64,000 bases of DNA from an uncultured Candidatus Saccharibacteria bacterium (lineage in GTDB: Bacteria > Patescibacteriota > Minisyncoccia > Phycocordibacterales > UBA918). The notes beneath the pieces are model-generated. The model saw only the letters and a list, made by a program, of their open reading frames with translations, searched no databases and was not told the origin of the DNA. The DNA lies in the NCBI GenBank assembly GCA_964601615.1, contig CAZRNZ010000001.1:71658-135657 (forward strand), in the 5' to 3' direction. Below are positions 1 to 64,000 of this stretch, piece after piece (positions within the stretch are counted from its first letter, which is position 1; each line of letters begins with the position of its first letter). The position numbers and the translations under genes are program-made.

Positions 1-395
1 CTTTCGGCGATAGACATTTTAATGAAACTACTCGCCAACTCACCTATTTCTCTATCGCTTTTATTAGAAACTAAAACCAAACGGGATTTTAGTGTTGGTA
101 ACAAAAAAGAAATATTTGGAATTACTAAATAATAAACTGCACCAGCAGGCGGTTCTTCCAAAAGTTTTAACAAAGAGTTTTGGGCCTCGGTATTTATATT
201 TTGTGTAAATATAATAAAATTTCTTTTCCCATCCCATCCGCGACCAGAGCTTTGGGCGATGAGTTGTCTAGAATCATCAATACTAAATCTGTCTCGGATA
301 AAATGAACTGTATCGAGACTTTCTGTTTTTAATTCTTCAACTAATTCTGAATCTAAAATAGATTTTGCTATCAGCAATTGGGCGTGGGTTGTCAT
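1..395 (-). CDS. holB: DNA polymerase III delta' (clamp-loader) subunit-like, N-terminally short; 3' end runs off window
   Basis: Edge-partial, so absent from the ORF track. Minus-strand ATG at 395-393 lies in the same frame as the upstream ORF, directly after its TGA-TAA. Translation MTTHAQLLIAKSILDSELVEELK...IDDSRQLIAQSS...KRNFIIFTQNINTEAQNSLLKLLEEPP... carries the clamp-loader 'LLKxLEEPP' box and a Walker-B-like IIF. No P-loop segment is encoded upstream. Confidence 0.6.
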   Translation of the reverse strand, partial: MTTHAQLLIAKSILDSELVEELKTESLDTVHFIRDRFSIDDSRQLIAQSSGRGWDGKRNFIIFTQNINTEAQNSLLKLLEEPPAGAVYYLVIPNISFLLPTLKSRLVLVSNKSDREIGELASSFIKMSIAE

Positions 396-407
396 TCCCT
401 TATTTTA

Positions 408-2108
408 TCACGATAAAGGTAACATCCTTTGTCTGGTCAAAACTTGTTTAATTACTCTACGTAAGTAATGTTCAAAACTTTCACCTAACTCATGAATTAT
501 TCCTTGTTCATAGCGCCAACCATTCATGTAATCGGTCAAACTTTGTTTAATTTGAGGAGTAGCACCTTCAAATCTGCCAGCGATCACAGCTGCCATTGGC
601 ATAGTAGAAAGTTGTTTATAAAGTGGGTGCTCTATTCCCTTTGGACCCATCCCAAGAAAACCGCTTGATTTAAACAGTGTCCATTCTGATAGAAGCTTCT
701 CTAATCCAGACTGAACCTCTGGAGAATTTAAATCAGTGATTGGCTTTTTTGATTCTGCTTCTCTTTTGGCAACTTCCTCACGAAGCTTAGACATTTTTTC
801 TGGCAAAGTCGTGGAATCCTTGAGAGATTTTAGTGATGCCCTATCATCTGATTTTTCGTCTTGGTTTTGTGTACCGATATTCAAATGACGCACAGAAGAT
901 TCTGCTGTCGTCTGTGGAGTTGCGGGGGCATTCTCTGTCTCTTCGTCAGATTTTCTTTTTAGCAAGCTAGACAATACTGGTTTCGCTTTTTTATTTTCTG
1001 CTTGATCAAGTAAATCAATCTCATCAATTGGTTTATGATATAGACCAGAAGTAACTCTAGGTTTTGCAATTTCTGGTTTAACTTCTTCTCTAACCTGCTC
1101 TACCTCTTCAGGTATGGATGTAATTTCTGGTTCGTTAATTTCCTCTGGTTCAACTACTGGAGTCTTTACATCTTCAGACTCAAGTTCGTTAGAATTCTCC
1201 CAGGTTACATTTTCAATTTCTTTTGTTGTCTCTGGTTCAGCTATTATTTCTTGTCTTTCGGTAACTTCTTTCTTAGGGAGATTTTTTTTTGTTGATACTT
1301 GATCAACTATAGTCAATGCTGACTTATAAGCATTTTCCAAACGATTAAGAGCTTCGTTTTGACTACCACCGCTGTTTAGTATCTTCATTGCATCAAGAAG
1401 TGCAGACATGTACTCGCGACCAATTAGTTCGTTTGTGCTGATTAAGTTTATTGGATTACCAACACGACCATTTATGTCACGTTTTATTTCATCAATTCTT
1501 GTGCGTAAATCACCAGAAACAGATCTGGTTTCTTCTACTTTAATTTCTTCCTGTGGTAATTCTTGAGGAATCTCTATTTTGCTTTCTTCTTTTACTTCGA
1601 TAACCTCTTCTTCTGGTTTATCCACTACTAGCGGCTCTTTAATTTCTGTTTCAGGTTTAACAGTCGGTTTTTCTACTTCTGCAATCGCTAGTGGACTTTC
1701 TGGAAGAGAAATATTTTCTTCTGCTTTAGTTTCTATTTCAATTTTTTTTTCTGGTTCAGCAACAAATTCCTCTCTGAAAGTTGGGATATTAAAAGTAGGA
1801 ACTCTTCTAAAAGAACCAGTGTTTGAATTTGTTTGATTCGGAGCTTCTTCTAGTGTCTTAGATGAAACTTTTGACTCTTGGACTATATTCAGAGTCGGTA
1901 AAATGTCCTTATATTTAGCTAACTTCTCTAAAATATCCTCCTTAAGTTGTGATCGTCTTGTTTCATCTGTTTCACCAGCAAAATCTAAAAAAAGATCACG
2001 AAAGACTCCCTTCTCTGTAGTTGGGATTGTGGAATTTCGTATCGTTGCTAATGTTTTTAAGATACTAGCTTCCGATTCAAAAATATCAAGAAGAACAGAC
2101 TCATCCAT
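408..2108 (-). CDS. hypothetical Glu/Lys/Pro-rich low-complexity (probably disordered) protein with short ordered N- and C-terminal regions
   Basis: 566-aa ORF with a long acidic repeat core (EEIKEPLVVDKPEEEVIEVKEESKIE...). Co-oriented with and 2 nt upstream of the holB-like ORF. No recognisable domain. Confidence 0.5.
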   Translation of the reverse strand: MDESVLLDIFESEASILKTLATIRNSTIPTTEKGVFRDLFLDFAGETDETRRSQLKEDILEKLAKYKDILPTLNIVQESKVSSKTLEEAPNQTNSNTGSFRRVPTFNIPTFREEFVAEPEKKIEIETKAEENISLPESPLAIAEVEKPTVKPETEIKEPLVVDKPEEEVIEVKEESKIEIPQELPQEEIKVEETRSVSGDLRTRIDEIKRDINGRVGNPINLISTNELIGREYMSALLDAMKILNSGGSQNEALNRLENAYKSALTIVDQVSTKKNLPKKEVTERQEIIAEPETTKEIENVTWENSNELESEDVKTPVVEPEEINEPEITSIPEEVEQVREEVKPEIAKPRVTSGLYHKPIDEIDLLDQAENKKAKPVLSSLLKRKSDEETENAPATPQTTAESSVRHLNIGTQNQDEKSDDRASLKSLKDSTTLPEKMSKLREEVAKREAESKKPITDLNSPEVQSGLEKLLSEWTLFKSSGFLGMGPKGIEHPLYKQLSTMPMAAVIAGRFEGATPQIKQSLTDYMNGWRYEQGIIHELGESFEHYLRRVIKQVLTRQRMLPLS

Positions 2109-2164
2109 AATTTCTTCAATTGTAACACTGAGTAGTGTTGTGGAGATGGTCTAGTTATTCACAC

Positions 2165-3178
2165 TTATCGCTTAGCGATGATTGTACGCTTGTAGGTGTC
2201 TAGGTGTTCAAGAGCAATTCCTGTTCCCTTGGCAACACAGAATAGTGCTTGATCAGCCAACTTTGCAGAAACACCAGTTCTTCTGCGAATCAATTCTGGG
2301 AAGTTACGAAGTTGTGAAGTTCCTCCTGTCATGATAATTCCGCCATCCATAATATCTGAAGCAAGTTCTGGTGGTGTGTCTTGAAAAACATCTTTGATAG
2401 CTTTTACCATTTCACGAAGCTCTTTGCCGATTGCTTGAACAATTTCGTTAGTCTTCACTTCTGTAACTCTTGGCAGTCCTGTTATTACGTCTATACCTTT
2501 AACGTCAATCGTAAGTTCTTCTTGTAGCGGAAGAGCTGAACCAATCTGGATCTTTACTTCCTCAGCTGTTTTTTCACCGATAGAAAGATTTCTGGTTTTC
2601 TTGATGTAGTCAATAATTGCGGCATCAATACGATTTCCTGAACACTTCACTGAGTTTGATGCAACAATTCCTCCGAGACTAATTACAGCAACATCGATAG
2701 TACCTCCACCACAGTCAACAATCATGTGTCCTTGTGGTTCATAAATAGGAACTCCAGCACCAATAGCAGAAAGAATCGGCTCTTTCACAACATAAGCATT
2801 TTTTGCACCAGCTTTGATAGCGGCCTCTACTACAGCGCGTTTTTCGGTTGAGGTAACCCCTGCAGGAACAGAAATAAGAACATCTGGTCTGAAGAAATTC
2901 CATTTCCCTAAAGCTTGTCGAATAAAATGTCCAAGCATTATTTCTGTAACTCGGTAATCAGCAATTACGCCATCTCGGAGTGGACGATAAGCGCGAATTC
3001 CGTCTGGGGTGCGACCAATCATTTCCTTTGCAGCTTTTCCAACAGCCAAAACCTGATTGTTGTCTGATACAGCTACTACTGACGGTTCATTTAGTACAAC
3101 TCCTTGTCCTGGAATAAATACCAAGATACTGGTTGTTCCAAGGTCGATACCGATTTTAGGGCTAAGGCGAGAAAACAT
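2165..3178 (-). CDS. mreB: rod shape-determining protein MreB (actin-like ATPase)
   Basis: IGIDLGTTSILVF, DCGGGTIDVAVISLGG, and IIMTGGTSQLRNF motifs; 337 aa. Confidence 0.9.
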   Translation of the reverse strand: MFSRLSPKIGIDLGTTSILVFIPGQGVVLNEPSVVAVSDNNQVLAVGKAAKEMIGRTPDGIRAYRPLRDGVIADYRVTEIMLGHFIRQALGKWNFFRPDVLISVPAGVTSTEKRAVVEAAIKAGAKNAYVVKEPILSAIGAGVPIYEPQGHMIVDCGGGTIDVAVISLGGIVASNSVKCSGNRIDAAIIDYIKKTRNLSIGEKTAEEVKIQIGSALPLQEELTIDVKGIDVITGLPRVTEVKTNEIVQAIGKELREMVKAIKDVFQDTPPELASDIMDGGIIMTGGTSQLRNFPELIRRRTGVSAKLADQALFCVAKGTGIALEHLDTYKRTIIAKR

Positions 3179-3227
3179 AATTCAGAATATTTCGTATAGC
3201 ATAGCAAATTTATTAAACATATTCGAC

Positions 3228-3243
3228 ATAGCATATATGCTAT
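3228..3243. promoter_or_regulatory. 16-bp perfect palindrome ATAGCATATATGCTAT in the mreB/murA divergent promoter; candidate operator for the HTH-MurA product
   Basis: Self-complementary 16-mer 14 nt upstream of the murA ATG. A related half-site GTATAGCATAGCA lies at 3194-3206. Confidence 0.45.
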
Positions 3244-3256
3244 ACTTTAATGGTAT

Positions 3257-4765
3257 ATGGAAAATAATATCGGCAAAAAAATAGCAGACTTACGTGAAGC
3301 CTCTGGCTTAACTCAGTCTGAATTAGCAAAGAAATTAAAAACCACTCAAAGTGCTGTTGCTCGCATTGAAACTGGTGGACAAAATGTTAGTACTGAAACT
3401 TTAAAAAAGATATCTAAAGCTTTGGGTAAAAACATCGTTACGCTTTCACCTGGAAGTTTAAATATAGAAATTGAGGGTGGATATAATTTGAGTGGAACTA
3501 TTGAGACTAACACTTCTAAGAATGGTGCTGTTGGTCTTTTGTGTGCTTCCCTTCTTAATAAAGGTCGTACTACCTTGCGTAGGATGCCCCGTATTGAAGA
3601 GGTTCATCGCATTATAGAAGTCTTGGAATCGATCGGTGTTAGTGTCGTTTGGCAAGGAAATGATGTTGTAATTACTCCAGCTAAGCAACTAACATTAAGT
3701 AAGATTGATACTGAAGCTGCTGTACGTACTCGCAGTATCATCATGTTTATCGGTGCTCTAATGCATAGATTAGAAAAATTTAGCTTACCGCAGTCTGGTG
3801 GGTGTAAGCTCGGTTCTCGTACAGTGCGACCACATTTTTTTGCTTTGGAAGATTTGGGTGTTGATATTAAAACCACTGAAAAAACTTTTGATATTACTGT
3901 TTCCAAGACTAATAAAAAAGAAAGAGAAATTGTTCTTTATGAATCTGGTGACACAGTTACTGAGAATGCTCTGTTCGCTGCGGCAATGACTTCTGGAGTT
4001 ACAACTATAAAGTACGCTTCTGCTAACTACATGGTGCAAGAGGTTTGTGCCTTCCTACAGGTTTGTGGCGTGAAGATTGATGGAATCGGTACAACAACTT
4101 TGATTGTTCATGGAATTGAGGATATTAATTCTGATATTGAATATACACTTTCAGAAGATCCAACTGACTCCATGTTTTTCTTGGCTTCTGCCATTGTAAC
4201 TAACTCAGAGATTACGATTACCCGCTGCCCGATTGATTTTCTAGAACTGGAATTACTGGTGTTAGAAAAAATGGGATTTAAGTACACTAAGAGTAAGACT
4301 TATCTTTCTCACAATGGTGTGACAAAGTTGGTTGATATCAAAACCAAGAAATCTAAGTTGGTAGCGTCTCCGGAAAAGGTTCATTCCAGACCATATCCAG
4401 GACTTAATGCTGACAACCTACCTTTCTTTGCTGTAATTGCTACACAGGCCGAAGGACAGACTTTAATTCACGACTGGATGTATGAAAAGCGTGCTTTGTA
4501 TTTTACTGAGCTTGATAAACTTGGTGCCGACACAGTTTTGGCAGACCCACATCGAATTTATATCACTGGCAAAACAACCTTGAAGCCAGTGGAGCTAATT
4601 TGCCCACCAGCTTTGCGTCCCGCTACAATCCTTTTGATTGCTATGCTCGGAGCTTCAGGAAGATCAGTATTACGAAATATTTACTCTATCAATCGAGGTT
4701 ATGAAAAATTGGTTGAACGTCTAAATTCAATTGGTGCGAAGGTGAAATACTTGGAAGAGTTTTAG
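3257..4765 (+). CDS. murA: UDP-N-acetylglucosamine 1-carboxyvinyltransferase (MurA) with an N-terminal XRE-type helix-turn-helix domain fused in-frame
   Basis: Residues 5-60 (IADLREASGLTQSELAKKLKTTQSAVARIETGGQNVSTETLKKISKALG) form an XRE HTH. The rest has the MurA/EPSP-synthase fold with the catalytic-loop Cys (QSGGCKLGSRTVRPHFFALEDLGV). Single uninterrupted 502-codon ORF. Confidence 0.8.
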   Translation: MENNIGKKIADLREASGLTQSELAKKLKTTQSAVARIETGGQNVSTETLKKISKALGKNIVTLSPGSLNIEIEGGYNLSGTIETNTSKNGAVGLLCASLLNKGRTTLRRMPRIEEVHRIIEVLESIGVSVVWQGNDVVITPAKQLTLSKIDTEAAVRTRSIIMFIGALMHRLEKFSLPQSGGCKLGSRTVRPHFFALEDLGVDIKTTEKTFDITVSKTNKKEREIVLYESGDTVTENALFAAAMTSGVTTIKYASANYMVQEVCAFLQVCGVKIDGIGTTTLIVHGIEDINSDIEYTLSEDPTDSMFFLASAIVTNSEITITRCPIDFLELELLVLEKMGFKYTKSKTYLSHNGVTKLVDIKTKKSKLVASPEKVHSRPYPGLNADNLPFFAVIATQAEGQTLIHDWMYEKRALYFTELDKLGADTVLADPHRIYITGKTTLKPVELICPPALRPATILLIAMLGASGRSVLRNIYSINRGYEKLVERLNSIGAKVKYLEEF

Positions 4766-4906
4766 AATTTATCTAAAATAGCGATCTACTGCGTTGAACT
4801 GCAGAAAAATCCGCTCACTGTATGTCTATATACAGCTCGCGGATTTTTCTTTGTTCGCCTTGTATCTCATCAATTTTAAATAAATTCTTTCACTGTTAGA
4901 TAAAAT

Positions 4907-4940
4907 AAAAGACCTCGTGATATTTCACGAGGTCTTATTT
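4907..4940. terminator. intrinsic terminator hairpin (AGACCTCGTGA...TCACGAGGTCT) flanked by A/T runs; bidirectional between murA (+) and the NUDIX gene (-)
   Basis: 11-bp stem, A-run upstream and T-run downstream. Confidence 0.6.
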
Positions 4941-5419
4941 TATTTAATTTGCCTAACGGCATATCTTGCTATCCGAGCTACTTCTGTATTATCGATTATA
5001 TCGTTTTTGTTTCTCCAAGCATATTCCAATAATTCCTTATTAAGCGAAGGATTTTTATTTGGTATTTGTCCAGTGAAAATAATAACAGTGTCCCTCTTCC
5101 CTTCTGTGTCTGTATAGTAAGTTGCTAGGTCATGTAATTCTGTGATTAGAATATCTAGTTCTTCTCTAACTTCACGAATAGCAGCTTGCTTAGCAGATTC
5201 TTTTTTTGGATTATATCCACCACCAGGAAGATTCCATAGTGATTTGTTGCCATAACTATGTCGCACAATCAGTATCTCGTCATTATTTTCTGGATTAAAT
5301 ATTAAAACCTTTACACCGTAAGTTTTAGGTTTAAATATCTTCCAGTAAGTATGAATCAACAAGAGTAAGGTTTCTCTAAAAAACATTGTTCGTAAAGTAT
5401 ATAATAAATTAAAAGCCAC
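4940..5419 (-). CDS. NUDIX hydrolase
   Basis: Nudix box GGGYNPKKESAKQAAIREVREELD (G-x5-E-x7-REVxEE). Confidence 0.75.
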   Translation of the reverse strand: MAFNLLYTLRTMFFRETLLLLIHTYWKIFKPKTYGVKVLIFNPENNDEILIVRHSYGNKSLWNLPGGGYNPKKESAKQAAIREVREELDILITELHDLATYYTDTEGKRDTVIIFTGQIPNKNPSLNKELLEYAWRNKNDIIDNTEVARIARYAVRQIK

Positions 5420-5494
5420 ACATTAATATTATGTAGCTTATGTTTTGAGTTTTTTCTAAAAAACCGCTCGTGTAATCACGGGCGGTTTTAGTTT

Positions 5495-5755
5495 TTAGAA
5501 GTCGAATTCCTTAACTTCATCGGCTGCTGCTTGGGCTGAAAGAATTGAATAGACAGCAACAGCTGCAATAAGAGCACTGCTGGGTATAGAGTTGGAGTCA
5601 TACCTTTTTACAAATTTTCGAACCTCGTTATATAAAAGAGGATTTTCTCTCTTAAATACCTTTAAAGCAGTTTGGCTGAAAACAGATTTATTGTCTCTGA
5701 TACTTTCCAAGACAGAAGCGAGTGTCTCGGCAGTGACTACCGGCAATTTAGACAT
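5495..5755 (-). CDS. hypothetical small protein (86 aa)
   Basis: ORF followed by the hairpin AACCGCTCGTG..CACGGGCGGTT at 5461-5492. No domain recognised. Confidence 0.4.
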   Translation of the reverse strand: MSKLPVVTAETLASVLESIRDNKSVFSQTALKVFKRENPLLYNEVRKFVKRYDSNSIPSSALIAAVAVYSILSAQAAADEVKEFDF

Positions 5756-5832
5756 CTCAGTCCCCTTCGTAAACTTTTCTGGTTTGGATTATGTGGTTTT
5801 TTTAACAAAAAGTAAATGTTTATATTAACTTT

Positions 5833-5917
5833 CCTATTTTCTGTGCAACATATCTGAAGGAAGCCCCGCAGTATAGCGAGGACTGGCTTTCTGAAGATAT
5901 GTTGTACAGAAAATAGG
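5833..5917. repeat. 85-nt imperfect inverted repeat (29-nt arms, about 26/29 pairing, 27-nt loop)
   Basis: CCTATTTTCTGTGCAACATATCTGAAGGA ... TTCTGAAGATATGTTGTACAGAAAATAGG. The loop itself has AGCC/GGCT pairing. No T-run follows on either strand. Confidence 0.5.
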
Positions 5918-5925
5918 TGTGTTTA

Positions 5926-6177
5926 TTAAATCTTATCTACTGTGATTATCCGGTAGGTAAATGAGTTGATTGTAGCTCGGATTCCTTTTTCTTGGTTTGA
6001 TATGTAAAAATTTTTGCCAATTTTTATAATATTTCTTTCCGGAACTTCTTTTATTGTTTCAAAGACTAGTTTTTCTATTTCAGATTTATTTAAATCTAGT
6101 TTTAGTTTCTTATTGATTCTTTTATAAACTAGTTCCGTATAACAGAGATTTTTTAGAATTTGGCTCTTTGTGTACAT
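5926..6177 (-). CDS. hypothetical small basic protein (83 aa)
   Basis: ORF only. No confident family assignment. Confidence 0.4.
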   Translation of the reverse strand: MYTKSQILKNLCYTELVYKRINKKLKLDLNKSEIEKLVFETIKEVPERNIIKIGKNFYISNQEKGIRATINSFTYRIITVDKI

Positions 6178-6296
6178 CTTTTTATTTTATCAGATTGGTT
6201 TCTATTGGGTGGGCGGCGAAGCCGCCTACCTATTCCTAATTTTCCGTAAAATTCCAGCTTTTAGCGGTTCCTCACTGATTTTGTTAAACTATATAA

Positions 6297-8189
6297 ATGC
6301 ATGTGATTGAGGTGGCACCGTTAATGAAAGGAGTTGGGGTTGAAAGTTTGTCTTATTACAGCTCGATTGATTATCCTCCAGGGACTCTCCTGACTGTTCC
6401 GGTTCGAAATAAAGAAATCAGAGCAGTTGTATTAAATAGTACCGAATTATCGGCTGCTAAAACTGCTGTTAGAGCAGCAACTTTTTCTCTTAAGCGTTTG
6501 CCGGCTCAGGCAAATACTTATCGTCTGTCTTCTGTTTTGGTAAATACCGCCAAAGAACTTTCCAAAAGAACCCCCTCTTCTTTTGGTGTAATTTTATTTT
6601 CAATGCTTCCACTGGAGATGCGTGAAGGTGATTTTTCTCCTTCAGATTCTTCTGAGATAAAAGAAGCCCTTGGTGAATATTCTGTTTCAGTTCTTACTGG
6701 TAGTAAAGAAGAGAGATATCTCGCATATAAAAGAAGAATTCGAGAGGCTTTTGCACATCGAGGTTCGGTAATTTTTGTATCGCCTACTGCTGAAGGATTG
6801 GCGCAAGCTGCGGAAGAATTAATGTCAGGGATTGAAGATCGATCAGTGATTCTTTCTAACGCCTTGCCAAAACGTGCCTTGAAAAAGTCTTATCAAAATA
6901 TCAATGACCTTTCTACTGCAAAACTGATACTAGCAACTCCTTCAAGATCAATTATTGATAGACCTGACATTACCGATATCATTATCGATGAATCCAGTAG
7001 CTCTCATTACAAGATGAAGCAAAGACCTTATATTAACTTTAAGGACGCTCTTTTGATTGGTGCAAAAATTTGCGGGAGAAGAGCTTTATTGGGAGATTTG
7101 GTGCATCGATCTGAAGATGAGTCTTTGCGTCGTTCTGAAATATTTTTAACTGAAGAAGAAGAACCTCATAGAATAAATTTGCCAAGCCAGCTTAGGATTA
7201 TTGATCAAAGTGCAAAAGTTGTTCTTGATAATTCATTCAAACTATTTAGTGATGAACTGCTAGAGGAAATAAAAAATAATCTAAAAAATAAACAAAATGT
7301 TTTTCTTTATGCAGCTAGGCGCGGTCTTTCGCCCGTTGTAACTTGTGGAGATTGTGGTTTTGTATTTCGGTGTCCAGACTCAGGTTCACCATATTCTTTG
7401 TTTAGCACAATGAAAGATGGTGAAGAAAAACGCTGGTTTGTCTCCCCTACTTCTGGCAGAAGGGTGCGAGCGGCAGATACTTGCCCGCAGTGCAACTCTT
7501 GGCGTTTGCGTGAGCGAGGAATTGGAATTCAACATATTCATAATGAACTTAGAAAACTTTTCCCTGAAGATAGAATATTTATCTTTGATCATTTAACTGC
7601 TTCTACTAAAACAAAAGCCAGATCAATCATTGGTGATTTTTATGAAAAGAAGGGCGCTATTTTGTTAGGTACTTCAATGGCACTGCCTTTTATTGAGAAA
7701 CCAGTTGCCTTGTCCGCTATTGTTTCTTTAGACGCCGTACGCTCAGTTCCGACTTGGCGAGTTGATGAACTTTCCTTTTCTTTGTTGATGCGACTTAGAG
7801 AAATTTCTACTGATACCGTAATTGTGCAAAGTAGGACTGAATCAGATGAGCTTATGTCGTGGGCAGCAACCGGATCAACCGAAAAATTCTTTGATAGTGA
7901 ACTTGCTTTAAGAAAAGCATTGCACTATCCGCCATTTTACAAATTGATTCATCTAACAATCGCTGGTTCTTTGGAGTCTGTGAGAAATCTTGAAGCAGAA
8001 CTCCTGCCTTTACTTGAACCATTTGGTTTTGCTTTTTATAGTGCACCAGATTCGGTAGCAAAAAAGACTGTTAGATATGGTTTGAGTCGTGTCGCTTATA
8101 CTGATTGGCCAGACAAGAAACTCTTGGAGGTTTTACGCAATCTCCCACCTTCAGTTCGAATAGAAATTGATCCAGAAAGAATAGTTTGA
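6297..8189 (+). CDS. priA: primosomal protein N' (PriA) homolog with degenerate helicase motifs
   Basis: PriA-like N-terminus and a Cys4 zinc-binding insertion (CGDCGFVFRCPD...CPQCNS). The Walker A position reads VLTGSKEERY where PriA has GVTGSGKTEVY. The DEEH box reads IIIDESSSSHYK. Confidence 0.75.
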   Translation: MHVIEVAPLMKGVGVESLSYYSSIDYPPGTLLTVPVRNKEIRAVVLNSTELSAAKTAVRAATFSLKRLPAQANTYRLSSVLVNTAKELSKRTPSSFGVILFSMLPLEMREGDFSPSDSSEIKEALGEYSVSVLTGSKEERYLAYKRRIREAFAHRGSVIFVSPTAEGLAQAAEELMSGIEDRSVILSNALPKRALKKSYQNINDLSTAKLILATPSRSIIDRPDITDIIIDESSSSHYKMKQRPYINFKDALLIGAKICGRRALLGDLVHRSEDESLRRSEIFLTEEEEPHRINLPSQLRIIDQSAKVVLDNSFKLFSDELLEEIKNNLKNKQNVFLYAARRGLSPVVTCGDCGFVFRCPDSGSPYSLFSTMKDGEEKRWFVSPTSGRRVRAADTCPQCNSWRLRERGIGIQHIHNELRKLFPEDRIFIFDHLTASTKTKARSIIGDFYEKKGAILLGTSMALPFIEKPVALSAIVSLDAVRSVPTWRVDELSFSLLMRLREISTDTVIVQSRTESDELMSWAATGSTEKFFDSELALRKALHYPPFYKLIHLTIAGSLESVRNLEAELLPLLEPFGFAFYSAPDSVAKKTVRYGLSRVAYTDWPDKKLLEVLRNLPPSVRIEIDPERIV

Positions 8190-8222
8190 AAAAACTGCTT
8201 AATAGTTATAAAGTTAGCCATT

Positions 8223-8738
8223 ATGTCTAAATTAGTAGCTGAAAATCACATTGCCCTACACTCGATTGCTGAGGAAGTAACCGAAGAAGAGATTCAGGAC
8301 GGGACTCTGTCTAAGATTGTTAAAAAGATGAAGGAGGCTCTTCGTGCCTATAATGCTGAAGGTTATGTTGGTGTTGCTATTGCTGCGCCTCAGATTGGGG
8401 TTTCTAAGAGGATTTTCTTGATTGAGGATCAGAGTAAGGATCGCGAGGACGATGTGCCAGAGATAGTGGCAGTTAATCCTCGTATCGTTAAAACTTCAAA
8501 GAAGCGAGAAGTTTTAGGTGAAGGATGTTTGTCTGTACCTGATAGGTATGGTGCGGTGGTTCGCTATACTAATGTGACACTAGAAGCACTCGACGAAAAC
8601 GGTAAACCCTTCACTCGCGGTGCCGGTGGTTTGTTGGCGCAGATATTTCAGCATGAATGTGATCACTTAGATGGAACTTTGTTTGTCGATGTGGCAGACA
8701 AGGTTTGGTTTAAAGAGGATATGGACAAACATCAGTAA
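8223..8738 (+). CDS. def: peptide deformylase
   Basis: GVAIAAPQIGVSKRIF, EGCLSVPD, and HECDHLDG motifs. Confidence 0.9.
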   Translation: MSKLVAENHIALHSIAEEVTEEEIQDGTLSKIVKKMKEALRAYNAEGYVGVAIAAPQIGVSKRIFLIEDQSKDREDDVPEIVAVNPRIVKTSKKREVLGEGCLSVPDRYGAVVRYTNVTLEALDENGKPFTRGAGGLLAQIFQHECDHLDGTLFVDVADKVWFKEDMDKHQ

Positions 8739-8739
8739 T

Positions 8740-9555
8740 ATGAAATTTATTTTCTTTGGAACACCATATGTAGCAAGGGATACTCTGGAAGCACTTCTAG
8801 AGAATGGTTTTAAGCCTGAGTTGGTAGTAAGTAATCCGGATGCGCCGCGCGGGCGTGGTCGCGTGATGACTCCGAGTGAAACTAAGGTTTTGGCAGAACA
8901 ACACAATTTGCCTGTGTACACGCCTATGCGGCTAGATGCTGAAGCTGTAGCAGAAATTAAGAAATACAATTGCGATTTTGCTATTGTGGTTGCTTACGGG
9001 AAAATCTTGCCACAAAGTTTGCTCGATATATTTCCGAAAGGAGTTTTTAATATCCATTATTCTTTGCTGCCAAAATATCGTGGCGCCTCACCAGTGGAAA
9101 CTGCACTTTTAAATAATGATGCTGAAACTGGAGTAACTATCCAAAAGATGGTTTTAGCAATGGATGCTGGTGATATTTTGGCACAAGAAAAAGTTGATGT
9201 TTTAAATGATGACAACACTACTTCCTTGCGTAAAAGATTAATTGATTTAGGGAATGAAATGTTAATAAAGGTTTTACCGGATATTCAAAGTGGAAATCTA
9301 GATTTGGTTCCTCAGGATTCTGATACTGTTTCTTTTGCTTCCAAGATGAAAAAGGAAGATGGGCTTATTTCTTTTGAAGATTCTGATTTAGAAAATTGGA
9401 GCAAATACCGAGCCTATGTTGAATGGCCAGGAACTTATTTTTTTGAGAACGGTAAAAGAATCAAAATTACTAAAGCTCACTTTGACAATGGAAAGTTTAT
9501 GATAGACAGAGTTATTCCTGAAGGTAAAAAAGAGATGGATTATAGGAGAGATTAA
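8740..9555 (+). CDS. fmt: methionyl-tRNA formyltransferase
   Basis: MKFIFFGTPYVARDTLEALLENGFKPELVVSNPDAPRGRG... The ATG at 8740 sits 1 nt after the def stop. The track ORF begins further upstream in the same frame inside def. Confidence 0.85.
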   Translation: MKFIFFGTPYVARDTLEALLENGFKPELVVSNPDAPRGRGRVMTPSETKVLAEQHNLPVYTPMRLDAEAVAEIKKYNCDFAIVVAYGKILPQSLLDIFPKGVFNIHYSLLPKYRGASPVETALLNNDAETGVTIQKMVLAMDAGDILAQEKVDVLNDDNTTSLRKRLIDLGNEMLIKVLPDIQSGNLDLVPQDSDTVSFASKMKKEDGLISFEDSDLENWSKYRAYVEWPGTYFFENGKRIKITKAHFDNGKFMIDRVIPEGKKEMDYRRD

Positions 9556-9592
9556 ACAAAACAGGCGCGCCCGAAGGGCGCGCCTGTTTTAT
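9556..9592. terminator. bidirectional intrinsic terminator AAAACAGGCGCGCCC-GAA-GGGCGCGCCTGTTTT (GAA-triloop hairpin family)
   Basis: 11-bp GC arms, GAA loop, A4/T4 flanks. Lies between convergent fmt and hpf. Confidence 0.8.
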
Positions 9593-9594
9593 CT

Positions 9595-9960
9595 CTACCG
9601 ATTCCAAATCATCATTTCTTTTATCTTTCTTGCTCCCCTTTTAAACAAAGTCTCTCTCTTTCCTTGAACACTTTGTAGTTTGTTCCAAAGTTCTTCTTTA
9701 GCTTTATCTAAAGCTTTTTCAAATGTTTCATCGGTAGCTTCGGTTCTGTGTAGATCTCCGTTAATCTGAAGATTTATTTCTACACGATGAATATTACCTT
9801 GATTGTGATGATTAGTAATTTTTTCAAATTCTAAATCACAAATTGAATGTGCCTCGCCAATAAATTTGCTAAGAGTAGATAATTTATTTTCAGCAATTAT
9901 CTTTAGATTTTCATCTACCTCAGCGTTAGTAATTTTGAAATTGATATTTGGAAATGACAT
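9595..9960 (-). CDS. hpf: ribosome hibernation-promoting factor (HPF/RaiA family)
   Basis: 121 aa. ...RVEINLQINGDLHRTEATDETFEKALDKAKEELWNKLQ... is typical of YfiA/HPF. Confidence 0.75.
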   Translation of the reverse strand: MSFPNINFKITNAEVDENLKIIAENKLSTLSKFIGEAHSICDLEFEKITNHHNQGNIHRVEINLQINGDLHRTEATDETFEKALDKAKEELWNKLQSVQGKRETLFKRGARKIKEMMIWNR

Positions 9961-9978
9961 AAAAAACTCATTAAATTA

Positions 9979-10203
9979 TTAATCAGTCTCAACAGAAAAC
10001 ATTTTGCTTAAAGAACGATGTCCACTTATTATTTTAACCTTTCCTTTCTGTAAACCAAGCTCATCAGCTAAAAGTTGCCTTACTCGAGTATTTGCCATAT
10101 TCCTCTCGGCAGGTTCTTTTACTTGAATTTTATAAGAAATATCACTTTCTTTAATAACCCTTTCTTTTTTGGAGTCAGGCGTTACCTTCACTTTTATGTG
10201 CAT
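9979..10203 (-). CDS. DUF167 (YggU-like) protein
   Basis: 74 aa. VKVTPDSKKERV...QVKEPAERNMANTRVRQLLADELGLQKGKVKIISGHRSLSKM matches the YggU/UPF0235 pattern. Confidence 0.6.
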   Translation of the reverse strand: MHIKVKVTPDSKKERVIKESDISYKIQVKEPAERNMANTRVRQLLADELGLQKGKVKIISGHRSLSKMFSVETD

Positions 10204-10432
10204 AATTCTTTTGTAGATACTCGATTATGTCATCTGATTCGTACATTTCTGTACCAGTATCTTCATCAACTAAATAAGGAACTTGACGCTTGCCACCACG
10301 ATTAATCAATTCTTCAGCTAGGCCCGAGTCTGAATTTATGTCGAGTAAAGTAAGTTGAACTCCCATGCTTTCACAGGCAGATAATACTTTCTGACAATAT
10401 GGACAAGTTGGTTTGTAGTAAAGAGTAAGTAT
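10175..10432 (-). CDS. glutaredoxin (CPYC active site); start codon uncertain
   Basis: The track ORF starts at ATG 10366. The in-frame codons just upstream encode LTLYYKPTCPYCQKVLSACES, a glutaredoxin N-terminus with the CPYC motif. Between the upstream TAA (10441-10439) and CPYC there is no ATG, GTG or TTG; ATA (10432-10430) and CTT are the only options. Confidence 0.5.
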   Translation of the reverse strand: MLTLYYKPTCPYCQKVLSACESMGVQLTLLDINSDSGLAEELINRGGKRQVPYLVDEDTGTEMYESDDIIEYLQKNYAHKSEGNA

Positions 10433-10583
10433 GTTTAGTTATTTATTTCTGCGTTTGATGTTTCTTTTTCTTGCGCAGGTGCGTGTGCACGTTCTATTAA
10501 TAAATACGCTGCAATGAAAATTGCTAAAAATGTTAGACCGAGTAATGCATAGGCACTTCTCATACTTTTGTATTATACATAAA

Positions 10584-11447
10584 TTATTTCTGGCAACTAG
10601 GGCAAAAATGCGTACCTCGACCAGCAACTCGGGTTTTTTGAATAGCTTCGCCACATTTTAGGCAAGGTTTTCCTTGACGAGCAAAAACTTTCAGTTTTGC
10701 AGTGTAGTTTCCTTTGTTCCCTGTGGAATCCTTAAAAGACTGGAAGGTTGTACCACCGCTTAAAATAGCTTCTTCTAGGACTTTAGCAGCTTCTTTGGCT
10801 AGACTTTTGGCTTCAGCAAGAGATAACGAATTAGATTTTCGGTCAGGTAGGATGTGGGATCGAAATAGTGATTCATCAACATAAATATTACCTAAACCAG
10901 CTATGAAAGTTTGATCTAATAATTTGGCCTTGATACTTTGCCCACTTTTTTGTAGTCCTTGGTAAAAATAATCAAAGTCAAAAGATTTTGCGTGTGGTTC
11001 AGGACCGAAGCGGGCACGAGCAAAGCCCATGCTTTCTTTGTCGACAACCTCCAAATAACCAAATATTCTTTGGTCATTGAAATAAAGCGTTGTTCCGTTA
11101 CTAAAATTTATTATTACTCTAGTGTGTCTGTTGGGTAAGGTGTGGTCATGCGGTGTTTCGTGTCCACCTTGCGCTTTTACCTTTCCTTTATTATCTACAA
11201 CAAAAAGCTGTCCTGTCATACGAAGGTGAGAAAGTAGAAACAAATCCTCTTTTTCTTTAAATGAAAAAATTAGTAGTTTACCAACTCGGTCTATATCTTT
11301 GATAGTTAATCCAAGTAACTTTCTACTAAAACCAGCATCGTTTTTAACCGATTTTTTATTTAGAACTTCAATTTTCTCAATCGACTTATTTTTGAGTCTT
11401 TGCCAAAGTTGTACTCGGACTGTTTCTACTTCTGGTAATTCGGGCAT
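10584..11447 (-). CDS. mutM: formamidopyrimidine-DNA glycosylase
   Basis: N-terminal PELPEVE with catalytic Pro2, H2TH, and a C-terminal zinc finger CLKCGEAIQKTRVAGRGTHFCPSCQ. Confidence 0.85.
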   Translation of the reverse strand: MPELPEVETVRVQLWQRLKNKSIEKIEVLNKKSVKNDAGFSRKLLGLTIKDIDRVGKLLIFSFKEKEDLFLLSHLRMTGQLFVVDNKGKVKAQGGHETPHDHTLPNRHTRVIINFSNGTTLYFNDQRIFGYLEVVDKESMGFARARFGPEPHAKSFDFDYFYQGLQKSGQSIKAKLLDQTFIAGLGNIYVDESLFRSHILPDRKSNSLSLAEAKSLAKEAAKVLEEAILSGGTTFQSFKDSTGNKGNYTAKLKVFARQGKPCLKCGEAIQKTRVAGRGTHFCPSCQK

Positions 11448-11493
11448 GGTTATTAAGTTTTAGCACTTTTTTGGTGATTATAGCAAAAACTGC

Positions 11494-12795
11494 ATGTTAC
11501 GATATATAGTGAATATAAATAATATGAAAGAACCAGATTTTCCCGAATTCGATATAAATTCAATCGCTAGTGACATTGCCAGAAATACCGAAGATCGAAT
11601 TCCACAGTTTCGCTCGCTACCGCTCGCTACTCGCAGCATGGTTTTTAATATTCTCTCACCAAATCTGCGACAAGAGATTTTATCTGAACTTTCTTTTAAC
11701 GAGGCAGTAGAACTGCTTGATCACTTGGACTTACGTCGTGTACATCACATTCTTTCCAAGATGAAAGATAAGCGTAGAAAAGACAGATTAGTTCGTCGTA
11801 TTAAAAGCGACCGTTTTGAAAAAATAGAATACTTCCTTCAGTTTTATCCAGACGCAAGTATTTCTTTAGTGCATTTGAACTATGTTTATTTGCCGGAAGA
11901 TTCTACTATTGGCGACACTGCTGTTGTAATAGAAGATCATATAAAAAATACCGGGAAAATTCCGGTTATTTTGGTTTCTAGAAACGGAGAGCTTGTTGGT
12001 GAAATCGGTTTTAGTACTTTAGTAAAAGAAAGAAATACAGCAAAACTTCGAAATCATTTTCATGAAGTTAAAGCTGTGGCTTTTAATGAAGACAAGGAAA
12101 AGATTCTGTCCTTATTTACTTCATCATCTCACGAGAAGGTTGTGATAACTGATATTGATGGCAGTGTTATTGGCTTGGTGTATTCTGATGATGTCTTGGA
12201 TATGATGGAGTCTCAACCAGCAGTTTCTCTTTACAACTTCGCTAGCGTTGAGTCGAGCGAAAGACCATTTGATGGACCGTTAAATAAAGTAAAAGGACGT
12301 TATAAGTGGCTAATTATAAATTTGTTTACTTGTTTTCTAGCTGCTGGAGTTGTCTCAACTTTTGAGAATGCTATTGATAAGTTTGTAGTTTTAGCTGTAC
12401 TTATGCCGATTGTGAGTGGGATGGGTGGAAACGCAGCTACACAGACTCTAGCAGTAATGGTTCGAGGTATTGCTATTGGTGAAATAAATCTAAAGAATGC
12501 TCGTCCAGCAATTATCAATGAAGTTCTAGCAGGATTGATGAATGGACTTTTGACAGGACTTATTTTAATTCCAGTAGTTATGCTGATGGGGATGCACTGG
12601 TCCGTCGCTTTACTTGGTGCTGGTGCGGTAGTGTTTGGTTTGGTAATCGCTGGTTTCTTTGGAGCAATAATGCCTCTTATTCTTAAACACTTTGGTAAAG
12701 ACCCGGCTACATCAGCGGGAATACTTATATCTACAGCCAATGATGTTTTGGTCTATTTGTTCTTGCTTGGTTTGGCTACTATCTTTTTCTTATAA
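11494..12795 (+). CDS. mgtE: magnesium transporter MgtE
   Basis: MgtE N-domain, CBS pair, and C-terminal TM domain with PIVSGMGGNAATQTLAVMVRGIA. Confidence 0.85.
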   Translation: MLRYIVNINNMKEPDFPEFDINSIASDIARNTEDRIPQFRSLPLATRSMVFNILSPNLRQEILSELSFNEAVELLDHLDLRRVHHILSKMKDKRRKDRLVRRIKSDRFEKIEYFLQFYPDASISLVHLNYVYLPEDSTIGDTAVVIEDHIKNTGKIPVILVSRNGELVGEIGFSTLVKERNTAKLRNHFHEVKAVAFNEDKEKILSLFTSSSHEKVVITDIDGSVIGLVYSDDVLDMMESQPAVSLYNFASVESSERPFDGPLNKVKGRYKWLIINLFTCFLAAGVVSTFENAIDKFVVLAVLMPIVSGMGGNAATQTLAVMVRGIAIGEINLKNARPAIINEVLAGLMNGLLTGLILIPVVMLMGMHWSVALLGAGAVVFGLVIAGFFGAIMPLILKHFGKDPATSAGILISTANDVLVYLFLLGLATIFFL

Positions 12796-12796
12796 A

Positions 12797-12832
12797 AGAA
12801 AAAGCCTTCTCGTTAGAGAAGGCTTTTATTTT
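12797..12832. terminator. intrinsic terminator AAAGCCTTCTC-GTTA-GAGAAGGCTTTTATTTT
   Basis: 11-bp stem plus T-run after mgtE. Confidence 0.7.
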
Positions 12833-13127
12833 ATGCTGCCGTCGAAACCAGTTGCAGAGCCGGTTTTTGACTCTCGAAATTGTGAACGGCTTCAGTCAAA
12901 AAGCGAAAGGTCGGTTCGACGAAAGTGGGGTCACCACCAGTGCCGATATTGTCGAGTTTCGACTTCGTGACAGAAATCATATTGTCGATATATTCACTAC
13001 CGATAGAAACAGTGGCAGAAATATCTCTGACGTATTTAGCAGACTCCATACTCTCAGGTCCGCCGAAATCAATGGAAGTAATCTGGCGAGTGAGATATTC
13101 GTGGAAGGCTACAAGTTTCGATGACAT
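12831..13127 (-). CDS. hypothetical protein (98 aa)
   Basis: Minus-strand ORF preceded by AAAAGAGG about 10 nt upstream of the ATG. Two antisense ORFs on the + strand over the same region are probably spurious. Confidence 0.4.
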   Translation of the reverse strand: MSSKLVAFHEYLTRQITSIDFGGPESMESAKYVRDISATVSIGSEYIDNMISVTKSKLDNIGTGGDPTFVEPTFRFLTEAVHNFESQKPALQLVSTAA

Positions 13128-13244
13128 CTAAAAAGAACCTCTTTTTTCCTAGACTATTCTAGGCTGCAGATTTTTAACACGTTTTTAATAAAAAGTCAAA
13201 AGTCAGTTTTACTGTAGGTAAAACTGACTTTTTACAAAGATTCT

Positions 13245-13637
13245 CTATTCACTAGTTACACCGTCGAAGTGCTCATCATCACCTTCCGCATCTTCTTTGG
13301 TTTTGTGAATTATTCTATCTTTGTGGTCTGGCGGAGTATAAAGTGTGTAGAGTTTCATTACTGTATCACCAGTGTTTATAATATTATGTTTCATACCAGC
13401 TGGTACAATTATCGCGCTCCCATCTTCAATTTTATGGGCTTGGTCATTTAAAATTGTTTGCCCTTGCCCTTGTTCAACTCGAAGGAATTGATCAACATCA
13501 TGCACCTCTTCCCCGATATCTTCTCCTGGCAAAAGTGACATTATTACAAGCTGGCAGTTTTTTGAAGTGTACAAAACTTCTCGAAAATTATTATTTTCTA
13601 GAGAAAGTTTTTCAATATTTTCTATATATCCTTTCAT
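13245..13637 (-). CDS. cupin-domain protein
   Basis: Cupin motifs GEDIGEEVHDVDQFLRVEQG and PAGMKHNIINTG. The downstream hairpin AAAGTCAGTTTTAC..GTAAAACTGACTTT at about 13197-13236 is its terminator. Confidence 0.6.
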   Translation of the reverse strand: MKGYIENIEKLSLENNNFREVLYTSKNCQLVIMSLLPGEDIGEEVHDVDQFLRVEQGQGQTILNDQAHKIEDGSAIIVPAGMKHNIINTGDTVMKLYTLYTPPDHKDRIIHKTKEDAEGDDEHFDGVTSE

Positions 13638-13703
13638 GATTCATATTGTAACATCATGCAAAAAATAGCTTGCTACTTTTTAAATAAGTTTTAAAATCAG
13701 ATT

Positions 13704-14213
13704 ATGTCAAACTACATAAAAACTCCAGCTTTCATATTTTTTGTGTTGGTAGTTATTGGTGGTGCTTATATTTACTTTCTTGAGAACAACAAAAAATACC
13801 CCGTTGTACCATCTGAAGATATTGAAATAGAAAAAATAAATATTAACAAAAATGGATACTCTTTTAGTTATCCTAAAAATGTAGATGGTGATTATCTGCG
13901 TTTAATTTCTGACCCAGAAATTACAGTTTTAAGTAATGATTTTATTTGTTTGGAAAGTATGCAAATGACTTCTATTCTAGGAAATCAATATTGTACTTCC
14001 ACTACGGAAGAAGGTGCTGCTGGAAGTATATTCAGTACTTATACTTATGTTTTTGATTCTTCAGACAAAAAATTAAGCTTAACTTTTACTACCAGAAAAC
14101 CACAGTGTTTAAATTATGATTCACCACAGGCTGATGAATGTCAAAAAGAAATATCTGTCTTTGACGCAGATAAACTATTTATTGTAGTAAAAAATTCTCT
14201 TAAATTTGATTAA
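13704..14213 (+). CDS. hypothetical N-terminally membrane-anchored protein
   Basis: TM helix FIFFVLVVIGGAYIYF followed by a Cys-containing extracytoplasmic region. Confidence 0.45.
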   Translation: MSNYIKTPAFIFFVLVVIGGAYIYFLENNKKYPVVPSEDIEIEKININKNGYSFSYPKNVDGDYLRLISDPEITVLSNDFICLESMQMTSILGNQYCTSTTEEGAAGSIFSTYTYVFDSSDKKLSLTFTTRKPQCLNYDSPQADECQKEISVFDADKLFIVVKNSLKFD

Positions 14214-14719
14214 GAATTAGACAATAATTCCTGTGGAATTACGAGTAGAGTTTTTGTTACTTCTACAGAAGGTTGTTCTGACATTGGATCATTTTCTTTG
14301 CGGTCCTTGTATGTTATCTCAACTGCACCAGTACCTTCCAAAATATTTGTTTTTGTTGGAATTATCCTGTCACCAACAAAGAACGCATTGGTTGGTGAGT
14401 AATTATTTTTTCCGTCATTTATAGCTGCTACAACATAGTAAAAAGTTCCACTCCCACCTCCATCGTTGGTTATCCAAAAAACAACATCTTCTTTTCCATC
14501 GTTATTTAAATCCCCTATATCTTCGTTTCCAAAATAACGTACTGTACCACTATTAGTTATAGAAATTCCGTCAGTCAAAGTGATTTTTTTATCATCTAGA
14601 AAAAAGGTTGAATTTCTTGGTATAAATTCTTCTGTGTCAGACAAGAAGAAAAACTTAATCCCAAAGAAGGTTGCTATTATTAAAACTATAGCGACAACTA
14701 TTAAAATAATTTTTTTCAT
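14210..14719 (-). CDS. hypothetical secreted/anchored protein with an FG-GAP-like Ca-binding motif
   Basis: Signal/anchor MKKIILIVVAIVLIIATFF and a DLNNDGKEDVV motif. It converges on the previous gene with overlapping stop codons (TTAA at 14210-14213). Confidence 0.5.
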   Translation of the reverse strand: MKKIILIVVAIVLIIATFFGIKFFFLSDTEEFIPRNSTFFLDDKKITLTDGISITNSGTVRYFGNEDIGDLNNDGKEDVVFWITNDGGGSGTFYYVVAAINDGKNNYSPTNAFFVGDRIIPTKTNILEGTGAVEITYKDRKENDPMSEQPSVEVTKTLLVIPQELLSNS

Positions 14720-14849
14720 AATTTAGATATCTTACTTAATTATGATTATAACCAATAAAATTATTAAGATCATAAAGATATAAACAGTCATTGTTTTTCA
14801 TATAAATATTAAGTATTATCAAGGTATATTTACTAGTTAAAATTTATCT

Positions 14850-15737
14850 ATGGAAATAATTCTTTCAATTTTGTCCCCTTTTATCTTGGCAATATTAATT
14901 TGGCTGGTTGCAACTTCCATTTTTATTGTTCGTGGTAAAACAGCGGCTGTGCTTGAGACTTTTGGTAAGCCTCATAAGCATGCACGCCTTTCTGGTTTGC
15001 AATTTAAATACCCGTGGCCATTTACAATCGTGCGTGCCAGGGTAAATCTGCAACTGCAAGAAATTAGAGCTGATGTATCTATTAAGACCAAGGACAATGC
15101 TTTTATGGTTTTGCCAGTTAAAGCACAGTATCGGGCAAGTGATAATCCAGAAGGTGCAGTTAAAGCACATTATGAATTAGAGAATCCTGAAACACAGATT
15201 ACTTCATATGTATTAAATAATGTTCGACAGACTGCTTCTGGAATGGATATGGTGGAACTATACGCTAATCGTGATGCGATGGAGCGTGAGGTACAAGATT
15301 CTCTGAGCGAACGTTTTGCTCGTTATGGTTATGTAATTGAGAATGTTTTGGTTGATGAGCCGCAGCCAAGTGTTGAGGTTCGTGATGCTTTCAATCGTGT
15401 TATTGCCTCTCAAAGATTGAAGGAAGCAGCTGAAAATGAAGCTGCTGCAGAAAGAATCAAGTTAGTAGGAATTGCACAGGCTGAAGCAGAAAGTAAGCGT
15501 CTGCAAGGTGAAGGAATGGCTCAGATGCGTGAAGCTGTAGCAAAAGGTCTTGAACAAGCTATGGCAACAATGACTCGTTCTGGATTAAGTGCTGAGCAAG
15601 CGATAGATTTTCTAAATGAAACTAACCGTCTAGATACAATTACCAATGCTGCCTCAAACGGCAATATGATTGTGGTAGATACGGCTGGAAATAAAAATAT
15701 TATCGATACTATTGCAGCAATAAAAGCAGTTAAATAG
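14850..15737 (+). CDS. SPFH/band-7 (stomatin/prohibitin-like) membrane protein
   Basis: N-terminal TM helix, then an SPFH domain and an Ala/Glu-rich coiled-coil tail. Confidence 0.8.
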   Translation: MEIILSILSPFILAILIWLVATSIFIVRGKTAAVLETFGKPHKHARLSGLQFKYPWPFTIVRARVNLQLQEIRADVSIKTKDNAFMVLPVKAQYRASDNPEGAVKAHYELENPETQITSYVLNNVRQTASGMDMVELYANRDAMEREVQDSLSERFARYGYVIENVLVDEPQPSVEVRDAFNRVIASQRLKEAAENEAAAERIKLVGIAQAEAESKRLQGEGMAQMREAVAKGLEQAMATMTRSGLSAEQAIDFLNETNRLDTITNAASNGNMIVVDTAGNKNIIDTIAAIKAVK

Positions 15738-15744
15738 GATAAAC

Positions 15745-15777
15745 AAAAAACCGGACAATTTTATTGTCCGGTTTTTA
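15745..15777. terminator. bidirectional terminator AAAACCGGACAATTTTATTGTCCGGTTTT (copy 1 of a duplicated 29-nt element)
   Basis: Identical 29-mer recurs at 16149-16177. Confidence 0.75.
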
Positions 15778-15781
15778 TTAT

Positions 15782-16066
15782 TTAATTAAGCATTTCTGTC
15801 GGTGGTTTTTCCATCTCATTTTCTGAAAAAGTAGTTGGTACTATGGCAATGTTGTTAGTTTTGTTTTCTTTGCCTAATCTTCTAGCATCAACCCAGGCTT
15901 CTTCTGGGGATGAGAATGGTGGTCCGATTACGGTAACTTGAAGTGTTTCAATCTCCTCCTCTTCTTCTTCAGCAAGTTGATCAACTTCTTCCTGAAAGGA
16001 AGTTGTGTCGTCGCCAAAGATAAAGCAAATCCCCGACCAATTTTCAATTTTTACTGAATTTTTCAA
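15782..16066 (-). CDS. hypothetical acidic protein (94 aa)
   Basis: ORF bracketed by the two identical 29-nt hairpins; E-rich. Confidence 0.35.
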   Translation of the reverse strand: MKNSVKIENWSGICFIFGDDTTSFQEEVDQLAEEEEEEIETLQVTVIGPPFSSPEEAWVDARRLGKENKTNNIAIVPTTFSENEMEKPPTEMLN

Positions 16067-16148
16067 TCTCAGCTCCCTCTAAAAGAGAAACAGTTCTAAA
16101 TGCAAGATACCATTTATATTTATATAATTAAAGTTTTGTTTATATATT

Positions 16149-16177
16149 AAAACCGGACAATTTTATTGTCCGGTTTT
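16149..16177. terminator. bidirectional terminator, copy 2 of the 29-nt element
   Basis: Exact repeat of 15749-15777. Confidence 0.75.
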
Positions 16178-16194
16178 AATTTTTTATAAAGATT

Positions 16195-17604
16195 TTATTG
16201 CTTACTTAGTACGCTCTGTCTTGTTGCTGGACCAAATCTACCGTTTGCTGGCGATATACCATTGGCAATCTGATATTTTGCTACTGCTTGGCGTGTTTTT
16301 TCTGCAAAATAGTCAGTTTCAAGTCCAATAGAGCCAGCTCCACTCTCGCCTACAATAAATCCATTTTGATTTAGGAATTTTTGTAATGCTAATACATCAG
16401 GACCAGTATCTCCAACGTAGAGATCTCTATAAAATACTGGCTGTTTTGATTGTAGTTCTTTAATTTGTTTTTGTAATTCAACAATTAATTCAACAATTTT
16501 TTTGGTAAGTTCTTCTTTTTCAGAAGAAGAAAGATTTTCAATATTTTTTGCATCATTTAATATTTCCTGAATTTTCTTCCCTAGGTCTGTTTGTTCAAGC
16601 TCTGTTTGTTTTGCTGGATTTCTTGATCCTCCAGAACTACCACTGCTTTGAGGTTTTTTACTTATATCTATTGTATAAGTAAAAGTATTTTCTGGAGAAG
16701 TCTGGTTCATATCGCCCCAAATATAATTGTCTTCTACCTGACTATTCTTTAATGCTAAGTAAAATGTTATTCCATTATCAGCAAGTATTTTTGTTATGTT
16801 TTGTCCAAAATCAATATTCCATTTTCCGTTTTGGTAACTTGCAGTAATTCCTTCATTAAGAAATGAGTCTTTATGCCCGGGTGTGTTGCCATAAACACCA
16901 TCTCCATTCACTGCATAAAGATGAAATTCTGGCAGGGTTCCTTCTAGAGAGTGGTCAACTTCTAAGGAATATAAATCATAATTAGTAAAGTTACCAGCGT
17001 CTATACTCAACTTAAAACTCTCATTGTGCTTTAAGTTTATTATCCCTGAAGATGGGTATATTGAAGGATTATTTAATATTGGATTTGAAAGGTTGAAGAC
17101 AAAAGTATTAGTGCTTGGTGTAGTTTTTTCAAGTATTCCGTTTGAATCGTAACCTAATATTTTAGTGTATGTATCTGGATTTGGAATGTTATCTTCTAAA
17201 TTAGCTATAAGTAAGCCAGCAGAAATTTGTACATCCCCCGTTATTCCTCTTAGTTTATTTCCAAAACTGATGGTCCAACCATCAGTATCTGAATATGCCA
17301 CACTACCACCAGCATCAACAAAAGAATTGTATGTAGGACCCCCAACAGCAAGTGGTGTGATTTCATTTCCCCATGCCCAGAAATCTAAATCAGTATCAGC
17401 AACATTCTTTGGGTCAATATCTACTTCTAGGCCAATGATTTTACCTGGAGTAAGAGTTATTCCAGAAGGTTTAATATTAATTGTAAGGTTGTCATTAACA
17501 GTATTGCTAGAAGTTACCTCTATTGATTGAGCGCTTGCTATAAAAGCAAACATAAATGAAAAACTCGCCACGCCAATTAAGGTAATAAATCTTCTGTAAA
17601 ACAT
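16195..17604 (-). CDS. secreted protein with a C-terminal peptidoglycan-binding (PG_binding_1-like) domain
   Basis: Signal peptide MFYRRFITLIGVASFSFMFAFIASA. Central coiled coil. C-terminus DTGPDVLALQKFLNQNGF...FAEKTRQAVAKYQIANGISPANGRFGPATR is typical of PG-binding domain 1. Confidence 0.6.
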   Translation of the reverse strand: MFYRRFITLIGVASFSFMFAFIASAQSIEVTSSNTVNDNLTINIKPSGITLTPGKIIGLEVDIDPKNVADTDLDFWAWGNEITPLAVGGPTYNSFVDAGGSVAYSDTDGWTISFGNKLRGITGDVQISAGLLIANLEDNIPNPDTYTKILGYDSNGILEKTTPSTNTFVFNLSNPILNNPSIYPSSGIINLKHNESFKLSIDAGNFTNYDLYSLEVDHSLEGTLPEFHLYAVNGDGVYGNTPGHKDSFLNEGITASYQNGKWNIDFGQNITKILADNGITFYLALKNSQVEDNYIWGDMNQTSPENTFTYTIDISKKPQSSGSSGGSRNPAKQTELEQTDLGKKIQEILNDAKNIENLSSSEKEELTKKIVELIVELQKQIKELQSKQPVFYRDLYVGDTGPDVLALQKFLNQNGFIVGESGAGSIGLETDYFAEKTRQAVAKYQIANGISPANGRFGPATRQSVLSKQ

Positions 17605-17764
17605 AGTTCTGTATTTAAATATTAATCTTTTTTAGTTTAAAAGATTAAACAGGTATATCAACCTTAGTACTACACATATGGGCAGTAGTCTTAATTATCT
17701 TTCAGTTGTCAAGGAAAAGGGTGATGTTTTATAAAACACTCAATTTCTTGAGTGTTTTAAAATG

Positions 17765-17836
17765 CTCCCCGGGCAGGATTCGAACCTGCGACCAATCGAT
17801 TAACAGTCGACTGCTCTACCGCTGAGCTACCGAGGA
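17765..17836 (-). tRNA. tRNA-Asn (GTT)
   Basis: 72 nt. Acceptor TCCTCGG/CCGGGGA, D-loop AGCGGTA, anticodon arm GTCGA-CTGTTAA-TCGAT, T-arm GCAGG-TTCGAAT-CCTGC. CCA is not encoded. Confidence 0.8.
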
Positions 17837-17898
17837 ATTTACTTGTTTGACCAAGTGCACCTATTTTACAGAAAAATAAGATTGTTTCAATAGGGCTG

Positions 17899-17969
17899 TG
17901 GACCCACGGAGAATCGAACTCCGACCTCTTCCATGCCATGGAAGCGTTCTACCACTATACTATGGGCCC
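17899..17969 (-). tRNA. tRNA-Ala (GGC) with G3-U70
   Basis: 71 nt. Acceptor GGGCCCA/TGGGTCC gives the G3-U70 Ala identity pair. Anticodon arm CTTCC-ATGGCAT-GGAAG, T-arm CGGAG-TTCGATT-CTCCG. The D-stem has one mismatch. Confidence 0.7.
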
Positions 17970-18018
17970 AAATTGTGCCTTAGAATATAACAGAAAAGTT
18001 GTTTTTAGAGAAGAAAAT

Positions 18019-18045
18019 TGCCCGACAGCGAAGCTGTCGGGCAAT
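18019..18045. terminator. hairpin TTGCCCGACAGC-GAA-GCTGTCGGGCAA downstream of the EEP gene (GAA-triloop family)
   Basis: 12-bp arms with a GCGAAGC core. Confidence 0.65.
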
Positions 18046-18051
18046 TGATTG

Positions 18052-18894
18052 TTATTCACACTCGAGAATTAATGGGCGGTGATCAGAAATTTCAGGGCTA
18101 GCCAAAGCTTCAAAAGAAGAAACTTTTACATTCTGGGACACGATGACAAAATCAGCTTCTCGTTCCTGTTTTTCATAGTAGCTGGTACGAGTGTCTGTGA
18201 TGCCGACTTCGTGGTTTAAGATTCTTCCTTTGTGATCAAAAGCAACACTGGAAGCCAGTGTATTAAGCGCTATAGTTTTTGATGTGAGGTTAAAGTCACC
18301 ACCAAGAATTATTTTTGGCTGAGCTGCAAAAGCGTTTCTGCTCTTGATTATCATGTTTGCTAAAAACAAATCAGCCTGATGAGATTGTCTTTCTCTTTCT
18401 GGAGTGTCTTCTTTATGTCCTCCGGTCCAGATTCCATGAAAGTGAGATACGATATATGCACTATTCCCTTTTCTAAAAGTCACTCCCTGAATAGCGCGAG
18501 ATGCTGGTGATCCATCATTGGTCGTGTTGTACTGACCAAATACCATATCTGAACTAAAGAAGGCGGATATATCTCTAGAAACGAACATAGCTATACCATA
18601 ACGAATTGGTAAATTGTGGCGTTCTAGATCGTGCAATAAATATTCACCATGTGCAGTGTAATATCCAGCATGATCAGGAAGCAGATTACACAGAGCTTGC
18701 CACTGACTGGCAAAAATATCTTTTTTACGGCTACCAGGAAGTGTGGGAGTAATATATTTTACTTTCACCCCTGGAATGTCATGGACTTCGGAAAAACAAA
18801 AAATATCAACTTTTGATCTATTATCCAAAATAAATTGACGAAGATCTTCCCAGAGTTCTCCGCCCCAAGTGTTAAGGAACATTATTCGCAACAT
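18052..18894 (-). CDS. endonuclease/exonuclease/phosphatase (EEP) family protein
   Basis: IILGGDFNLTSK and C-terminal SDHRPLILECE motifs. Confidence 0.7.
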   Translation of the reverse strand: MLRIMFLNTWGGELWEDLRQFILDNRSKVDIFCFSEVHDIPGVKVKYITPTLPGSRKKDIFASQWQALCNLLPDHAGYYTAHGEYLLHDLERHNLPIRYGIAMFVSRDISAFFSSDMVFGQYNTTNDGSPASRAIQGVTFRKGNSAYIVSHFHGIWTGGHKEDTPERERQSHQADLFLANMIIKSRNAFAAQPKIILGGDFNLTSKTIALNTLASSVAFDHKGRILNHEVGITDTRTSYYEKQEREADFVIVSQNVKVSSFEALASPEISDHRPLILECE

Positions 18895-19010
18895 TTATTT
18901 TCTCCTTGAGTTGGAATCTGGCGGCAACTATACGTATTTTTCGATTGAGTGTAAAGGGCGGCGTCGAAGTCGTCACCCTGATTGATCGTATATGATAAAA
19001 TCACTTTGTT

Positions 19011-19673
19011 ATGGAAGTTTCTATTGAACAAAGTTGGAAGAAAAGTTTAGCTTCTGAGTTTGAAAAAGAATATTTTAAGAATCTCACTACAAAAGTAAAA
19101 GAAGCTTATTTGTCATCTAGGGTTTTTCCTCCACCAAAGTTTGTTTTTAATGCGTTCAATTTATGTCCGATAAATGAAGTGAAAGTGGTAATAATTGGAC
19201 AAGATCCTTACCATGGTTTTGGACAAGCTCATGGCCTGTGTTTTTCGGTACAAGACGGAGTACCAACACCTCCTTCACTAAAAAACATTTACAAAGAAAT
19301 TAATGCTGATTTAGGTAAAGATATTCCGGTAAGTGGAAACCTCGAACACTGGGCTAAGCAGGGTGTGTTGCTTTTGAATGCTACTTTAACTGTTTATGAA
19401 TCAAAAGCTGGCTCTCATCAAGGTTGGGGTTGGGAGGAATTTACAGATGCAGCTATTAAAAAAGTCTCTGATGAAAAAGAAAATGTAGTATTTTTGCTTT
19501 GGGGAAAATACGCTCAAAATAAGTCGTTTTTGATAGATGAATCAAAACATCTAATACTCAAGGCTCCTCATCCTTCCCCGCTCTCGGCCTATAATGGTTG
19601 GTTTGGCTCTAAGCATTTTAGTAAAACAAATGACTATTTAAAGAGTGTTGATAAAAGTGAGATTGATTGGTGA
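19011..19673 (+). CDS. ung: uracil-DNA glycosylase (family 1)
   Basis: GQDPYHGFGQAHGLCFSV, GVLLLNATLTV, and HPSPLSA motifs. Confidence 0.9.
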   Translation: MEVSIEQSWKKSLASEFEKEYFKNLTTKVKEAYLSSRVFPPPKFVFNAFNLCPINEVKVVIIGQDPYHGFGQAHGLCFSVQDGVPTPPSLKNIYKEINADLGKDIPVSGNLEHWAKQGVLLLNATLTVYESKAGSHQGWGWEEFTDAAIKKVSDEKENVVFLLWGKYAQNKSFLIDESKHLILKAPHPSPLSAYNGWFGSKHFSKTNDYLKSVDKSEIDW

Positions 19674-19680
19674 AGATAAA

Positions 19681-19712
19681 AAATAGCGCCGCTCGAAGGG
19701 CGGCGCTATTTT
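19681..19712. terminator. bidirectional terminator AATAGCGCCGCTC-GAA-GGGCGGCGCTATTTT
   Basis: GAA-triloop GC hairpin between convergent ung and the GH18 gene. Confidence 0.8.
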
Positions 19713-19738
19713 AATTTTTACAAGATTCAACCTTGTGA

Positions 19739-20905
19739 TTAGAAGAGTTTCCAAATATCTTGATCTTCTTCTCCATCGATCTTAAAGAAAACTATTCCCT
19801 TTAGATTATACTTTTCTGCCAAATTAATTTTATCTTCGGCAGATTTAGCATCTGAATACCAAACAACATTTACCTCAACTGGTACTTTTGCCAAGTTAGC
19901 AAATAGAAGTGCTTTAGCAGCTGCTTCAAAACCAGTTCTGGTATTATCTGGAGTTGGTAGTGCGTTTAAGATGCTGAAAATTGAATCTTTATGGAAGAAA
20001 CTATAGCTTGCTTCTCCAGCATTGTTGCGACCAATTTCTACATCATAATCATCTGCTAGTTCTAATACGTCAGGCAAGTTGATAGCGCTTACATTACGAT
20101 ATTCTTTGTACCACTCTGGTTCAACGGTGAGTTTCCACTGACGTCCATATGTTGGAATTCCAAGCATTATTTTTTCTGCAGGAATTTCCTTCAAGGTTTC
20201 TTTAATAACTTTTTCTACCCAGTCATTGTCTGCAACTGGAATATATGGCTCACCTTTTTTTAGGTCATTCAAAAGTAGGTCAGCACGTTGTTGGTCGTAG
20301 GCCATTATTTCTACAACGTCACAGTGTTTACCTATTTCTTTGTAGTCGTTTGCATACTCAATCACAGCAGGAACTGTTCTCCAACGACTTTCCGCAGGCA
20401 TTCTAGCTTCAACAGCACAGGTTAGTTTTTTACCATTTAGACGCGCTTTAAGTTCCTTTAAGAAAAGAGAGAAATGAACTTTTGTTGCAGCAAGCTTTGA
20501 TTCGTAGTCAATATTAATTCCATCAAATCCACCAGCCTCTACTGTTCTAGCAATAAGTTCGATATGCAAAGCTCTCCAAGTCGGGTTACTTAAAACTTGG
20601 TGGATTTCAGCTCCATTAGTCCATAAAATAGAAGGGATTACTTCTACATCATTTCTGTCGGCTTTTTTGATTAAATCTTGCCACTTTCCCTCAGTCAAAT
20701 CAGCTTTATCTACTGGAATTCCAGCAGAAGTGACTTCGTAAGCAAAAGGATAAATAATATCTAATTTATTAAGGTTTTTATCGGCACTTTCAGTACCCAT
20801 AGTGTCCTGCCACCAAGGAATCCAGCCACCTACTTCTAGAGCAGCGCTTGATGTGTTTGGTAATAGTAAGATAGTTAGCGCAAAAGCGACAAAAATATTT
20901 CTCAT
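19739..20905 (-). CDS. secreted glycoside hydrolase family 18-like (chitinase/peptidoglycan hydrolase-like) protein
   Basis: Signal peptide. GH18 catalytic block GFDGINIDYE, i.e. DxxDxDxE with the second Asp replaced by Asn and the catalytic Glu kept. Confidence 0.65.
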   Translation of the reverse strand: MRNIFVAFALTILLLPNTSSAALEVGGWIPWWQDTMGTESADKNLNKLDIIYPFAYEVTSAGIPVDKADLTEGKWQDLIKKADRNDVEVIPSILWTNGAEIHQVLSNPTWRALHIELIARTVEAGGFDGINIDYESKLAATKVHFSLFLKELKARLNGKKLTCAVEARMPAESRWRTVPAVIEYANDYKEIGKHCDVVEIMAYDQQRADLLLNDLKKGEPYIPVADNDWVEKVIKETLKEIPAEKIMLGIPTYGRQWKLTVEPEWYKEYRNVSAINLPDVLELADDYDVEIGRNNAGEASYSFFHKDSIFSILNALPTPDNTRTGFEAAAKALLFANLAKVPVEVNVVWYSDAKSAEDKINLAEKYNLKGIVFFKIDGEEDQDIWKLF

Positions 20906-20915
20906 ATATCATTTC

Positions 20916-20971
20916 TGACGCACAAAGGGGAGATTTCTTTCACTTGTGAAAGAAATCTCCCCTTTGTGCGT
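20916..20971. promoter_or_regulatory. 56-nt perfect palindrome (27-bp arms) 11 nt upstream of the GH18 start codon, between divergent GH18 and SLT genes
   Basis: GACGCACAAAGGGGAGATTTCTTTCAC-TT-GTGAAAGAAATCTCCCCTTTGTGCGTC; arms are exact reverse complements. Confidence 0.6.
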
Positions 20972-21031
20972 CTAAAGTCTGGGAGGCTCAAATTAGCCAT
21001 ATTTTGGCTCTAAATCAAACGGAGTAGCACA

Positions 21032-21397
21032 TTGAAGTTGAATAAAATATGCGTTCTATTGGGGTTGGTCGTATCTTTTTCGACCATCGCCACTACAACA
21101 CATGCCGGACCTGTTGAAAAAGAAGTGCGGCAATATTTCGCTGATGTTCCGATTATGGCCACAATTGCTGGCTGTGAATCTCGTTTTCGTCAGTTTGACG
21201 AAAACGGTCGGGTTTTGAAAAACCCAAATTCCAGCGCTAGTGGTGTGATGCAGATTATGTCGTCGATTCATAAGCGAGAAGCTGCTCGACTGGGGTATGA
21301 TATCTATACCCTCGAGGGCAATCTTGCCTATGCTCGTCATCTTTATCGGAACGAAGGAACGCGCCCTTGGAATGCTTCACGGCATTGCTGGGGGTGA
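21032..21397 (+). CDS. small secreted lytic transglycosylase (SLT-domain-like)
   Basis: TTG start with an AACGGAG RBS 7 nt upstream. Signal peptide. Catalytic region TIAGCESRFRQ...SSASGVMQIM resembles the SLT E-S...GLMQ motif. Confidence 0.55.
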   Translation: MKLNKICVLLGLVVSFSTIATTTHAGPVEKEVRQYFADVPIMATIAGCESRFRQFDENGRVLKNPNSSASGVMQIMSSIHKREAARLGYDIYTLEGNLAYARHLYRNEGTRPWNASRHCWG

Positions 21398-21403
21398 TTT
21401 TGT

Positions 21404-21433
21404 GCGGGGATACCAAAGGTATCCCCGCTTTTT
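21404..21433. terminator. intrinsic terminator GCGGGGATACC-AAA-GGTATCCCCGC plus T-run
   Basis: Follows the SLT gene. Confidence 0.75.
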
Positions 21434-21540
21434 CTTTTTCTAGGTTATAATCGATTTTATGTTAAAAAGTCTTTTGCCTTGGATTTTGGGATTTATTGTT
21501 TTACTGATAATAAATGCTTATCTCTCTGGAAGATAAACTT

Positions 21541-22353
21541 ATGCCTAAATACGTAGTTTTAGAAAAGAGGGTCGGTCAGACTCCTTTAAATGTTATTGAA
21601 GAATATAAGCTGGCTTATCCTGAATACAAAGATGTGCCAATGGCTTACGCTGGACGCCTTGATCCGATGGCTGATGGAAAGCTTTTGGTTTTGCTTGGTG
21701 AGGAGTGTAAGAATCAGAAGAATTATCACTCTTTGGATAAAGAATACATTTTTGAAGTATTGTTAGGTTCTTCCTCGGATACTGGAGATGTTCTTGGATT
21801 GATTGAATGGAGGGAAGCTACGAGTTTTGAGGTGGCGCGGCTTCGCCGCGCCACCTTACCTCTCATTGGTAAAATCTCTCTTCCCTATCCAAAGTTCTCA
21901 TCTCGCACAGTTAAAGGAAAGCCATTACATGTTTGGACTCTAGAAAATCGACTTTCAGAAATAGAAATACCAAGTGCTGAAACTGAAGTTTATAAATTAG
22001 ATTTAATAAATCTACGCACAGAGAGAAAAACTGATGTCTATAAAGATGCCATGGATAGAATTTCACTTATTCCAAAAGTTACTGAAGAAAGCAAAGCTCT
22101 GGGAAGGGACTTTCGAAGAGATGATGTGAGGGCGACCTGGAATAGTTGGCTGAGCCAAGAAAAAGATGGATTGGTACAAATTGCGACATTTAGATGTATT
22201 TGTTCTAGTGGTACTTATATGAGGTCATTGGCTGAAGAAATTGGTAAAAACCTTGGAACTACTGGTTTGGCTTATGGAATCCATCGGTCAAAAATAGGCT
22301 TATACAAAGCCATTACTTTCGGCTTTAGCTTTTGGAAAAAGAGATTTGATTGA
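21541..22353 (+). CDS. truB: tRNA pseudouridine(55) synthase TruB
   Basis: Catalytic-Asp motif AYAGRLDPMADGKLLVLLGEECK matches HxGxLDPxAxGxL. CSSGTYMRSLAEEIG matches CSKGTYIRT. Start is either ATG 21541 or 21514. Confidence 0.75.
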   Translation: MPKYVVLEKRVGQTPLNVIEEYKLAYPEYKDVPMAYAGRLDPMADGKLLVLLGEECKNQKNYHSLDKEYIFEVLLGSSSDTGDVLGLIEWREATSFEVARLRRATLPLIGKISLPYPKFSSRTVKGKPLHVWTLENRLSEIEIPSAETEVYKLDLINLRTERKTDVYKDAMDRISLIPKVTEESKALGRDFRRDDVRATWNSWLSQEKDGLVQIATFRCICSSGTYMRSLAEEIGKNLGTTGLAYGIHRSKIGLYKAITFGFSFWKKRFD

Positions 22354-22389
22354 CCAAAATGCTTATTTCTGGTATCTTTCTAGCCACAT

Positions 22390-22569
22390 ATGTCACAGGA
22401 TAGACTAATTAAGCTGGTTTCTAAGGGAGACAAGAATGGTGTTGGAAAAGGTCATACTTACTACACTACTTTTAATAATAAGAACAAGAAAGACCCTAGT
22501 AAGAAGCACTCTGAGCGTAAGTTCAATCCAGTTGCTAAGACGCATACTGAATACGTACAGAAGAAATAA
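22390..22569 (+). CDS. rpmG: 50S ribosomal protein L33
   Basis: 59 aa, below the track cutoff. MSQDRLIKLVSKGDKNGVGKGHTYYTTFNNKNKKDPSKKHSERKFNPVAKTHTEYVQKK matches L33 (GTGHFYTT...KKFDPV..KHV.YKE). Terminator AAAAGCCGCCATTGGCGGTTTTTT at 22571-22597. Confidence 0.8.
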   Translation: MSQDRLIKLVSKGDKNGVGKGHTYYTTFNNKNKKDPSKKHSERKFNPVAKTHTEYVQKK

Positions 22570-22624
22570 GAAAAGCCGCCATTGGCGGTTTTTTGTTTCT
22601 GGTATATATTTATATAGCTTTGAA

Positions 22625-22898
22625 GATGGTCTTCACTGCTTTTCTATCTCAAGGGATATTTGAGAAATGAAGAAGTTCTTTTCGCACGAAACGATTCGGC
22701 AAGCCGCTCTGGCATCCTTGGGCGACATCAACAATTCCTCTGTGACCTCGGCCGCTTCTGACCCCTGGGACCCGTGTGCTGACCTGGCATCCGACAATAT
22801 CGAAGGCTTCAGCGGCTAGCTTTCGGTGTCGAAAGCAGCTGAGGTTTGACCTGCCTAAAACGGTCAGCCCGATTCTCGTAAGAGAATCGGGCTTTTTA
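22625..22898 (+). other. GC-rich island: candidate structured ncRNA and/or 50-codon ORF (22667-22819) with foreign codon usage, ending in its own intrinsic terminator (22867-22898)
   Basis: The largest gap without a called gene in the window (about 400 bp), and locally much higher in GC. Hairpins GCTTTCG-GTGT-CGAAAGC (22819-22836) and TGACC..GGTCA. Terminator GCCCGATTCTC-GTAA-GAGAATCGGGC plus T5. The ORF MKKFFSHETIRQAALASLGDINNSSVTSAASDPWDPCADLASDNIEGFSG has 22 of 50 codons ending in C. Confidence 0.35.
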
Positions 22899-22920
22899 TT
22901 TTTTATATGTGGTAAATAAA

Positions 22921-22950
22921 ATAAGGGCGCAGCAAAGCTGCGCCCTTATT
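22921..22950. terminator. terminator AAGGGCGCAGC-AAA-GCTGCGCCCTT downstream of fba (minus strand)
   Basis: GC hairpin with an AAA triloop and a T-run. Confidence 0.75.
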
Positions 22951-22965
22951 TTATCTCTCTACAAT

Positions 22966-23979
22966 CTATAGACTACCTTGATCAGCTTTACAGTTTCTTT
23001 CTAATACTTCAATAAGTTTTTGTTGGGCTATTAAAACATTTTCTGGTTTCCCTGCCCATGCTTCTTGTACCGGTTGCTCTATTCCGCGAGAAAATGAAAA
23101 GGCTAAAGGCCAATTTAAATTACCGTTTTCTTTTTCCATTTTTCCAATAGCGTTGAAGTTGATAGTTACCTGTTCTGGAGTTTGCCCGCCTGAAAGGAAT
23201 ACAACACCAGCTATTTCGTTTGGTACGCTTGCTTCTAAAGTACGAAGTGTAGCAGAAGCAACTTCCCCTGGAGTACTTTGGATTGGATTTTTATTGCCAG
23301 CTAATACCATGCTAGTTTTAAGAATCACACCTTTCAAATCAACTCTGTATTGATTCATAATGACAAAAAGAGTTCGAAGTGTCAGTGTCGTTACTTCTTC
23401 TGCTTTTTCAATGTTATGAATTCCTTCATATAAAACTTCTGGCTCAACAATTGGCACAATTCCAGCTTCCTGACAAAGTCTGGCGTAACGAGCTAAAAGC
23501 AAACAGTTAAACTTGATACTTTCTATTGCTGGTAAACCATTTGCTTCGTCAATCTTAATTACTGCACGCCACTTGGCTGCTCTGGCACCCATTTTGTAGT
23601 ATTCATCAAGTCTTTCACGAAGTCCGTCTAAACCTTCTGTAATCACTTCACCTTCAAAACCATCGAAAGGCACAGTGCTTTTATCTACTTTGATGATAGG
23701 GATAATTCCTTTAGCAATTAAATAATCAACAAAAGCAGTGCCGTCATCGGTATGATTGCGGATTGTGGCATCATAAAGAATCACACCTGTGATGTATTTT
23801 TCGATATTTGGAGCGGTAAAAAGCAATTGGCGATAAAGACGTCTAGTTTCAGCTTCAGGAGTGGCGCCAATTGCTTCTAGTTGCTTATTCATGGTGGAGA
23901 CACTTTGGTCAGCTGCCAAAATCCCCTTTCCTTCTGTCATTAGAAGCGAAGCGGTTTTGTAGAGATTTTCGTTATTCAT
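22966..23979 (-). CDS. fba: fructose-bisphosphate aldolase, class I
   Basis: KGILAADQS (class I GILAADES motif) with the Schiff-base Lys region; 337 aa. Confidence 0.85.
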   Translation of the reverse strand: MNNENLYKTASLLMTEGKGILAADQSVSTMNKQLEAIGATPEAETRRLYRQLLFTAPNIEKYITGVILYDATIRNHTDDGTAFVDYLIAKGIIPIIKVDKSTVPFDGFEGEVITEGLDGLRERLDEYYKMGARAAKWRAVIKIDEANGLPAIESIKFNCLLLARYARLCQEAGIVPIVEPEVLYEGIHNIEKAEEVTTLTLRTLFVIMNQYRVDLKGVILKTSMVLAGNKNPIQSTPGEVASATLRTLEASVPNEIAGVVFLSGGQTPEQVTINFNAIGKMEKENGNLNWPLAFSFSRGIEQPVQEAWAGKPENVLIAQQKLIEVLERNCKADQGSL

Positions 23980-23992
23980 GAGATAAGTATAT

Positions 23993-24027
23993 CAACACAA
24001 AGGGCGCCTTCGGCGCCCTTTGTGTTG
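23993..24027. terminator. hairpin CAACACAAAGGGCGCC-TTC-GGCGCCCTTTGTGTTG
   Basis: 16-bp stem between fba and the ABC permease gene. Confidence 0.65.
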
Positions 24028-24036
24028 ATATAAATA

Positions 24037-24798
24037 TTAGTTACGAATTTTCCAACCAATCTTAAACAGTCTTGTTACAATAAGTCCTAACAAAATTACT
24101 AGTCCAAAAATAACTGCAAGACCAATTAATGAATTTGCTTCACTGTATCCAATCATGCTACTTCTGATTCCGTCAGCAAAATAAAAGAATGGATTCACTC
24201 GAGTTATCATTTGTGCCAAAGGTGGCAAGAAAGTGATGGAATAAAATATTCCGCCAAGATAAGTAAGTGGAGTAATTATAAAAGTATTGAGAACTTGTAG
24301 TTGCTCAAAACTTTCTGCCCAAAGTGCAACAATAATTCCGAGCATAGCAAAAATTGCTGAAATGGCTGAAACATAAATCACAAACATTAGAGGATTACTC
24401 AAACTTACCGCTCCAAATAAAACTCCGACTATTAATATTAAGAACGCTACCAAAATTGATCTAGCAACTGCACTACCAACCAATCCAAGCAACATTTCTA
24501 AGTAAGAGAATGGCGCAATTAAAATCTCTTCAATACTGCGAGAAAAACGCATAAAGTAGAGATTACTCGAAGCAGAAGAAAACGACGCGTTAATTATTGA
24601 AAGCATCAAAATACCAGGAAAAACAAAGGAAATATAAGGTACTCCAGCAAAATCATCTATTTTTGTACCCATAATTGCTCCAAAAATAAAAATATATAAA
24701 GTTGCTGAAATTGTAGGCGCGACTAGAGTCTGAGTAGCTACACGAAAAGTTCTTTTAATTTCTCGTTGCAACATTGTTTGTAAACCAATCCAGTTCAT
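24037..24798 (-). CDS. ABC-2 type transporter permease
   Basis: Six predicted TM helices. Immediately downstream of the ATPase gene with a 1-nt spacer. Confidence 0.75.
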   Translation of the reverse strand: MNWIGLQTMLQREIKRTFRVATQTLVAPTISATLYIFIFGAIMGTKIDDFAGVPYISFVFPGILMLSIINASFSSASSNLYFMRFSRSIEEILIAPFSYLEMLLGLVGSAVARSILVAFLILIVGVLFGAVSLSNPLMFVIYVSAISAIFAMLGIIVALWAESFEQLQVLNTFIITPLTYLGGIFYSITFLPPLAQMITRVNPFFYFADGIRSSMIGYSEANSLIGLAVIFGLVILLGLIVTRLFKIGWKIRN

Positions 24799-24799
24799 A

Positions 24800-25537
24800 T
24801 TAGTTTTTCTGATTCTTAATTACTTCCAAATAAGTTTGCTCGACCGATTTCCCTTCTTTCATAAAGTCTTCTTTTGTACCTTCGGCTACAATTTTTCCAT
24901 TGTTAATAATCGCAATGTCGTTGCAAAGATATTGAATCTCTTCTAAGTAGTGAGAAGTAAGAATAATTGTTTTGCCACGCTCATTCATTTCTTTTAGATA
25001 CTGCCAAAGATCATGACGCTGTTCCACGTCTACTCCTGCAGTGGGTTCATCGAGAATTAGCAAATCTGGCGTGTGTACTAAGGCGCGACCAAGCATTGTG
25101 CGGCGTTTTAATCCACCAGAAAGTTTTTGGAATTTAACTTTACGATGATTTTCTAAATCAAAACGTTTTATTAGTTCGTCTATTCTCGTTAGTCTTTCTT
25201 CTTTAGGAATCCCGTAATAACCGCCCATGTAATTCATTAGGTCTTCTGGGGTTGAGAAAATATCAACGTTGTATTCCTGTGGAGAAAGTCCAACCTTTCT
25301 TCTAGCAAGTTTGTATTCTTTTACTACGTCTGTTCCATCAATTAAGATTTGTCCTGAGGTCGGTTGAGTAATTCCAGTAATACAATTGATGGTTGTTGAT
25401 TTTCCGGCGCCATTAGGTCCAAGTAAACCAAAAAAACTCCCCTTCGGAATTTTGAGTGAGATGTCATTTACGGCAGTTTTTCCTTCGTAAACTTTGGTTA
25501 GATTTTTTATCTCTAAAGCTAGTGTTGTTTCTGACAT
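24800..25537 (-). CDS. ABC transporter ATP-binding protein
   Basis: Walker A GPNGAGKST, signature LSGGLKRR, Walker B LLILDEPTAGVD. Confidence 0.85.
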   Translation of the reverse strand: MSETTLALEIKNLTKVYEGKTAVNDISLKIPKGSFFGLLGPNGAGKSTTINCITGITQPTSGQILIDGTDVVKEYKLARRKVGLSPQEYNVDIFSTPEDLMNYMGGYYGIPKEERLTRIDELIKRFDLENHRKVKFQKLSGGLKRRTMLGRALVHTPDLLILDEPTAGVDVEQRHDLWQYLKEMNERGKTIILTSHYLEEIQYLCNDIAIINNGKIVAEGTKEDFMKEGKSVEQTYLEVIKNQKN

Positions 25538-25570
25538 TTGTTAATTATAGCAAATGTGTCAAATGAAAAT

Positions 25571-25602
25571 AAAAAGCGCAGAGGCGAAGCCTCTGCGCTT
25601 TT
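25571..25602. terminator. terminator AGCGCAGAGGC-GAA-GCCTCTGCGCTTTT
   Basis: GAA-triloop hairpin with a GCGAAGC core, downstream of the minus-strand gene ending at 25607. Confidence 0.75.
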
Positions 25603-25606
25603 AAAA

Positions 25607-25864
25607 TTAAAGAAACCGACTCAACTTAATTTGCAAATAAAGACCGGGATCTTTCTTCAAAAGTTGATTCATCATTTTCTGAACATCAAAACTGCGATAT
25701 TTTCTCGCTTTGAAAAAAAGCTTTGGTCCAAAAAATAGCACCTGCCAAAAAGGAAGAGAAAAAATAAAACCAAGGCGTCGCTTTTGTTTATTTTTGATTT
25801 TATTCATCTCTTCCTCAATAAACTGAATAGATTCTCCGTAAGAGCTGGTTGCTGCCAAAGTCAA
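25607..25864 (-). CDS. hypothetical small protein (85 aa from a TTG start with a strong SD)
   Basis: AAGGAG 7 nt upstream of TTG at 25864-25862. A hydrophobic segment suggests membrane association. Confidence 0.4.
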   Translation of the reverse strand: MTLAATSSYGESIQFIEEEMNKIKNKQKRRLGFIFSLPFWQVLFFGPKLFFKARKYRSFDVQKMMNQLLKKDPGLYLQIKLSRFL

Positions 25865-25919
25865 AATATTTCTCCTTGACTAAAACTGTTCTAAATTGCA
25901 TAGTATCACTTAATAGATT

Positions 25920-26666
25920 ATGAATCAAGAAGAGAGATGGTTGTTGGAGGAAAAATTCGGAGGCGCGGAAAGCGAAGCTTTCCGCGCTGATTTATCGCTT
26001 TTGCGCTCAGGCACTCCCCTTGCCTATTTAATCGGTTCTGTACCGTTTTTAAACTGCAAAATACGCCTCGATTCAAGACCACTTATTCCAAGAGTTGAAA
26101 CTGAATATTGGGTTGAGAAAGCAATTGAAGAAATAAAGAAAGTGGGCGAAGCTTCGCTTCGCCCACTTCGAATCCTCGACCTTTGTTCTGGTTCTGGCTG
26201 TATCGGAGTATCAGTGGCAAAAAACATTCCAAGTACTTTGGTAGATTTTGCTGAGGTTGATTCATCTCACCTAGCAACGATTCTAAAAAATATTAAAGAA
26301 AATAATATTGATATTAAACGAACAAATATTTTAATTGGAGATTTGTTTGAAAATGTGACAGAGAAATACGATTTTATTCTTAGTAATCCACCATATATTG
26401 ATCCAGAAATTGATAGAGCTGAAGAAAGTGTAAAAACCCATGAACCTCATATTGCACTTTATGGTGGTAATGAGGGAATGGAAATAATTACTAAAATTAT
26501 TTCTGAAGCAAAAAATTACTTAACAGAATTAGGACAGCTTTGGATTGAGCATGAACCAGAACAGTCTGGAGATATTGCGACCATTGCAACTGGCGCAGGC
26601 TTCGCCCGCGCCACCACCCTTCCCGACCAGTACGATATATCGCGCTTCACTATTATTGTGAGATAA
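25920..26666 (+). CDS. prmC: release factor glutamine N5-methyltransferase PrmC/HemK
   Basis: SAM-binding LDLCSGSGCIG and catalytic NPPY. Contains three embedded GC hairpins (see findings). Confidence 0.8.
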   Translation: MNQEERWLLEEKFGGAESEAFRADLSLLRSGTPLAYLIGSVPFLNCKIRLDSRPLIPRVETEYWVEKAIEEIKKVGEASLRPLRILDLCSGSGCIGVSVAKNIPSTLVDFAEVDSSHLATILKNIKENNIDIKRTNILIGDLFENVTEKYDFILSNPPYIDPEIDRAEESVKTHEPHIALYGGNEGMEIITKIISEAKNYLTELGQLWIEHEPEQSGDIATIATGAGFARATTLPDQYDISRFTIIVR

Positions 26667-26673
26667 TAAAATC

Positions 26674-26877
26674 ATGATCGAATTGTTACTAGTTTTTGCA
26701 GAACTTGTTTTCTACTTTTCACTATTGTTATCAGTAATTTTTGCTTTGGTACTTGGTTATCACTGGTATCAGTATGGTACTAAAAAACGCCATGCCGCTA
26801 CCGCAGTAATTACTTTCTCAGTTGGCGCAACTTTATTTTTAGCAGTAATGGCTTTCTCTTTGATTTATGTTGGTTGA
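26674..26877 (+). CDS. small integral membrane protein (67 aa, 2 TM)
   Basis: Hydrophobic ORF overlapping the next gene by 11 nt. Confidence 0.4.
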   Translation: MIELLLVFAELVFYFSLLLSVIFALVLGYHWYQYGTKKRHAATAVITFSVGATLFLAVMAFSLIYVG

Positions 26878-27397
26878 TAGAATTGATTTAGAATCAGGTG
26901 AGAAATTAGTTGCCACTTCTCGTCGTCATAAATTTACTTTAATACTTGAACTTATAGGTCTGTCCTTGGTTTCATTAATTCCAATAGTTTTGCTGTTTGT
27001 TGCTCTTGCCTATCAAGAACTCCTACCTTTTGTTGTTTTAGATTACTTCTCTTTCTTCACCTATTTTTATGCATTTTGGTTGCTGATGATTTGGACAATA
27101 GTATTTACAGTTTTGAGTGAATATTATTTGGATGTTCTTATTGTGACAAATAAGCGCTTAATAATCGCTAATCAAAAAGGCTTTTGGCGTCGTAGTTTGT
27201 CTAGCTTTAGATTAGAGAGATTGCAGGATGTGAATGTAGAAATAAACGGTATTCTTGCAACGTTGCTAGACTTTGGAACTTTGCGCGCCGAAACAGCTGG
27301 TCATGGTGCAGAAAATTTCCATATGGACAATTTGCCAAATCCTCGCGCCCTCAAAGATAAAATAATGAACGCTCTTGATTCTGATAAAAGAGATTAA
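26867..27397 (+). CDS. membrane protein with a bacterial PH domain (YdbS/YdbT-like, bPH_2)
   Basis: Two TM helices, then YLDVLIVTNKRLIIANQKGFWRRSLSSFRLERLQDVNVEINGILATLLDFGTLRAETAG. Confidence 0.55.
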   Translation: MLVDRIDLESGEKLVATSRRHKFTLILELIGLSLVSLIPIVLLFVALAYQELLPFVVLDYFSFFTYFYAFWLLMIWTIVFTVLSEYYLDVLIVTNKRLIIANQKGFWRRSLSSFRLERLQDVNVEINGILATLLDFGTLRAETAGHGAENFHMDNLPNPRALKDKIMNALDSDKRD

Positions 27398-27420
27398 TTT
27401 ATTCACTTACGTAAGATAAA

Positions 27421-27456
27421 ACAAAAACCAGCGCCCTTCGGGCGCTGGTTTTTGTT
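27421..27456. terminator. terminator AAAAACCAGCGCCC-TTC-GGGCGCTGGTTTTTG
   Basis: Bidirectional, between convergent genes. Confidence 0.8.
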
Positions 27457-27472
27457 TTAATTATTTACTTGC

Positions 27473-27892
27473 CTATCTATTTCTCCAACAAGAAACTGCA
27501 ATAATAATTAATGAGATGAAGAAAAATAATCCGTATGTAAAAAGTATCAAAAATGGCACGATACTTATGTTAGGACCAAAACCACTGCCACGACCCCCCA
27601 TGACTATGGCTATATAAGTCAAAAATACAGTCAGTGGAGTTGCCCAGAAGGCAAACTTTTTCCAAGATTCAAATACTTTTGAATCTAATGGGTATGTAAT
27701 GAGTGAGGTGATTAAAAAAAGTATCGAAGGCCAAAAAGTAATCTTACCGATGTTGCCAATTAGTGACCAATTATCCCTACACCAAAGGTCATCATTACGA
27801 CCGCATGTTTCCTGAATTATTACTGCACCCATTGGTATTACTAAGAATAATAAACTTAGTAAAAATATTTTTTTCTTGGATAAAAATTTCAT
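27473..27892 (-). CDS. integral membrane protein (4 TM), co-operonic with the large secreted protein
   Basis: 139 aa. 4-nt spacer after the upstream 1035-aa gene. Confidence 0.45.
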   Translation of the reverse strand: MKFLSKKKIFLLSLLFLVIPMGAVIIQETCGRNDDLWCRDNWSLIGNIGKITFWPSILFLITSLITYPLDSKVFESWKKFAFWATPLTVFLTYIAIVMGGRGSGFGPNISIVPFLILFTYGLFFFISLIIIAVSCWRNR

Positions 27893-27896
27893 AACA

Positions 27897-30800
27897 TTAT
27901 TTTATACCTTGCTGTGCCTGTAGTAGTGTTATCAGTGTGTTTAGTATTGTTTGTAATTGGATTTTAATATTACTGTGCTGTTCTTTTGATATTTGATTTT
28001 CTAGTGAAGATAGAAATACTGTAATGGTTTGAATTTTTATTACCATATCAGTTAATTCTTTTAAATTAAGAGAAGTTTCTAAATTGTAAGGCTGTTTTTT
28101 GAAGTAGCCACTAGAAAAAGTCTTTTTTATAGACGAATCTGCAACTATAATGTCTGGTACTAGCACTGTTTGTCCTAATATCGGTGTATAATTCAAATCA
28201 ACAATGAAGTCACCATTATAATCGACTTCTAATATCCCGGCATTTTCTAGTTCATTTGTATTGAATTCTATGCTGGCAATTGTTGAAGTGCTAGTAGGTA
28301 TTGCTGAAAATGTACTACTAGCTATTATTTCATCATCTTCAAATTCTTTCATCTCTAGTGTGAAAGATCCCTCAGATTCACCTTTTAAAACAACTGTAAA
28401 TTTTATTCCTTTAGGAATGCTCAGTGTCTGCACCTCGCCATAGCGGGTGTAGATTGCACCGGGGATTGAAGAAGATTCTTTCCCTGTGATGTTTCCATTT
28501 TCATCAATGGCGGAAAGAGAAAGAGGAGAATGTAGAGTAAAGTTTAGACGGTCTGCACCCTCTATCTTCGGCACGTTTTCTAAAATATTTTCTGGTAAAA
28601 AATCTGAATTCTTGGTTAAGAGGTTATTAAGAATGAACGTTCGTAGTTCGTTTATTTCTAGTATGTCAGCATGTTTTGTTCGAAGAAAATCTAAACCTGG
28701 TATAGATTTGATAATGGTATTGTTATAATCTTGTAAGTTTACCCACCACCTATTAACATCTGGGTCTGAGTCGCTCATTGCCAAAGCGCTTGGTACAACC
28801 ACAGTACCGTCACCATCTAATACTATATTTGGTTCGTATGACAATGTATCTTCATATGTTTTGCATACAAATAATATATGAGACTTACATTTCTTTATGG
28901 TTTTATAGGTTATTCCAGCTAATGTTTGTTCACCTATGCCTGCAATTTGGTGTATCTCAATTCCTTCTGGCGGTTGCCAAGTCGAATTGATGCCTTGCTG
29001 AAAATTTTGAGCCTCTGATAAAAGTCCACTGTTTGCGAGAGATAAGTTATTTAAATCTTCATAACTAGGAGTACTTCGCCCCTCTTCTCCTGTAAGAAAA
29101 TCAAACAGTTCTCCAGAGGTTATTGCATAACCGTAATTATCAATAAAATTTTGTGTAGCTGATCCGTCTTCAAAGGTTACGTATGGTATTCCTATGGTTG
29201 CACCTGCACTATTGTAATAATCAGAAAAAGGCATTAATTGATAAATCATCGGCATATTTATCGCCAAATCTCTGGCACGAGATTCGGTTAGAACAAGTGG
29301 AAGATCAGTAGGTTTGCCAGCCTCATACCCATGCAGTAATGCACCAATAGCTTGGGGTGTGCCGAGTTGTGGTACTGCCACCAAAATAACTTTATCTATT
29401 AGTATAGATGCTTCATCTCCTAGTTTATTTATCAGGGCTTTGGTCAATAAGCCGCCATTAGAGTGTGCAACTATAGTCACCTTGCCAGATTTAGAACTTG
29501 CAGCCAATTCACGTAGAGTTTTTTCAATATATGGCTTGTTAGTAGAATTTCCATATTTAATAGTGTCGTCATTTTGTTTTGTTCCAGTATTTAATATGTC
29601 TGCGATAGAGAGACGCCAATCATACGGTACTGCCTCATAGTCATTTATAGTATTCGATGATTTAAGTGCATTTAAATCATTGATTAGTTTTTCGTATGCG
29701 TAATGATTGTCGAGTACATCTTTTGTAACTATGTTTGAATTTATACTATTTCCAGTTTCATCTAAATACAGCTTTTCAAACTCGCTGTCTCTAGTTAGTA
29801 GATTTGGTTCCCATATTTGATTATCACCCTCGTAAAGTCTTGAAGCCATGATTCCTGGCAGGAACATAATGTTAGAGTGGCAATCTATCTCGCAAAATTC
29901 AATGAGCCAAGGAGTGTAATATACATTGTCAGTAATCATATCTCCTGCACCTTGTGGATTTGTTGTTTCATGCTGTGGGCCACTTCTGTCACCCCAAAAA
30001 TTGTTTGAAGCATATATTGGTCCCGAACTATAAGCTTGTGCACCAATACTGTTTCCGCTTATGTGACTGTTGTTGATATTTAGTTGTCCATAATTAGCAA
30101 GTCCAATAGAATTATTTAAAATTTTACTATCTAATATCCCCGCCCTGCTTGCATAGTTGGCTATTCCATATCCAGAATTGTCTGTTATATCTAGATTTTT
30201 TCCATTAAGTATAGACTCGTTATATGTTACTAAACCATCACCTTTAAAATTATTTATCTTTGTATTTTTTATATCCAGTTCTGATTCACTAACAATAATG
30301 CCTTCTCCATCTCCACTTGTTAGTTCAGAGTCTTTTATTTGTACTGTACTGCTACTATATATAGCGATACCTGAGGATCTTGAATTTTCTATTAGAATAT
30401 TTTTTATATCAAGAATGCTGCCACTCGATAATATTCCACTTTTAATTGCTTCAATATTTTCTAAAGATGCATTGCTATCTAGTATTAAGATAGGATTAGA
30501 TTCTTCTACTTTTGAATCTCTTATAGACAAAATACTTCTATCTATAATCAAGGAATTATTATTTCTATAAAAGTAAGAGTCAGATATTGATAAAAAGCCA
30601 TTAATAACCTGTAGCCCATCTCTAGAATAAGAAGTTATTGTATTTGATATATTATTGCCACTAGAATTTAAGATTACAACACTCCAGGGATGGATCTCAT
30701 TATCGTTTGCGTTAGAGGTAAGATGAATCTTACTCTCCTTTGTTCCATTAGCAGTTAATTTGCCTGTCACTGCCAACCAGGTATCTGATTCGAATTTAAT

Positions 30801-31004
30801 CGTAACACCAGGCTCTATTGTTAGGTCTGCCGGACTATCTTCAGTACCTACAACAATTTGTTGTGTAATTATGTAAGGACTACCAGCTAAAGACCAGGTG
30901 GTGTCACCTTCTATGTTTCCAGATATTTCGGTTGCTCCAAGGGCAATCTGGCCGGCACTTAGGAGTGCTACGAACATGGCAATAGATATTCGCCATTTAT
31001 TCAT
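27897..31004 (-). CDS. large secreted multidomain protein: N-terminal right-handed parallel beta-helix repeats, central alpha/beta-hydrolase (lipase/PGAP1-like), C-terminal coiled coil
   Basis: Signal peptide MNKWRISIAMFVALLSAGQIALGA. PbH1-like repeats (NSGYGIANYASRAGILDSKILNNSIGLANYGQLNINNSHISGNSIGAQAY). Lipase nucleophile-elbow-like motif VTIVAHSNGGLL (GHSxG-type) preceded by FLPGIMASRL. Confidence 0.7.
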   Translation of the reverse strand: MNKWRISIAMFVALLSAGQIALGATEISGNIEGDTTWSLAGSPYIITQQIVVGTEDSPADLTIEPGVTIKFESDTWLAVTGKLTANGTKESKIHLTSNANDNEIHPWSVVILNSSGNNISNTITSYSRDGLQVINGFLSISDSYFYRNNNSLIIDRSILSIRDSKVEESNPILILDSNASLENIEAIKSGILSSGSILDIKNILIENSRSSGIAIYSSSTVQIKDSELTSGDGEGIIVSESELDIKNTKINNFKGDGLVTYNESILNGKNLDITDNSGYGIANYASRAGILDSKILNNSIGLANYGQLNINNSHISGNSIGAQAYSSGPIYASNNFWGDRSGPQHETTNPQGAGDMITDNVYYTPWLIEFCEIDCHSNIMFLPGIMASRLYEGDNQIWEPNLLTRDSEFEKLYLDETGNSINSNIVTKDVLDNHYAYEKLINDLNALKSSNTINDYEAVPYDWRLSIADILNTGTKQNDDTIKYGNSTNKPYIEKTLRELAASSKSGKVTIVAHSNGGLLTKALINKLGDEASILIDKVILVAVPQLGTPQAIGALLHGYEAGKPTDLPLVLTESRARDLAINMPMIYQLMPFSDYYNSAGATIGIPYVTFEDGSATQNFIDNYGYAITSGELFDFLTGEEGRSTPSYEDLNNLSLANSGLLSEAQNFQQGINSTWQPPEGIEIHQIAGIGEQTLAGITYKTIKKCKSHILFVCKTYEDTLSYEPNIVLDGDGTVVVPSALAMSDSDPDVNRWWVNLQDYNNTIIKSIPGLDFLRTKHADILEINELRTFILNNLLTKNSDFLPENILENVPKIEGADRLNFTLHSPLSLSAIDENGNITGKESSSIPGAIYTRYGEVQTLSIPKGIKFTVVLKGESEGSFTLEMKEFEDDEIIASSTFSAIPTSTSTIASIEFNTNELENAGILEVDYNGDFIVDLNYTPILGQTVLVPDIIVADSSIKKTFSSGYFKKQPYNLETSLNLKELTDMVIKIQTITVFLSSLENQISKEQHSNIKIQLQTILNTLITLLQAQQGIK

Positions 31005-31080
31005 TAACCAGTTTTGATGAATTTATTATAACCTATAATAATTGTATTTTGTGTGCTTTTCCCATACAATCATTAGCATT

Positions 31081-32385
31081 ATGGCTGAAAAACTATCGAC
31101 AGAACCCTATAAAGGGGTAAGGGACTTTTATCCAGAGGATATGGCTATCCAACAGCATATTTTTGATGTTTGGAGCAAAACTGCGGAGTCTTTTGGTTTT
31201 CAGCGTTACGATGCTTCTGTGCTTGAACCTTCTGAACTATATAAGAGTAAGGGTGCCGAAAATGAAGAGTTGGTAAATGAACAAACATATACTTTTTTGG
31301 ATCGTGGAAATCGTGAGGTTACTTTGCGTCCAGAGATGACCCCTACTGTCGCTCGTATGATCGCGTCTCGCCACAAAGAGCTTTCCTTCCCTGCTCGATG
31401 GTATTCAATTCCAAACTTGTTTAGGTATGAAAGAGCACAGCGCGGACGTGTGCGTGAACACTGGCAGTTGAACTGTGATATGTTCGGTTCTAATGATATT
31501 TCTTCTGATGTTGAAATGATTAGTCTTGCTCACAGTATATTGATTAATTTTGGTGCAAATCCAGAGATGTTTACAATTAAAGTTAATCATAAAAGATTAG
31601 CTGCGGAAGTTATTGACTACAATGTTAAAAAGGCTGGTTATTCAATTACTGAAGATCAGATTAATAAGGTTATAAGACTTACTGATAAAATTGAAAAAAT
31701 AGCTCCTAAGGACTTTGAAAGAATGATGACTGAAATAGTTGGTGAGGGAGTATCTAGTTCTGTTATGGAAATTTATAGTGAGGATAGAGAAGGTTTTCTG
31801 GATAGTGTCCACAAGACTGACTCACTTGAGAGATTACTTGAAATAATGAGGTCTTTAAGAGAAATGGGTATAAAAATTGAATACGATCCAACATTGGTTA
31901 GAGGGTTTGATTACTATACAGGGCTTATTTTTGAGATTTTTGATAACAATCCAAATAATAATCGTTCAATGCTTGGCGGTGGTCGCTATGACAACCTCAC
32001 TTCCCTTTTTGGAGACGAAGCTATTGGTGGGATTGGTTTTGGTATGGGTGATGTCACCATGAGAGATTTCTTGGAAACTCACGACTTGTTGCCACGACTT
32101 TCTAATAGTGCTTCTGTAGTAGTAATTCCGACAGAAGCATCACTTAATCTCGAGGCAGAAAAAGTAGCTCGTTCACTCCGAAAAATTGACTTATCAGTCA
32201 TGGTGGATATTTCTACTCGTAAGCTTGGTAAGAAGATTGCTAGTGCTGATTCTTCTGGTGCTGGTTATGTTTTGATTGTGGGAGAAGATGAGGTTACTCG
32301 CAATGAATTTGTTTTAAAAAACTTAGCTGATGGCACTGAGACTTCTGGTACAATTGAGCGTCTGGCTGAACAGTTTGTTGGTTAG
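31081..32385 (+). CDS. hisS: histidine--tRNA ligase
   Basis: Class II motifs FRYERAQRGRVREHWQ and GGGRYD. ATG at 31081 gives MAEKLSTEPYKGVRDF; the track ORF starts 13 codons upstream. Confidence 0.9.
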   Translation: MAEKLSTEPYKGVRDFYPEDMAIQQHIFDVWSKTAESFGFQRYDASVLEPSELYKSKGAENEELVNEQTYTFLDRGNREVTLRPEMTPTVARMIASRHKELSFPARWYSIPNLFRYERAQRGRVREHWQLNCDMFGSNDISSDVEMISLAHSILINFGANPEMFTIKVNHKRLAAEVIDYNVKKAGYSITEDQINKVIRLTDKIEKIAPKDFERMMTEIVGEGVSSSVMEIYSEDREGFLDSVHKTDSLERLLEIMRSLREMGIKIEYDPTLVRGFDYYTGLIFEIFDNNPNNNRSMLGGGRYDNLTSLFGDEAIGGIGFGMGDVTMRDFLETHDLLPRLSNSASVVVIPTEASLNLEAEKVARSLRKIDLSVMVDISTRKLGKKIASADSSGAGYVLIVGEDEVTRNEFVLKNLADGTETSGTIERLAEQFVG

Positions 32386-32392
32386 ATAATTG

Positions 32393-32415
32393 GAGGGCGG
32401 CAAAGCCGCCTTCCA
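32393..32415. terminator. hairpin GGAGGGCGGC-AAA-GCCGCCTTCC, 8 nt after the hisS stop
   Basis: 10-bp stem with one G-U pair. No strong T-run. Overlaps the 5' end of the next track ORF. Confidence 0.45.
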
Positions 32416-32443
32416 TACTTTGAATAGTTTAAAATCTGAAATC

Positions 32444-33019
32444 GTGCGTTACATTGTATTCGACCTGGAAACCCAAAATACTTTTGCTGATGTTGGCAGT
32501 AATGATTCTGTTAGCCTAGATATTTCTGTGGCCTGTTTTTATGATAGCGAAACGGATCAATATACTACGGTAACTGTTGATGAACTTTCTACTGTTTGGC
32601 CACTTCTAGAAAAAGCTGATGCTTTGGTTGGATACAATAGTAATCATTTTGATATCCCGCTTTTGAATAAATATTATCCGGGAGATTTGACTACCATAAA
32701 GAGTATTGACCTGCTTGAATCTATTCGTGCATCACTCGGCCGTCGTTTGCGATTGGATAGTGTGGCTGAGGCTACTATCGGTGCTAAGAAATCAGCGGAC
32801 GGCCTGCAGGCCGTCCGCTGGTGGCGTGAAGGAAAAATTGATGAAATCAAAAAATATTGTCAGCAAGACGTTAAGGTAACTAAGAAAGTTTTTGATTACG
32901 CAATGACTAACGGACACGTGAAGTTTAAGGACGGCTCTCGCAAGCGCGAAATAGTTCTCGATACTTCAACTTGGACTGAAAAGGAGGATTCTTCGATGAC
33001 TCACGCTCTGCCTTTTTAG
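32444..33019 (+). CDS. DEDDy-type 3'-5' exonuclease (DnaQ/RNase D-like fold)
   Basis: Exo motifs FDLET, YNSNHFDIPLL, YCQQDV. The likely start is GTG at 32444 (M-RYIVFDLET), not the track's TTG at 32390, which sits inside the hisS terminator hairpin. Confidence 0.6.
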   Translation: MRYIVFDLETQNTFADVGSNDSVSLDISVACFYDSETDQYTTVTVDELSTVWPLLEKADALVGYNSNHFDIPLLNKYYPGDLTTIKSIDLLESIRASLGRRLRLDSVAEATIGAKKSADGLQAVRWWREGKIDEIKKYCQQDVKVTKKVFDYAMTNGHVKFKDGSRKREIVLDTSTWTEKEDSSMTHALPF

Positions 33020-33123
33020 GATTGCGGTTTAGGATTTTTGTTGTAATATTCGCCATGGAAACCACCTCATTGTGAGATGGTTATTTGGTCGGAAAGTCCG
33101 ACTCTTGAAAGAAGAGGTGTGCA

Positions 33124-33882
33124 ATGGGTAACATTGTGAGCCAAATATCACGAGGTCAGGGTCATGAGCTTTTGAATAAGCTAGAAAGCGCTGGCCTTAC
33201 TCCAGAACTTGCTCAAAGGATCGTTGATTCTAAAGGAAATACAGCGGCCAAGAAAATGGTTGAGAGTATCAAAGGAGGGTTTACTACCTATAAAAAAGCG
33301 CGCGGCATTATGGGTAGAAACTTTTTTGGTACTGAGGATATGCTTTTTTATTTCAAAGGCTATTCTTGTACCAAGGAAGATATTAACTTTTTTGCTGAAG
33401 TTCCTTGGAGTGAGGATGTTTTGGAATCATGTAAAGATACTCATGTTTTAGTAGCGGTTCCGTCTGTATCTATCCACTATATTCAACAGTTGACAAGTTT
33501 AGAAGATATTTTTCATACTTCTGTAAATAATAATAGTCTTTACAAAGATTTTGTTCACAATCGTTGCATGGCTAGTTGGCAGCTTATAAAAAAGATACCA
33601 GTAACATGGTCAGAAGATAAGAATTATAGTGACCAACTAAAGGTTCTTTATCCAGATGAAGAGGTGCCAAGTGTTCAAGTTGTTGTTTATGCAATGGTCG
33701 GTCACTTCTTGAAAACAAAAGAAAGACTGTTTCGTGAAATTTCAGTCCGGACGTCAACGGTTGACTCAATTGGTCAATCTGTTGCTGTAGGTCACTTTAA
33801 CTCAAATGGCATGATTATTGGGTCATATGGTGACGGTCAGGTTTCTAATTTGGCTCTGGCTTCAGCCAAGAAGTTGATGTAA
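33124..33882 (+). CDS. hypothetical protein (252 aa)
   Basis: ORF with no recognised domain. Its leader (33060-33123) contains two hairpins. Terminator AGCCCCGCAA..TTGCGGGGCT plus T-run at 33888-33924. Confidence 0.45.
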   Translation: MGNIVSQISRGQGHELLNKLESAGLTPELAQRIVDSKGNTAAKKMVESIKGGFTTYKKARGIMGRNFFGTEDMLFYFKGYSCTKEDINFFAEVPWSEDVLESCKDTHVLVAVPSVSIHYIQQLTSLEDIFHTSVNNNSLYKDFVHNRCMASWQLIKKIPVTWSEDKNYSDQLKVLYPDEEVPSVQVVVYAMVGHFLKTKERLFREISVRTSTVDSIGQSVAVGHFNSNGMIIGSYGDGQVSNLALASAKKLM

Positions 33883-33935
33883 ATATAAGCCCCGCAAAAT
33901 AAATCTTGCGGGGCTGTTTTTATTTTCTCACTATT

Positions 33936-34751
33936 TTATTGTGAAGCTATTACTAAAAGTATTACTATGCTAGCTAAAACAATACGGTACCAAATAAATG
34001 GCCAAAGGCTATATTTGCGGACGAATGAAAGCATAAAATGAATAGCGAATAATCCAGCCAAGAAAGCAATTGTGGCAGCAATTATCAAACTTCCCCAGTC
34101 AAAAGAATTATTTAGGGACATCAAATCAACTAGCTTTTTGGCACCACTTCCAGCAATGATTGGAATTGCTAACAAGAAAGAAAAGCGAGCTGCTTCAGAA
34201 CGAGTAAGCCCCATCATCATTCCTCCCACTATTGAAGCACCACTTCGCGACATGCCAGGCAAAAGTGCTAAACATTGAAAGAGACCAATCTTAAATCCTT
34301 TTTGAATTGTCATTTTTTCATCTCTTGGATTATTGGTGTAGTGCCATTCAGCAAACATGAATAAGATAGACCCAAGAATTAAAATTACTCCGACAAATAA
34401 TGGATTGCGAAAAATCGTTTCCATATATGACTCAAGGAATAGTCCCATTATGACAGCAGGAATTGTACCTATCATCAGTGCGTAAGCCAATGTGATTTCT
34501 TTTTGATTTACTGGTAGGCGGGACATTTTACGTAGAACAGCATTTGTCATTGTTAGTAAATCTTTATGAAAATAAATTATTACTGCCAAAACTGTCGCGA
34601 GTTGTAGTACGGCATCAAAGGCTAAATCATTCTCGCTAGCTCCCAAAAATGAGTGTAAAAGCACTAAATGGCCTGTAGATGATACTGGTAAAAATTCCGT
34701 AAAGCCTTGTAGTAGGCCAAAAAATATACTGTTTACAGCTTCCATTGCCAA
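33936..34751 (-). CDS. uppP: undecaprenyl-diphosphatase
   Basis: GFTEFLPVSSTGHLVL and PGMSRSGASI motifs; 8 TM helices. Confidence 0.85.
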   Translation of the reverse strand: MAMEAVNSIFFGLLQGFTEFLPVSSTGHLVLLHSFLGASENDLAFDAVLQLATVLAVIIYFHKDLLTMTNAVLRKMSRLPVNQKEITLAYALMIGTIPAVIMGLFLESYMETIFRNPLFVGVILILGSILFMFAEWHYTNNPRDEKMTIQKGFKIGLFQCLALLPGMSRSGASIVGGMMMGLTRSEAARFSFLLAIPIIAGSGAKKLVDLMSLNNSFDWGSLIIAATIAFLAGLFAIHFMLSFVRKYSLWPFIWYRIVLASIVILLVIASQ

Positions 34752-34780
34752 ATATTATATCATGGTAAAATATTGGTTAT

Positions 34781-35515
34781 ATGAATGATATAAACCAAAG
34801 TCAGACTTCTAGAAATAACAACGGTAGTTCTTTGGCTATTCCAATTGCTATTGTAGTTGGTTTTGGCCTAATTGCTTCTGCTATTTATTTTGGAGATTCT
34901 GGAAAAAAAGTTGTCGATATACAGAATAATCAAGGTCAGCAACAGCAAGCTAATTTAGAAGCAATTAATCCAATTACAGCCGAGGATCATATCAAGGGAA
35001 ATCCAAATGCTGAAATAGTAATTGTTGAATATTCTGATTTTGATTGTCCTTTCTGTCGTAATTTCCATACTACTTTGAATAAGGTTATGGATGAATATGG
35101 AGCAACTGGAAAAGTTGCTTGGGTTTATCGTCACTTCCCTCTAACTTCATTGCATCCAAGTGCAGCTCATATTGCTGAAGCTTCTGAGTGTGTGGCTGAG
35201 CTTGGTGGTACAGATGCTTTCTGGACTTTCTCTGATCTAGTATTTATGGAGAGAGGTACCAACGAGCCAACTAATATTGCTCGTTTGCCGGAGTTTGCTA
35301 CAACCGCTGGTGTTAATGCTGATGATTTTAAATCTTGTCTTGATAGTGGAAGAAATAAACCAAAGGTTGTGGAAGACTTCAATAACGCTGTTGCAATCGG
35401 TGGCACAGGTACTCCTCATTCGATAATTATTGCTGGTGATCAAAAGTTTGTTATCGAAGGTGGTGCACAGCCTTACGAGGTTGTTAAATCTTTGATTGAT
35501 GGTTTGTTGGAATAG
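34781..35515 (+). CDS. DsbA-like thiol:disulfide oxidoreductase (thioredoxin fold, CPFC)
   Basis: N-terminal TM anchor; EYSDFDCPFCRNFH. Confidence 0.75.
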   Translation: MNDINQSQTSRNNNGSSLAIPIAIVVGFGLIASAIYFGDSGKKVVDIQNNQGQQQQANLEAINPITAEDHIKGNPNAEIVIVEYSDFDCPFCRNFHTTLNKVMDEYGATGKVAWVYRHFPLTSLHPSAAHIAEASECVAELGGTDAFWTFSDLVFMERGTNEPTNIARLPEFATTAGVNADDFKSCLDSGRNKPKVVEDFNNAVAIGGTGTPHSIIIAGDQKFVIEGGAQPYEVVKSLIDGLLE

Positions 35516-35534
35516 TTTTTTTAATTAGAATAAA

Positions 35535-35568
35535 GAAAAAGAGCGCCGGCGAAGCCGGCGCTCTTTTT
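35535..35568. terminator. bidirectional terminator AAAAAGAGCGCCGGC-GAA-GCCGGCGCTCTTTTT
   Basis: GCGAAGC-core hairpin with A5/T5 flanks. Confidence 0.8.
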
Positions 35569-35581
35569 ACTTCCTTAACCT

Positions 35582-38524
35582 CTAAACTACAAATTTCTCC
35601 CCTGAAATTATCTCCTTAGAAACATGAATAATCACTTTCTTCAGTTCCTCAATTTCTTCATCTGTGACAATAAAAGAATGTTCTACTACTTCCCCGCTTC
35701 TTTCTTTTGGTTCGACGAAAGAAAGAGTAAAGTTTGGAGATTCTGACATTTCTGGATTTTGCAACTTAAGTAATAATGCATAAAAAACTAATTGTCGCTT
35801 ATATGCCCCACTACTACTTTTAGTTAAGCCTTCAATATCATTTCTGGATTTTGGTTTTCCAGTTTTGTAATCTACAACTTTTATTACCTGACCTTCTTTG
35901 TTGAAATCTAGTCGGTCAATTTTTCCTGTCAAAGGAATTTCTGGTAGATCAACATCTCCGGTTTCTAGTGTGACATGAACAGCTTGCTCGGTTCTAGATT
36001 GCTCATTAATGCCCTCAATTATGTAATTAATATAAGTAACTAGTGCAGGGAACGATTTTTCATGAAGAGAAACTTCATCGCTTTGGCTAAGAGGAAGTTT
36101 TTCTAGAGCATTATGTAGGTATTCAGAAATAACTTTTTCGTTAGGTTTAGTGTTTTCTCGGATATAAAGTCCAACTACTTTTTCCAAAACTTCGTGCACA
36201 GCCTCACCCTTTAGAAGCGACAAAGACCTTGGTTGAGGCTTACGTAAAAGATTCGCGAAGTAATACTTCATCGGATCTTCGATGTAGTTATTTAGATGAG
36301 TGACAGAAAGTCCGCGGGATAAAAATATACTTCTAATTAGTTCAGAATCAATTTTGATTGTTGGTAGTGGTTTTTTGAGAATATTGCTCGGGTCAAAATC
36401 ATTGCCTTCTTTCTCGGTAGAAATCACTTCCAACAAATCGGTTTCAATATCGTTTATAAAACGTGATGGTTCTTTTAGTTTTCCACTAGGATCATTTTCA
36501 CTACTAGATATATATAGACTCTTTTTGGCACGCGTCATTGCTACATAGAATAATCTACGATCGTCATCTTCTGGCCCAAAAGCTGAAATAGGTTCATGAC
36601 TCATTAGTGGCAACTTAAATAAGTCTCTTTTCGATGCTTTGCCAAAAGCATCATCACTGGCTCTCGGTATAAAGACAGTTTCAAATTCCAGTCCTTTTGA
36701 TTTGTGAGCTGTCATTACTTGTACTGCACTGCGGTCATTGTTGATAAATGGTGCGATCAAAGCCAGGTTGTGTAATCTGCGATACTGAAGTTCTCTAGCA
36801 ACATCAAGAGTGGTTGCTTTGCCGTTGGTGACAACCAAGTTTTCTACCTCATCATAAAGGCGACGTAGTATTCTAGTTCCTTCGATTGGCTCGTGAGTCA
36901 TTACATGGTCAAGTAAACCGCTCTTTTCAATTAAAAACTGTAGGACAAGGTGTGGCGAGGTTGCTGTGGTTTTTTTACGAGCCTCATTCAGTAGGTCACC
37001 AATTTGCAGAATTGAATCAATATCAGATACTCCGATTTCTTCTAGTTTCTCTCTGTTATTTATTAATCTAAAAATCGGCCAATATCTATTGCGGGCAGAT
37101 AAAACTAAAGCAATATCATTTCCGCTAGCCTTTAGCCAGCCACCAATCAATACCTCAAATAGACTTTCTTCAGTAAACGAACAGGTAGCAGAAAGTAAGC
37201 TCTCAACTGCTTTTGTAATTGGATGCTCAAGAATGTCACTATCCGCTGATGGGTTTACATCAATGTTATGACGACGAAGTAGACTAGCAATACCTTCCAC
37301 ATCAATATTTCTTCGTACGATTACTGCAATTTCATTAAGTGGAACTTTATTTTCAATTTGTTTATTTATTTCCACCACTAACCAGTCATTTTCAACTGCC
37401 TCGTGAGCAAAATAGCGAAATGAAGGTTTTATATTACTTTCTTCTCGAGCTGAGTTAAGTGGAATGCGCAGTCTAGAGATTTCTTCATCGTCAGATTTAA
37501 TCAAAGAATGAGCAGCGTCTAGTATCGCTTGTCCTGAGCGATAGTTTTCGGTTAAACCAACAACCTCTGTATCTTTGTAATGATCTTCAAAAAATAAGAA
37601 GTTATCCAAGGAAGCACCTTGGAAACGATAAATAGCCTGTTTTTCATCGCCTACCACAAATAGATTTGGTGAATCGTGATAAGAAGCTAGTGTCTCTAAA
37701 ATCTGATTTTGGGAAGAGTTTACATCTTGATGTTCGTCTGCCAAAATATATTGATAAGTTTCTTGTATATCACGAAGCATGTCTTCGTTATTTTGTAGAG
37801 CAGAAACTGTCTCAATAATCATGTCTTCAAAGTCAAAAAGTTTTTGTTCTCTGAGAACTGTTTGATACTGACGATAAACCTGACAAAGTTCTGTTAGTTT
37901 AGTGATACGCTTTTCCATATCAGCGTAAGCACCTCGCACCTTACCTTTATGGGCACCTTTTTCATGAAATTTTGGCTCATCATCAAGAATTTTTTGTAAT
38001 TCAGAAATACGCTCCGAAAAAATATCTGGAGTTATATATTCTTTCTTTAGCTCGTTAATAGCTGAAGGAATTTTTTTGACATAATAAAGTGGGTCACCAT
38101 GAGGTCGAAGACTAGGAAATTGTCCGCTGTCTATGATGTTTTGAATAATAGACAGCTTGTCTATGTCGTTACTTGGTCGTCCACCAATAATAGAAGGATA
38201 AGCATCTGGATATTGGCGAATGAGACTACCTGCAAAGCTGTGAAAAGTATTTACAGCAACTTTGTAACTAGCGTCGCCAATGTAGCGTCTAAGGCGCTCA
38301 CGCATGGCGTGAGCGCCTGCATCGGTAAAAGTAAGTGCCAAGATATTCTCTGGCTTTGTATCTGTCTTTAAGAGGATGTTTGCTATTCTAAGAGCCAGAA
38401 TTTCAGTCTTACCTGTTCCTGGCCCTGCTATTACCATTACAGGTCCTTCGGTCGTGTCCACTGCCTTTTTTTGCTGTTTATTGAGGTTTTTATAGGCCTT
38501 TTCAAAAGCTTCAGAGGTAATCAT
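35582..38524 (-). CDS. UvrD/PcrA-family helicase fused to a C-terminal PD-(D/E)xK (RecB-like) nuclease domain
   Basis: N-terminal Walker A AGPGTGKTE. UvrD motifs throughout. C-terminal GKIDRLDF...VVDYKTGKPK nuclease motif. 980 aa. Confidence 0.8.
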   Translation of the reverse strand: MITSEAFEKAYKNLNKQQKKAVDTTEGPVMVIAGPGTGKTEILALRIANILLKTDTKPENILALTFTDAGAHAMRERLRRYIGDASYKVAVNTFHSFAGSLIRQYPDAYPSIIGGRPSNDIDKLSIIQNIIDSGQFPSLRPHGDPLYYVKKIPSAINELKKEYITPDIFSERISELQKILDDEPKFHEKGAHKGKVRGAYADMEKRITKLTELCQVYRQYQTVLREQKLFDFEDMIIETVSALQNNEDMLRDIQETYQYILADEHQDVNSSQNQILETLASYHDSPNLFVVGDEKQAIYRFQGASLDNFLFFEDHYKDTEVVGLTENYRSGQAILDAAHSLIKSDDEEISRLRIPLNSAREESNIKPSFRYFAHEAVENDWLVVEINKQIENKVPLNEIAVIVRRNIDVEGIASLLRRHNIDVNPSADSDILEHPITKAVESLLSATCSFTEESLFEVLIGGWLKASGNDIALVLSARNRYWPIFRLINNREKLEEIGVSDIDSILQIGDLLNEARKKTTATSPHLVLQFLIEKSGLLDHVMTHEPIEGTRILRRLYDEVENLVVTNGKATTLDVARELQYRRLHNLALIAPFINNDRSAVQVMTAHKSKGLEFETVFIPRASDDAFGKASKRDLFKLPLMSHEPISAFGPEDDDRRLFYVAMTRAKKSLYISSSENDPSGKLKEPSRFINDIETDLLEVISTEKEGNDFDPSNILKKPLPTIKIDSELIRSIFLSRGLSVTHLNNYIEDPMKYYFANLLRKPQPRSLSLLKGEAVHEVLEKVVGLYIRENTKPNEKVISEYLHNALEKLPLSQSDEVSLHEKSFPALVTYINYIIEGINEQSRTEQAVHVTLETGDVDLPEIPLTGKIDRLDFNKEGQVIKVVDYKTGKPKSRNDIEGLTKSSSGAYKRQLVFYALLLKLQNPEMSESPNFTLSFVEPKERSGEVVEHSFIVTDEEIEELKKVIIHVSKEIISGEKFVV

Positions 38525-38622
38525 TGCTCAATTATATCACCCTATTTAGTACTAGATAAAACTTGCGATTTTTAACGAGAGGAGTACCATAACACCTTCG
38601 TTTTTAGTTAATTTAAAGAATT

Positions 38623-40719
38623 ATGTCCTCTATTCCATTGCTGTTGATGATTTTTCTCATGCTCAGCTTATCTTCATTGGCTGTTTTTTGGGCTAGACGT
38701 CTTGGTATCCCTCACACAGTATTATTGGTAGCCCTAGGTGTGGCTATTGGTTTTATCGCAACAATACCAGGATTTTCTTTTCTTAATGCTCTTCAGTTAA
38801 CTCCTGAGCTTTTGTTTTATGTATTTTTGCCTACCCTGATCTTTGAGTCAGCGTATAACATCAATTTACGTAAACTATATGAGGATAAAATGCCGGTAAT
38901 ACTACTTTCAGTTATCGGTCTTTTAATTTCTGCTGGTTTAATTGGATTGGCGCTTTACTTTATTTTTGGATTTTTAGGATTCCATGTGCCGCTTATTATT
39001 ACACTGCTTTTTGGGGCTTTGATTTCAGCTACTGATACAGCAGCGGTATTGGCTCTCTTTAAAGAGTATGGTGCACCTAGAAGATTGGCTTTAATTTTTG
39101 AAGGCGAAAGTCTATTTAATGATGCAACTGCAGTAGCTTTATTTTTGATTTTGTTACAAATTGCTGTGGTTGGTTTTTCTGGTTTTTCAACAGTTATGGA
39201 AGGTTTTATTGCCTTTACCCTCATGATGGTGAACGGAATTATTTTTGGTTTGATAGCTGGTGTGATTTTTTCAGAGTTGGTTGGTAGAACTCGTGATAAT
39301 GAAGCAGCAAGTATTACTCTCACAATTGTTTTGGCACACGTCACTTTCTTGTCAGCAGAGCTAATTTCTCATTATTGGGTTATTGGCGGACAACATATTT
39401 ATGTAGCCCCAATAATTGCTACCACAGTCGCATCTTTGGTGATGGGTAATTTTGGTCGTTCAAAAATTCATCCTAGAGCTGAGGAATTCGTTGAAAAACT
39501 CTGGAGTCAGATGGCATTTATTGTCAATTCAGTCATTTTCATTTTGATTGGTTTGTATTTTGTTTCTGTTCCTTTGGATCAGCCAGTTGTGTTAGTTTCA
39601 ATTATTATAGCTATTGTTGTTGTAGCTTTGGCTCGCACTCTTGCGGTTTACCTGCCGATTGGTGCTTTTAATTTCTTCGCTTCTCCAGAAAGAAAGGTTC
39701 CAAGAGAATGGCAGCATCTTTTGTCTTGGGGTAGTTTGCGAGGTGCCTTTGCGGTAGTTTTGGTTTTGATGGTGCCAGAAGATTTGACTGTTGCTGGTTG
39801 GAACTTCCCTATTAGTTTGCATGACTTTTTGCTGGCTTTGACACTTGGTTGTATTTTTGCCACAACCTTCATTAAGGCAACTTTGATGCAGAAAGTAATG
39901 AAGAAGCTAAAGCTCGATGTTCCAACTGATATTGAATCATTAGAATATCAAGAGGCTCGTGCTTTGATACACCGTACTGTAAATGAACGTTTAACTTATT
40001 ATAAAGATAGAGGTTATGTGAGTGAATTGGCTTTTGTTGAGCTAAGTCGTTCACATGCTAAAGAATATGATGAGGCGGTTTCGTTGGTAAAAAAACTGGA
40101 TAGTGGTTTGCTTGATGATTTAACTAAAAGAGTTATTCGCATATATGCTATTGGTATCGAAAAACGTCACTTGAAAGATTTATATCATTATGATGAAGTC
40201 AGTGAGTTTGTCTTCAAACGAATTATGCATAAACTCTCTCTTCAGCTTGAGTCTATCGAGCGTGGTGATATTGAATCCAGTGCGCGCATACACACAGATG
40301 GAGCTGGAGATATTATTGATAGCATTGTTATGCGTATTGCTGCATTCTTCTCGCCAAGGTCAAAGGAAGATAAATTCCTCGATTCTTATATGTACTATCG
40401 AGCCCAAGCAATAGTTTCACGAAAAGTTCTCAAAGAGTTGGGTGAGCTTAGTTCAGATGATGCTGAGAGCATCTTTACAAAAGAAGCTTATGAACATGCG
40501 ATTTATATTTACAATTCATTCCGTGATCAAACTAAGTCAAAGATTGATTTGATGAGTAATGAGTGTCCAGCTGTTGTAGAAAAAATTGAACGTGATCTAG
40601 CTGTTCGTGGAGTAGAAAAGGTAGAAGAAAAGACTCTTGACGAACTTTATGAGCGTGAACTTGTGACTCCAAAACTATACTTAAATCTGAAGAAAGAGTT
40701 AAATATTAGACATTCTTAA
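38623..40719 (+). CDS. Na+/H+ (cation:proton) antiporter, CPA1/NhaP-type, with a large C-terminal cytoplasmic domain
   Basis: 12-13 TM helices; conserved SATDTAAVLALF (NhaP ATDPVAV-like). Confidence 0.8.
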   Translation: MSSIPLLLMIFLMLSLSSLAVFWARRLGIPHTVLLVALGVAIGFIATIPGFSFLNALQLTPELLFYVFLPTLIFESAYNINLRKLYEDKMPVILLSVIGLLISAGLIGLALYFIFGFLGFHVPLIITLLFGALISATDTAAVLALFKEYGAPRRLALIFEGESLFNDATAVALFLILLQIAVVGFSGFSTVMEGFIAFTLMMVNGIIFGLIAGVIFSELVGRTRDNEAASITLTIVLAHVTFLSAELISHYWVIGGQHIYVAPIIATTVASLVMGNFGRSKIHPRAEEFVEKLWSQMAFIVNSVIFILIGLYFVSVPLDQPVVLVSIIIAIVVVALARTLAVYLPIGAFNFFASPERKVPREWQHLLSWGSLRGAFAVVLVLMVPEDLTVAGWNFPISLHDFLLALTLGCIFATTFIKATLMQKVMKKLKLDVPTDIESLEYQEARALIHRTVNERLTYYKDRGYVSELAFVELSRSHAKEYDEAVSLVKKLDSGLLDDLTKRVIRIYAIGIEKRHLKDLYHYDEVSEFVFKRIMHKLSLQLESIERGDIESSARIHTDGAGDIIDSIVMRIAAFFSPRSKEDKFLDSYMYYRAQAIVSRKVLKELGELSSDDAESIFTKEAYEHAIYIYNSFRDQTKSKIDLMSNECPAVVEKIERDLAVRGVEKVEEKTLDELYERELVTPKLYLNLKKELNIRHS

Positions 40720-40740
40720 GTTGGTTGAGGTTGTAAAATA

Positions 40741-40775
40741 AACAGCGCCGCCCAAAGGGCGGCGCTGTTTTATAA
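40741..40775. terminator. bidirectional terminator AAACAGCGCCGCCC-AAA-GGGCGGCGCTGTTTT
   Basis: 12-bp GC stem with A/T flanks. Confidence 0.8.
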
Positions 40776-40783
40776 AATCAATT

Positions 40784-42130
40784 TTAGTAACTCTTTAGTC
40801 GTCTAGCTTTTTCGTGCTGACGTATCTTCTCAAGAGCCTTAGCTTCAATTTGACGAATACGTTCACGAGTAACTCCAAATTCTGCACCAACTTCTTCAAG
40901 AGTGTGGTAAGTGCCATCAATCAATCCGTGACGCATCTCCAAAATCTTTCTTTCCTTTTCAGATAATGTGTCCAAGATTTCTAGAATTTGATCAGTTAAA
41001 ATACTGTGCGCAACTTCTTGATCTGGTGAAGTTATCTTGTCGTCGGCAATAAAGTCAGACAATCGTGAGCGATCATCATCATCACCAACTGGTAGCTCAA
41101 GAGAAATAGTGTCCTGACTGATTTTCTCAATCTGGTAAACCTTCTCAACTTCAACTCCCATCTCAGTAGCAATTTCCTCAGGCATTGGATCGCGACCTAA
41201 GTCTTGAGCTAGACGACGGCTAACTTGCTTGTACTTCGCCATAGTTTCCACCATGTGTACTGGAATACGAATAGTACGAGACTGGTCAGCTAGAGCACGA
41301 GTAATAGCTTGACGAATCCACCAAGTTGCGTAAGTAGAAAACTTAAATCCCTTAGTAAAGTCAAACTTATCTACAGCTTTGAATAGACCAAGGTTTCCTT
41401 CCTGAATAAGGTCAAGAAGAGTTAGGTCTGGTGAACGTCCAACATACTTCTTAGCAATAGAAACTACCAAGCGAAGGTTTGCTCGAGCTAGAAGGTTTCT
41501 AGCTTCGTCATCCCCATCGACAATTCTTTTAGCAAGCGTACGTTCTTCAAGTGCGCTAAGAAGTGGGTATTGTCCAATCTCGCGAAGGTACATTTGAATA
41601 GAATCGTAACCACTATCTTGACGACGATATGAATTTTTTTGAGCGATCATCTCATCGCTGTTGTCGCTAGAAAGAAGGCCACCATTTTGGAGAATATCCA
41701 CATTGGCAACACTAAATCTCTCGTATAAATCTTCTAGGAAATCAATATCCTTCTCAATCGTTGGGAAGAATTTTAAAATATCATCGTAAGTTACATAACC
41801 ACGATCTCTACCGATTTTTAGAATATCTTCAGCTTTATTGTTTCGGTCGATCTCAGCTTTCGTTAGCTTTTTAGGTTTTTTAGGAACCTCTTTTTTAACT
41901 GCTTTAGCCGGAGTTTTCTTAACTGCAGTTTTGCTAACTTTTTTGGTCGTGGTCTTTTGTGTAGCCTTCTTTGCTGTTTTCTTAACAACCTTCTTTGCTA
42001 CTTTTTTGGCAGGTGTTTTTTTTGATGCCGCAGTCTTCTTAGACGTTGTGGCCTTTTTTACTGCCTTCTTGGCGGTCTTTTTAACCGCTTTAGTTACCGT
42101 TTTTTTTGTCGCTTTTTTCTGCGCAACCAT
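40784..42130 (-). CDS. rpoD: RNA polymerase sigma-70 factor RpoD with a Lys/Ala-rich histone-H1-like N-terminal tail
   Basis: Region 2-4 motifs ([59 protein letters not shown]). The first 90 aa or so are [10 protein letters not shown]-type repeats. Confidence 0.9.
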
Positions 42131-42181
42131 AGGTGCGCCAACTATACATTATAGGAAACATTAGTCAATCATTGTCTGTGA

Positions 42182-43897
42182 TTAACTTATTTTGCTACGT
42201 AGCTCATTTAGGTAAGAAAGTAACTCCAACATCTTTGCTTCGTTGCCATTTCTCTCAGCTTCAATCAAATCATTCTTTGTGCTAATAATTGATTCTTTTA
42301 TTACTAGATCACTAAGTTGTTTTAATTTATCTCCCCACTCTTCTTTTACAAATTTTGGGTTTATTTCACTGAAGTGTTGCTCAACTTTAAAAGTAGCTTC
42401 ACTAAGTTTTTCTACCGGGATTTCTTTTTTAACTTCCTCAATATTTTTATTAAGTATCGTTGCAACTTCAGATTTTATAGTTTCGTATTCTGCGTCAGCT
42501 ACTACTCCATCACAAGCAATCAAAAAAGCTACTAAATCTTCCTTTCGTCCCGATGGTTGTTTTGGTTTTGATGGTTCCATTTGAGGTTTTGAATTTTCAG
42601 TTGTCGTTGTTTTTCTTTCTGGCTCAGTTTTATTTTCTATGCGAGATAACTCGAGTCTAATGGAATCCACTGTTGTATCTATTGCTTTAGCAACAATGCC
42701 AGCAAAATGATCGCGTTCAATACTACTTTCTATCTGCATTAAGTATGGCAATATTTCGTCACGAGCACGAATCTTGTACATACGTTCATCTTTAGCTTCT
42801 TCTTTTAAAACAGCTAGAAGAAATTCGATTACATGATTAGCTTCGCCGATATCTTTTTTTAGAAGTTTTGGGTCTTCTTTTACTAGGTCTGCTGGGTCTT
42901 TACCACCATGGAGTCTGGCTACTTTTAGATCAATTCCACGAGGAAGCATTACACCAGCAGCACGTTTAACCGCACTCACTCCTGCCCTGTCAGCATCAAG
43001 AGCTAGTACGAAGCGATTAGAAAGTCTTTGCAAGAGTGACACATGTCCTGGCGTAAGCGCAGTCCCAGATACCGCTACGGCATTTACGTATCCCGCCTGA
43101 TGAGATAAAACTACATCAAACTGACCTTCTACTATCAAAGAAAAATCTAATTTATGAATACCATGCTTAGCTTTATCGTAACCAAAAAGCGCCTCTGATT
43201 TATTGAAGAGTTCTGTTTCTGGGCTGTTTACATACTTTGGACTGTCGGTGTCTTTGGTTAAGATTCGACCAGAAAAGGCAATTACCTTTCCTGATGAATC
43301 CATAATTGGAAACATAATGCGGTCACGAAATACATCGTAAGGTTGCTTACCTTGGTCTGTTTGTTTGATTAGACCTGCAGCTAGTAAAATATCATCTTTG
43401 TAACCTTTGTGATTTAAGTATTCTTTTAGTTGTCGCCAGTCATTTGGGGCAAAACCAATACGCCATTTCTTAATGGTGTCATCTTGGACGCTACGGTCTT
43501 TTACATATTGATACGCAGCTTCATTTTTTGGTAGTTGTGTTTCAAAAAATAATGTTGCCTCTTCTAGTACTTGGAAAAGATTTTCTCGATGGCTACGTTT
43601 TTGTGGGTCTTCAGGTACAAGCTCTACGCCAGCTTTGTCTGCCAAAATTTTTAAAGCTCCTTTAAAATCGACCCCTTCCATCTTTGAGACAAAAGTAAAC
43701 ATGTCGCCTCCTTGAGATGATGAAAAACAAAAGTACATCCCGCGGTCGGGTGAGACATAAAATGATGGGGTACGTTCGTTGGTAAATGGAGACTTACCTT
43801 TGAAATTTTTGCCAGCTTTGTGTAGTTCAACGTATGGAGATATAACGTCTACGATGGAAAGTTTTTCTTTGATTTTCTGTACTGAATCGGAAGACAT
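42182..43897 (-). CDS. dnaG: DNA primase
   Basis: CHC2 zinc finger (...PFTNERTPSFYVSPDRGMYFCFSS...) and TOPRIM (IVEGQFDV). Confidence 0.9.
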   Translation of the reverse strand: MSSDSVQKIKEKLSIVDVISPYVELHKAGKNFKGKSPFTNERTPSFYVSPDRGMYFCFSSSQGGDMFTFVSKMEGVDFKGALKILADKAGVELVPEDPQKRSHRENLFQVLEEATLFFETQLPKNEAAYQYVKDRSVQDDTIKKWRIGFAPNDWRQLKEYLNHKGYKDDILLAAGLIKQTDQGKQPYDVFRDRIMFPIMDSSGKVIAFSGRILTKDTDSPKYVNSPETELFNKSEALFGYDKAKHGIHKLDFSLIVEGQFDVVLSHQAGYVNAVAVSGTALTPGHVSLLQRLSNRFVLALDADRAGVSAVKRAAGVMLPRGIDLKVARLHGGKDPADLVKEDPKLLKKDIGEANHVIEFLLAVLKEEAKDERMYKIRARDEILPYLMQIESSIERDHFAGIVAKAIDTTVDSIRLELSRIENKTEPERKTTTTENSKPQMEPSKPKQPSGRKEDLVAFLIACDGVVADAEYETIKSEVATILNKNIEEVKKEIPVEKLSEATFKVEQHFSEINPKFVKEEWGDKLKQLSDLVIKESIISTKNDLIEAERNGNEAKMLELLSYLNELRSKIS

Positions 43898-43994
43898 GTT
43901 GGTTATATTTTACACTATATTTTTTATGTTGACATATTTAGATTTTAGTGCAAAATATCGCGGTAACCAAGTTCTTTCCAGGGAGGTATGGAAA

Positions 43995-44195
43995 ATGAAA
44001 AAATCCTTTCTATACGCTGTTCTTAATTGTTTTATTCTAGGTATTTCAGCTGGTCTTACGTGTTTTAGTTACCTATATAGTGGGAATATCATACTTACTT
44101 CAGTTGGAGTTGGAGTTATTGTAGCTTTTAGTTTACTACTCATTATTTCTAATTTGTATGGAATTGTTAAAGTCATACACACTAAACCTGACTGA
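43995..44195 (+). CDS. small membrane protein (66 aa)
   Basis: GGGAGG RBS 8 nt upstream of ATG 43995; two hydrophobic helices. The track ORF is extended upstream into dnaG antisense. Confidence 0.4.
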   Translation: MKKSFLYAVLNCFILGISAGLTCFSYLYSGNIILTSVGVGVIVAFSLLLIISNLYGIVKVIHTKPD

Positions 44196-44248
44196 CATAA
44201 CTTCAAACCTAGACAATTCATTTGCCGGGGTTTTATTTTTTCTTGAGT

Positions 44249-44284
44249 TGGCGGCGGCGAAGCGAAGCTTCGCCGCCTTTTTCT
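44249..44284. terminator. terminator GGCGGCGAAGC-GAA-GCTTCGCCGCC plus T-run (two GCGAAGC cores)
   Basis: 11-bp arms with a GAA loop. Confidence 0.75.
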
Positions 44285-44352
44285 TTATCTTGCCAATTTG
44301 CCCTATTTTGTTATTGTTGCGACAGATTCGGCACATTAACTAGGAGGTGAAA

Positions 44353-44862
44353 ATGCTTAAAATCATCATCTCTTCCGAAGTTGTCGGGAAGGCTCTGATG
44401 TACGAGTATCTTGGTAAGAAAGGTGATCGTAAGTTTGTTCCTACTTATCAAGTGTATGTGTACGACGGTTCTCACTGTATTTTTAAATTTACTGTCACCA
44501 GACAATCTGCTAAAGAGGTTTTTCGTCAAGGTGAAGCTTTAGATTATGGAGAAAATGGAGAATGTCCGCCAGCTGATTTCTACCTAGGTAGAATCACTGA
44601 GTCAGGCAGACTTGGCTTCTCCATAATGCTTTATGAGAATTGGTGTCCAGCTAAAGAATCTTTGATTGGACGTTCGCATTTTATCCGAAAAGGCGTAAAG
44701 ATTCATAAAGGACCAGGTTCATCACTCGGCTGTATGATGGTTGCTGGTGGACAGCGTGGTTATAAAAGATTTGTCAAAGCTTTCACTCGTATCAATGAGA
44801 TTCATGGTCATATATTTCGTGTGGTTGTGGAAGATAGAGGTTTACTAAAAACCCCTGCTTAG
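44353..44862 (+). CDS. hypothetical protein with an H...S-x-G-C motif reminiscent of L,D-transpeptidase-like (YkuD/Tlde1, DUF2778-like) catalytic domains
   Basis: AGGAGG RBS 5 nt before ATG 44353; the track's GTG 44347 overlaps the RBS. No signal peptide. ...HFIRKGVKIHKGPGSSLGCMMVAGGQRGYKRF... Own promoter region and flanking terminators. Confidence 0.4.
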   Translation: MLKIIISSEVVGKALMYEYLGKKGDRKFVPTYQVYVYDGSHCIFKFTVTRQSAKEVFRQGEALDYGENGECPPADFYLGRITESGRLGFSIMLYENWCPAKESLIGRSHFIRKGVKIHKGPGSSLGCMMVAGGQRGYKRFVKAFTRINEIHGHIFRVVVEDRGLLKTPA

Positions 44863-44892
44863 GCTGGGGTTTATTTTTTAAGTAAACAAACA

Positions 44893-44926
44893 AAAAGAGG
44901 CGCGCCCTTTGGGCGCGCCTCTTTTT
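44893..44926. terminator. bidirectional terminator AAAAAGAGGCGCGCCC-TTT-GGGCGCGCCTCTTTTT
   Basis: Lies between the LDT-like gene and rpoC. Confidence 0.8.
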
Positions 44927-44934
44927 AATCAACT

Positions 44935-47900
44935 TTAGTTAGTCTCCTCAGAAACTGACTTAATCATGTCGTACTTTCTTGATCCCTTGAATCCAGAACC
45001 AGCTGGAATTAGGCGACCAATAATAACGTTTTCCATTAAGCCAGAAAGAGTATCCTTACTTCCCTTCACTGCAGCGTTAATCAAAACACGAGTTGTGTTC
45101 TGGAATGATGCGGCAGATAGGAATGACTTACGTGAAAGTGAAGTCTCGGTAATACCAAGGATAAGTTTATCAGCCTTAGCAGTTTCCTTTCCTTCATCCT
45201 TAAGTTTCATGTTTGCTTCTGCAAAGATCCACTCTTCTATTACTTCACCGATTGTAAAGTTAGAATCACCAGTTTCAGTAATCTTAACTCGACTCATCAT
45301 CTGCTTAACGATAAGTTCTATGTGCTTACGAGCGATGGTTACACCCTGAAGTTCATAAATCTTGTTAATTTCAGAAATGATGTAATCCTGAGTCATTTCA
45401 CGTCCACCGTACTTAAACAATTCTGGCAAGTGAGCAGAACCGTCAGTCATAAGTTGGCCTGGATAAATTGTGTCGCCAATAGAAACTGTCACAACACGAC
45501 GGTAGCTAACTTCGTACTCTAGATTATCAGAAGTCTTCTTAGCGTACTTAGCACCCTTTTCTGGAGTAACTACGATTACCTTCTCGCGTCCTTCACGACG
45601 AATGTCAGTAACAATACCGCCTGTCTTAGACACGATAGCCGGAATCTTTGGCTGACGTTTTTCAAATACTTCTTCTACACGAGGAAGACCCTGGGTTACG
45701 TCTCCACCAACTGACGCGGCACCTCCGGCATGCTTAGTGTTCATCGTAAGCTGAGTACCTGGCTCACCAATCGCTTGAGCAGCCACTGTACCTACAGCTT
45801 CTCCTATATCAACAACTTGATTAGTCGTAAGGTCGTGTCCATAACACTGCTGACAAACTCCACGCAAGGTTGCACAAGTCATTGGAGAGCGTACTACTAC
45901 AGATGCAGCAGTAGATCCTTCAAGAGCAATAGCGTCGCGACGTGATAGTAGATGTCCTTTCTTGAATAGAACGTTACCCTTTGTATCAACAGCATCTTCT
46001 GCTAGTACGCGGCCCTTAATTGCCTTTGAGAAAGCAATCTCGATACCAGAAGCAGAAATACGACTGATCTGAGTTCCGTTCTTAGTCTTACAATCAGCTT
46101 CAGTAACGATAGCGTCCTGTGCAACCACGAAGAGACGACGAGTCAAGTAACCAGCCTTTGCCGTCTGCAAAGCGGTGTCGGCTAGACCTTTACGAGAACC
46201 GTGAGTAGTAATGAAGTACTCAAGTGGTGTCATACCTTCCTTCATAGAAGATAGAACTGGGAACTCAAGTGTCTCACCACGAGTGTTTACAATAAGACCC
46301 TTCATACCAGCCATCTGACCGATTTGTCCAAGAGAACCACGAGCACCAGACTTCCACATTTCAAAAGCAGAACCGTTTTCGTCTAGAGTCTCAGGAAGGA
46401 TTCCTTCTAGCTCGCTCTTAGCTTGGTGCCAGATTTCTACAATCATACGACGACGTTCATCACGAGAGATAAGTCCTTCGTCAAAGTGAGCGAATACTTC
46501 TAGTTCGCGATTACGAGCCTTAGTAATGATTTCAGGCTTCTTCTCAGGAACAACCACTTCATTGATTCCCCAAGTTGTACCTGATTGAGTAGCATAAGTG
46601 AAACCAAACTTCTTCAAGCGGTCAACAATCGGAGGTACAGCGTCTGTTCCTCGGTCATCGATAATATCAATAATGATATTGAACAAAGTCTTTTGCACAA
46701 TAACATCGTTGATGAAATCATAATCACTTGGAAGTACACTGTTGAATAGTAGACGACCTACTGATGTTTCAAACAACTTCCCTTCGTATTGCTTGTATTT
46801 TGGTGTATCAGTAGCAAGAACTTTAATCTTGGCACGGAAATCAACTATACCGTAATCGTAAGCGTTGATGGCATCGTTTGGTGATGAGAAGAACTTTCCT
46901 TCACCTTTAGCACCTTCAATAGTCTTAGTCATCCAGTAAGCACCAAGAGCCATGTCTAGTAGCTTTTCAGAAACTACCGGCTCAGATGAACCTGGCTTTA
47001 GAATGTTCTTGTTAGCAGAAATAATTTCCTTTGCTTCAAGTTGAGCTTCTTCTGAAAGTGGTACGTGAACAGCCATCTGGTCACCGTCGAAGTCGGCGTT
47101 GAAAGCGCGACAAACTAGTGGGTGAACCTGAATAGCATTACCTTCAATAAGTACCGGACGGAAAGCCTGGATACCCTGACGGTGAAGAGTTGGAGCACGG
47201 TTTAGAAGTACGTGCTTGTTACGAATAACATCTTCTAGAATTGCCCAAACTTCTGGAACCCCGTCTTCGATAAGACGACCAGCTCCGCGAATGTTGTAAG
47301 CAAGTTCTTGCTTCAAGAGTTCAGATATGATGAATGGACGGAACAATTCCAGTGCCATGTGTTTTGGTAGACCACATTGATCAAGATCAAGGTCTGGACC
47401 AATAACAATCACTGAACGTCCAGAATAGTCCACACGCTTACCAAGAAGATTTTGACGGAAGTAACCCTGCTTGCTCTTTAGGTAGTCAGAAAGTGACTTC
47501 AAAGGACGACGTTGTGCCTGACTCATCATTGAGTAAGCACTATTGCCGTGACGGATTGAGTTATCAATCAAAGCATCCACAGCTTCTTGCAAGATACGCT
47601 TTTCGTTACGCAAGATAACGTCTGGCGCCATGATGTCGATAAGCTTCTTTAGGCGGTTGTTTCGGTTGATAACACGACGATAAAGATCGTTTAGATCTGA
47701 AGAAGCGTGACGTCCACCTTCAAGAGCAACCATCGGTCGAAGTGCTGGAGGGATAACTGGTAGACGATTTAGGAACATCCATTCAGGGCGAACACCTGAG
47801 TTAACCATTCCCCTTACTAGACCAAGACGCTTATCAAGCTTTGCTCGTTCAAGAGCACCAGCTTTTTCACGCTGTTCTTCTAGGCGGTTTTGTAGTTCCT

Positions 47901-48627
47901 TAAGATCAATTTGCTTGAATAGTTCAAACACGCTTTCAGCACCAATCTTGGCTTCAAAAAGAGTTCCGTACTTGATAGAAAACTTGTGATATTTGTTTTC
48001 ATCAAGAACTGTCCCCTGCTGCACAGAGTTAATTTCTTTCTTAACAGCATCCATTCTTTCCTTAAGTTCAGCCAAAGCATTTTCGTTTGAAAGCTCTTTT
48101 GACTTAACTTTGAATTCAGTACTCAGCTCAGCAAGTAAACGAGCTCTTTCTGATTCAGAAACTTTAGTAACGATATATCCAGCGAAGTAGATAACCTTTT
48201 CGATATCTGCTGCTGAGATTCCCAAAATAAGGGCGATACGTGAAGGAACTCCACGCAAGAACCAAATGTGAGATACTGGTACACAAAGCTCAATGTGTCC
48301 CATGCGTTCACGACGAACGATAGCGCGAGTAATTTCTACTCCACACTTCTCACAAGTAATTCCCTTGTAACGGATACCACGGTATTTCTTACAAGAACAT
48401 TCGTAGTCCTCAACTGGACCGAAGATTCTTTCGTCGAATAGGCCATGCTTTTCTGGACGTTGAGTTCGATAGTTGATGGTTTCTGGCTTAGTTACCTCAC
48501 CGAAAGACCAGTCAAGGATTTTATCTGGACTAGCTAGCTTCAAAGATATTTCAGAGAAAGCTTTTTGTGCTCCGCCTTTGCGTGGTGCAAATCCACGGTC
48601 ACGCTTTGTTTTGTTTTCTGTTTCCAT
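44935..48627 (-). CDS. rpoC: DNA-directed RNA polymerase subunit beta'
   Basis: 1230 aa; zinc-binding CxxC...[13 protein letters not shown] catalytic motif. Confidence 0.95.
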
Positions 48628-48648
48628 AATTAATTTGTGAGGTAACTA

Positions 48649-51600
48649 TTAATCTTCATCAGCATCATTTCTTGATAAATCGACATCAAGTGACAATCCA
48701 CGAAGCTGATTTACTAACACGTTGAAAGCGGCCGGTGTGTGTGGATGACTAATTCTTTCGCCACGAACAATCGCATCGAAAGCTGCTGAACGACCAACAA
48801 TGTCGTCAGACTTGATAGTTAACATTTCGCGTAGGGTGTAGGCAGCTCCATAACCAAGAAGTGCCCATACTTCCATCTCTCCAAATCTTTGACCTCCCAC
48901 CTGTGCTTTACCACCAAGTGGCTGTTGAGTAATAAGTGAGTAGGGTCCAATTGAACGCATATGAATCTTGTCTTCAACCATGTGATGAAGTTTCAAGATG
49001 TACATGTATCCAACTGCTGTTTTCTTAGCAAATTCTTCTCCTGTACGTCCATCACGAAGTTGGATCTTTCCATCTTCTGGAAGACCAGCAGCTACTAGTT
49101 CTGCCTTAACGTCGTCTTCAGTTGCGCCTGAGAATGGTGGAACAACAGCTTGGTAACCAAGTGTGTTTGCAGCCATACCAAGGTGAAGCTCAAGAATCTG
49201 ACCAAGGTTCATACGAGAAGGAACACCAAGTGGAGTCAAGATAACATCAACTGGGCGACCATCTTCTGTAAATGGCATATCTTCTTCTGGAAGAATGCGA
49301 GAGATAACTCCCTTGTTTCCGTGACGACCAGCAAGCTTGTCACCAACTGAAACGTTACGAACCTGAGCTACAGTAATGTGGATACGCTTGATAACTCCGC
49401 TCTCTAGATGATCACCTGCTTCGCGAGAGAATACCTTTACACCAATAACACGTCCACGCTTTCCTGCTTCAAGTCGAAGTGAAGTGTCCTTAACATCCTT
49501 AGCTTTTTCACCAAAGATAGAACGAAGCAAACGCTCTTCTGGAGAAAGTTGGGTTTCTCCCTTTGGAGTAACTTTACCGATAAGAATATCGCCAGGACGA
49601 ACTTCAGCACCAATACGGATGATACCGTTTTCATCTAGGTTACGTAGTTTAAGTTCAGATACGTTTGGAATATCTGGAGTTGTTACTTCAGGTCCAAGTT
49701 TTGTATCACGTACAGCTACATCAAACTCTTCAATATGAACTGTTGAGAACTTACTTTCTTTTACAAGACGTTCAGAAATAATAATCGCGTCTTCGTAGTT
49801 GGCACCAGACCAACTCATGAAAGCAACAAGGGCATTTTGACCTACAGCAATCTGACCATTATCTGTTGATGATGTGTCAGCCAACAAATCTCCGCGCTTT
49901 ACCTTGTCACCAACTGTAACAGCTGGGCGATGATTGAAAGCTGAGAAATCGTTTGTTCTCTGAAGTGGAGTAAGTGTGTATGAGCGATTCTTGCCCTCCT
50001 TGTTTTTAACAACGATGTGCTTTGAATCACACTCAACAACTTCACCAGCTTCATGAGCGATGATTACACGAGCAGTGTCGGCAGCTACCATCTTCTCTAT
50101 ACCTGTCGCTACCAAAGGAGCTTCAGGAATAAGACAAGGTGTTGCCTGCTTCTGCATGTTTGAACCCATCAGAGTACGGTTGGCATCGTCGTGGTTCAAG
50201 AAAGGAATCATTGAAGTTGCTACAGAGAAAGCCTGGTTGGTAGCAATGTCCATATAGTGAACTTCTTTTTTGTCGATAGTTAGAGGTTCACCGTGCTTAC
50301 GACAGTCAACATAATCAGATTTGATTTTACCGCTCGCATCAACTTCAATCGCTGCGTGTGCAATGTTGAAGTTTTCTTCTTCGTGAGCATTTAGGTAAAC
50401 AATCTCACCAGTCACAACTCCCTTTTCTACCTTAGCGTAAGGAGTTTCGATAATACCAAAACGGTTTACACGAGCGTACATTGATAGACGCAAGATAAGA
50501 CCGATGTTTGGTCCTTCTGGAGTATGGATTGGACAAAGACGTCCATAGTGAGATGTGTGAACGTCACGTACATCGAAACCAGCTCTTTCACGAGTAAGAC
50601 CGCCGGGTCCAAGTGCTGAAAGAGTACGAAGGCCTTCCAATTCTGCCAAGATGTTCTGCTGAGGCATGAACTGTGACAACTGGTTGGTAGTGAAGAACTC
50701 CTTAATAGCTGCTTGAAGTGGACGTGGGTTGATGATTTGCATCGGAAGTGATGTTTCGGCCTCGATAGTAGACATTCTGTCCTGAATGTTTCTCTTCATA
50801 CGAGTCATACCAACGCGAACGCGCTGAATCATCATTTCACCGAAGTAACGCACACGACGGAATCCAAGGTGGTCAATATCGTCTGGAAGTGCGTCTGGAG
50901 TGTGGTTTTGCTCAATTATGTGGGTAGTGATAATGCGCAAATCCTCAAGAGAAACAGTTCTCTCATCTGTTGCCTTCTTGTCCAAAGGACGATTGAAGCG
51001 CTCGTTAAAGTGATGACGACCAATTTCAGAAAGGTCGTAACGTTCTGGAGTGAAAATTGAATCAACGAACTCACGAGCATTGTCGATTGTTGCCAAGTCA
51101 CCGTCACGCAAACGTTTGTAGATTTCTAGGTAAGATTCATCGGTAGATTTTGCTGTATCTTTCGCAATAGTTGCTTTGATACATTCTTCTGCATTCTCTA
51201 CTCCCTTAACCAAAGCAAGCATTTGCTCTTCTGTCTCAGCACCAAGAACACGTAGAAGTGAAGAAAGTGGGAACTTTTTCTTACGATCAATTTTTACATA
51301 GATAACATTATCTGCTTCAGATTCGATTTCAATCCAAGCACCACGAGCAGGAATTATCTTTGCTCCAAAGTGAGTCTTCCCCTTGCTTTCAGAAGCGGTG
51401 AAGAAGATTCCGTATGAACGAGCAAGTTGAGGCACGATAACACGCTCCACACCGTTGATGATGAAGGTTCCGTGCTCAGTCATTACAGGAATATCGGTCA
51501 AGAAAATCTCTTGATCTTTTTCGCTATCGAAAGACTTATTCTTTAAAATAATGTTAGCTCTAAGTGGAGCTTCGTAAGTAAGTTTATTTTCCTTAGCGAA

Positions 51601-51861
51601 TTCCGGAGTTGTTTTTGGTTGTCCAACTTCGTAATTTTTGAAGACTAATTCAAACTTCTTTTCTGAATAGTCAGCAATTGGTGAAAATTCTTTAAAAACT
51701 TCTCCAATAGCTTTTTCTACAAACCACTTGTAAGACTCAAGTTGTGGTTCGATAAGGTTTGGTACTGGTACCAATGGCTCACGGAATTTAGAAAAAACCT
51801 TTGGCGGCAATGAGCCGATAGATTTTCCCTCGTGAACGGCGCTTTTTAGCTGTTTCTCCAT
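48649..51861 (-). CDS. rpoB: DNA-directed RNA polymerase subunit beta
   Basis: 1070 aa; conserved rpoB blocks. A 21-nt spacer separates it from rpoC. Confidence 0.95.
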   Translation of the reverse strand: MEKQLKSAVHEGKSIGSLPPKVFSKFREPLVPVPNLIEPQLESYKWFVEKAIGEVFKEFSPIADYSEKKFELVFKNYEVGQPKTTPEFAKENKLTYEAPLRANIILKNKSFDSEKDQEIFLTDIPVMTEHGTFIINGVERVIVPQLARSYGIFFTASESKGKTHFGAKIIPARGAWIEIESEADNVIYVKIDRKKKFPLSSLLRVLGAETEEQMLALVKGVENAEECIKATIAKDTAKSTDESYLEIYKRLRDGDLATIDNAREFVDSIFTPERYDLSEIGRHHFNERFNRPLDKKATDERTVSLEDLRIITTHIIEQNHTPDALPDDIDHLGFRRVRYFGEMMIQRVRVGMTRMKRNIQDRMSTIEAETSLPMQIINPRPLQAAIKEFFTTNQLSQFMPQQNILAELEGLRTLSALGPGGLTRERAGFDVRDVHTSHYGRLCPIHTPEGPNIGLILRLSMYARVNRFGIIETPYAKVEKGVVTGEIVYLNAHEEENFNIAHAAIEVDASGKIKSDYVDCRKHGEPLTIDKKEVHYMDIATNQAFSVATSMIPFLNHDDANRTLMGSNMQKQATPCLIPEAPLVATGIEKMVAADTARVIIAHEAGEVVECDSKHIVVKNKEGKNRSYTLTPLQRTNDFSAFNHRPAVTVGDKVKRGDLLADTSSTDNGQIAVGQNALVAFMSWSGANYEDAIIISERLVKESKFSTVHIEEFDVAVRDTKLGPEVTTPDIPNVSELKLRNLDENGIIRIGAEVRPGDILIGKVTPKGETQLSPEERLLRSIFGEKAKDVKDTSLRLEAGKRGRVIGVKVFSREAGDHLESGVIKRIHITVAQVRNVSVGDKLAGRHGNKGVISRILPEEDMPFTEDGRPVDVILTPLGVPSRMNLGQILELHLGMAANTLGYQAVVPPFSGATEDDVKAELVAAGLPEDGKIQLRDGRTGEEFAKKTAVGYMYILKLHHMVEDKIHMRSIGPYSLITQQPLGGKAQVGGQRFGEMEVWALLGYGAAYTLREMLTIKSDDIVGRSAAFDAIVRGERISHPHTPAAFNVLVNQLRGLSLDVDLSRNDADED

Positions 51862-52084
51862 TACGTTTACTTATTAATACCCACAAATACGAAAAAATCG
51901 ACGCAGAAGCGCCCTTTGTCATAATTTGCGGTTACACTATTAAAATTTGCATTACACTTTCGTGTTTACCCACCTAGAGATTTGGCTGGCTGACAACCGC
52001 AACACATTCACCACCAAATCACAAGTGCGCATAACTTACCATAAAAATGGTTATTTTGCAATATATCCCCGTGGATAAATTTTA

Positions 52085-52750
52085 TTATTCTCCACGTTGT
52101 TTTTCGATTTCTTTGTGGTTTCCACTGAGATAAACTTCTGGGACTTTATAAGTCTTTCCTTTGTGTTTAAAAGTTTCTGGGCGTGTGTACATTTCACCGC
52201 TTGAGACCCTCTGGTCTTCAAGAGATTCAAAGGTGCCGAGTACACCAGGTATTTCCCTACTCACTGCATCAATTATAGTGAGGGCCGGAAGTTCTCCACC
52301 AGTTAATACAAAATTTCCTACTGATATTTCTTCAGCCTCAAGGATTTCTTTGACGCGAGAATCGATCCCCTCGTACCTCCCAGAAATCAGTACCAAATTG
52401 TCGTATGTGGTAGCGAATTCTTTGGCAACAGATTGATCAAACATTCTGCCGCGTGGAGACATAATGATGGTTTTTACACCTTTTTTCTTTCTACCCACAG
52501 CTTTATTCCAAGCTTTCAAAACTGGCTCTGCTTTCATTACCATTCCCGGCCCTCCACCGTATGGGCGGTCGTCGACTTTTTTATGTTTGTCGTCTGAATA
52601 ATCTCGGGGATTAAAATATGAAACTGAGATTTTTTTGCCGCGTACTTTTGCTCCTTTACCCTTTTCGGTTTTTTGAGCACGACCAATCACACTGGCGTCT
52701 GTGTACGCTTGGCAGATTTCTGGGAAAAGTGTGATGACGTGGAAGTTCAT
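52085..52750 (-). CDS. trmD: tRNA (guanine37-N1)-methyltransferase
   Basis: NPRDYSDDKHKKVDDRPYGGGPGMVM and the SPOUT knot region. Confidence 0.9.
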   Translation of the reverse strand: MNFHVITLFPEICQAYTDASVIGRAQKTEKGKGAKVRGKKISVSYFNPRDYSDDKHKKVDDRPYGGGPGMVMKAEPVLKAWNKAVGRKKKGVKTIIMSPRGRMFDQSVAKEFATTYDNLVLISGRYEGIDSRVKEILEAEEISVGNFVLTGGELPALTIIDAVSREIPGVLGTFESLEDQRVSSGEMYTRPETFKHKGKTYKVPEVYLSGNHKEIEKQRGE

Positions 52751-52772
52751 AGGATTAGCTTATAGTGAAAGG

Positions 52773-52812
52773 TTGATATAAACAAGAGTGGGCGGAACCG
52801 AAGGTTCCGCCC
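52773..52812. terminator. hairpin AGAGTGGGCGGAACC-GAA-GGTTCCGCCCACTCTTTT
   Basis: 15-bp arms with a GAA loop, between the KH gene and trmD. Confidence 0.7.
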
Positions 52813-52830
52813 ACTCTTTTATTCGACAAT

Positions 52831-53175
52831 TTAGATTTTCAGGTCGTCGATAGCTTGGTCTAGAGATTTAGACTCATTAGAAGAATTTTCTTCTGTTAAA
52901 GATGAGGTTTGCTCATGATTTACTCGTCCACCTTCTGGTTCGTTAATTTTTAGGTTAACGCGAGCATCATGCTTCATTCCAACTACACGCAATAGAGTAC
53001 GGATAGCCTTGGCAGTATTGCCAGAGCGACCAATTATTTTACCCATATCGTCAGCGTGTACATCGAGTGTCAAAAGTACTCCCATTTCATCCACTGTGCG
53101 ATTAGTTCTTACCGCTTCAGGATGATCAACCAAGGCCTTCACTAGAGTCTCCAAAAATTGCTGGTCTTCTTGCAT
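52831..53175 (-). CDS. KH-domain RNA-binding protein (KhpA/YlqC-like)
   Basis: MGKIIGRSGNTAKAIRTLL matches the GxxG KH motif. Confidence 0.75.
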   Translation of the reverse strand: MQEDQQFLETLVKALVDHPEAVRTNRTVDEMGVLLTLDVHADDMGKIIGRSGNTAKAIRTLLRVVGMKHDARVNLKINEPEGGRVNHEQTSSLTEENSSNESKSLDQAIDDLKI

Positions 53176-53282
53176 ATTATAATTTTAGTTTCCGATTAAT
53201 TCCAAATGCAGCCGATTACAAATCGTTGCTATATAAATGATAGCAGTTGTCCTGTGTCACGCAATAAAGACGTGTGGGTTAC

Positions 53283-53708
53283 TTAAGCCGGAGTTTCCTC
53301 TGATGGAGTTTCTGTAGCAGGTGTTTCTTCTGCTGGAGTTTCAGCTGCAGCTTTTGCTGCTTCTTCAGCCTCTTTGGCAGCAGCTTCCGCAGCAGCCTTA
53401 GCTTCGGCTTCCGCCTTTAGCTTTGCTTCGTCAATGATAGGAGATTTCTTTGGAAGAACGTTTACCTTCTTTCCTTCAATAACCTTTCTTGAAACCAATA
53501 GGTTGTGAACAGTTGGTGAAGTTTGAACTCCCTTAGAAATCCAACTCTTTACCTTTTCAGAATCAACTTCAAAGCTATTCATCTTAGCGTTGTAAGAACC
53601 AATTTGGTCGATATGACGATTGCTTTTTGGGCCTGTACGAGAATCTGTAACAACCACGCGGTAAGACGGGTCGTTTTTACGTCCAATTCTCTGTAATCTC
53701 ATCTTTAA
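53283..53708 (-). CDS. rpsP: 30S ribosomal protein S16 with an Ala/Glu/Lys-rich C-terminal extension
   Basis: MLKMRLQRIGRKNDPSYRVVVTDSRTGPKSNRHIDQIGSYNAK... The start is most likely at the MLKMRL Met; the track ORF begins 13 codons upstream. Confidence 0.85.
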   Translation of the reverse strand, partial: LKMRLQRIGRKNDPSYRVVVTDSRTGPKSNRHIDQIGSYNAKMNSFEVDSEKVKSWISKGVQTSPTVHNLLVSRKVIEGKKVNVLPKKSPIIDEAKLKAEAEAKAAAEAAAKEAEEAAKAAAETPAEETPATETPSEETPA

Positions 53709-53807
53709 CATAATTGCGCACAAAGATAACAAATTAGCGGTATTTGTCAAATTATGTTACGGTACACGGTATCATTTATGTCAAATAAAACTTACGAAGG
53801 AGTGCTG

Positions 53808-55712
53808 ATGGTGCGTGGAAAAGGCACTGGATTTATCAAGTTTCCTGATTTTGAGGAAGATATAATCATCGCTCCAGAGAAACTAAATTTCGCTCTAGAT
53901 AGCGATGTTGTGGAGTTTGAGATTCTAGAAAAGAACAAAGATGGTCGTCATGAGGGACGTGTCGTGCGAGTTATTGAATCTGCTCGTGAAGAGTTCATCG
54001 GAACTGTGAAAGAAAAGTTTGGTCGTGGTGCTAAGGATTATTATTTCCAGCCTGACAATAAGCGTATTCATGTCCGTTTTTCTCTTAAGTCAGAAGATGC
54101 TGATAAGCTTGGTATGAAGGTTGTGGCTAAGATTGCGCGTTGGAGTGATTCTACTCGTGATCCTCTTGGAGTAATTACTGAAGTTATTGGAAAAGCTGGC
54201 GAACATGAGGTTGAGATGCAGGCGATTATTCGTAGCGGTGGTTTCTCCGAAAATTTTCCTGCTTCAGTTGCAGAAGCGGCTCAAAAACTTTATACAGATA
54301 AAGAGGTTATATTTGCTGAAGCTATAAAAGACCCTAAGCGTCGCGATATGCGAGATGTCACTACTTTTACTATTGACCCGAAGGATGCTAAGGACTTCGA
54401 CGACGCTCTTTCGTTTCAAGTTTTAGAAAATGGCAATATTGAAATCGGCGTTCATATTGCTGATGTGTCACATTATGTTCGTGAAGGAGATGATATTGAT
54501 AAAGAGGCGCAAGATCGGGCTACTTCTATTTATTTGGTAGATAGAGTAATTCCGATGTTGCCAGAGGTTTTGTCTAATGACCTTTGTTCTCTTCGTCCTA
54601 ACGAAGACAGACTTTCTTTTTCAGCTGTTTTTGAGATGACAAAAAATGCCGAAGTTGTAGGCGAATGGTATGGCCAGACTGTCATTCATTCAAACCGCCG
54701 TTTTACTTACGAAGATGCACAAGAAATTATTACAAATAATTCTGGTGATTATCTAGCAGAGTTAAATGAGATGATGAGACTCTCTCGTATTATTCGCAAA
54801 AATAGATTTGAAGAAGGAGCGATTGCTTTTGAGCAACCAGAAGTAAAGTTTGAGTTGGATGAGACTGGTAAACCAATTCGTGTTTATACCAAGGAGCGCA
54901 CTGAGACAATGATGATGATTGAGGACTTTATGCTTCTGGCTAACCAGAGTGTTGCTACCTATGTTCATAAAAAAACTAAAGCCAAAGGCAAAGATGCTGT
55001 TTATGTTTATCGTATTCACGATGTACCTGATCCAGAAAGAATCGAAGATCTTGCGGTATTTATTCGAGCACTTGGTTATGAATTTAAAACTGAGGGAGGA
55101 ATTGTTGATGCGCGCGATATAAATAAGATGTTAAAAAGTATCGAAGGTAAGCCTGAAGAGGCGCTGATTAAAACTGCCACAATTCGTTCAATGGCAAAGG
55201 CTATTTATTCCACCAAGAATATTGGACACTTTGGTTTGGCGTTTAAATTTTATGCGCACTTTACTTCCCCAATTCGTCGTTATCCTGATGTGATGGCACA
55301 CAGACTCCTACGTCGTCATCTAGATGACTCACATATTTCTGGACAGGAAATTGCCAAGTTTGAAAAAATGTCTGAACATTCTTCTCAGAGAGAAATGGAA
55401 GCTGTTCGTGCTGAAAGAGATAGTATTAAGTACAAACAAGTTGAATTCATGTTGCCAAAACTTGGTCAAGAATTTGATGGAACAATTTCTGGTGTAAGTG
55501 ATTGGGGTATTTATGTAGAAGAAAAAGAATCTCGTGCAGAAGGAATGGTGAGACTTTCTTCAATGAAAGATGACTTCTATGAACACTTGGCTGCCGCATA
55601 TTCTATTAAAGGTCAAAGAAACGGCAAGGTATTCCGACTTGGAGATAAGGTTCGATTTAAGATTGTTCGTGCTGACTTAGAAGAAAGACAGATGGATTAC
55701 GAGTTGATTTAA
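53808..55712 (+). CDS. rnr: ribonuclease R (RNase II family; CSD-RNB-S1)
   Basis: GAAGGAG RBS before ATG 53808 (MVRGKGTGFIKF). RNB motifs HFGLA...YAHFTSPIRRYPD. C-terminal S1. Confidence 0.85.
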   Translation: MVRGKGTGFIKFPDFEEDIIIAPEKLNFALDSDVVEFEILEKNKDGRHEGRVVRVIESAREEFIGTVKEKFGRGAKDYYFQPDNKRIHVRFSLKSEDADKLGMKVVAKIARWSDSTRDPLGVITEVIGKAGEHEVEMQAIIRSGGFSENFPASVAEAAQKLYTDKEVIFAEAIKDPKRRDMRDVTTFTIDPKDAKDFDDALSFQVLENGNIEIGVHIADVSHYVREGDDIDKEAQDRATSIYLVDRVIPMLPEVLSNDLCSLRPNEDRLSFSAVFEMTKNAEVVGEWYGQTVIHSNRRFTYEDAQEIITNNSGDYLAELNEMMRLSRIIRKNRFEEGAIAFEQPEVKFELDETGKPIRVYTKERTETMMMIEDFMLLANQSVATYVHKKTKAKGKDAVYVYRIHDVPDPERIEDLAVFIRALGYEFKTEGGIVDARDINKMLKSIEGKPEEALIKTATIRSMAKAIYSTKNIGHFGLAFKFYAHFTSPIRRYPDVMAHRLLRRHLDDSHISGQEIAKFEKMSEHSSQREMEAVRAERDSIKYKQVEFMLPKLGQEFDGTISGVSDWGIYVEEKESRAEGMVRLSSMKDDFYEHLAAAYSIKGQRNGKVFRLGDKVRFKIVRADLEERQMDYELI

Positions 55713-55740
55713 GTCTTGGATAGAGGGATTTAAATAACAA

Positions 55741-55772
55741 AAGTGCGGCGCCTTCGGCGCCGCACTTTTGTT
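55741..55772. terminator. bidirectional terminator AAAGTGCGGCGCC-TTC-GGCGCCGCACTTTT
   Basis: 12-bp GC stem between rnr and smc. Confidence 0.8.
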
Positions 55773-55782
55773 ATTTAGAATT

Positions 55783-58047
55783 CTATTTTGCACTCTCAAG
55801 TGCTTGGTCTAATTTTACTGATAGGAGTTTTGAAACTCCGTCGCCCATCATAGTTACTCCATAAAGTATGCCAGCTCGCGACATTGTCTCGCGGTTGTGT
55901 GTAATAAGTATTAGTTGTGATTTCTGGGAAAGTGCTTCAATCATATCCCCATAGCGACGACTATTAGCTTCATCTAGTGCTGCATCAGTTTCATCTAGAA
56001 TCACAAATAGTGGTGGATTTACTTGACTCATGGCAAAGATAAGAGCGATAGAAACTAAAGCTCTTTCTCCACCAGAGAGCATATCAAGACCTTTTACTCT
56101 TTTGTTTGGTAGTTTAACACCAATCTCAATTCCCTCTTCTTTTGATTCTTCTTCAATTTCATCGTTTTCTTCTCCAAGAGACAAGTCTTCTAGGGAAGTT
56201 TTTTTCTTATTCTTTATTTTCACTTTTTGTAATTCGGCCTCTCCACCACCAAACATAAGGCTAAAGAATCTATTAAACTCTGAATTTATTTTTTCAATAC
56301 CAACACTAAAGCGTTCATTAAGTTGGTCACTTAAGTCGGAAATAAGTTGCTCAAGTTTGTTTACTGATTCAGTTAAGTCGGTAATTTCACGTACAAGAAA
56401 ATCATCGCGTTCTTTAACGGTTTGGTATTCTTTAATAATATCGTCGTTTGCTCCACCAAGCTCTTCTAAGCGGATTTTCATTTTCTCTAAATCACGTCTA
56501 CGAGAGCGCTGTTTATCACGTGATTCTTTAACAATAGAATTTTTCTCTAAAGTCTTTCCGTCTTCAATTATTTCGTAAGTAAAATAATCTGAAGCTGCTC
56601 TACCGATTAGTGCCACAGCTTCTTGGAGTTCACGCTTAAATTCATCTCTATCTCTAAAGATGACTTCAAGTTCGTATTCAAAACGAGAAAGATTATTTTC
56701 GTTTTCGCGGCGCTCGTTTACGATACGGAATACCTCTCTCTCAGCTTCGCGACTTTCACCTTGATCATTTTCTATCGATAGGCGAACTTTATTGTATTCA
56801 GTCTCTGCCTTTTCTTCTGCTGTTGAAACAGCAGATAACTTTTTATCTAGTTCTGCCTTATCTTTTTCGAGTGAAGTTTTCTCTTTTTCTTCAGCTATAG
56901 TATCTGAAGAAGGATTTTCAATTGTCCTAGCTAAGAAGTGTTTTAGTGAACCAATTATATCTTGTAGTGAACGTCGAAGTAGTGGCACGTCCTCAAGTTT
57001 TATTGCTCTTTCTACTTCTTTTTCGGTATTAGAAACTAATTTCTCTATTTCCGAATAAGGGATTGAGATATTGGCATGACTCACAGTACTCTTTTGAGTC
57101 AAACGTCTATCAATAAAAGCAATTTGACCTTCGACAGCACCAATCTGTCTAAGTAGCTCCTGACGCTCATTTCTGGCTTCTCTGAGGTTCTTTTCAACCA
57201 AGATGAGGGCATCTCTTTGTTCGTCTTGTTTTTTGCTTTCCAGAACAGATTTAGCTTTTACCAAAAGCTCATCTAATTCTTCCAGCTTCTTCTTAATCGG
57301 ATTTATTTCTTTAGCTAGTCTATCTTGCTCGAAAGCCAAATAAACATCTTCTCTTTTTAAATACTCAGCGTAGGCACCGCGAAGGCTGTCACGCAGTTCG
57401 GTCGCTTTTTCTATTTTCTTTACCTGTTTTTCTAGGAAGCGTAAATGAGGGGCGACTTCGCGACGCAATCCTTCAACTTTATTTATATTTTCGCGCGTTT
57501 TATTAAGTTTCTTTTCTGCTTCGGTACGCTTAAATTGATACACCTTAAGACCAAGGGCATCCTCAATCATTTCTCTACGTTCTTTTGAAGAAGCAGAAAG
57601 GATTCTGTCTGCTTCACCTTGAGAAATAATATGGTGTCCAGAAGGGCCAATATTTGCCGCTGCCAGCAATTCCTGAACATCTTTTAGTCTTACTTGGCTG
57701 CCGTTTATTTGATATTCGTTAACTCCATCTCTATGAACAATTCTCTCTAAAATTATTTCATCAAAATCTAATGGAAAAACACGATTTTTGTTATTTAAAG
57801 AAATAGATACAGAAGCACGGTTTCCTCTAGATACTTGGTCAGAACCGCCCCAAATCAAATCCTCTCCACGCTTTCCACGCATTCTTGATGGAGATTGTTC
57901 GCCTAAAACAAAACGAAAAGACTCCGCAACGTTTGATTTTCCTGAACCATTCGGACCAACAATTGCTGTAATGGAAGAAGAAAATTCTAACTCGCTCTTT
58001 TTAGCGAAAGATTTAAATCCATTAATTGTCAGGTCTTTGAGATACAT
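55783..58047 (-). CDS. smc: SMC-family chromosome condensation ATPase, compact form (754 aa)
   Basis: Canonical SMC head N-terminus (MYLKDLTINGFKSFAKKSELEF...GPNGSGKSNVAESFRFVLGEQS). C-terminal signature LSGGERALVSIALIFAM...LFVILDETDAALD. About two-thirds the usual SMC length. Confidence 0.75.
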   Translation of the reverse strand: MYLKDLTINGFKSFAKKSELEFSSSITAIVGPNGSGKSNVAESFRFVLGEQSPSRMRGKRGEDLIWGGSDQVSRGNRASVSISLNNKNRVFPLDFDEIILERIVHRDGVNEYQINGSQVRLKDVQELLAAANIGPSGHHIISQGEADRILSASSKERREMIEDALGLKVYQFKRTEAEKKLNKTRENINKVEGLRREVAPHLRFLEKQVKKIEKATELRDSLRGAYAEYLKREDVYLAFEQDRLAKEINPIKKKLEELDELLVKAKSVLESKKQDEQRDALILVEKNLREARNERQELLRQIGAVEGQIAFIDRRLTQKSTVSHANISIPYSEIEKLVSNTEKEVERAIKLEDVPLLRRSLQDIIGSLKHFLARTIENPSSDTIAEEKEKTSLEKDKAELDKKLSAVSTAEEKAETEYNKVRLSIENDQGESREAEREVFRIVNERRENENNLSRFEYELEVIFRDRDEFKRELQEAVALIGRAASDYFTYEIIEDGKTLEKNSIVKESRDKQRSRRRDLEKMKIRLEELGGANDDIIKEYQTVKERDDFLVREITDLTESVNKLEQLISDLSDQLNERFSVGIEKINSEFNRFFSLMFGGGEAELQKVKIKNKKKTSLEDLSLGEENDEIEEESKEEGIEIGVKLPNKRVKGLDMLSGGERALVSIALIFAMSQVNPPLFVILDETDAALDEANSRRYGDMIEALSQKSQLILITHNRETMSRAGILYGVTMMGDGVSKLLSVKLDQALESAK

Positions 58048-58054
58048 TGTTTAT

Positions 58055-58432
58055 TTAGTCAGCACAGTTTCCTGCACTTATTGTTTCTTCCGTCATTTCT
58101 CTGGTACCAGTTAATCTAAAGCAGTTTCCTTCATTCTCATAGTTATAAACATACACTCCTGTGCTTGTAGGGTCAGTAGGAACCTCTCTAAAAAGTCCTG
58201 CTGTAACCAAATCATTCAATGAGCTTGGATATTGACCTTGTGATGCACCGTAAATAGCGACTGAGGCTGCAATTTCTTGAATATCAGACATACGTTTTGT
58301 GTCACGAGCTTTTTTTCTTGAGTCTTCAAAAGATGCAAAAACAATCATTGCTAAAATTCCCATGATCGCTATTGCAACTAATATTTCTACTAGAGTAAAA
58401 CCTCGCTTTGTATTTAATAGATATTTCATCAA
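58055..58432 (-). CDS. type IV pilin-like protein (prepilin N-terminal cleavage/methylation domain)
   Basis: MMKYLLNTKRG/FTLVEILVAIAIMGILAMIV class III signal. C-terminal Cys pair. Confidence 0.7.
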   Translation of the reverse strand: MMKYLLNTKRGFTLVEILVAIAIMGILAMIVFASFEDSRKKARDTKRMSDIQEIAASVAIYGASQGQYPSSLNDLVTAGLFREVPTDPTSTGVYVYNYENEGNCFRLTGTREMTEETISAGNCAD

Positions 58433-58506
58433 ACTAATTTTAACTTAAATTAGCAGGTTTGGTAGGGTTTGTTGTGTATGTAAACCTTATAAGGCGAAAT
58501 TTATAA

Positions 58507-58542
58507 AAAACGAGCGGTGCCTTCGGCGCCGCTCGTTTTATT
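58507..58542. terminator. terminator AAAAAACGAGCGGTGCC-TTC-GGCGCCGCTCGTTTTATTT
   Basis: GC hairpin with a T-run, between rnc and the pilin gene. Confidence 0.75.
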
Positions 58543-58555
58543 TACTCCACTCTAA

Positions 58556-59248
58556 TTACCATCCCTTTTCCTCAATCGCATTTTCAGCAGCATCTTGTTC
58601 CGCTTCTTGCTTTGATCTTCCTTTACCGTCAGCAATCTTTTCATTCTTAAGAAAAACGCCAATCGTAAAAACTCTGTCGTGATCAGGTCCTTCTTGAGAG
58701 ATTAATTCATAAGAAGGAGTAACTGAAACCTTGTCTTGAGCTAATTCCTGAAAACGGCTTTTTGGATCTTGCCAAAGTTTTTTCTCAACAATTTTTTCAG
58801 TTTTATTGAAAAGTTGATTTGCAATAAAACCTTTTGCTGCCTCATAACCTTGGTCAATATAAATGGCGCCAATACAAGCCTCAAAAGCGTTGGCAAGAAT
58901 GTATTGCCTTGCTCGTCCAGTATCCTTGGCTTCACCTTTGGACATCAACATAAAATCATTGAGTCCAATTTTGGTGGCAGCATCAGATAAAGAAACTGTA
59001 TTTACCAGCGCTGCTCTAATAGCAGTAAGTTCTCCTTCTGGTTTTTCTGGGTATTTACTAAACAAGAAATCAGTAGCAACTAACTCCAAAACAGCATCGC
59101 CCAAAAACTCCAATCTTTCATTGTGTTCTTGGGTAGCTTCTCTGTGTTCATTCAAATAAGAACGATGTGTTACTGCAGACAATAAATGATTCTGATCACC
59201 AAAAGTAACACCAAGGATTTTTTCTAATCTGGGTAGATTTGTATCCAT
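58556..59248 (-). CDS. rnc: ribonuclease III
   Basis: Signature ERLEFLGDAVLELV plus a C-terminal dsRBD. Confidence 0.9.
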   Translation of the reverse strand: MDTNLPRLEKILGVTFGDQNHLLSAVTHRSYLNEHREATQEHNERLEFLGDAVLELVATDFLFSKYPEKPEGELTAIRAALVNTVSLSDAATKIGLNDFMLMSKGEAKDTGRARQYILANAFEACIGAIYIDQGYEAAKGFIANQLFNKTEKIVEKKLWQDPKSRFQELAQDKVSVTPSYELISQEGPDHDRVFTIGVFLKNEKIADGKGRSKQEAEQDAAENAIEEKGW

Positions 59249-59329
59249 AAGTTTAAATTTAATAGGTCAAAATCCGAAATCATAAATAAAAATCGGTGCT
59301 TTTGATTTATGATCTTGGATTTTCTGATT

Positions 59330-60253
59330 TTAAGTATCTTTAGCTACGAGCATTGTAACTGCTTTTGTAACTATCGGCAGTATATCCTCATAGAAGTTCA
59401 GGTCAAGTATTTCGGTGATTTTGAACCACTTTGCATCATCTAAACCTCCCTTTTTTTCCATAGAAAGTTCAGAATAATCAGATTTTGCCAGGAAATAGTT
59501 GACCTGCTTGCGATGTTTGCCAATCTCTGGTTTGTTGGCTACATACTCATTCGAACCAAGTTCAGATTCAATTGTGATATCTAAACCAGTCTCTTCTCTG
59601 AGCGCTCTTTTTGCACCTTCTTCCAAAGTTTCTGTTTCTGCAACCTTACTTTTAGACAGAGTCCAGTGACCAAAAATATCATGCACCAAGGCTAAGTAAA
59701 TGGATCCTTCATGAATTGTGTAAACTACAGCACCAGACATGCGAACTATAGGCATTTTTTCAAATGGCAAATCCTTTCTTTTTTTGGTTATTTCTTCCTT
59801 TCCTGGTTCACCAATTTCTTTATAAACAGCACCTAATACACCGTTCACAAAACGACCAGAATTTTCGCCACCAAATTGCTTAGCGAGTTCAATTGCTTCA
59901 TTGATAGCTACTTTGGCTGGAACTTCTTTTCGATCTGAGAAAAGAAGTTCATAAAGTCCGAGTCGAAGAATATTTCTATCAACTGGAGAGATTCTATCGA
60001 TAGGCCACTCTGGAGCGGCTTTTTCGATTACTAGGTCAAGTTCTTTTTGTTTCTGCAGGACACCATCTAAAACCTTTTCCATAAAAGGCAGGTCGCTTTT
60101 GTTTTTTGCGAATTCTTCAACGTTACGAGAAAGAACCTCCAGGGACTCGTTTTTGTCGATTCCACTTTGATCCCATTCGAAAAGTGTTTGAAGAATTATT
60201 GATCTTGAAAGGTGCCTGTTTGCCATTTTTGAACTTATTATCCTAAACTTCAA
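59330..60253 (-). CDS. nusB: NusB (transcription antitermination) domain fused in-frame to a C-terminal NUDIX hydrolase domain
   Basis: N-terminal half ...LRLGLYELLFSDRKEVPAKVAINEAIELAKQFGGENSGRFVNGVL (KVAINEAIELAK identical to E. coli NusB). C-terminal half has the Nudix box AETETLEEGAKRALREETGL. Single 307-codon ORF. Confidence 0.75.
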   Translation of the reverse strand: MKFRIISSKMANRHLSRSIILQTLFEWDQSGIDKNESLEVLSRNVEEFAKNKSDLPFMEKVLDGVLQKQKELDLVIEKAAPEWPIDRISPVDRNILRLGLYELLFSDRKEVPAKVAINEAIELAKQFGGENSGRFVNGVLGAVYKEIGEPGKEEITKKRKDLPFEKMPIVRMSGAVVYTIHEGSIYLALVHDIFGHWTLSKSKVAETETLEEGAKRALREETGLDITIESELGSNEYVANKPEIGKHRKQVNYFLAKSDYSELSMEKKGGLDDAKWFKITEILDLNFYEDILPIVTKAVTMLVAKDT

Positions 60254-60306
60254 ATATCATAACATATTAAAATAAACAAAACTCCCCAATTGGGGAGTTT
60301 TGTTAA

Positions 60307-60597
60307 TTATTTGTTATCTTCTTGAACTTTTGATTCTGCTGGAGCTTCAGGTGTCATGTCTGTAACTGGAGCCTTAATAGCATCTTTCTTTTGGCGCATT
60401 CTCTCTGTACGAGCTTCTTTCTTTGCTGCCAAATCAATTACTTGACGACCTTTGTACCAACCACATTCTAGACACATATTGTGCGGACGACGGGTCGCGC
60501 CACAGTTACTACAAACAGCTAAAGCCGGCGCCTTAAGGGCGTGGTGACTTCTTCTGTTCGCGGTGTGAGCGCGTGTATGTCTCATTCGGACTACCAT
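60307..60597 (-). CDS. rpmF: 50S ribosomal protein L32 with a C-terminal extension
   Basis: [53 protein letters not shown]; Cys4 knuckle. The start is at the MVVRMRH Met; the track ORF begins 13 codons upstream. Confidence 0.8.
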
Positions 60598-60678
60598 AAT
60601 GGCGAGTACTATACCAGATTGGCTTTTAAATAGCAACTATTAAGATAAAAGGCCGACATAGAGTCAGCCTTCTTGGGT

Positions 60679-60906
60679 TTATTTTATAGAAACCAGCAAT
60701 TCGTGAAATTTAGAAACAGTCATGTCTCTACCAGCATCTGATTCTTCGATCAAACCCTCGTCTTCAAGTTTATCAAGAGCATCTAATACATCTAGGATGT
60801 CAGTATACTTCCCGGACATAAGAGAATCGACTGGTTTGTTAGAAAAATCATGTTTTGTCACCAAAACTGAGATTGATTTGGTGAATTCCTCTAGATTAAA
60901 GAACAA
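60679..60906 (-). CDS. hypothetical small acidic protein (75 aa)
   Basis: ORF between rnhB and rpmF. No Cys, so not YceD/DUF177-like. Confidence 0.35.
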   Translation of the reverse strand: MFFNLEEFTKSISVLVTKHDFSNKPVDSLMSGKYTDILDVLDALDKLEDEGLIEESDAGRDMTVSKFHELLVSIK

Positions 60907-60958
60907 TAGTAAAAACTCCTTTGTTTACTTCTCCTATCATATTAACATTAAAAATGAT

Positions 60959-61555
60959 TTATGTCAATTTTGTACAAAATGATCTTCGGTGAATATTACA
61001 AAACCCGTATTTCTTTATTGATTCTCGATGTGTTTTAGTTCCATAGCCTTTGTGTTTGGCAAAGTCATATTCTGGATATTTTACTGAAATTTTCTCCATA
61101 TAGCGGTCACGAGTAACTTTTGCCATGATTGAAGCTAGTCCAATACATAGTTCTTTAGCATCACCTTTGATGATAGTTTCTTGGTTTGGGAAGTTAGACG
61201 GCGCGCGAAGCGCGCCGTCTAGTTTTATTACAACCTCCTTCTCACCAAAGCTATTTCTTTTTTTTAAATTATTTAAACAGTTCAACATTGCTTTATTGAT
61301 AGATGGAACAATGCCAATTGTGTCAATGTCTTTAGCGCTCGTCATGGTTACATGAAAGTCTAAAGAGCCGTTTTTCTTCAAAATTTCTGCTTGTCCAAAA
61401 ACTGCTTCGCGGTTCTTTGGTGTTATCTTTTTACTGTCCCCTACCCCTAAAATCATTCCCCAATCAAAATCTTTCTTTACCAAAACCACTCCTACCGCAA
61501 CTGGTCCAGCTAGTGGTCCTCTGCCAGCTTCATCAATCCCCAACAAGTATTTCAT
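60959..61555 (-). CDS. rnhB: ribonuclease HII
   Basis: MKYLLGIDEAGRGPLAGPVAVGVVLV with the DEDD active-site start. Contains an embedded 25-nt GC hairpin at 61195-61219. Confidence 0.85.
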   Translation of the reverse strand: MKYLLGIDEAGRGPLAGPVAVGVVLVKKDFDWGMILGVGDSKKITPKNREAVFGQAEILKKNGSLDFHVTMTSAKDIDTIGIVPSINKAMLNCLNNLKKRNSFGEKEVVIKLDGALRAPSNFPNQETIIKGDAKELCIGLASIMAKVTRDRYMEKISVKYPEYDFAKHKGYGTKTHRESIKKYGFCNIHRRSFCTKLT

Positions 61556-61578
61556 AATTTGTTACAATGTTACCATCT

Positions 61579-64000
61579 ATGAGCGAAAAGAAGTTATCAT
61601 CCGATTTTATTCACCTACATGTCCACTCGCATTACTCACTTCTAAATGCTCTCCCTACCCCAAAAGAGTTGGCAGCTGCAGCTAAAAATGATGGTCAGCA
61701 AGCTCTGGCAATTACTGATAACGGCACGCTTTATGGAGCGATTGATTTTATTAAAGCTTGCGAAGCGCAAGATATAAAACCAATTATTGGAGTAGATGCT
61801 TTCTTGTCGCCTCGAACTCGTTTTGATAAAGATGCAGGAATTGATAAGCCCCGTAGCCGGGTAGTTTTGTTGGCAAAAAATGAAACTGGTTACAAAAACC
61901 TGATTGAGATGGTGACTCGTTCGTACATTGATGGTTTTTATTATCGCCCACGTATTGACCAGGAACTTTTAGAAAAACATCGTGAAGGCCTTATTGTTAT
62001 TGCTCCATCTTTTGCTGGTGAAATTGCTCAAGCTCTAAAAGAAGGAAATACTGAACGCGCTGGTGAGAGGTTAGATTGGTATAAGAGAGTTTTTTGTGAA
62101 GATTTTTATCTAGAAATTACTAATCATCCAGAAATCCTTGATCATAATGAGAATCAAGAAAAAATTAAGAAACTAGCCAAAAAAAATAATGTTCCACTTG
62201 TAGCGGCGCATGATGTTTATTATTTGAAACCAGGAGATGCTATCGCTCGTGAGACGATGATTAAAATTCAGAGTGGTGGAATTGTTGATACTAGTGGCGT
62301 AATGGATGGTGGCGAAGATTTTTCTTTCTTGACTCAAGAAGAAATCAAAAAACGTTTTGCTGATGTGCCAGAAGCTATTTCGAATACTGTAAAGATTGCT
62401 GAAGCTTGTAATGTTGAAATTGTGTTAGGGCAAGATGCTTGGAAGTTCCCTAACTATGTTATCGAAAGTGGTAAAGAGCCAGATGATGAATTACAGGACT
62501 TGGCATACAAGGGTGTTACTTGGCGTGGCATGTCTTTGGATGATAAGGAAACAAAAGAACGTCTAGATTACGAACTTGATGTTATTAGAATGAAAGGTTA
62601 CGCCAAGTATTTCTTGGTGGTAGGAGACTTGCTTCGAGAAGCGCGAGAAAGAGGAATTTTGACGACAATTCGAGGTTCGGTGGCAGGTTCCCTTACTACT
62701 TATGTGTTGGGTATTACTAACGTAGACCCTATTGAGTATAAGTTGCCATTTGAGCGTTTCTTAAACCCAGAACGTCCGTCTGCTCCCGATATCGATATGG
62801 ACTACGCCGATAATCGGCGTGATGAAATTATTGAATATACTAAACAAAAGTACGGTGAGGATAAGGTGGCACAGATTGGTACTTTTGGAACTATGATGGC
62901 GCGTGCTGCTGTGCGTGACGTGGCTCGCGCACTTGGCCATGCTTACACAGTAGGAGATAAAATCGCCAAGCTTATTCCGATGGGTAGTCAGGGATTTCCG
63001 ATGACTATTAAGAAAGCAATGGAGATTGAGCCTGAGCTTGCCAAGCTTTATAAAAGTGAGCCGGAATCTCGTGAAGTTATTGATCTTGCAATGATGATTG
63101 AGGGTCGCGTACGACACCTTGGAGTACATGCTGCTGGTGTAGTGATTTCACCAGAGCCACTTAATCAGTTTGTGCCAGTACAGCCCGACCCGAAGACTGG
63201 AAAACTTATTACGCAATATGAAATGCGTTCTGTTGGTGAAGACGGAGTTGGTCTTTTGAAGTTCGACTTTTTGGGAATTAAAAACCTAGCGATTTTGGCT
63301 GATGCTGTTAAGCGTGTAAAAAAGATTCGTAATATTGATGTGGATATTGAGAATATTCCACTTGACGATAAGAAGACTTTTGAAATGCTTGCTCGTGGTG
63401 AGACTATGGGTCTTTTCCAACTTAACGGTTCAGGAATGACTGCTTTTTTGAAACAGCTAAAACCTTCTACAATTCACGATATTAATGCGATGGTGGCTCT
63501 TTATCGCCCTGGACCGATGGAATCTATTCCGCAGTATATCGAGCGCAAACATAATCCAAGTTTGGTGTCTTATCTCGATCCACGTTTGGAGAATATTTTG
63601 GATCGTTCTTACGGAGTTATTACTTATCAGGACGACGTGATGATGACAGCAATTACGCTGGCTGGTTACTCTTGGCTTGATGCAGACAAGCTCCGTAAAG
63701 CGATGGGTAAAAAAATTCCCGAGGTGATGGAGGCCGAGAAAGATAAGTTGATGAAAGGATTTACAGAATTTGGAAATCTTCCTCCTAATAAGGCAGATCA
63801 ATTATGGAAATTGATCGAGCCTTTTGCAGCGTACGGATTTAACAAGGCTCATGCAGCAAGTTATGGACGTGTAGCATACCAAACTGCGTATATGAAGGCT
63901 AACTTCCCTGTTGAATACATGTCGGCTGTTTTGACTGCTGACTCAGGGGACACAGAAAAGATTTCTGAAATTATCAATGAGTCAAAACGAATGGGGATTG
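61579..64000 (+). CDS. dnaE: DNA polymerase III alpha subunit (5' portion; continues beyond window)
   Basis: Edge-partial, so absent from the ORF track. PHP domain N-terminus (HLHVHSHYSLLNALPTP), then the polymerase core (GVHAAGVVIS, FDFLGIKNL, RPGPME...YQDDVM...FAAYGFNKAHAASY). The antisense track ORFs 62761-63129 and 63457-63801 lie inside it. Confidence 0.9.
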   Translation, partial: MSEKKLSSDFIHLHVHSHYSLLNALPTPKELAAAAKNDGQQALAITDNGTLYGAIDFIKACEAQDIKPIIGVDAFLSPRTRFDKDAGIDKPRSRVVLLAKNETGYKNLIEMVTRSYIDGFYYRPRIDQELLEKHREGLIVIAPSFAGEIAQALKEGNTERAGERLDWYKRVFCEDFYLEITNHPEILDHNENQEKIKKLAKKNNVPLVAAHDVYYLKPGDAIARETMIKIQSGGIVDTSGVMDGGEDFSFLTQEEIKKRFADVPEAISNTVKIAEACNVEIVLGQDAWKFPNYVIESGKEPDDELQDLAYKGVTWRGMSLDDKETKERLDYELDVIRMKGYAKYFLVVGDLLREARERGILTTIRGSVAGSLTTYVLGITNVDPIEYKLPFERFLNPERPSAPDIDMDYADNRRDEIIEYTKQKYGEDKVAQIGTFGTMMARAAVRDVARALGHAYTVGDKIAKLIPMGSQGFPMTIKKAMEIEPELAKLYKSEPESREVIDLAMMIEGRVRHLGVHAAGVVISPEPLNQFVPVQPDPKTGKLITQYEMRSVGEDGVGLLKFDFLGIKNLAILADAVKRVKKIRNIDVDIENIPLDDKKTFEMLARGETMGLFQLNGSGMTAFLKQLKPSTIHDINAMVALYRPGPMESIPQYIERKHNPSLVSYLDPRLENILDRSYGVITYQDDVMMTAITLAGYSWLDADKLRKAMGKKIPEVMEAEKDKLMKGFTEFGNLPPNKADQLWKLIEPFAAYGFNKAHAASYGRVAYQTAYMKANFPVEYMSAVLTADSGDTEKISEIINESKRMGI

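Follow-up and report, generated by a model that had tools for sequence, protein, structure and literature searches.

The first committed step of peptidoglycan synthesis is catalyzed by MurA, the target of fosfomycin. At the locus described here, MurA shares one polypeptide with a helix-turn-helix (HTH) domain of the XRE type, and a palindrome lies in the spacer between its gene and the divergent mreB. The question raised by this locus is whether the enzyme controls its own gene through a DNA-binding domain of its own. The window, by which we mean the whole stretch of 64,000 nucleotides that was analyzed, contains the following features of the fused gene.

3257-4765, plus strand: HTH-MurA fusion gene, 502 aa plus stop, monocistronic (ORF list, Pfam, NCBIfam and homologues)
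3281-3439, plus strand: XRE/Cro-C1 type HTH domain, residues 9-61 (Pfam PF01381, AF2 helices)
3341-3376, plus strand: predicted recognition helix and turn, T29-T-Q-S-A-V-A-R-I-E-T-G40 (alignment)
3440-3460, plus strand: linker, residues 62-68, TLSPGSL (low pLDDT at residues 61-65)
3461-4762, plus strand: MurA (UDP-GlcNAc 1-carboxyvinyltransferase) domain, residues 69-502 (structure matches, catalytic residues)
3803-3805, plus strand: codon of the catalytic Cys183, within the MurA domain
4909-4936, no strand assigned: terminator-like bidirectional hairpin, common to murA and the convergent gene at 4940-5419

An earlier note on this DNA had described a MurA with an in-frame N-terminal XRE HTH, and this description was borne out, coordinates included, by two Pfam matches in the one ORF. 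HTH_3 (PF01381) matched residues 9-61 (E 2e-15, 57 bits against a gathering cut-off of 23), and EPSP_synthase (PF00275) matched residues 73-489 over profile positions 2-417 of 417 (E 7e-46). Solved MurA chains aligned with the MurA domain over its full length, down to E 1e-52. The fusion protein passed the NCBIfam model PRK09369 of the MurA subfamily (314.9 against a cut-off of 297) and scored 301.8 bits with the murA equivalog TIGR01072, below the cut-off of 392.7. By these comparisons it is a divergent MurA lineage, with about 30-35% identity to the MurAs of model organisms among representative matches. Residues K88, R159, C183, R188, D386, R412 and R454, which we take to be the equivalents of E. 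coli K22, R91, C115, R120, D305, R371 and R397, are all present and are invariant in 40 aligned fused homologues. No second MurA homologue was found in the 64-kb window or in the related loci of 7.5 kb. Judged from its residues, the window protein is a catalytically competent MurA to which an XRE DNA-binding domain is joined by a short, flexible linker, and it represents the active form of the family. Downstream of the gene, the terminator scan placed a 12-bp stem followed by a T-run on each strand at 4909-4936.

The HTH of the AF2 model consists of four helices (residues 5-15, 20-26, 31-39 and 46-56). The nearest solved HTH sequences belong to small XRE proteins that include the 434 repressor, HipB and SinR (E 5e-8 at best), and the recognition helix was assigned by alignment to the 434 repressor together with general knowledge of the fold. 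Within and next to this helix T29, Q31, S32, A35, R36, E38, G40 and N43 are invariant in the 40 fused homologues, which share 56-83% identity. The MurA fold was modeled with confidence and linker residues 61-65 had a pLDDT below 50, so the position of the HTH relative to MurA is not fixed by the AF2 monomer model. The LSPG of the linker is kept in close relatives.

The earlier note had allowed for the fusion being an assembly join. Both domains were present in all of the 120 best homologues, namely a protein of 100% identity encoded on a public contig of 310 kb and 119 others, and the fusion was found in all 80 loci of related GTDB species. The 120 best homologues of a distant member were likewise all fused. 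Cultured Actinobacteria carry the fusion as well, namely Sanguibacter (on a complete 4.3-Mb chromosome), Nonomuraea (in genome assemblies) and Aeromicrobium. The join was thereby set aside.

The spacer upstream of the fused gene contains the elements from which a regulatory reading would have to be built.

2165-3178, minus strand: mreB, the divergent neighbour (Pfam MreB_Mbl, E 1e-124)
3179-3256, divergent: mreB/murA spacer, 78 bp
3198-3206, minus strand: probable extended -10 of mreB, TGCTATGCT, 19 nt before the mreB ATG
3228-3243, no strand assigned: predicted operator, a perfect 8+8 palindrome, ATAGCATATATGCTAT, with two ATAGC half-sites, a 6-bp centre and 11 bp from centre to centre
3238-3246, plus strand: extended -10 of murA, TGCTATACT, which overlaps the right palindrome arm and ends 10 nt before the ATG

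The perfect 16-bp palindrome had been reported at exactly this position, and all of its coordinates were correct. By itself it is not significant, because the window holds four perfect palindromes with arms of at least 8 compared to a mean of 1.6 and a maximum of 5 in first-order Markov simulations. What makes it significant is its conservation: each of the 80 related loci, of about 7.5 kb, has exactly one ATAGC-N6-GCTAT, in every case just upstream of the fused gene, and the pattern occurs once in the 64-kb window. The suggestion that related MurA orthologs be examined for both HTH and palindrome was thus answered in the affirmative, 80 of 80 related loci having both. When the best palindrome within 200 nt upstream was sought without constraints, unrelated chance palindromes came up in many loci, and scans restricted by position and pattern were used instead. 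With these, the generic form AT..C-N6-G..AT was found in 128 of 140 fused loci (cultured Actinobacteria included) compared to 3 of 20 unfused loci and 5% of shuffles. The arms of the generic palindrome were fully complementary in 109/140 fused and 0/20 unfused loci, and pairing at 7 or more of 8 positions within 50 nt upstream was seen in 89/140 and 0/20, respectively. At 96 of the 128 loci, 9-13 nt lie between the end of the palindrome and the ATG; Actinobacteria of 65-70% GC have an AT-rich perfect palindrome 12-13 nt before the ATG. At 12 of the 140 fused loci the 200 nt scanned contained no site of the generic form; some of these have near-variants such as TTACC-N6-GGTAT or a site further upstream, and no site was seen at others (L086, L143 and L156).

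Relatives without the HTH provide the complementary observation. Four unfused relatives that keep the order mreB, divergent murA and priA, as well as further unfused loci, retain ATGCTATAMT and lack ATAGC. On a neighbor-joining tree there are about 10 changes between fused and unfused, and none of the unfused lineages has the left arm.

A scan of the 64-kb window for further sites, which the earlier note had suggested for the genome, revealed no regulon. The best match to ATAGCATATATGCTAT elsewhere in the window has two mismatches and appears to lie inside a long ORF (40136-40151 in 38623-40719), and ATAGC-N6-GCTAT with one mismatch occurs once, at 8969, which is chance level. The half-site TATAGCATA with one mismatch gave 10 matches compared to 16 expected, a count that is uninformative alone.

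The right arm of the palindrome is also part of the murA promoter. In the sequence logo both arms are invariant and the right arm runs on into TGnTATAnT, with T10, G11, T13, A14, T15, A16 and T18 conserved and T18 lacking a mirror partner. The promoter was called from this extended -10 logo and from a pattern seen across the window, where TGnTAnnnT ends 6-11 nt before the ATG of eight other genes and leaderless extended -10 promoters are common. A murA -35 was not found, which is why a scan with the sigma-70 consensus gave no promoter in the spacer. Since the extended -10 ends 10 nt before the ATG, the murA mRNA would be leaderless or nearly so. Because the right arm serves as a promoter element in any case, only about half of the palindrome counts as independent evidence for an operator.

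Variation among lineages links the site to the fused domain. All 88 symmetric ATAGC sites occur with a TTQSA[VI]AR helix, and half-sites of the ATATC, ATACC and ATCTC types occur mostly with a TSQSA[VI]NR helix. The correlation mostly tracks two big clades, with L107, L108 and a clade of pseudoenzymes as exceptions. A recognition code of one residue (A35N or T30S against G/T at half-site position 4) was considered and rejected, as it fails for these same exceptions. Half-site sequence and recognition helix change together between lineages, as a correlation at the level of clades.

In the clade of pseudoenzymes, to which P0130, P0442 and P0445 belong among others, both the HTH and the MurA fold persist, while the catalytic Cys loop and the equivalents of C115, R120, R91 and R397 have been lost. 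Its genes lie head-to-head with canonical murA-murB or murD...murA-murB, and palindromes of the ATATCATATATGATAT type are found in the 29-71 bp spacer between the pseudoenzyme gene and the mur genes. In this clade a TSQSAVAR helix is found together with ATATC half-sites. These arrangements suggest that the MurA fold was reused as a sensor domain in catalytically dead relatives.

Taken together, it is probable that the fused protein binds the spacer palindrome as a dimer and represses its own gene; its MurA domain may in addition sense metabolites. Two copies of the protein would bind the two ATAGC half-sites of 3228-3243 via their HTH domains. Against such a dimer stands the general description of MurA as a monomer, and two subunits of 55 kDa would have to fit together on a predicted operator of 16 bp. 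Within the right half-site lie the TG and the first -10 bases of the murA promoter (TGCTATACT), from which transcription would start at the ATG or a few bases before it. Because this half-site overlaps the extended -10 of a promoter without a -35, a bound dimer would compete with RNA polymerase, and MurA would repress its own synthesis, putting the peptidoglycan pathway under negative feedback at its first committed step. More speculatively, the MurA domain may act as a sensor, in which case occupancy by UDP-GlcNAc, PEP or UDP-MurNAc would alter the affinity for DNA. This idea was prompted by the pseudoenzymes, which keep HTH and fold beside real murA-murB operons. We infer binding of the predicted operator by the HTH, dimeric binding and a repressive effect from comparative sequence data, and repression rather than activation from the position of the site only; all evidence that ties the HTH to the palindrome is correlative. 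That the fused HTH directly autoregulates murA, as the earlier note had proposed, is strongly favored by comparative genomics, through co-occurrence of fusion and site, the overlap with the -10, co-variation of half-site and helix, and recurrence in the pseudoenzyme clade.

The HTH could bind the palindrome with another main output, namely activation of the promoter that lacks a -35, or control of mreB or other genes that would coordinate elongation with precursor supply. We regard this as unlikely. The absence of a murA -35 is often a trait of activator-dependent promoters, and mreB adjoins the fused murA in 72 of the 80 close loci. Among the 38 close loci whose mreB promoter can be recognized, 17 have a palindrome that stops 11-12 bp short of the mreB -35 on its upstream side, a position compatible with an activator. 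However, an extended -10 promoter needs no -35, and a site centred at about -17, over the TG and first -10 bases, should exclude sigma when occupied. Unfused relatives keep the extended -10 and the gene order without an HTH, so the murA promoter should work without the protein. Co-regulation of mreB by the fused protein, which had been offered as the companion to autoregulation, was not supported: in the eight close loci where the two genes are apart the palindrome stays with murA, as it does in distant fused loci, most of which have no mreB inside the 1.5-kb flank, and the divergent mreB-murA order persists in relatives that lack both HTH and palindrome. A "half-site repeat", GTATAGCATAGCA, had further been noted at 3194-3206 on the mreB side. 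The sequence is indeed present, but it is not conserved as ATAGC; at the position of 3198-3206, relatives have a TACTAT -10 paired with a TTGTnn -35. The repeat is most simply read as the -10 of mreB.

It is very unlikely that the palindrome is promoter architecture only, with back-to-back extended -10 elements for murA and a divergent transcript such as that of mreB, and with an HTH unrelated to it. Bacteria are known to have symmetric promoters that fire in both directions, the right arm matches a textbook extended -10 of a type common in the window, and at L165, a pseudoenzyme locus, each arm can be read as a TGATAT-type -10, the two facing opposite ways. Yet the left mirror of the last -10 T is not conserved (A in 17/81), and the left arm therefore does not form a second -10; mreB, where its promoter is recognizable, has its own -35 and -10 nearer its start. 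The left arm is intact at loci with mreB elsewhere and at those whose upstream gene points the same way as murA (L046, L069 and L168), and it is absent both from all unfused relatives with the same divergent mreB and from the other TGCTATAAT promoters of the window.

A separate regulator might instead bind the palindrome, with the fused HTH placing MurA on the nucleoid non-specifically or mediating protein contacts. Domains of the XRE type are common, and a further HTH_3 gene lies near the Nonomuraea locus. This explanation is highly improbable all the same, given that every loss of the fused HTH goes with loss of the palindrome (the state changes about 10 times on the tree), that the half-site class tracks the fused helix, that invariance of the helix at 56-83% identity is unexpected for non-specific binding, and that no second HTH homologue was found within the 64-kb window. 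Finally, an artefact of assembly, frameshift or gene calling, with a small XRE protein and a separate MurA as the true products, is a generic possibility for metagenome-assembled genomes and nothing more; its probability is negligible, as conservation already rules it out, with an identical in-frame junction across hundreds of independent assemblies (the complete Sanguibacter chromosome and Nonomuraea among them), a conserved LSPG linker, and no internal Met from residue 1 to about residue 110 at which a separate MurA could start.

Autorepression by the fused MurA may be compared with several known systems. BirA of E. coli is both biotin-protein ligase and repressor of the bio operon; it has an N-terminal HTH, binds as a dimer to a palindrome that overlaps the promoter of genes in its own pathway, and its ligand state sets DNA binding. 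The analogy to BirA drawn in the earlier note is apt as a way of working, since HTH-MurA matches the architecture of HTH plus enzyme and the promoter-overlapping palindrome, but it does not extend to homology. BirA combines a winged HTH with a biotin ligase fold, whereas the protein here has a Cro/C1-type HTH and an EPSP-synthase fold, the only types given by Pfam and NCBIfam, and BirA represses the bio operon rather than birA, while the HTH-MurA site is at its own gene. PutA, which has an N-terminal DNA-binding domain and catalytic domains, represses the divergent putA-putP including its own gene. Both PutA and NadR, which count among the "trigger enzymes", resemble HTH-MurA in having a DNA-binding domain fused to an enzyme, and the PutA site is in a divergent spacer as well. 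In contrast, PutA uses a ribbon-helix-helix and a switch based on redox state and membrane binding, NadR has other enzyme folds, and neither acts in peptidoglycan synthesis. Pfam and NCBIfam matches gave no homology to BirA, PutA or NadR, so the resemblance is one of functional class and not of descent. HTH-MurA shares with the class of enzyme-repressors an intact enzyme and a DNA-binding domain in one chain, together with a predicted operator at a promoter of its own pathway.

The pseudoenzymes have a different set of counterparts. In MocR/GabR (aminotransferase-like), ROK/NagC (kinase-like) and B. subtilis PurR (phosphoribosyltransferase-like), the former active site is thought to be the effector pocket. 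The pseudoenzyme clade likewise keeps fold and HTH without catalytic residues and lies beside pathway genes. The folds differ, and the MurA family, unlike these, has both active and inactive forms, so that the path from enzyme-repressor to pure regulator is traceable. Repressors of the phage 434/lambda type and XRE antitoxins (HipB, HigA and PezA) typically act as dimers on promoter-overlapping palindromes and are often autoregulating. They belong to the same HTH fold family, a similarity limited to the generic HTH, but they are small or have oligomerization or peptidase partner domains, and none is fused to a biosynthetic enzyme.

Known controls of MurA include proteolysis by ClpCP with ReoM/ReoY in Firmicutes and feedback by tight binding of UDP-MurNAc. 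As proposed for the fused protein, these limit flux at the first committed step, but they work through separate proteins or through enzyme activity, and none of them makes use of a DNA-binding domain on MurA. A literature search of incomplete coverage yielded no description of a MurA-HTH fusion or of self-repression by MurA. A 2026 review of peptidoglycan regulation names CodY and VxrAB as transcription factors affecting murA, and the terms HTH and autoregulation do not occur in it.

By sequence criteria the bifunctional form seems to be present in Paceibacteria, probable Saccharibacteria and some Actinobacteria, and the inactive form seems to control murA-murB and other mur genes. We tentatively go further, to a view that we hold at somewhat less than even chances: the fused protein would be a feedback device in a single polypeptide, whose active site senses UDP-GlcNAc, PEP or UDP-MurNAc and relays its state to the HTH, so that precursor supply sets murA transcription directly, and the family would trace a widespread path from an enzyme-repressor to a dead MurA-fold regulator of mur genes.

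If true, MurA with its own DNA-binding domain at its own promoter would be a different and direct kind of control of this step. Fosfomycin or UDP-sugar analogues might then change expression as well as activity in organisms that bear the fusion, and the plain annotation "MurA" would conceal a regulator and, in one clade, a non-enzyme. The fusion and palindrome also occur in the cultured Sanguibacter and Nonomuraea, so the idea is testable by ordinary biochemistry and genetics. The dead relatives beside murA-murB would make it possible to trace how an enzyme becomes a transcription factor, and the family as a whole would be a previously unrecognized and widespread group of transcription factors built on the MurA fold. 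Patescibacteria are generally described as having few regulators. The fusion seems to be the rule across large parts of this group, which is experimentally hard to work with, and HTH-MurA would, if the proposal is true, be an important regulator in Patescibacteria.

The gene under study encodes a MurA protein with an N-terminal XRE-type helix-turn-helix (HTH) domain and lies head-to-head with mreB:

3257-4765, plus strand: HTH-MurA open reading frame, 502 aa
Residues 9-61: HTH_3 (XRE/Cro-C1 helix-turn-helix; Pfam, E 2e-15)
Residues 73-489: EPSP-synthase fold, complete (Pfam)
2165-3178, minus strand: mreB (Pfam, E 1e-124), divergent from murA across a 78-bp spacer

The protein passed the cut-off of PRK09369, the NCBIfam MurA subfamily model (314.9, cut-off 297), but not that of the stricter equivalog TIGR01072 (301.8 vs 392.7), which indicates a divergent MurA lineage. 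Solved MurA structures aligned with the whole length of the MurA part (best E 1e-52), and the HTH was absent from every solved chain matched (lengths 418-479). Residues K88, R159, C183, R188, D386, R412 and R454, which we take to be E. coli K22, R91, C115, R120, D305, R371 and R397, were all seven present, and were invariant in 40 fused homologues. In the AlphaFold2 model (pLDDT 86.8, pTM 0.82), the HTH formed four helices and the MurA fold was confident, with low confidence at linker residues 61-65. The recognition helix was invariant at T29, Q31, S32, A35, R36, E38, G40 and N43 among proteins 56-83% identical. No second murA or related HTH was found within the 64-kb window. A terminator hairpin (4909-4936) is common to murA and a convergent gene (4940-5419, minus strand), whose translation contains a Nudix-box-like motif, GGGYNPKKESAKQAAIREVREELDI. 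Downstream of mreB lies a 566-aa ORF (408-2108, minus strand) with a long, low-complexity, very acidic middle region rich in Glu, Lys and Pro.

The earlier note had asked whether MurA orthologs carry the HTH. Both domains were present in 120/120 best homologues (76-100% identity), whose source-named members were metagenome-assembled genomes of Paceibacterota, Kaiserbacteria and Nomurabacteria, and in 80/80 loci of a scan with one genome per species. Among 1.84 billion cluster representatives searched, fused forms reached down to 33% identity, interleaved with unfused MurAs of up to 61% identity. Cultured Actinobacteria of the genera Sanguibacter, Nonomuraea and Aeromicrobium also carry the fusion. 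This spread, which takes in a complete Sanguibacter chromosome, excludes an assembly artefact. Fused proteins are publicly annotated as MurA or 'helix-turn-helix domain-containing protein'.

The palindrome ATAGCATATATGCTAT (3228-3243) and the proposed half-site repeat GTATAGCATAGCA (3194-3206) were found exactly where first reported. The window contains 4 perfect palindromes with arms of at least 8, and simulations gave 1.6 on average and 5 at most; the window palindrome by itself is thus no more than chance, and the case rests on comparison across genomes. Two other long perfect palindromes, the GC-rich 28-bp CAGCGGACGGCCTGCAGGCCGTCCGCTG (32793-32820) and the 30-bp AACAAAACTCCCCAATTGGGGAGTTTTGTT (60275-60304), may be bidirectional terminators. 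Exactly one ATAGC-N6-GCTAT occurred in each of 80/80 close loci (~7.5 kb each), in every case shortly before the fused gene. This included 8 loci in which mreB is not adjacent; two of these, L046 and L069, have an upstream neighbour that reads in the same direction as murA and so do not call for a divergent promoter. The comparison marks the palindrome as a phylogenetic footprint that goes with the fused gene. Six loci of close relatives, with spacers of 188-329 bp (L002, L022, L023, L030, L065 and L072), have 60-250 bp inserted downstream of the palindrome, ahead of the murA start codon, in some cases containing GC-rich hairpins; the palindrome-mreB distance is kept and the palindrome-murA distance is not, which implies long leaders on these murA genes.

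Co-occurrence of the palindrome with the HTH, also raised in the earlier note, was borne out. Four unfused relatives share the gene order mreB <> murA - priA and retain ATGCTATAMT upstream of murA, and in these neither the ATAGC left arm nor ATAGC-N6-GCTAT anywhere in the locus was found. A metagenome scan added 80 loci, fused and unfused mixed, and the counts cover all loci whose upstream sequence was long enough. Of the fused loci, 128/140 had the generic form AT..C-N6-G..AT in the 200 nt before the gene (109 with fully complementary arms; the other 12 loci lacked the form), as against 3/20 unfused loci (0 fully complementary), in all three of which a -10-like right arm has met a partner by chance; the form occurred in 5% of shuffled sequences. 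Palindromic pairs matching at 7/8 or better within 50 nt upstream were found in 89/140 fused loci, 0/20 unfused loci and ~3% of shuffles. On a rough neighbour-joining tree of MurA domains, unfused lineages were scattered among fused ones with ~10 state changes, and the left arm was missing from each unfused lineage.

Half-site and recognition helix also varied together. All 88 loci with half-site ATAGC (88/88) encode the helix TTQSA[VI]AR, and half-sites ATATC, ATACC and ATCTC occurred mostly with TSQSA[VI]NR. This correlation lies largely between clades, with exceptions in L107, L108 and the pseudoenzyme clade; half-site and helix appear to co-evolve at clade level, and no recognition code is claimed. 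In high-GC Actinobacteria the site is ATCTC-N6-GAGAT, 12-13 nt before ATG, with the palindrome TATCTCATCTATGAGATA in Sanguibacter and ATCTCATATGTGAGAT in Nonomuraea, in a genome of 70% GC. AT-rich palindromes at fused genes are:

L168:5972-5989, Sanguibacter CP138359.1
L169:4972-4987, Nonomuraea sp. NEAU-A123
L170:4974-4989

The cultured high-GC Actinobacteria, Sanguibacter and Nonomuraea, are experimentally tractable organisms. A 522-kb contig of ~51% GC, which also carries pilin-like and murB genes, has the fusion and palindrome as well.

One half of the palindrome also serves as part of a promoter. The logo of close loci is T-ATAGC-A-T-A-T-A-T-GCTAT-A-n-T, the right side of which (TGCTATAnT) forms an extended -10. 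The final T of this element is kept in 74/81 loci, but the left mirror position is A in just 17/81, so the left arm is not a second -10. The expected -35 positions of the logo held no information, and the -10 ended 6-11 nt before ATG in 61/81 loci. TGnTAnnnT likewise ends 6-11 nt before ATG at 8 other window genes, and does so at 17-19 nt for two further genes, one of them mreB. Genes in this genome thus seem as a rule to be transcribed without a leader from extended -10 promoters, and the right arm reads as the murA promoter. The left arm is absent from the other TGCTATAAT promoters in the window. The 8 genes (upstream regions, for example, 2109-2164, 13638-13703, 23980-24036, 25538-25600 and 38525-38622) usually lack an obvious -35 or Shine-Dalgarno sequence. 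The 35-bp divergent spacer 34746-34780 is a very compact bidirectional promoter with an extended -10 on either strand (TGATATAAT one way and TGGTAAAAT the other), 8-9 nt away from the respective gene.

On this evidence, all of it correlative, we infer that HTH-MurA binds the site, that it does so as a dimer and that it represses. Two HTH domains would occupy the two ATAGC half-sites, 11 bp (about one helical turn) apart centre to centre. The site would cover roughly -26 to -9, including the TG and first -10 bases, so that occupancy should exclude RNA polymerase and the first committed enzyme would negatively autoregulate.

Co-regulation of mreB, proposed originally as an alternative, was unsupported: the palindrome goes with murA where the two genes are apart, and the mreB <> murA order is also kept without HTH or site. 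A separate TTGTnn/TACTAT promoter serves mreB wherever one can be recognised. Read in the direction of mreB, the supposed half-site repeat at 3194-3206 is TGCTATGCT and precedes the mreB ATG by 19 nt; relatives have a TACTAT -10 at the matching position. In 17/38 loci with a recognisable mreB promoter, 11-12 bp separate the end of the palindrome from the mreB -35 downstream of it, a position from which some influence on mreB is conceivable.

No description of an HTH-MurA fusion was found in the literature searched; coverage was incomplete, and the fusion is therefore not rated as certainly undescribed. The only murA regulators named in a 2026 review of peptidoglycan regulation, CodY and VxrAB, are separate from the enzyme, and neither HTH nor autoregulation occurs in its text. 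HTH-MurA resembles the bifunctional enzyme-repressors BirA, PutA and NadR in its way of working, and its catalytically dead branch resembles the enzyme-derived regulators MocR/GabR, ROK/NagC and B. subtilis PurR. It is homologous to none of these, consisting instead of a Cro/C1-type HTH and an EPSP-synthase fold.

The dead branch is a small clade that includes P0130, P0131, P0139 and P0442-P0446 (P0142, P0144, P0232 and P0238 are also listed as members). These pseudoenzymes keep the HTH and recognition helix and lack the Cys loop and the equivalents of R91, R120 and R397. Three of their genes are:

L165:6001-7503, protein P0130
L166:6001-7536, protein P0442
L167:6001-7518, protein P0445

In L165 and L166 the gene stands head-to-head with an unfused, canonical murA and, behind that, murB; in L167 it faces murD, a pair of Mur ligase genes, then murA and murB. 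Downstream lies a Mur-ligase gene, preceded in L165 by a Ddl-like gene. The pseudoenzyme spacer (29-71 bp) contains the perfect palindrome ATATCATATATGATAT, TATAACTTATATGTTATA or TAATATATCATACATGATATATTA, and no further site of that kind was found in these 13.5-kb loci. A palindrome between separate regulator and enzyme genes is hard to explain unless the HTH-MurA-fold protein controls transcription of genes for peptidoglycan precursors. Together with the precedent of BirA, this clade leads us to infer further that a ligand may modulate DNA binding. These observations point to the MurA fold as a potential sensing domain, and the pseudoenzyme clade looks like an enzyme turned dedicated regulator.

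Follow-up and report, generated by a model that had tools for sequence, protein, structure and literature searches.

The window, by which we mean the whole 64-kb stretch of a Patescibacteria/CPR chromosome that was analysed (Paceibacterota in our reading, recorded as an uncultured Candidatus Saccharibacteria bacterium), has an overall G+C content of 38.3%, where the initial annotation had given about 40%. A mechanical scan of the window found 61 perfect inverted repeats with arms of at least 8 bp, against 13.5 in dinucleotide shuffles, and 34 with arms of at least 10 bp, against 0.86 (maximum of 3 across 100 shuffles). Twelve perfect inverted repeats possess a GC-rich inner stem, versus 0.06 in the shuffles, and ten of these 12 enclose a loop of 3 nt. 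When one mismatch was allowed, 31 GC-rich hairpins were found, 22 of which are triloops. The GC core comprises 9-16 bp (usually 10-11), and the predicted RNA folding energies range from -21 to -34 kcal/mol, with z-scores between -4 and -7.7; these are stable GC-rich stem-loops of the kind that defines an intrinsic terminator (stem of at least 5 bp, loop of 3-8 nt).

GC-rich hairpins occupy 17 intergenic sites, at 15 of which they are of the terminator type. The initial annotation had described at least 17 intergenic sites, 16 of them listed, carrying near-identical, perfect repeats with arms of 10-15 bp. The described structures are present at all 16 listed sites, but the intergenic copy at 21404-21428 had been missed, as had those inside ORFs (21830-21856, 25963-25987, 26140-26168, 26591-26613, 38292-38318, 61195-61221 and the spacerless 32793-32820). 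Most of the listed copies are indeed perfect, except for one G.T pair each at 19683-19707, 58510-58538 and 32393-32415; the length of the perfect arms varies between 6 and 22 bp. Nor are the copies near-identical: their stems differ, and only the C-NNN-G tip and the A/T flanks are common to the copies in the window.

Several of the hairpins are of the bidirectional terminator type and lie between convergent genes. The hairpin at 9558..9590, between 8671..9555(+) and 9595..9960(-), has arms of 15 bp and a GAA loop; its T-tract scores (number of T among the 8 nt that follow the GC core) are 6 (+) and 7 (-), and its RNA folding energies are -28.9 (+) and -33.5 (-), with z about -7. The hairpin at 19680..19712, between 19011..19673(+) and 19739..20905(-), has a GAA loop and one T.G pair, and its orthologues in relatives L016 and L018 have other inner stems. 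Arms of 20 bp enclose a TTC loop at 27417..27459, in the gap between 26867..27397(+) and 27473..27892(-) (T scores 6 and 6). Between 34781..35515(+) and an addA-like gene, 35582..38524(-), the hairpin at 35536..35568 has arms of 15 bp and a GAA loop (scores 6 and 7), and L013 (GAA loop), L016 and L008 likewise have a hairpin at this junction. A Na/H exchanger gene, 38623..40719(+), and rpoD, 40784..42130(-), are separated by the hairpin at 40740..40770 (arms 14 bp, loop AAA, scores 5 and 7). The hairpin at 44892..44926, between 44347..44862(+) and rpoC, 44935..48627(-), has arms of 16 bp and a loop that reads TTT on the plus strand; in L002 and L003, too, the 3' end of rpoC has a triloop (TTC) hairpin, but the stem is different. 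The longest arms, 22 bp with a TTC loop, are found at 55731..55777 between the RNase R gene, 53754..55712(+), and an SMC gene, 55783..58047(-).

Other hairpins follow single genes. At 18016..18046 (minus strand), 5 nt past the stop of 18052..18894(-), arms of 14 bp enclose a loop read as UUC in the transcript; at the orthologous place in L020 (position 15582) the stem GCCCGACAGC is unchanged and the loop is inverted to GAA. One-way hairpins with arms of 11 bp and a T-tract on the plus strand only (scores 7 (+) and 1 (-) at both sites) follow 21032..21397(+), at 21404..21428 with an AAA loop, and the small ORF 43996-44196(+), at 44253..44277 with a GAA loop; the L020 orthologue of the former is GCGGGATATC, with a GAA loop. 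The minus-strand hairpin at 25572..25602, after 25607..25864(-), has arms of 14 bp, a UUC loop in the transcript and scores of 4 (+) and 7 (-), the latter on the strand of the gene. The class I fructose-bisphosphate aldolase gene, 22966..23979(-), is followed by a terminator-type hairpin at 22916..22954 (arms 18 bp, loop AAA on the plus strand), whose orthologues in L016, L017-19 and L020 differ in their stems. Between the same gene and that of an ABC permease, 24037..24798(-), lies the hairpin at 23988..24032 (arms 21 bp, loop TTC), of which the outer arm ATCAACAC/GTGTTGAT is kept in L016, L020 and L030, with the inner GC stem swapped on both arms. The palindromes at 23988, 27417 and 55731 extend over 20-22 bp, deeper into the flanks than termination requires. 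The hairpin at 52784..52818 (minus strand), between a KH-domain gene, 52831..53175(-), and trmD, 52085..52750(-), has arms of 16 bp and a UUC loop in the transcript; its orthologue in L008/L014 is AAGCGGGCGGAATC (TTC loop), the differences being compensated. The terminator-type hairpin at 58507..58539 (minus strand), after 58556..59248(-), shows a TTC loop and one T.G pair on the plus strand, with A- and T-tracts on each side; the transcribed strand has a C.A mismatch there and no wobble, which counts against termination at this site.

Two intergenic copies are devoid of a T-tract. The short copy GGCGGC-gaa-GCCGCC at 6208..6230, extendable to 10 pairs with one G.T, lies in the divergent promoter region between 5926..6177(-) and 6297..8189(+), and the initial annotation had rightly remarked that no T-run accompanies it (at 6212-6226) and had proposed that it may bind a protein. 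The hairpin at 32391..32415 (plus strand; AAA loop, one G.T pair) precedes an exonuclease gene and had no counterpart in the relatives compared. It lies 6 nt past the hisS stop, and the T-run that the initial annotation had described for most copies is absent from it.

The clustering at gene 3' ends that had been proposed as a check is evident: 15 hairpins lie just past stop codons, where transcription units end, eight in convergent gaps and seven at one-way gene ends. A hairpin of the triloop class occupies eight of the 13 convergent gaps, and four of the remaining five contain another strong hairpin. In the convergent gaps 5-7 of the 8 positions are T on both strands, and at the seven one-way sites the T-tract is mostly on the strand of the gene. 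The tracts are clearest at the convergent sites and, on the strand of the gene, at 21404, 44253 and 25572; they are weaker at 18016 and 23988. These hairpins also top the output of a separate terminator scan.

Based on position and flanks, which fit intrinsic terminators, and as the initial annotation had suggested, we consider it likely (probability of about 0.8) that 15 of the 17 intergenic hairpins are intrinsic Rho-independent terminators, bidirectional where genes converge, and that they represent an inherited, clade-specific design and not a copied element. The nascent RNA would fold into a nearly pure G-C stem of 9-16 bp, in which a C-G pair closes the 3-nt loop, and the U-tract directly after the stem would release the transcript, so that transcript ends are predicted at these sites. 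Where convergent genes leave a gap of 40-75 bp, a single perfect palindrome, bordered by an A-tract and, at its opposite end, by a T-tract, could serve both directions. Termination cannot account for the whole family, since a T-tract is missing at 6208-6230, at 32391-32415 and from all seven of the intragenic copies.

Comparison with relatives at 68-75% nucleotide identity showed that orthologous junctions there also carry hairpins, in which both arms of the stem have changed and the loop is sometimes inverted. The presence of hairpins at the same gene junctions, with both arms changed, indicates vertical inheritance of a structure; the hairpins would be inherited in place and their stems would evolve via paired changes on both arms. 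In 360 kb of the same clade, triloops make up 80 of 159 GC-rich hairpins, 75 of these 80 are closed by C-G and 38 have GAA or TTC loops, whereas among 44 such hairpins in 241 kb from more distantly related CPR, 12 are triloops, with no loop preference, and tetraloops predominate in these loci in the same analysis. The C-NNN-G tip design is specific to the clade of the window. The family likeness would thus reflect a design rule of this clade, namely a tip that reads C-GAA-G or, as the complement, C-UUC-G, from which AAA/UUU is one transition off. Of the two origins that had been considered earlier, strong selection for a single terminator design is preferable.

The loop and its closing pair are, as had been claimed, constrained far beyond chance. 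All 22 triloops of the window are closed by 5'-C...G-3', and their sequences are GAA (9), TTC (7), AAA (4), TTT (1) and ATG (1); given the window composition, the probability of GAA/TTC in 16 of 22 is about 8e-17, and that of C-G rather than G-C closure in 22 of 22 about 2e-7. AAA and TTT are a single G:C>A:T transition away from GAA and TTC. The heptamer GCGAAGC, observed 21 times versus 3.1 expected, corresponds to the tip. Among the 64 DNA triloops GAA has the highest stability, and the accepted closing combinations are GC..GC and CC..GG (PMC13037366); the heptamers seen in the window are exactly these two, so that the earlier link to d(GCGAAGC) is apt. The tip of the d(GCGNAGC) mini-hairpin (5'-C-GNA-G-3', with G-C or C-G as second pair) is found here with GAA on one strand in 16 of the 22 triloops. 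In the sense of the transcript, GAA and UUC tips are about equally frequent, both in the window (12 and 10) and in the relatives (8 and 7), and the bias of purine loops with respect to strand is not significant (14 of 22, P = 0.29). Moreover, r(GCGAAAGC) melts at only 39 C and its DNA counterpart at 76.5 C (PMC13037366), so RNA stability alone gives no obvious reason for the choice of GAA. Since the tip is the most stable DNA triloop, d(C-GAA-G), arm conversion at the DNA level may contribute. Our best guess for the favoured tip is a DNA-level process acting on top of RNA-level selection: intrastrand folding, most stable for d(C-GAA-G), would occur first, and template switching would then homogenise the arms and invert the loop, which would also cover the perfect arms and the copies inside genes.

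The initial annotation had listed intergenic sites, but seven copies lie inside ORFs: in truB, three in prmC, and in the addA-like, rnhB and exonuclease genes. Nine perfect intragenic hairpins with arms of at least 11 bp were counted, versus 0.24 expected from synonymous-codon shuffling. Their T scores are mostly 1-5, with one antisense tail of 6, and inside coding sequence termination cannot be the role of a hairpin. An origin of these copies as insertions was rejected, as the length is unchanged compared with the orthologues. The truB hairpin (21830..21856, plus strand, codons 106-115) has arms of 12 bp and a UUC loop in the sense strand; in L037 the same codon positions read GGGAGGCGCGGC (TTC loop), with compensated changes, and in L034 the site holds a different hairpin of 20 pairs. 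In prmC (plus strand), the 5' hairpin 'a' (25963..25987, codons 15-23; arms 11 bp, loop GAA) is paired in 97.3% of cells across 10 orthologues, with both-side changes in 7 of 11 pairs, a result reached by 0 of 500 shuffles; RNAalifold gives the same helix, and wobble intermediates occur in L038 and L039. Hairpin 'b' (26140..26168, codons 74-83; arms 13 bp, sense loop UUC) covers the linker ahead of the LDLCxGSG motif, and eight of 10 orthologues have a hairpin at this site, with unrelated stems. Hairpin 'c' (26591..26613) consists of nine pairs with one A.C mismatch and a UUC loop, and L037 has a perfect 12-bp hairpin in the same alignment columns. The hairpin in the addA-like helicase gene (38292..38318, minus strand; arms 12 bp) lies over motif Ia (AGAHAMRERL) and is perfect in the window, L008 and L037, where variation is confined to the first base of the loop, which is a third codon position. 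That of rnhB (61195..61221, minus strand, codons 112-121) has arms of 12 bp and a UUC loop in the sense strand. The 3'-5' exonuclease gene contains a perfect, spacerless palindrome of 28 bp (32793..32820, plus strand) encoding SADGLQAVRW; every synonymous site of its 24-nt core is identical in five genomes of 38-56% GC, and this core is scrambled in four other genomes with unchanged amino acids. Across lineages the exonuclease and addA sites occur in one of two states, perfect or completely degraded. Five of the eight lineage-shared coding hairpin sites are in prmC, although this gene represents 2.5% of the 296 kb scanned.

Spread of a mobile palindromic family through the genome (REP/BIME-, MITE- or RPE-like), which the initial annotation had entertained, would explain the many copies of one architecture, their frequent location at convergent genes and, as for the Rickettsia RPEs, the copies in coding sequence. 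It is very unlikely, however, given that stems and flanks share no consensus beyond the tip (the top shared 8-mers, with only 10-11 occurrences, are all tip), terminal repeats and target duplications are absent, intragenic copies add no length relative to orthologues, and orthologous junctions across genera, including relatives at about 70% identity, carry hairpins with compensated stems altered on both arms. No RAYT/IS200-like transposase was seen among the ORFs scanned in the 64-kb window. Near-identical copies with terminal inverted repeats, target-site duplication and extra length, as in elements of the MITE, RPE or Correia type, were not found; orthologous positions are conserved and intragenic length is unchanged. 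CPR bacteria are believed to rely on the uptake of DNA, and inverted pairs of uptake signals (USS/DUS-like) or binding sites for dimeric proteins could take the form of hairpins. Uptake signals do form terminator hairpins in Neisseria and Pasteurellaceae (PMC1852404), but no 8-12-mer is common to the stems or over-represented outside hairpins, and orthologous stem sequences diverge freely while pairing is kept, making this the least probable of the explanations. The k-mer count revealed no single over-represented 9-12-nt motif, inverted in terminators and single elsewhere, of the USS/DUS kind. That the hairpins protect or process RNA 3' ends by blocking 3'-5' exonucleases, being themselves non-terminating, agrees with highly stable GC stems at gene 3' ends, an RNase R gene within the window and the hisS/next gene copy at 32391 without a T-tract; it is improbable because strand-matched T-tracts right after the stems are a signature of termination. 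RNA stabilisation and termination are compatible with each other.

A tentative alternative, which would complement the terminator reading more than supplant it, is that d(C-GAA-G) mini-hairpins nucleate intrastrand folding at replication, template switching homogenises the arms and inverts the spacer, and GC-biased repair enriches G+C, with terminators as co-opted products and coding copies as by-products. Consistent with it, the tip is the top-stability DNA triloop of the 64 and has the C-G closure that is needed, followed by a second pair of the GC..GC or CC..GG kind (PMC13037366). The same tip rule applies within coding sequence (GAA 8 and TTC 7 of 30), in which termination plays no part. 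Tip orientation is random relative to transcription, the loop at 18016 is inverted in L020 on an unchanged stem, AAA/TTT are one G:C>A:T transition from GAA/TTC, amino acids are altered on both arms of coding copies, and the exonuclease and addA sites are perfect or wholly degraded among lineages. Template switching is documented to homogenise arms and to invert spacers (PMC8604942), and a conversion mechanism has been put forward for coding palindromes (PMC6649704). Against this, coding hairpins are unevenly spread, and the concentration of five of eight shared sites in prmC indicates gene-specific selection; wobble pairs are biased to the sense strand (G.U 13 versus A.C 4, P ~0.025), which points to RNA; the palindromes of the one-way terminators 21404 and 44253 are not extended into the flanks; and the strand bias of purine loops is not significant. 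It is possible, if doubtful, that one such DNA-level process (single-stranded hairpins capped by d(C-GAA-G), arms converted and loops inverted by template switching) shaped both terminators and coding sequences, or else that the coding hairpins are conserved cis-acting RNA elements of a new class, located within reading frames. The latter would comprise at least five shared sites in prmC plus the truB, addA-like and exonuclease sites, which covarying codon pairs would have maintained over long periods. In both cases, the structure of the nucleic acid would dictate amino-acid pairs (A/R, L/Q, E/F, S/A) in essential genes.

Similar to REP/BIME elements of enterobacteria and pseudomonads, for which termination and mRNA stability have been proposed as roles, the hairpins are numerous, palindromic and located at gene 3' ends, frequently where genes converge. 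REPs have a sequence consensus, are imperfect, extragenic by definition and mobilised by RAYTs, whereas here stems are unrelated, arms mostly perfect and positions conserved, seven copies lie in ORFs, and the tip and A/T tracts are shared in place of a consensus with a conserved 5' tetranucleotide. The d(GCGAAGC)/d(GCGNAGC) DNA mini-hairpin of Hirao and colleagues (PMC13037366, PMC3201870), whose stability depends on the C-G closing pair, has the same C-GAA-G tip followed by GC..GC or CC..GG; terminators are not mentioned in the mini-hairpin review (PMC13037366). In the window, by contrast, the motif caps stems of 9-16 bp in double-stranded chromosomal DNA, where a DNA-level role is putative, half of the copies show the complement (TTC) on the transcribed strand, and AAA/TTT loops, which form no mini-hairpins in DNA, also occur. 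The intragenic copies resemble the coding palindromes of Nematomorpha mitochondria (PMC6649704) in being perfect inverted repeats in functional genes, above expectation and with both arms translated, and in their apparent gain or loss between lineages, with a perfect or absent look at the exonuclease and addA sites but wobble intermediates at prmC 'a'; template-switch conversion was proposed for the Nematomorpha copies. They differ in being bacterial, in their short arms (9-19 bp versus up to 284 bp) and fixed triloop tip, in their concentration in prmC, and in the conservation of some sites across 10 genomes with covariation. Quasipalindrome template-switch mutation in E. coli and yeast (PMC7202029, PMC8604942) predicts the arm homogenisation, spacer inversion and clustered amino-acid changes seen here, but is known from rare mutational events, whereas persistent action and selection for position and G+C would be needed in this genome. 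With bidirectional intrinsic terminators, whose stems are known to evolve by compensatory change in Bacillus cereus (PMC5381666), the hairpins share the GC-rich stem-loop, the flanking A- and T-tracts, the short convergent gaps and the T-tract on the transcribed strand or strands; what sets them apart is a near-uniform 3-nt loop, GAA/UUC or AAA/UUU, always closed by 5'-C...G-3', on stems that are nearly always perfect Watson-Crick helices.

Inverted repeats are strongly over-represented in the window, with 34 perfect copies having arms of at least 10 bp, against a mean of 0.86 and never more than 3 across 100 dinucleotide shuffles. A GC-rich inner stem is present in 12 copies versus 0.06 in the shuffles, ten of the 12 having a 3-nt loop, and when one mismatch is allowed the window contains 31 GC-rich hairpins, 22 of which are triloops. 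The GC core measures 9-16 bp, typically 10-11 bp. All 22 triloops are closed by a 5'-C...G-3' pair (P ~2e-7 for C-G over G-C closure, given base composition), and 16 of them have GAA or TTC as their loop (P ~8e-17, given base composition); the loop sequences are GAA (9), TTC (7), AAA (4), TTT (1) and ATG (1), AAA/TTT being one G:C>A:T transition away from GAA/TTC. With the second pair included, the tip reads GC-GAA-GC in approximately ten copies and CC-GAA-GG in approximately six. The heptamer GCGAAGC, which is the tip itself, is found 21 times versus 3.1 expected. Purine loops are located on the plus strand in 14 of the 22 triloops, a replication-strand bias that is not significant, and the GC-skew profile displays no switch within the window.

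Every hairpin reported by the initial annotation was present at its position, and to these are added a copy at 21404-21428 and seven hairpins located inside genes. The arms, described as perfect, are so for most of the reported copies, while three contain one G.T pair. The copies had also been called near-identical, and their stems actually differ from one copy to another. A second hairpin class, composed of mixed-composition stems of 12-15 bp with AT-rich 4-nt loops, is found alongside the GC-rich triloops and includes terminator-like hairpins at 4909-4936, 5460-5489, 12800-12827, 22866-22893 and 60275-60304. The only repeated stem sequence of the window belongs to an AT-richer triloop core, AAACCGGACAAT ttt ATTGTCCGGTTT, which is present at 15746-15776 and 16146-16180, flanking a small gene (15782..16066, minus strand).

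The window possesses 13 convergent gene junctions: a hairpin of the GC-rich class is found at eight of them and a different strong hairpin at four, and the genes overlap at the remaining one. T residues were tallied over the 8 nt past the GC core, the tails having been recounted from this core because the pattern-based terminator tool stretches stems into the A/T tracts and thereby missed several of them; the hairpin at 58507-58539 is left out of these T counts. Convergent sites have 5-7 T residues on each strand. At one-way sites, which are located 3' of a single gene, the T-tract is found on the same strand as the preceding gene, as at 21404 (gene on the plus strand; T counts of 7 on the plus and 1 on the minus strand), 44253 (after a 66-codon plus-strand ORF; 7 and 1) and 25572 (gene on the minus strand; 4 and 7). 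The ORF preceding 44253 (43996-44196, plus strand) is unlisted, encodes a hydrophobic peptide, and has a GGGAGG upstream and this terminator-type hairpin downstream. In an independent pattern scan for terminators these hairpins were top ranked, and their predicted folding energies lie between -21 and -34 kcal/mol (z scores of -4 to -7.7). The stems, the strand-matched T-tracts and the convergent placement therefore constitute the anatomy of intrinsic terminators, bidirectional at converging genes, and we estimate a probability of roughly 0.8 that the 15 intergenic sites represent a stereotyped, clade-specific form of intrinsic terminator, many of them bidirectional. The bidirectional role put forward by the initial annotation is supported by placement and by the T-tracts, which flank the hairpins on either strand where genes converge. 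Rfam (at gathering thresholds) and ARAGORN returned two tRNAs only over the window, and nothing at the hairpins. Our literature search found no paper joining Patescibacteria with intrinsic terminators, and none linking triloops to terminators in a relevant way.

The window has a G+C content of 38.3% and encodes rpoB, rpoC, rpoD, dnaG, hisS, truB, trmD, rnhB and prmC, as well as ribosomal protein S16, an SMC protein, RNase R and an AddA-like helicase-nuclease. The identity of its RpoC to MAGs that bear the label Paceibacterota, Nomurabacteria or 'Patescibacteria group' is 89-91%; for one complete Campbellbacteria genome it is 64%. Based on this gene content and these RpoC matches, the window is chromosomal DNA of a CPR/Patescibacteria bacterium; a phage origin was rejected, since the rpoBC region has no match in the phage collection and the window is chromosomal. 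One 1.3-kb Logan contig holding prmC (L031; Logan run SRR16797978) is 100% identical to the window, and exact-protein look-ups with RpoC and the aldolase gave no match. Apart from this contig, the nearest relatives (L numbers such as L016 designate loci and contigs of related genomes) are 68-75% identical in DNA, no close strains having been found, and gene order is well kept between them and the window. The G+C content of the relatives spans 37% to 58%. Genomes with approximately 90% identical RpoC (L001-L003, L008 and L014) have 44-58% G+C versus 38% for the window, so that base composition differs widely among close members of the clade, and the GC-rich hairpins are most conspicuous in the AT-richest genome.

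In a 360-kb sample of the clade (17 loci), triloops account for 80 of 159 GC-rich hairpins; 75 of the 80 are C-G closed and none G-C closed, with GAA/TTC in 38 and AAA/TTT in 14. In 241 kb of more distant CPR genomes, triloops account for 12 of 44, without loop preference. A fold-based terminator census, which tallies some hairpins more than once and was used for proportions only, gave perfect Watson-Crick stems in 58% of cases for the window, 39% for clade relatives and 21% for distant CPR, and triloop shares of 53%, 27% and 19%, respectively. The triloop design is clade-specific, and the genome of the window is its extreme case.

A propagating REP-like family had been suggested as the source of these hairpins, and is contradicted by the absence of a stem consensus and by the presence of hairpins, with different stems, at orthologous junctions in relatives; neither terminal repeats, target duplications nor insertion polymorphism were found. 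A k-mer census of the window found no motif longer than the tip common to the stems, which equally argues against a USS/REP consensus. For the hairpin that precedes the aldolase gene, the sequence of the outer arms, ATCAACAC/GTGTTGAT (8 bp), is kept across four genomes (window 23988-24032; L016 9950-9988; L020 9951-9989; L030 2860-2898) and the inner stems turn over (AAAGGGCGCC, GGCGGACAGC, AGGGCGCGTC and GGCGGGCAGC), each matched by its opposite arm. In the gap between the KH-protein gene and trmD, the window has GAGTGGGCGGAACC versus AAGCGGGCGGAATC in L008 and L014, the differences being compensated. The hairpin after 18052..18894 has a stem, GCCCGACAGC, that is identical in L020 with the loop inverted (UUC versus GAA in the transcript), and the rpoC 3' end carries triloop hairpins with other stems in L002 and L003. 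Hairpins at orthologous junctions with matched stem changes argue for vertical inheritance, and the hairpins are best read as structures passed on vertically and evolving by paired change.

Several other palindromic features were observed. Within the right arm of the 23988-24032 hairpin, the hexamer TTGATA could serve the aldolase gene as a -35 promoter element. Where a GH18-like gene and a DPBB-domain gene diverge, the promoter region between them contains, at 20917-20972, a perfect palindrome of 56 bp, with 27-bp arms around a 2-nt centre; L016 (13151-13178) and L018 (3289-3321) retain the sequence of its core, GATTTCTTTCA...TGAAAGAAATC, and it looks like a putative operator for a dimeric regulator. 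In L001, the 1.25-kb gap downstream of rpoC contains the palindrome CTCCTTATCA tcga TGATAAGGAG three times (13826-13855, 14301-14336 and 14475-14506), and these look like putative repeated operator sites.

The seven intragenic hairpins are found in truB, prmC (three copies), the addA-like gene, rnhB and an exonuclease gene, the latter as a spacerless 28-bp palindrome. Shuffling of synonymous codons, by which neither the encoded proteins nor the codon usage of any gene is altered, gave 0.24 expected coding hairpins with perfect arms of at least 11 bp against nine observed, and 0.01 expected GC-rich coding hairpins against six observed, ruling out amino-acid sequence and codon usage as their cause. 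An origin by insertion was rejected on the basis of codon alignments, in which the orthologues are of equal length. The intragenic copies are mostly without T-tracts, and termination does not explain the coding-sequence copies with codon-level covariation.

Such covariation is clearest in prmC, whose hairpin 'a' (codons 15-23) is present in 10 of the 10 orthologues fetched; the homologue search for this gene found roughly 1,500. In the alignment of these orthologues 97.3% of cells pair, a value that none of 500 shuffles attained (these gave 81.8%), pairing drops to 37-53% when the partner is slid, both sides have changed in 7 of 11 pairs, and RNAalifold independently predicts the same helix. 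The pairs of complementary codons are A(GCG)/R(CGC), L(TTG)/Q(CAA), E(GAA)/F(TTC), K(AAA)/F(TTT), S(AGC)/A(GCT), C(TGC)/A(GCA) and T(ACC)/G(GGT). At a linker site (codons 74-83) before the methyltransferase motif, hairpins with unrelated stems are present in eight of ten orthologues and absent from the shorter ones of L020 and L038. The truB hairpin is also found in L037 (compensated) and L034 (different stem), and three genomes carry the addA hairpin in perfect form, with variation only at one loop base in a third codon position. The exonuclease palindrome, located at 32793-32820 in a 3'-5' exonuclease gene, encodes SADGLQAVRW and contains a central CTGCAG. Five genomes of 38-56% GC share its 24-nt core without a single synonymous difference; in four others, which encode the same peptide, it is scrambled. 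Judging from these alignments, some coding hairpin sites are old. When aligned coding sequences of orthologues totalling 296 kb were scanned systematically, 22 hairpin sites were found, eight of them common to more than one lineage, and prmC holds five of these eight while representing 2.5% of the sequence scanned. Relaxed constraint is an unlikely cause, as the addA-like gene, equally divergent and four times longer, has one shared site only. The prmC gene of the window (25920-26666), compared with those of L016, L020, L030, L032, L034, L036, L037, L038 and L039, is a hot spot of coding hairpins, with at least six alignment sites in at least two lineages, built on different stems; perfect arms reach 18-19 bp in L016 and L032.

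Termination would account for the ordinary part of these findings; the unusual parts are the coding copies and the invariant C-G-closed GAA/UUC tip. Transcript-sense tips are GAA versus UUC in 12 versus 10 cases in the window and 8 versus 7 in the relatives, without transcript-strand bias in either, and tip orientation relative to transcription is therefore either not selected or randomised by loop inversion. In DNA, mini-hairpins form from GNA loops only, GAA is the most stable of the 64 triloops (Tm 76 C), and the closing combinations accepted are GC..GC and CC..GG, while r(GCGAAAGC) has a Tm of only 39 C (PMC13037366); a dependence of DNA mini-hairpins on the closing pair has also been reported (PMC3201870). 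From the tip forms seen and these published stabilities we infer that the tip, which serves either orientation, fits the hairpin optimum of DNA and not that of RNA, so that a DNA-level contribution stays in play.

The coding copies may be RNA elements under selection, a reading favoured by the concentration of shared sites in prmC and by wobble pairs that favour the sense strand (G.U 13 versus A.C 4, P ~0.025). As the gaps upstream of prmC measure only 18-55 bp, one might guess that hairpin 'a', approximately 43 nt into the gene, stabilises the 5' end of an mRNA that has almost no leader. The same copies may alternatively be by-products of DNA-level arm conversion via template switching, which homogenises arms, inverts spacers and yields clustered amino-acid changes (PMC8604942, PMC7202029); in line with this are the DNA-optimal tip shared within and outside genes, the occurrence of sites as either perfect or degraded, and the loop inversion. 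RNA selection and DNA-level conversion may both act.

As clade-specific terminators, the intergenic hairpins would show where transcription units end in this uncultured CPR lineage, and the prediction of its terminators and operons would benefit from a rule that looks for a GC stem of 9-16 bp capped by a C-GAA-G or C-UUC-G triloop. The terminator set also gives a clean test of whether RNA-level selection alone, or added DNA-level palindrome dynamics, determines their shape. In the coding copies, nucleic-acid pairing over-rides amino-acid choice in housekeeping genes, with prmC and its paired codons covarying across 10 genomes as the clearest case, and such covariation can pass for positive selection. 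Similar to the terminators of Bacillus cereus, for which evolution by paired change has been described (PMC5381666), the hairpins of the window evolve their stems by paired change, and the coding copies offer a parallel, in bacteria, to the coding palindromes of hairworm mitochondria, themselves unexplained, for which template switching has been proposed (PMC6649704).

Follow-up and report, generated by a model that had tools for sequence, protein, structure and literature searches.

We read the 56-bp perfect palindrome between two divergent genes for secreted cell-wall hydrolases of an uncultured CPR bacterium with a tiny genome as two identical ECF-type (group 4) promoters placed back to back, which would co-regulate both genes; judging from the sequence comparisons described below, we put the probability of this reading at about 0.75. 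The element lies in a 64-kb stretch of DNA, the whole of which was analysed and is called the window here. It has the form GACGCACAAAGGGGAGATTTCTTTCAC-TT-GTGAAAGAAATCTCCCCTTTGTGCGTC, with arms at 20917-20943 and 20946-20972 that are complementary at 27 of 27 positions around a TT centre. It is the longest perfect hairpin of the window and cannot be a chance arrangement. The first-pass annotation of this DNA had described a perfect palindrome with 27-bp arms and no mismatches, as found here; it had placed the element at 20916-20971, and the true span lies one base further to the right. Its distances were sound: the palindrome ends 11 nt before the start codon of the GH18-like gene (ATG at 20905), and the roughly 60 nt given for the SLT-like gene correspond to 59 nt between the other end and the TTG start at 21032. 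The features concerned are the following.

20917..20972, no strand: 56-bp perfect palindrome with 27-bp arms around TT, interpreted as a divergent pair of promoters standing back to back
20917..20941, minus strand: predicted ECF-type promoter facing the GH18 gene (motif match; spacing shared by 61 of the 63 orthologous regions compared; 11-nt gap to the ATG free of an SD)
20948..20972, plus strand: predicted ECF-type promoter facing the transglycosylase gene, identical in sequence (motif match)
19739..20905, minus strand: secreted GH18-family glycoside hydrolase, YaaH-like, with a signal peptide and without an SD (Pfam PF00704, E = 1.5e-28)
20973..21031, plus strand: predicted 5'-UTR of the SLT-like gene, opening with the G-rich box TAAAGTCTGGGAGG that is kept in relatives
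21032..21397, plus strand: SLT-like (lytic transglycosylase-like) secreted protein of 121 aa, starting at a TTG (weak Pfam SLT match; orthologues in the same divergent position)

Each arm reads TGAAAGA-N15-CGTC. In the arm facing GH18, GAAAGA occupies 20941-20936 (TGAAAGA from 20942) and is followed by a 15-nt spacer (20935-20921) and CGTC (20920-20917); in the arm facing the transglycosylase gene, GAAAGA lies at 20948-20953, the spacer at 20954-20968 and CGTC at 20969-20972. On the promoter reading, both -35 boxes (TGAAAGA) would flank the centre and both -10 boxes (CGTC) would form the outer ends. The leftward promoter, with its CGTC 11 nt before the ATG, would yield a leaderless or near-leaderless mRNA for the secreted GH18 protein. 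Its transcription start is predicted to coincide with the ATG at 20905 (minus strand) or to lie no more than a few nt from it, which would account for the lack of an SD before this gene. The rightward promoter would serve the secreted SLT-like transglycosylase from a start at about 20979-20983; the resulting 5'-UTR would measure about 50 nt and contain an SD. GGAG is found at 21021-21024, 7 nt before the TTG. Both start positions are predictions from promoter geometry: an ECF promoter is expected to start transcription 6-10 nt downstream of its -10 box, and the 7-13 nt between CGTC and the ATG, together with the lack of an SD, agree with this. The palindrome would thus probably lie upstream of both transcription starts and hence be absent from either mRNA, and since the two promoters are identical, both cell-wall enzymes would be expected to answer to the same sigma factor.

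Flanking genes and gene starts in the window

The relatives of the GH18 protein belong to Candidatus Kaiserbacteria, Paceibacterota and Nomurabacteria (CPR/Patescibacteria); an exact look-up of the protein itself gave no record. The 121-aa protein matched Pfam SLT with E = 0.0017 and 18.4 bits, under the cutoff of 21.3, and a sequence search against solved structures at E <= 1 gave no match. Given the sub-threshold Pfam match, the label 'SLT-like', already used in the first-pass annotation, is acceptable and has been retained. An ATG at 21049 is out of frame with this gene.

The GC content of the window is about 38%. SD-like sequences precede 5 of its 53 genes, whereas 25 of the 53 have a TAnnnT box that ends 4-9 nt ahead of the start codon, with a peak at 6 nt, as compared with 11% of random positions. 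TTGACA-N7-TATAAT-N6-ATG at 25537 is an example of such a leaderless-type start. Because the box is frequent and SD-like sequences are rare among these 53 gene starts, leaderless mRNAs would largely be the norm in this genome. A GGGGAG sequence in the palindrome had been annotated as SD-like; the sequence is present, but with so few SD-like sequences before the genes of the window it is unlikely to act as an SD. A sigma-70-type leaderless promoter was also considered for GH18 and rejected, there being no TAnnnT box 4-9 nt before its ATG.

A G-rich box (TAGGnTTGGGAGG or GGGCGG) directly follows the transglycosylase-facing CGTC, at 20973-20990 in the window, where the 5' end of the mRNA is predicted. 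It was also seen at equivalent positions in loci L002, L004, L008, L056, L084, L087, L133 and L208, and no conserved start codon follows it in the window or in these relatives.

More than 20 other perfect hairpins of a single design are scattered through the window at gene ends, each made of an A-run, a GC-rich stem, a 3-nt loop and a T-run. Their loops are GAA, TTC, AAA or TTT, and their perfection and uniform 3-nt loop length are striking. Examples lie at 55731-55777, 23988-24032, 27417-27459, 22916-22954 and 44892-44926, and further ones at 52784-52818, 35536-35568, 9558-9590, 40740-40770 and 60275-60304. They are apparently bidirectional intrinsic terminators.

A two-block motif before hydrolase and ECF sigma genes

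GH18 loci (80) were gathered from species-representative genomes and their upstream regions were aligned on CGTC; extraction of these regions demanded CGTC and did not demand the -35 box. In all but two of the 63 GH18 upstream regions aligned (61 of 63), the distance from G(T/A)AAGA to CGTC was exactly 15 nt, or 16 nt if counted from TGAAAG; the 15-nt spacer carried no information content. The gap from CGTC to the ATG in these 63 loci was 9 nt in 37, 10 nt in 10, 11 nt in eight, 12 nt in five and 13 nt in three. A strict motif, G[TA]AAGA-N15-CGTC, matched 72 times in 475 kb from 81 Paceibacteria/Kaiserbacteria loci as compared with 1.6 times in shuffles, and 62 of the 72 matches fell in GH18 upstream regions, so that 62 of the 81 loci have the motif before GH18. 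Eight of the remaining 10 precede divergent or nearby secreted genes of the SLT-like or RlpA/DPBB-like kind (the RlpA-like gene product matched DPBB_1 with E = 6e-14), and no ORF of at least 60 aa follows the other two. These eight matches lie 43-70 nt before the SD-preceded start of transglycosylase-type genes. The motif facing an SLT-like or RlpA-like gene is carried by L001, L002, L004, L008, L009, L056, L070 and L072, and additionally by L084, L087, L133 and L208.

In most genomes GH18 has a single arm before it and another upstream neighbour than here, frequently one that is umuD-like, so that what is conserved is one arm and not the hairpin. L001 and L002 are syntenic with the window, their GH18 proteins being 77% and 74% identical to that of the window, and their homologous element stops 10 nt short of the GH18 ATG. 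It has kept its centre, TTTCTTTCA...TGAAAGAA, and its ends, GACG...CGTC, but differs in the middles. Within the window, the two palindrome arms are the only intergenic instances of the motif. GGAAAGA-N15-CGTC also occurs at 40930-40954 (minus strand) within the coding sequence of rpoD (40784-42130), where sigma region 4 is encoded, and this match is probably due to chance.

The motif was likewise found at sigma factor genes. A metagenome scan for back-to-back motif pairs returned 120 stretches, many of them chance matches. Among the CPR-like stretches, however, 11 loci had one motif 4-19 nt before a gene for an ECF sigma factor of about 175 aa, the ATG mostly falling 7-10 nt after CGTC. The approximately 175-aa proteins matched Pfam Sigma70_r2 and, at up to 93 bits, NCBIfam TIGR02937, with SigM and SigW models as the nearest. 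At E <= 1e-10 this sigma family comprises 2,412 members, from Paceibacterota, Nomurabacteria, Peregrinibacteria and Patescibacteria by their source names, and it is widespread in Paceibacterota. When sigma genes were picked by homology alone (L203, L204, L206 and L207), all four carried GTAAGA-N15-CGTC-N7-ATG. A second, divergent copy of the motif lay about 45 bp upstream in three of the four (L204, L206 and L207). The divergent gene encodes a secreted PKD/PG_binding_1 protein at three of these four loci, and ribosomal protein genes take its place in L207.

Autoregulated ECF sigma factors are classically recognized by a copy of the promoter motif before their own gene. The position of the motif before the sigma genes of these bacteria thus indicates ECF-style autoregulation. 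In L203-L207 the sigma gene, at 1501-2050 in each, is followed by a gene for a protein of 240-330 aa, which gave a weak DUF5667 match in one locus and is possibly an anti-sigma factor. The window also encodes, at 16195-17604 (minus strand), a secreted protein of 469 aa with PG_binding_1 at its C terminus; it belongs to the class of proteins found divergent from the ECF sigma genes of the relatives, and a motif scan of the window revealed no promoter motif upstream of its gene.

In L012 and L025 an ECF sigma homologue is encoded about 2 kb from GH18. Searches of the 64-kb window for such a gene were negative, whether by phmmer with the RpoD of the window or by tblastn with 11 CPR ECF sigma factors, which detected homologues in L012 and L025 only; ten mid-size ORFs of the window compared with Pfam likewise contained no ECF sigma factor. 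We infer that the sigma factor is encoded by this genome.

The predicted promoters resemble those recognized in Bacillus subtilis by sigma W, M, X and V, which have a -35 tgaAAC, a -10 CGTC or CGTA and spacers of 14-17 bp (PMC5758882). In both cases the promoter is bipartite with a rigid spacer (TGAAAG-N16-CGTC here) and an identical CGTC, it also precedes the sigma gene (here in related genomes), and the regulon concerns the cell envelope. The differences are that the -35 box here ends in AAG(A) rather than AAC, that the GH18 and sigma genes start 7-13 nt after CGTC and are predicted to be leaderless, and that the host is an uncultured lineage of Paceibacteria/Kaiserbacteria (CPR). Two aspects of the fit count against the promoter reading. 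The -10 box CGTC is exact, but the -35 box, TGAAAG(A) or GTAAGA, has G where the AAC of ECF promoters has C, and the 7-13 nt spread of the distance from CGTC to the ATG implies that some mRNAs would have a leader of a few nt. A sigma-28-type promoter has the pattern TAAA-N15-GCCGATAA, which is loosely similar to the motif; given the ECF autoregulation, this assignment is less likely. A LexA/SOS box, an idea suggested by the umuD-like neighbours, was rejected: the single-copy motif is neither palindromic nor a direct repeat, and it also precedes sigma genes.

A search of one literature library for CPR sigma factors, promoters and leaderless mRNAs yielded nothing relevant and no account of this regulon, and the putative ECF regulon and its promoter motif G(T/A)AAGA-N15-CGTC thus appear to be previously undescribed in CPR bacteria. 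Gene regulation in CPR/Patescibacteria is almost uncharted, as these organisms are uncultured and have few regulators. What had been a structural curiosity would become a concrete, testable regulon, with an autoregulated ECF sigma factor and a motif that can be recognized across Paceibacteria-type genomes. Its targets would be secreted peptidoglycan or glycan hydrolases (GH18, SLT-like and RlpA-like), which may serve to remodel the wall of the producing cell or to attack that of a host. With the motif, regulon members and leaderless starts could be predicted across thousands of metagenome-assembled genomes.

Symmetry of the two arms

The inverted arrangement of two promoters forces symmetry at the -35 and -10 boxes only, that is at about 12-13 of the 27 positions. 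The spacers of the two arms are nevertheless identical at 15 of 15 positions in the window, at 12 in L002 and L008, at 11 in L056 and L208 and at 8 in L087, whereas orthologous arms compared between genomes are alike at a mean of 7.4 spacer positions. Because these non-conserved spacers match within a genome more than between genomes, the arms of a pair evolve in concert. Identity between arms runs unbroken outward from the -35 box, and mismatches cluster beside the -10 box. The GH18-facing arm of the window has GTG beside CGTC, as does the transglycosylase-facing arm of L087, and L056 has CTG; this suggests that one arm was copied onto the other. Six metagenome matches with 15 of 15 complementary spacer positions (L102, L142, L164, L167, L176 and L178) were set aside as generic palindromes with no relation to the element, which the self-complementary search pattern had retrieved.

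Several close relatives keep both promoters and both genes and have no spacer symmetry, with 2 of 15 positions identical in L001, 3 in L210, 5 in L004 and L133 and 6 in L084. The two promoters of L005 and L009 lie tens of bp apart, and in the divergent motif pairs at sigma genes the spacers are unrelated and the gaps measure 4-50 bp. Since close relatives retain both promoters without the symmetry, the long hairpin appears to be dispensable.

If the arms are indeed promoters, the balance tilts slightly towards the perfect spacer symmetry being a by-product of replication template switching on the obligatory central hairpin: nucleated on the central palindrome, template switching would copy one arm over the other. 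Template switching is known to perfect, homogenize and extend the arms of inverted repeats (PMC7202029; PMC8794818; PMC13100816). In such quasipalindrome correction, imperfect repeats are perfected by arm copying, as reported for inverted repeats in yeast promoter regions (PMC7202029; PMC8794818; PMC13100816). Such copying yields arms that co-vary within a lineage without selection on pairing, as would be the case here; the copying event itself is deduced here from the arm identities within and between genomes. The palindrome would then be a clean natural case of promoter arms evolving in concert, with a bearing on perfect inverted repeats that arise without selection for a hairpin.

We favour template switching over a selected cruciform or operator. 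It is unlikely, if not remote, that the arms are promoters and that the full perfect palindrome has in addition been selected, whether as a cruciform that is extruded under the negative supercoiling of divergent transcription and shuts both promoters, as a symmetric site for a dimeric repressor or activator covering both -35 boxes and the spacers, or as a means of keeping two promoters exactly matched in strength. Spacer complementarity with lineage-specific sequence is seen in the window, L002, L208, L008 and L056 and partly in L087, and symmetry in five or six lineages, with arms more alike within than between genomes, could reflect selection instead of neutral homogenization. An extended core, GGATTTCTTTCA..TGAAAGAAATCC, has been kept across this clade, and the element is very stable as single-stranded DNA, with a fold of -31 kcal/mol (z = -12.4). 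The -35 boxes are moreover 6 bp apart, so that two polymerases must compete, and symmetric bidirectional promoters of E. coli are a described case of such competition (PMC12825309). The relatives in which both promoters and both genes persist but the spacers lack symmetry, including L001 with its 77% identical GH18, argue against selection of the whole palindrome, as do the unrelated spacers and variable gaps of the divergent pairs at sigma genes. A protein operator should keep its sequence, yet the palindrome spacers co-vary; the half-sites that are conserved coincide with the -35 and -10 boxes, which are also present in single copy in most genomes, and it is the extra symmetric positions that co-vary. 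No candidate regulator gene is linked to the palindrome. The first-pass annotation had proposed, at the DNA level, a cruciform or an operator for a dimeric regulator shared by the two hydrolase genes. A cis-regulatory element common to both genes is retained from that proposal; its nature, on our reading, is that of two ECF promoters and not primarily that of a dimeric operator.

One specific version of such selection is a DNA-structure switch in which negative supercoiling, built up between the two promoters by divergent transcription, extrudes the 56-bp cruciform and thereby destroys both -35/-10 geometries. We consider this improbable. If true, the switch would make the expression of two potentially self-lytic or host-attacking hydrolases of a CPR episymbiont self-limiting or bistable.

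As two divergent ECF promoters, the element is comparable to the bidirectional promoters of other bacteria, in which pseudo-symmetric DNA supports two-way transcription (predicted here) and in which polymerase bound one way should exclude the other (bioRxiv 10.1101/2020.01.31.928960; PMC12825309). It is unlike bidirectional sigma-70 promoters in that complete ECF promoters would stand -35 to -35, with predicted starts about 75 bp apart and 56 bp of perfect symmetry. In the bidirectional sigma-70 promoters studied, the symmetry axis reportedly falls within -10 elements that overlap, and about 18 bp separate the starts.

RNA-level and terminator readings, and variation at the locus

The first-pass annotation had placed the palindrome in the 5'-UTR of GH18, where an RNA hairpin would control translation or attenuation or be processed by RNase III. 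Such a hairpin would be extremely stable (fold in RNA context, -62.6 kcal/mol; z = -7.7), and a gene for RNase III lies in the window at 58556-59248. Transcription through the palindrome could in principle start from a sigma-70-like TTGATT-N17-TAATTT at about 21018-20990, a candidate found by eye and not reported by the consensus scan. Most GH18 orthologues are one-armed, however, and can form no hairpin, yet their arm is kept as -35 and -10 boxes at a fixed distance from the ATG. The promoters of L001, L004, L133 and L210 are both retained with no long hairpin. The 11-nt gap before the ATG has neither an SD nor a standby site, in a genome that rarely uses SD sequences, and the geometry sets the start at or beside the ATG, which would leave the palindrome untranscribed. 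On these grounds we consider the RNA-level reading very improbable. A search of Rfam with the palindrome gave nothing at gathering score; in E-value mode it gave only sub-threshold eukaryotic miRNA-precursor models, which were matched because the palindrome is a generic hairpin. A leader peptide was also examined, with a GTG opening the GH18-proximal arm, 13 codons and a TGA overlapping the GH18 ATG, and was rejected, L002 having CTG and no equivalent frame.

Least probable of all is a bidirectional terminator or insulator, or a REP- or MITE-like mobile palindrome that landed between the genes: the window is rich in perfect hairpins, but those differ in design and stand at gene ends, the palindrome has no second copy in the window, and a homologous element occupies the orthologous position in many genomes, where its divergence tracks that of the host genes. 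The search for further copies of either arm, which the first-pass annotation had proposed, covered the 64 kb with up to three mismatches and found none (0 of 100 shuffles gave a match); conservation at the orthologous position argues against mobility. The palindrome resembles the Rho-independent terminators of the window in being a perfect intergenic hairpin. It differs from them in its 27-bp stem, in having GC at the base and AT at the loop, and in its position between two divergent gene starts. An intrinsic terminator was rejected outright, as no T-run follows either arm and the consensus scan did not report one there.

In many Paceibacteria, GH18 lies directly after the umuD-like (S24 peptidase) gene, whose TAA stop falls inside the GTAAGA -35 box. 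Examples of the umuD-like/GH18 cluster are L034 (1976-2461 and 4196-5452) and L014 (2028-2465), and others are L037, L027 and L046. A Y-family polymerase-like gene is found nearby in L034, so that the cell-wall hydrolase gene sits within an SOS-like cluster.

At the divergent position, some genomes have a small secreted gene of the SLT-like kind and others one of the RlpA/DPBB-like kind, and the two kinds of protein share a near-identical signal peptide (..CVLLG..ATTTHA). The genes compared with 21032-21397 of the window were L008 2004-2372, L056 1996-2358, L009 1962-2426 and that of L084. It looks as if the catalytic domain may have been swapped behind a conserved promoter, 5'-UTR and signal peptide.
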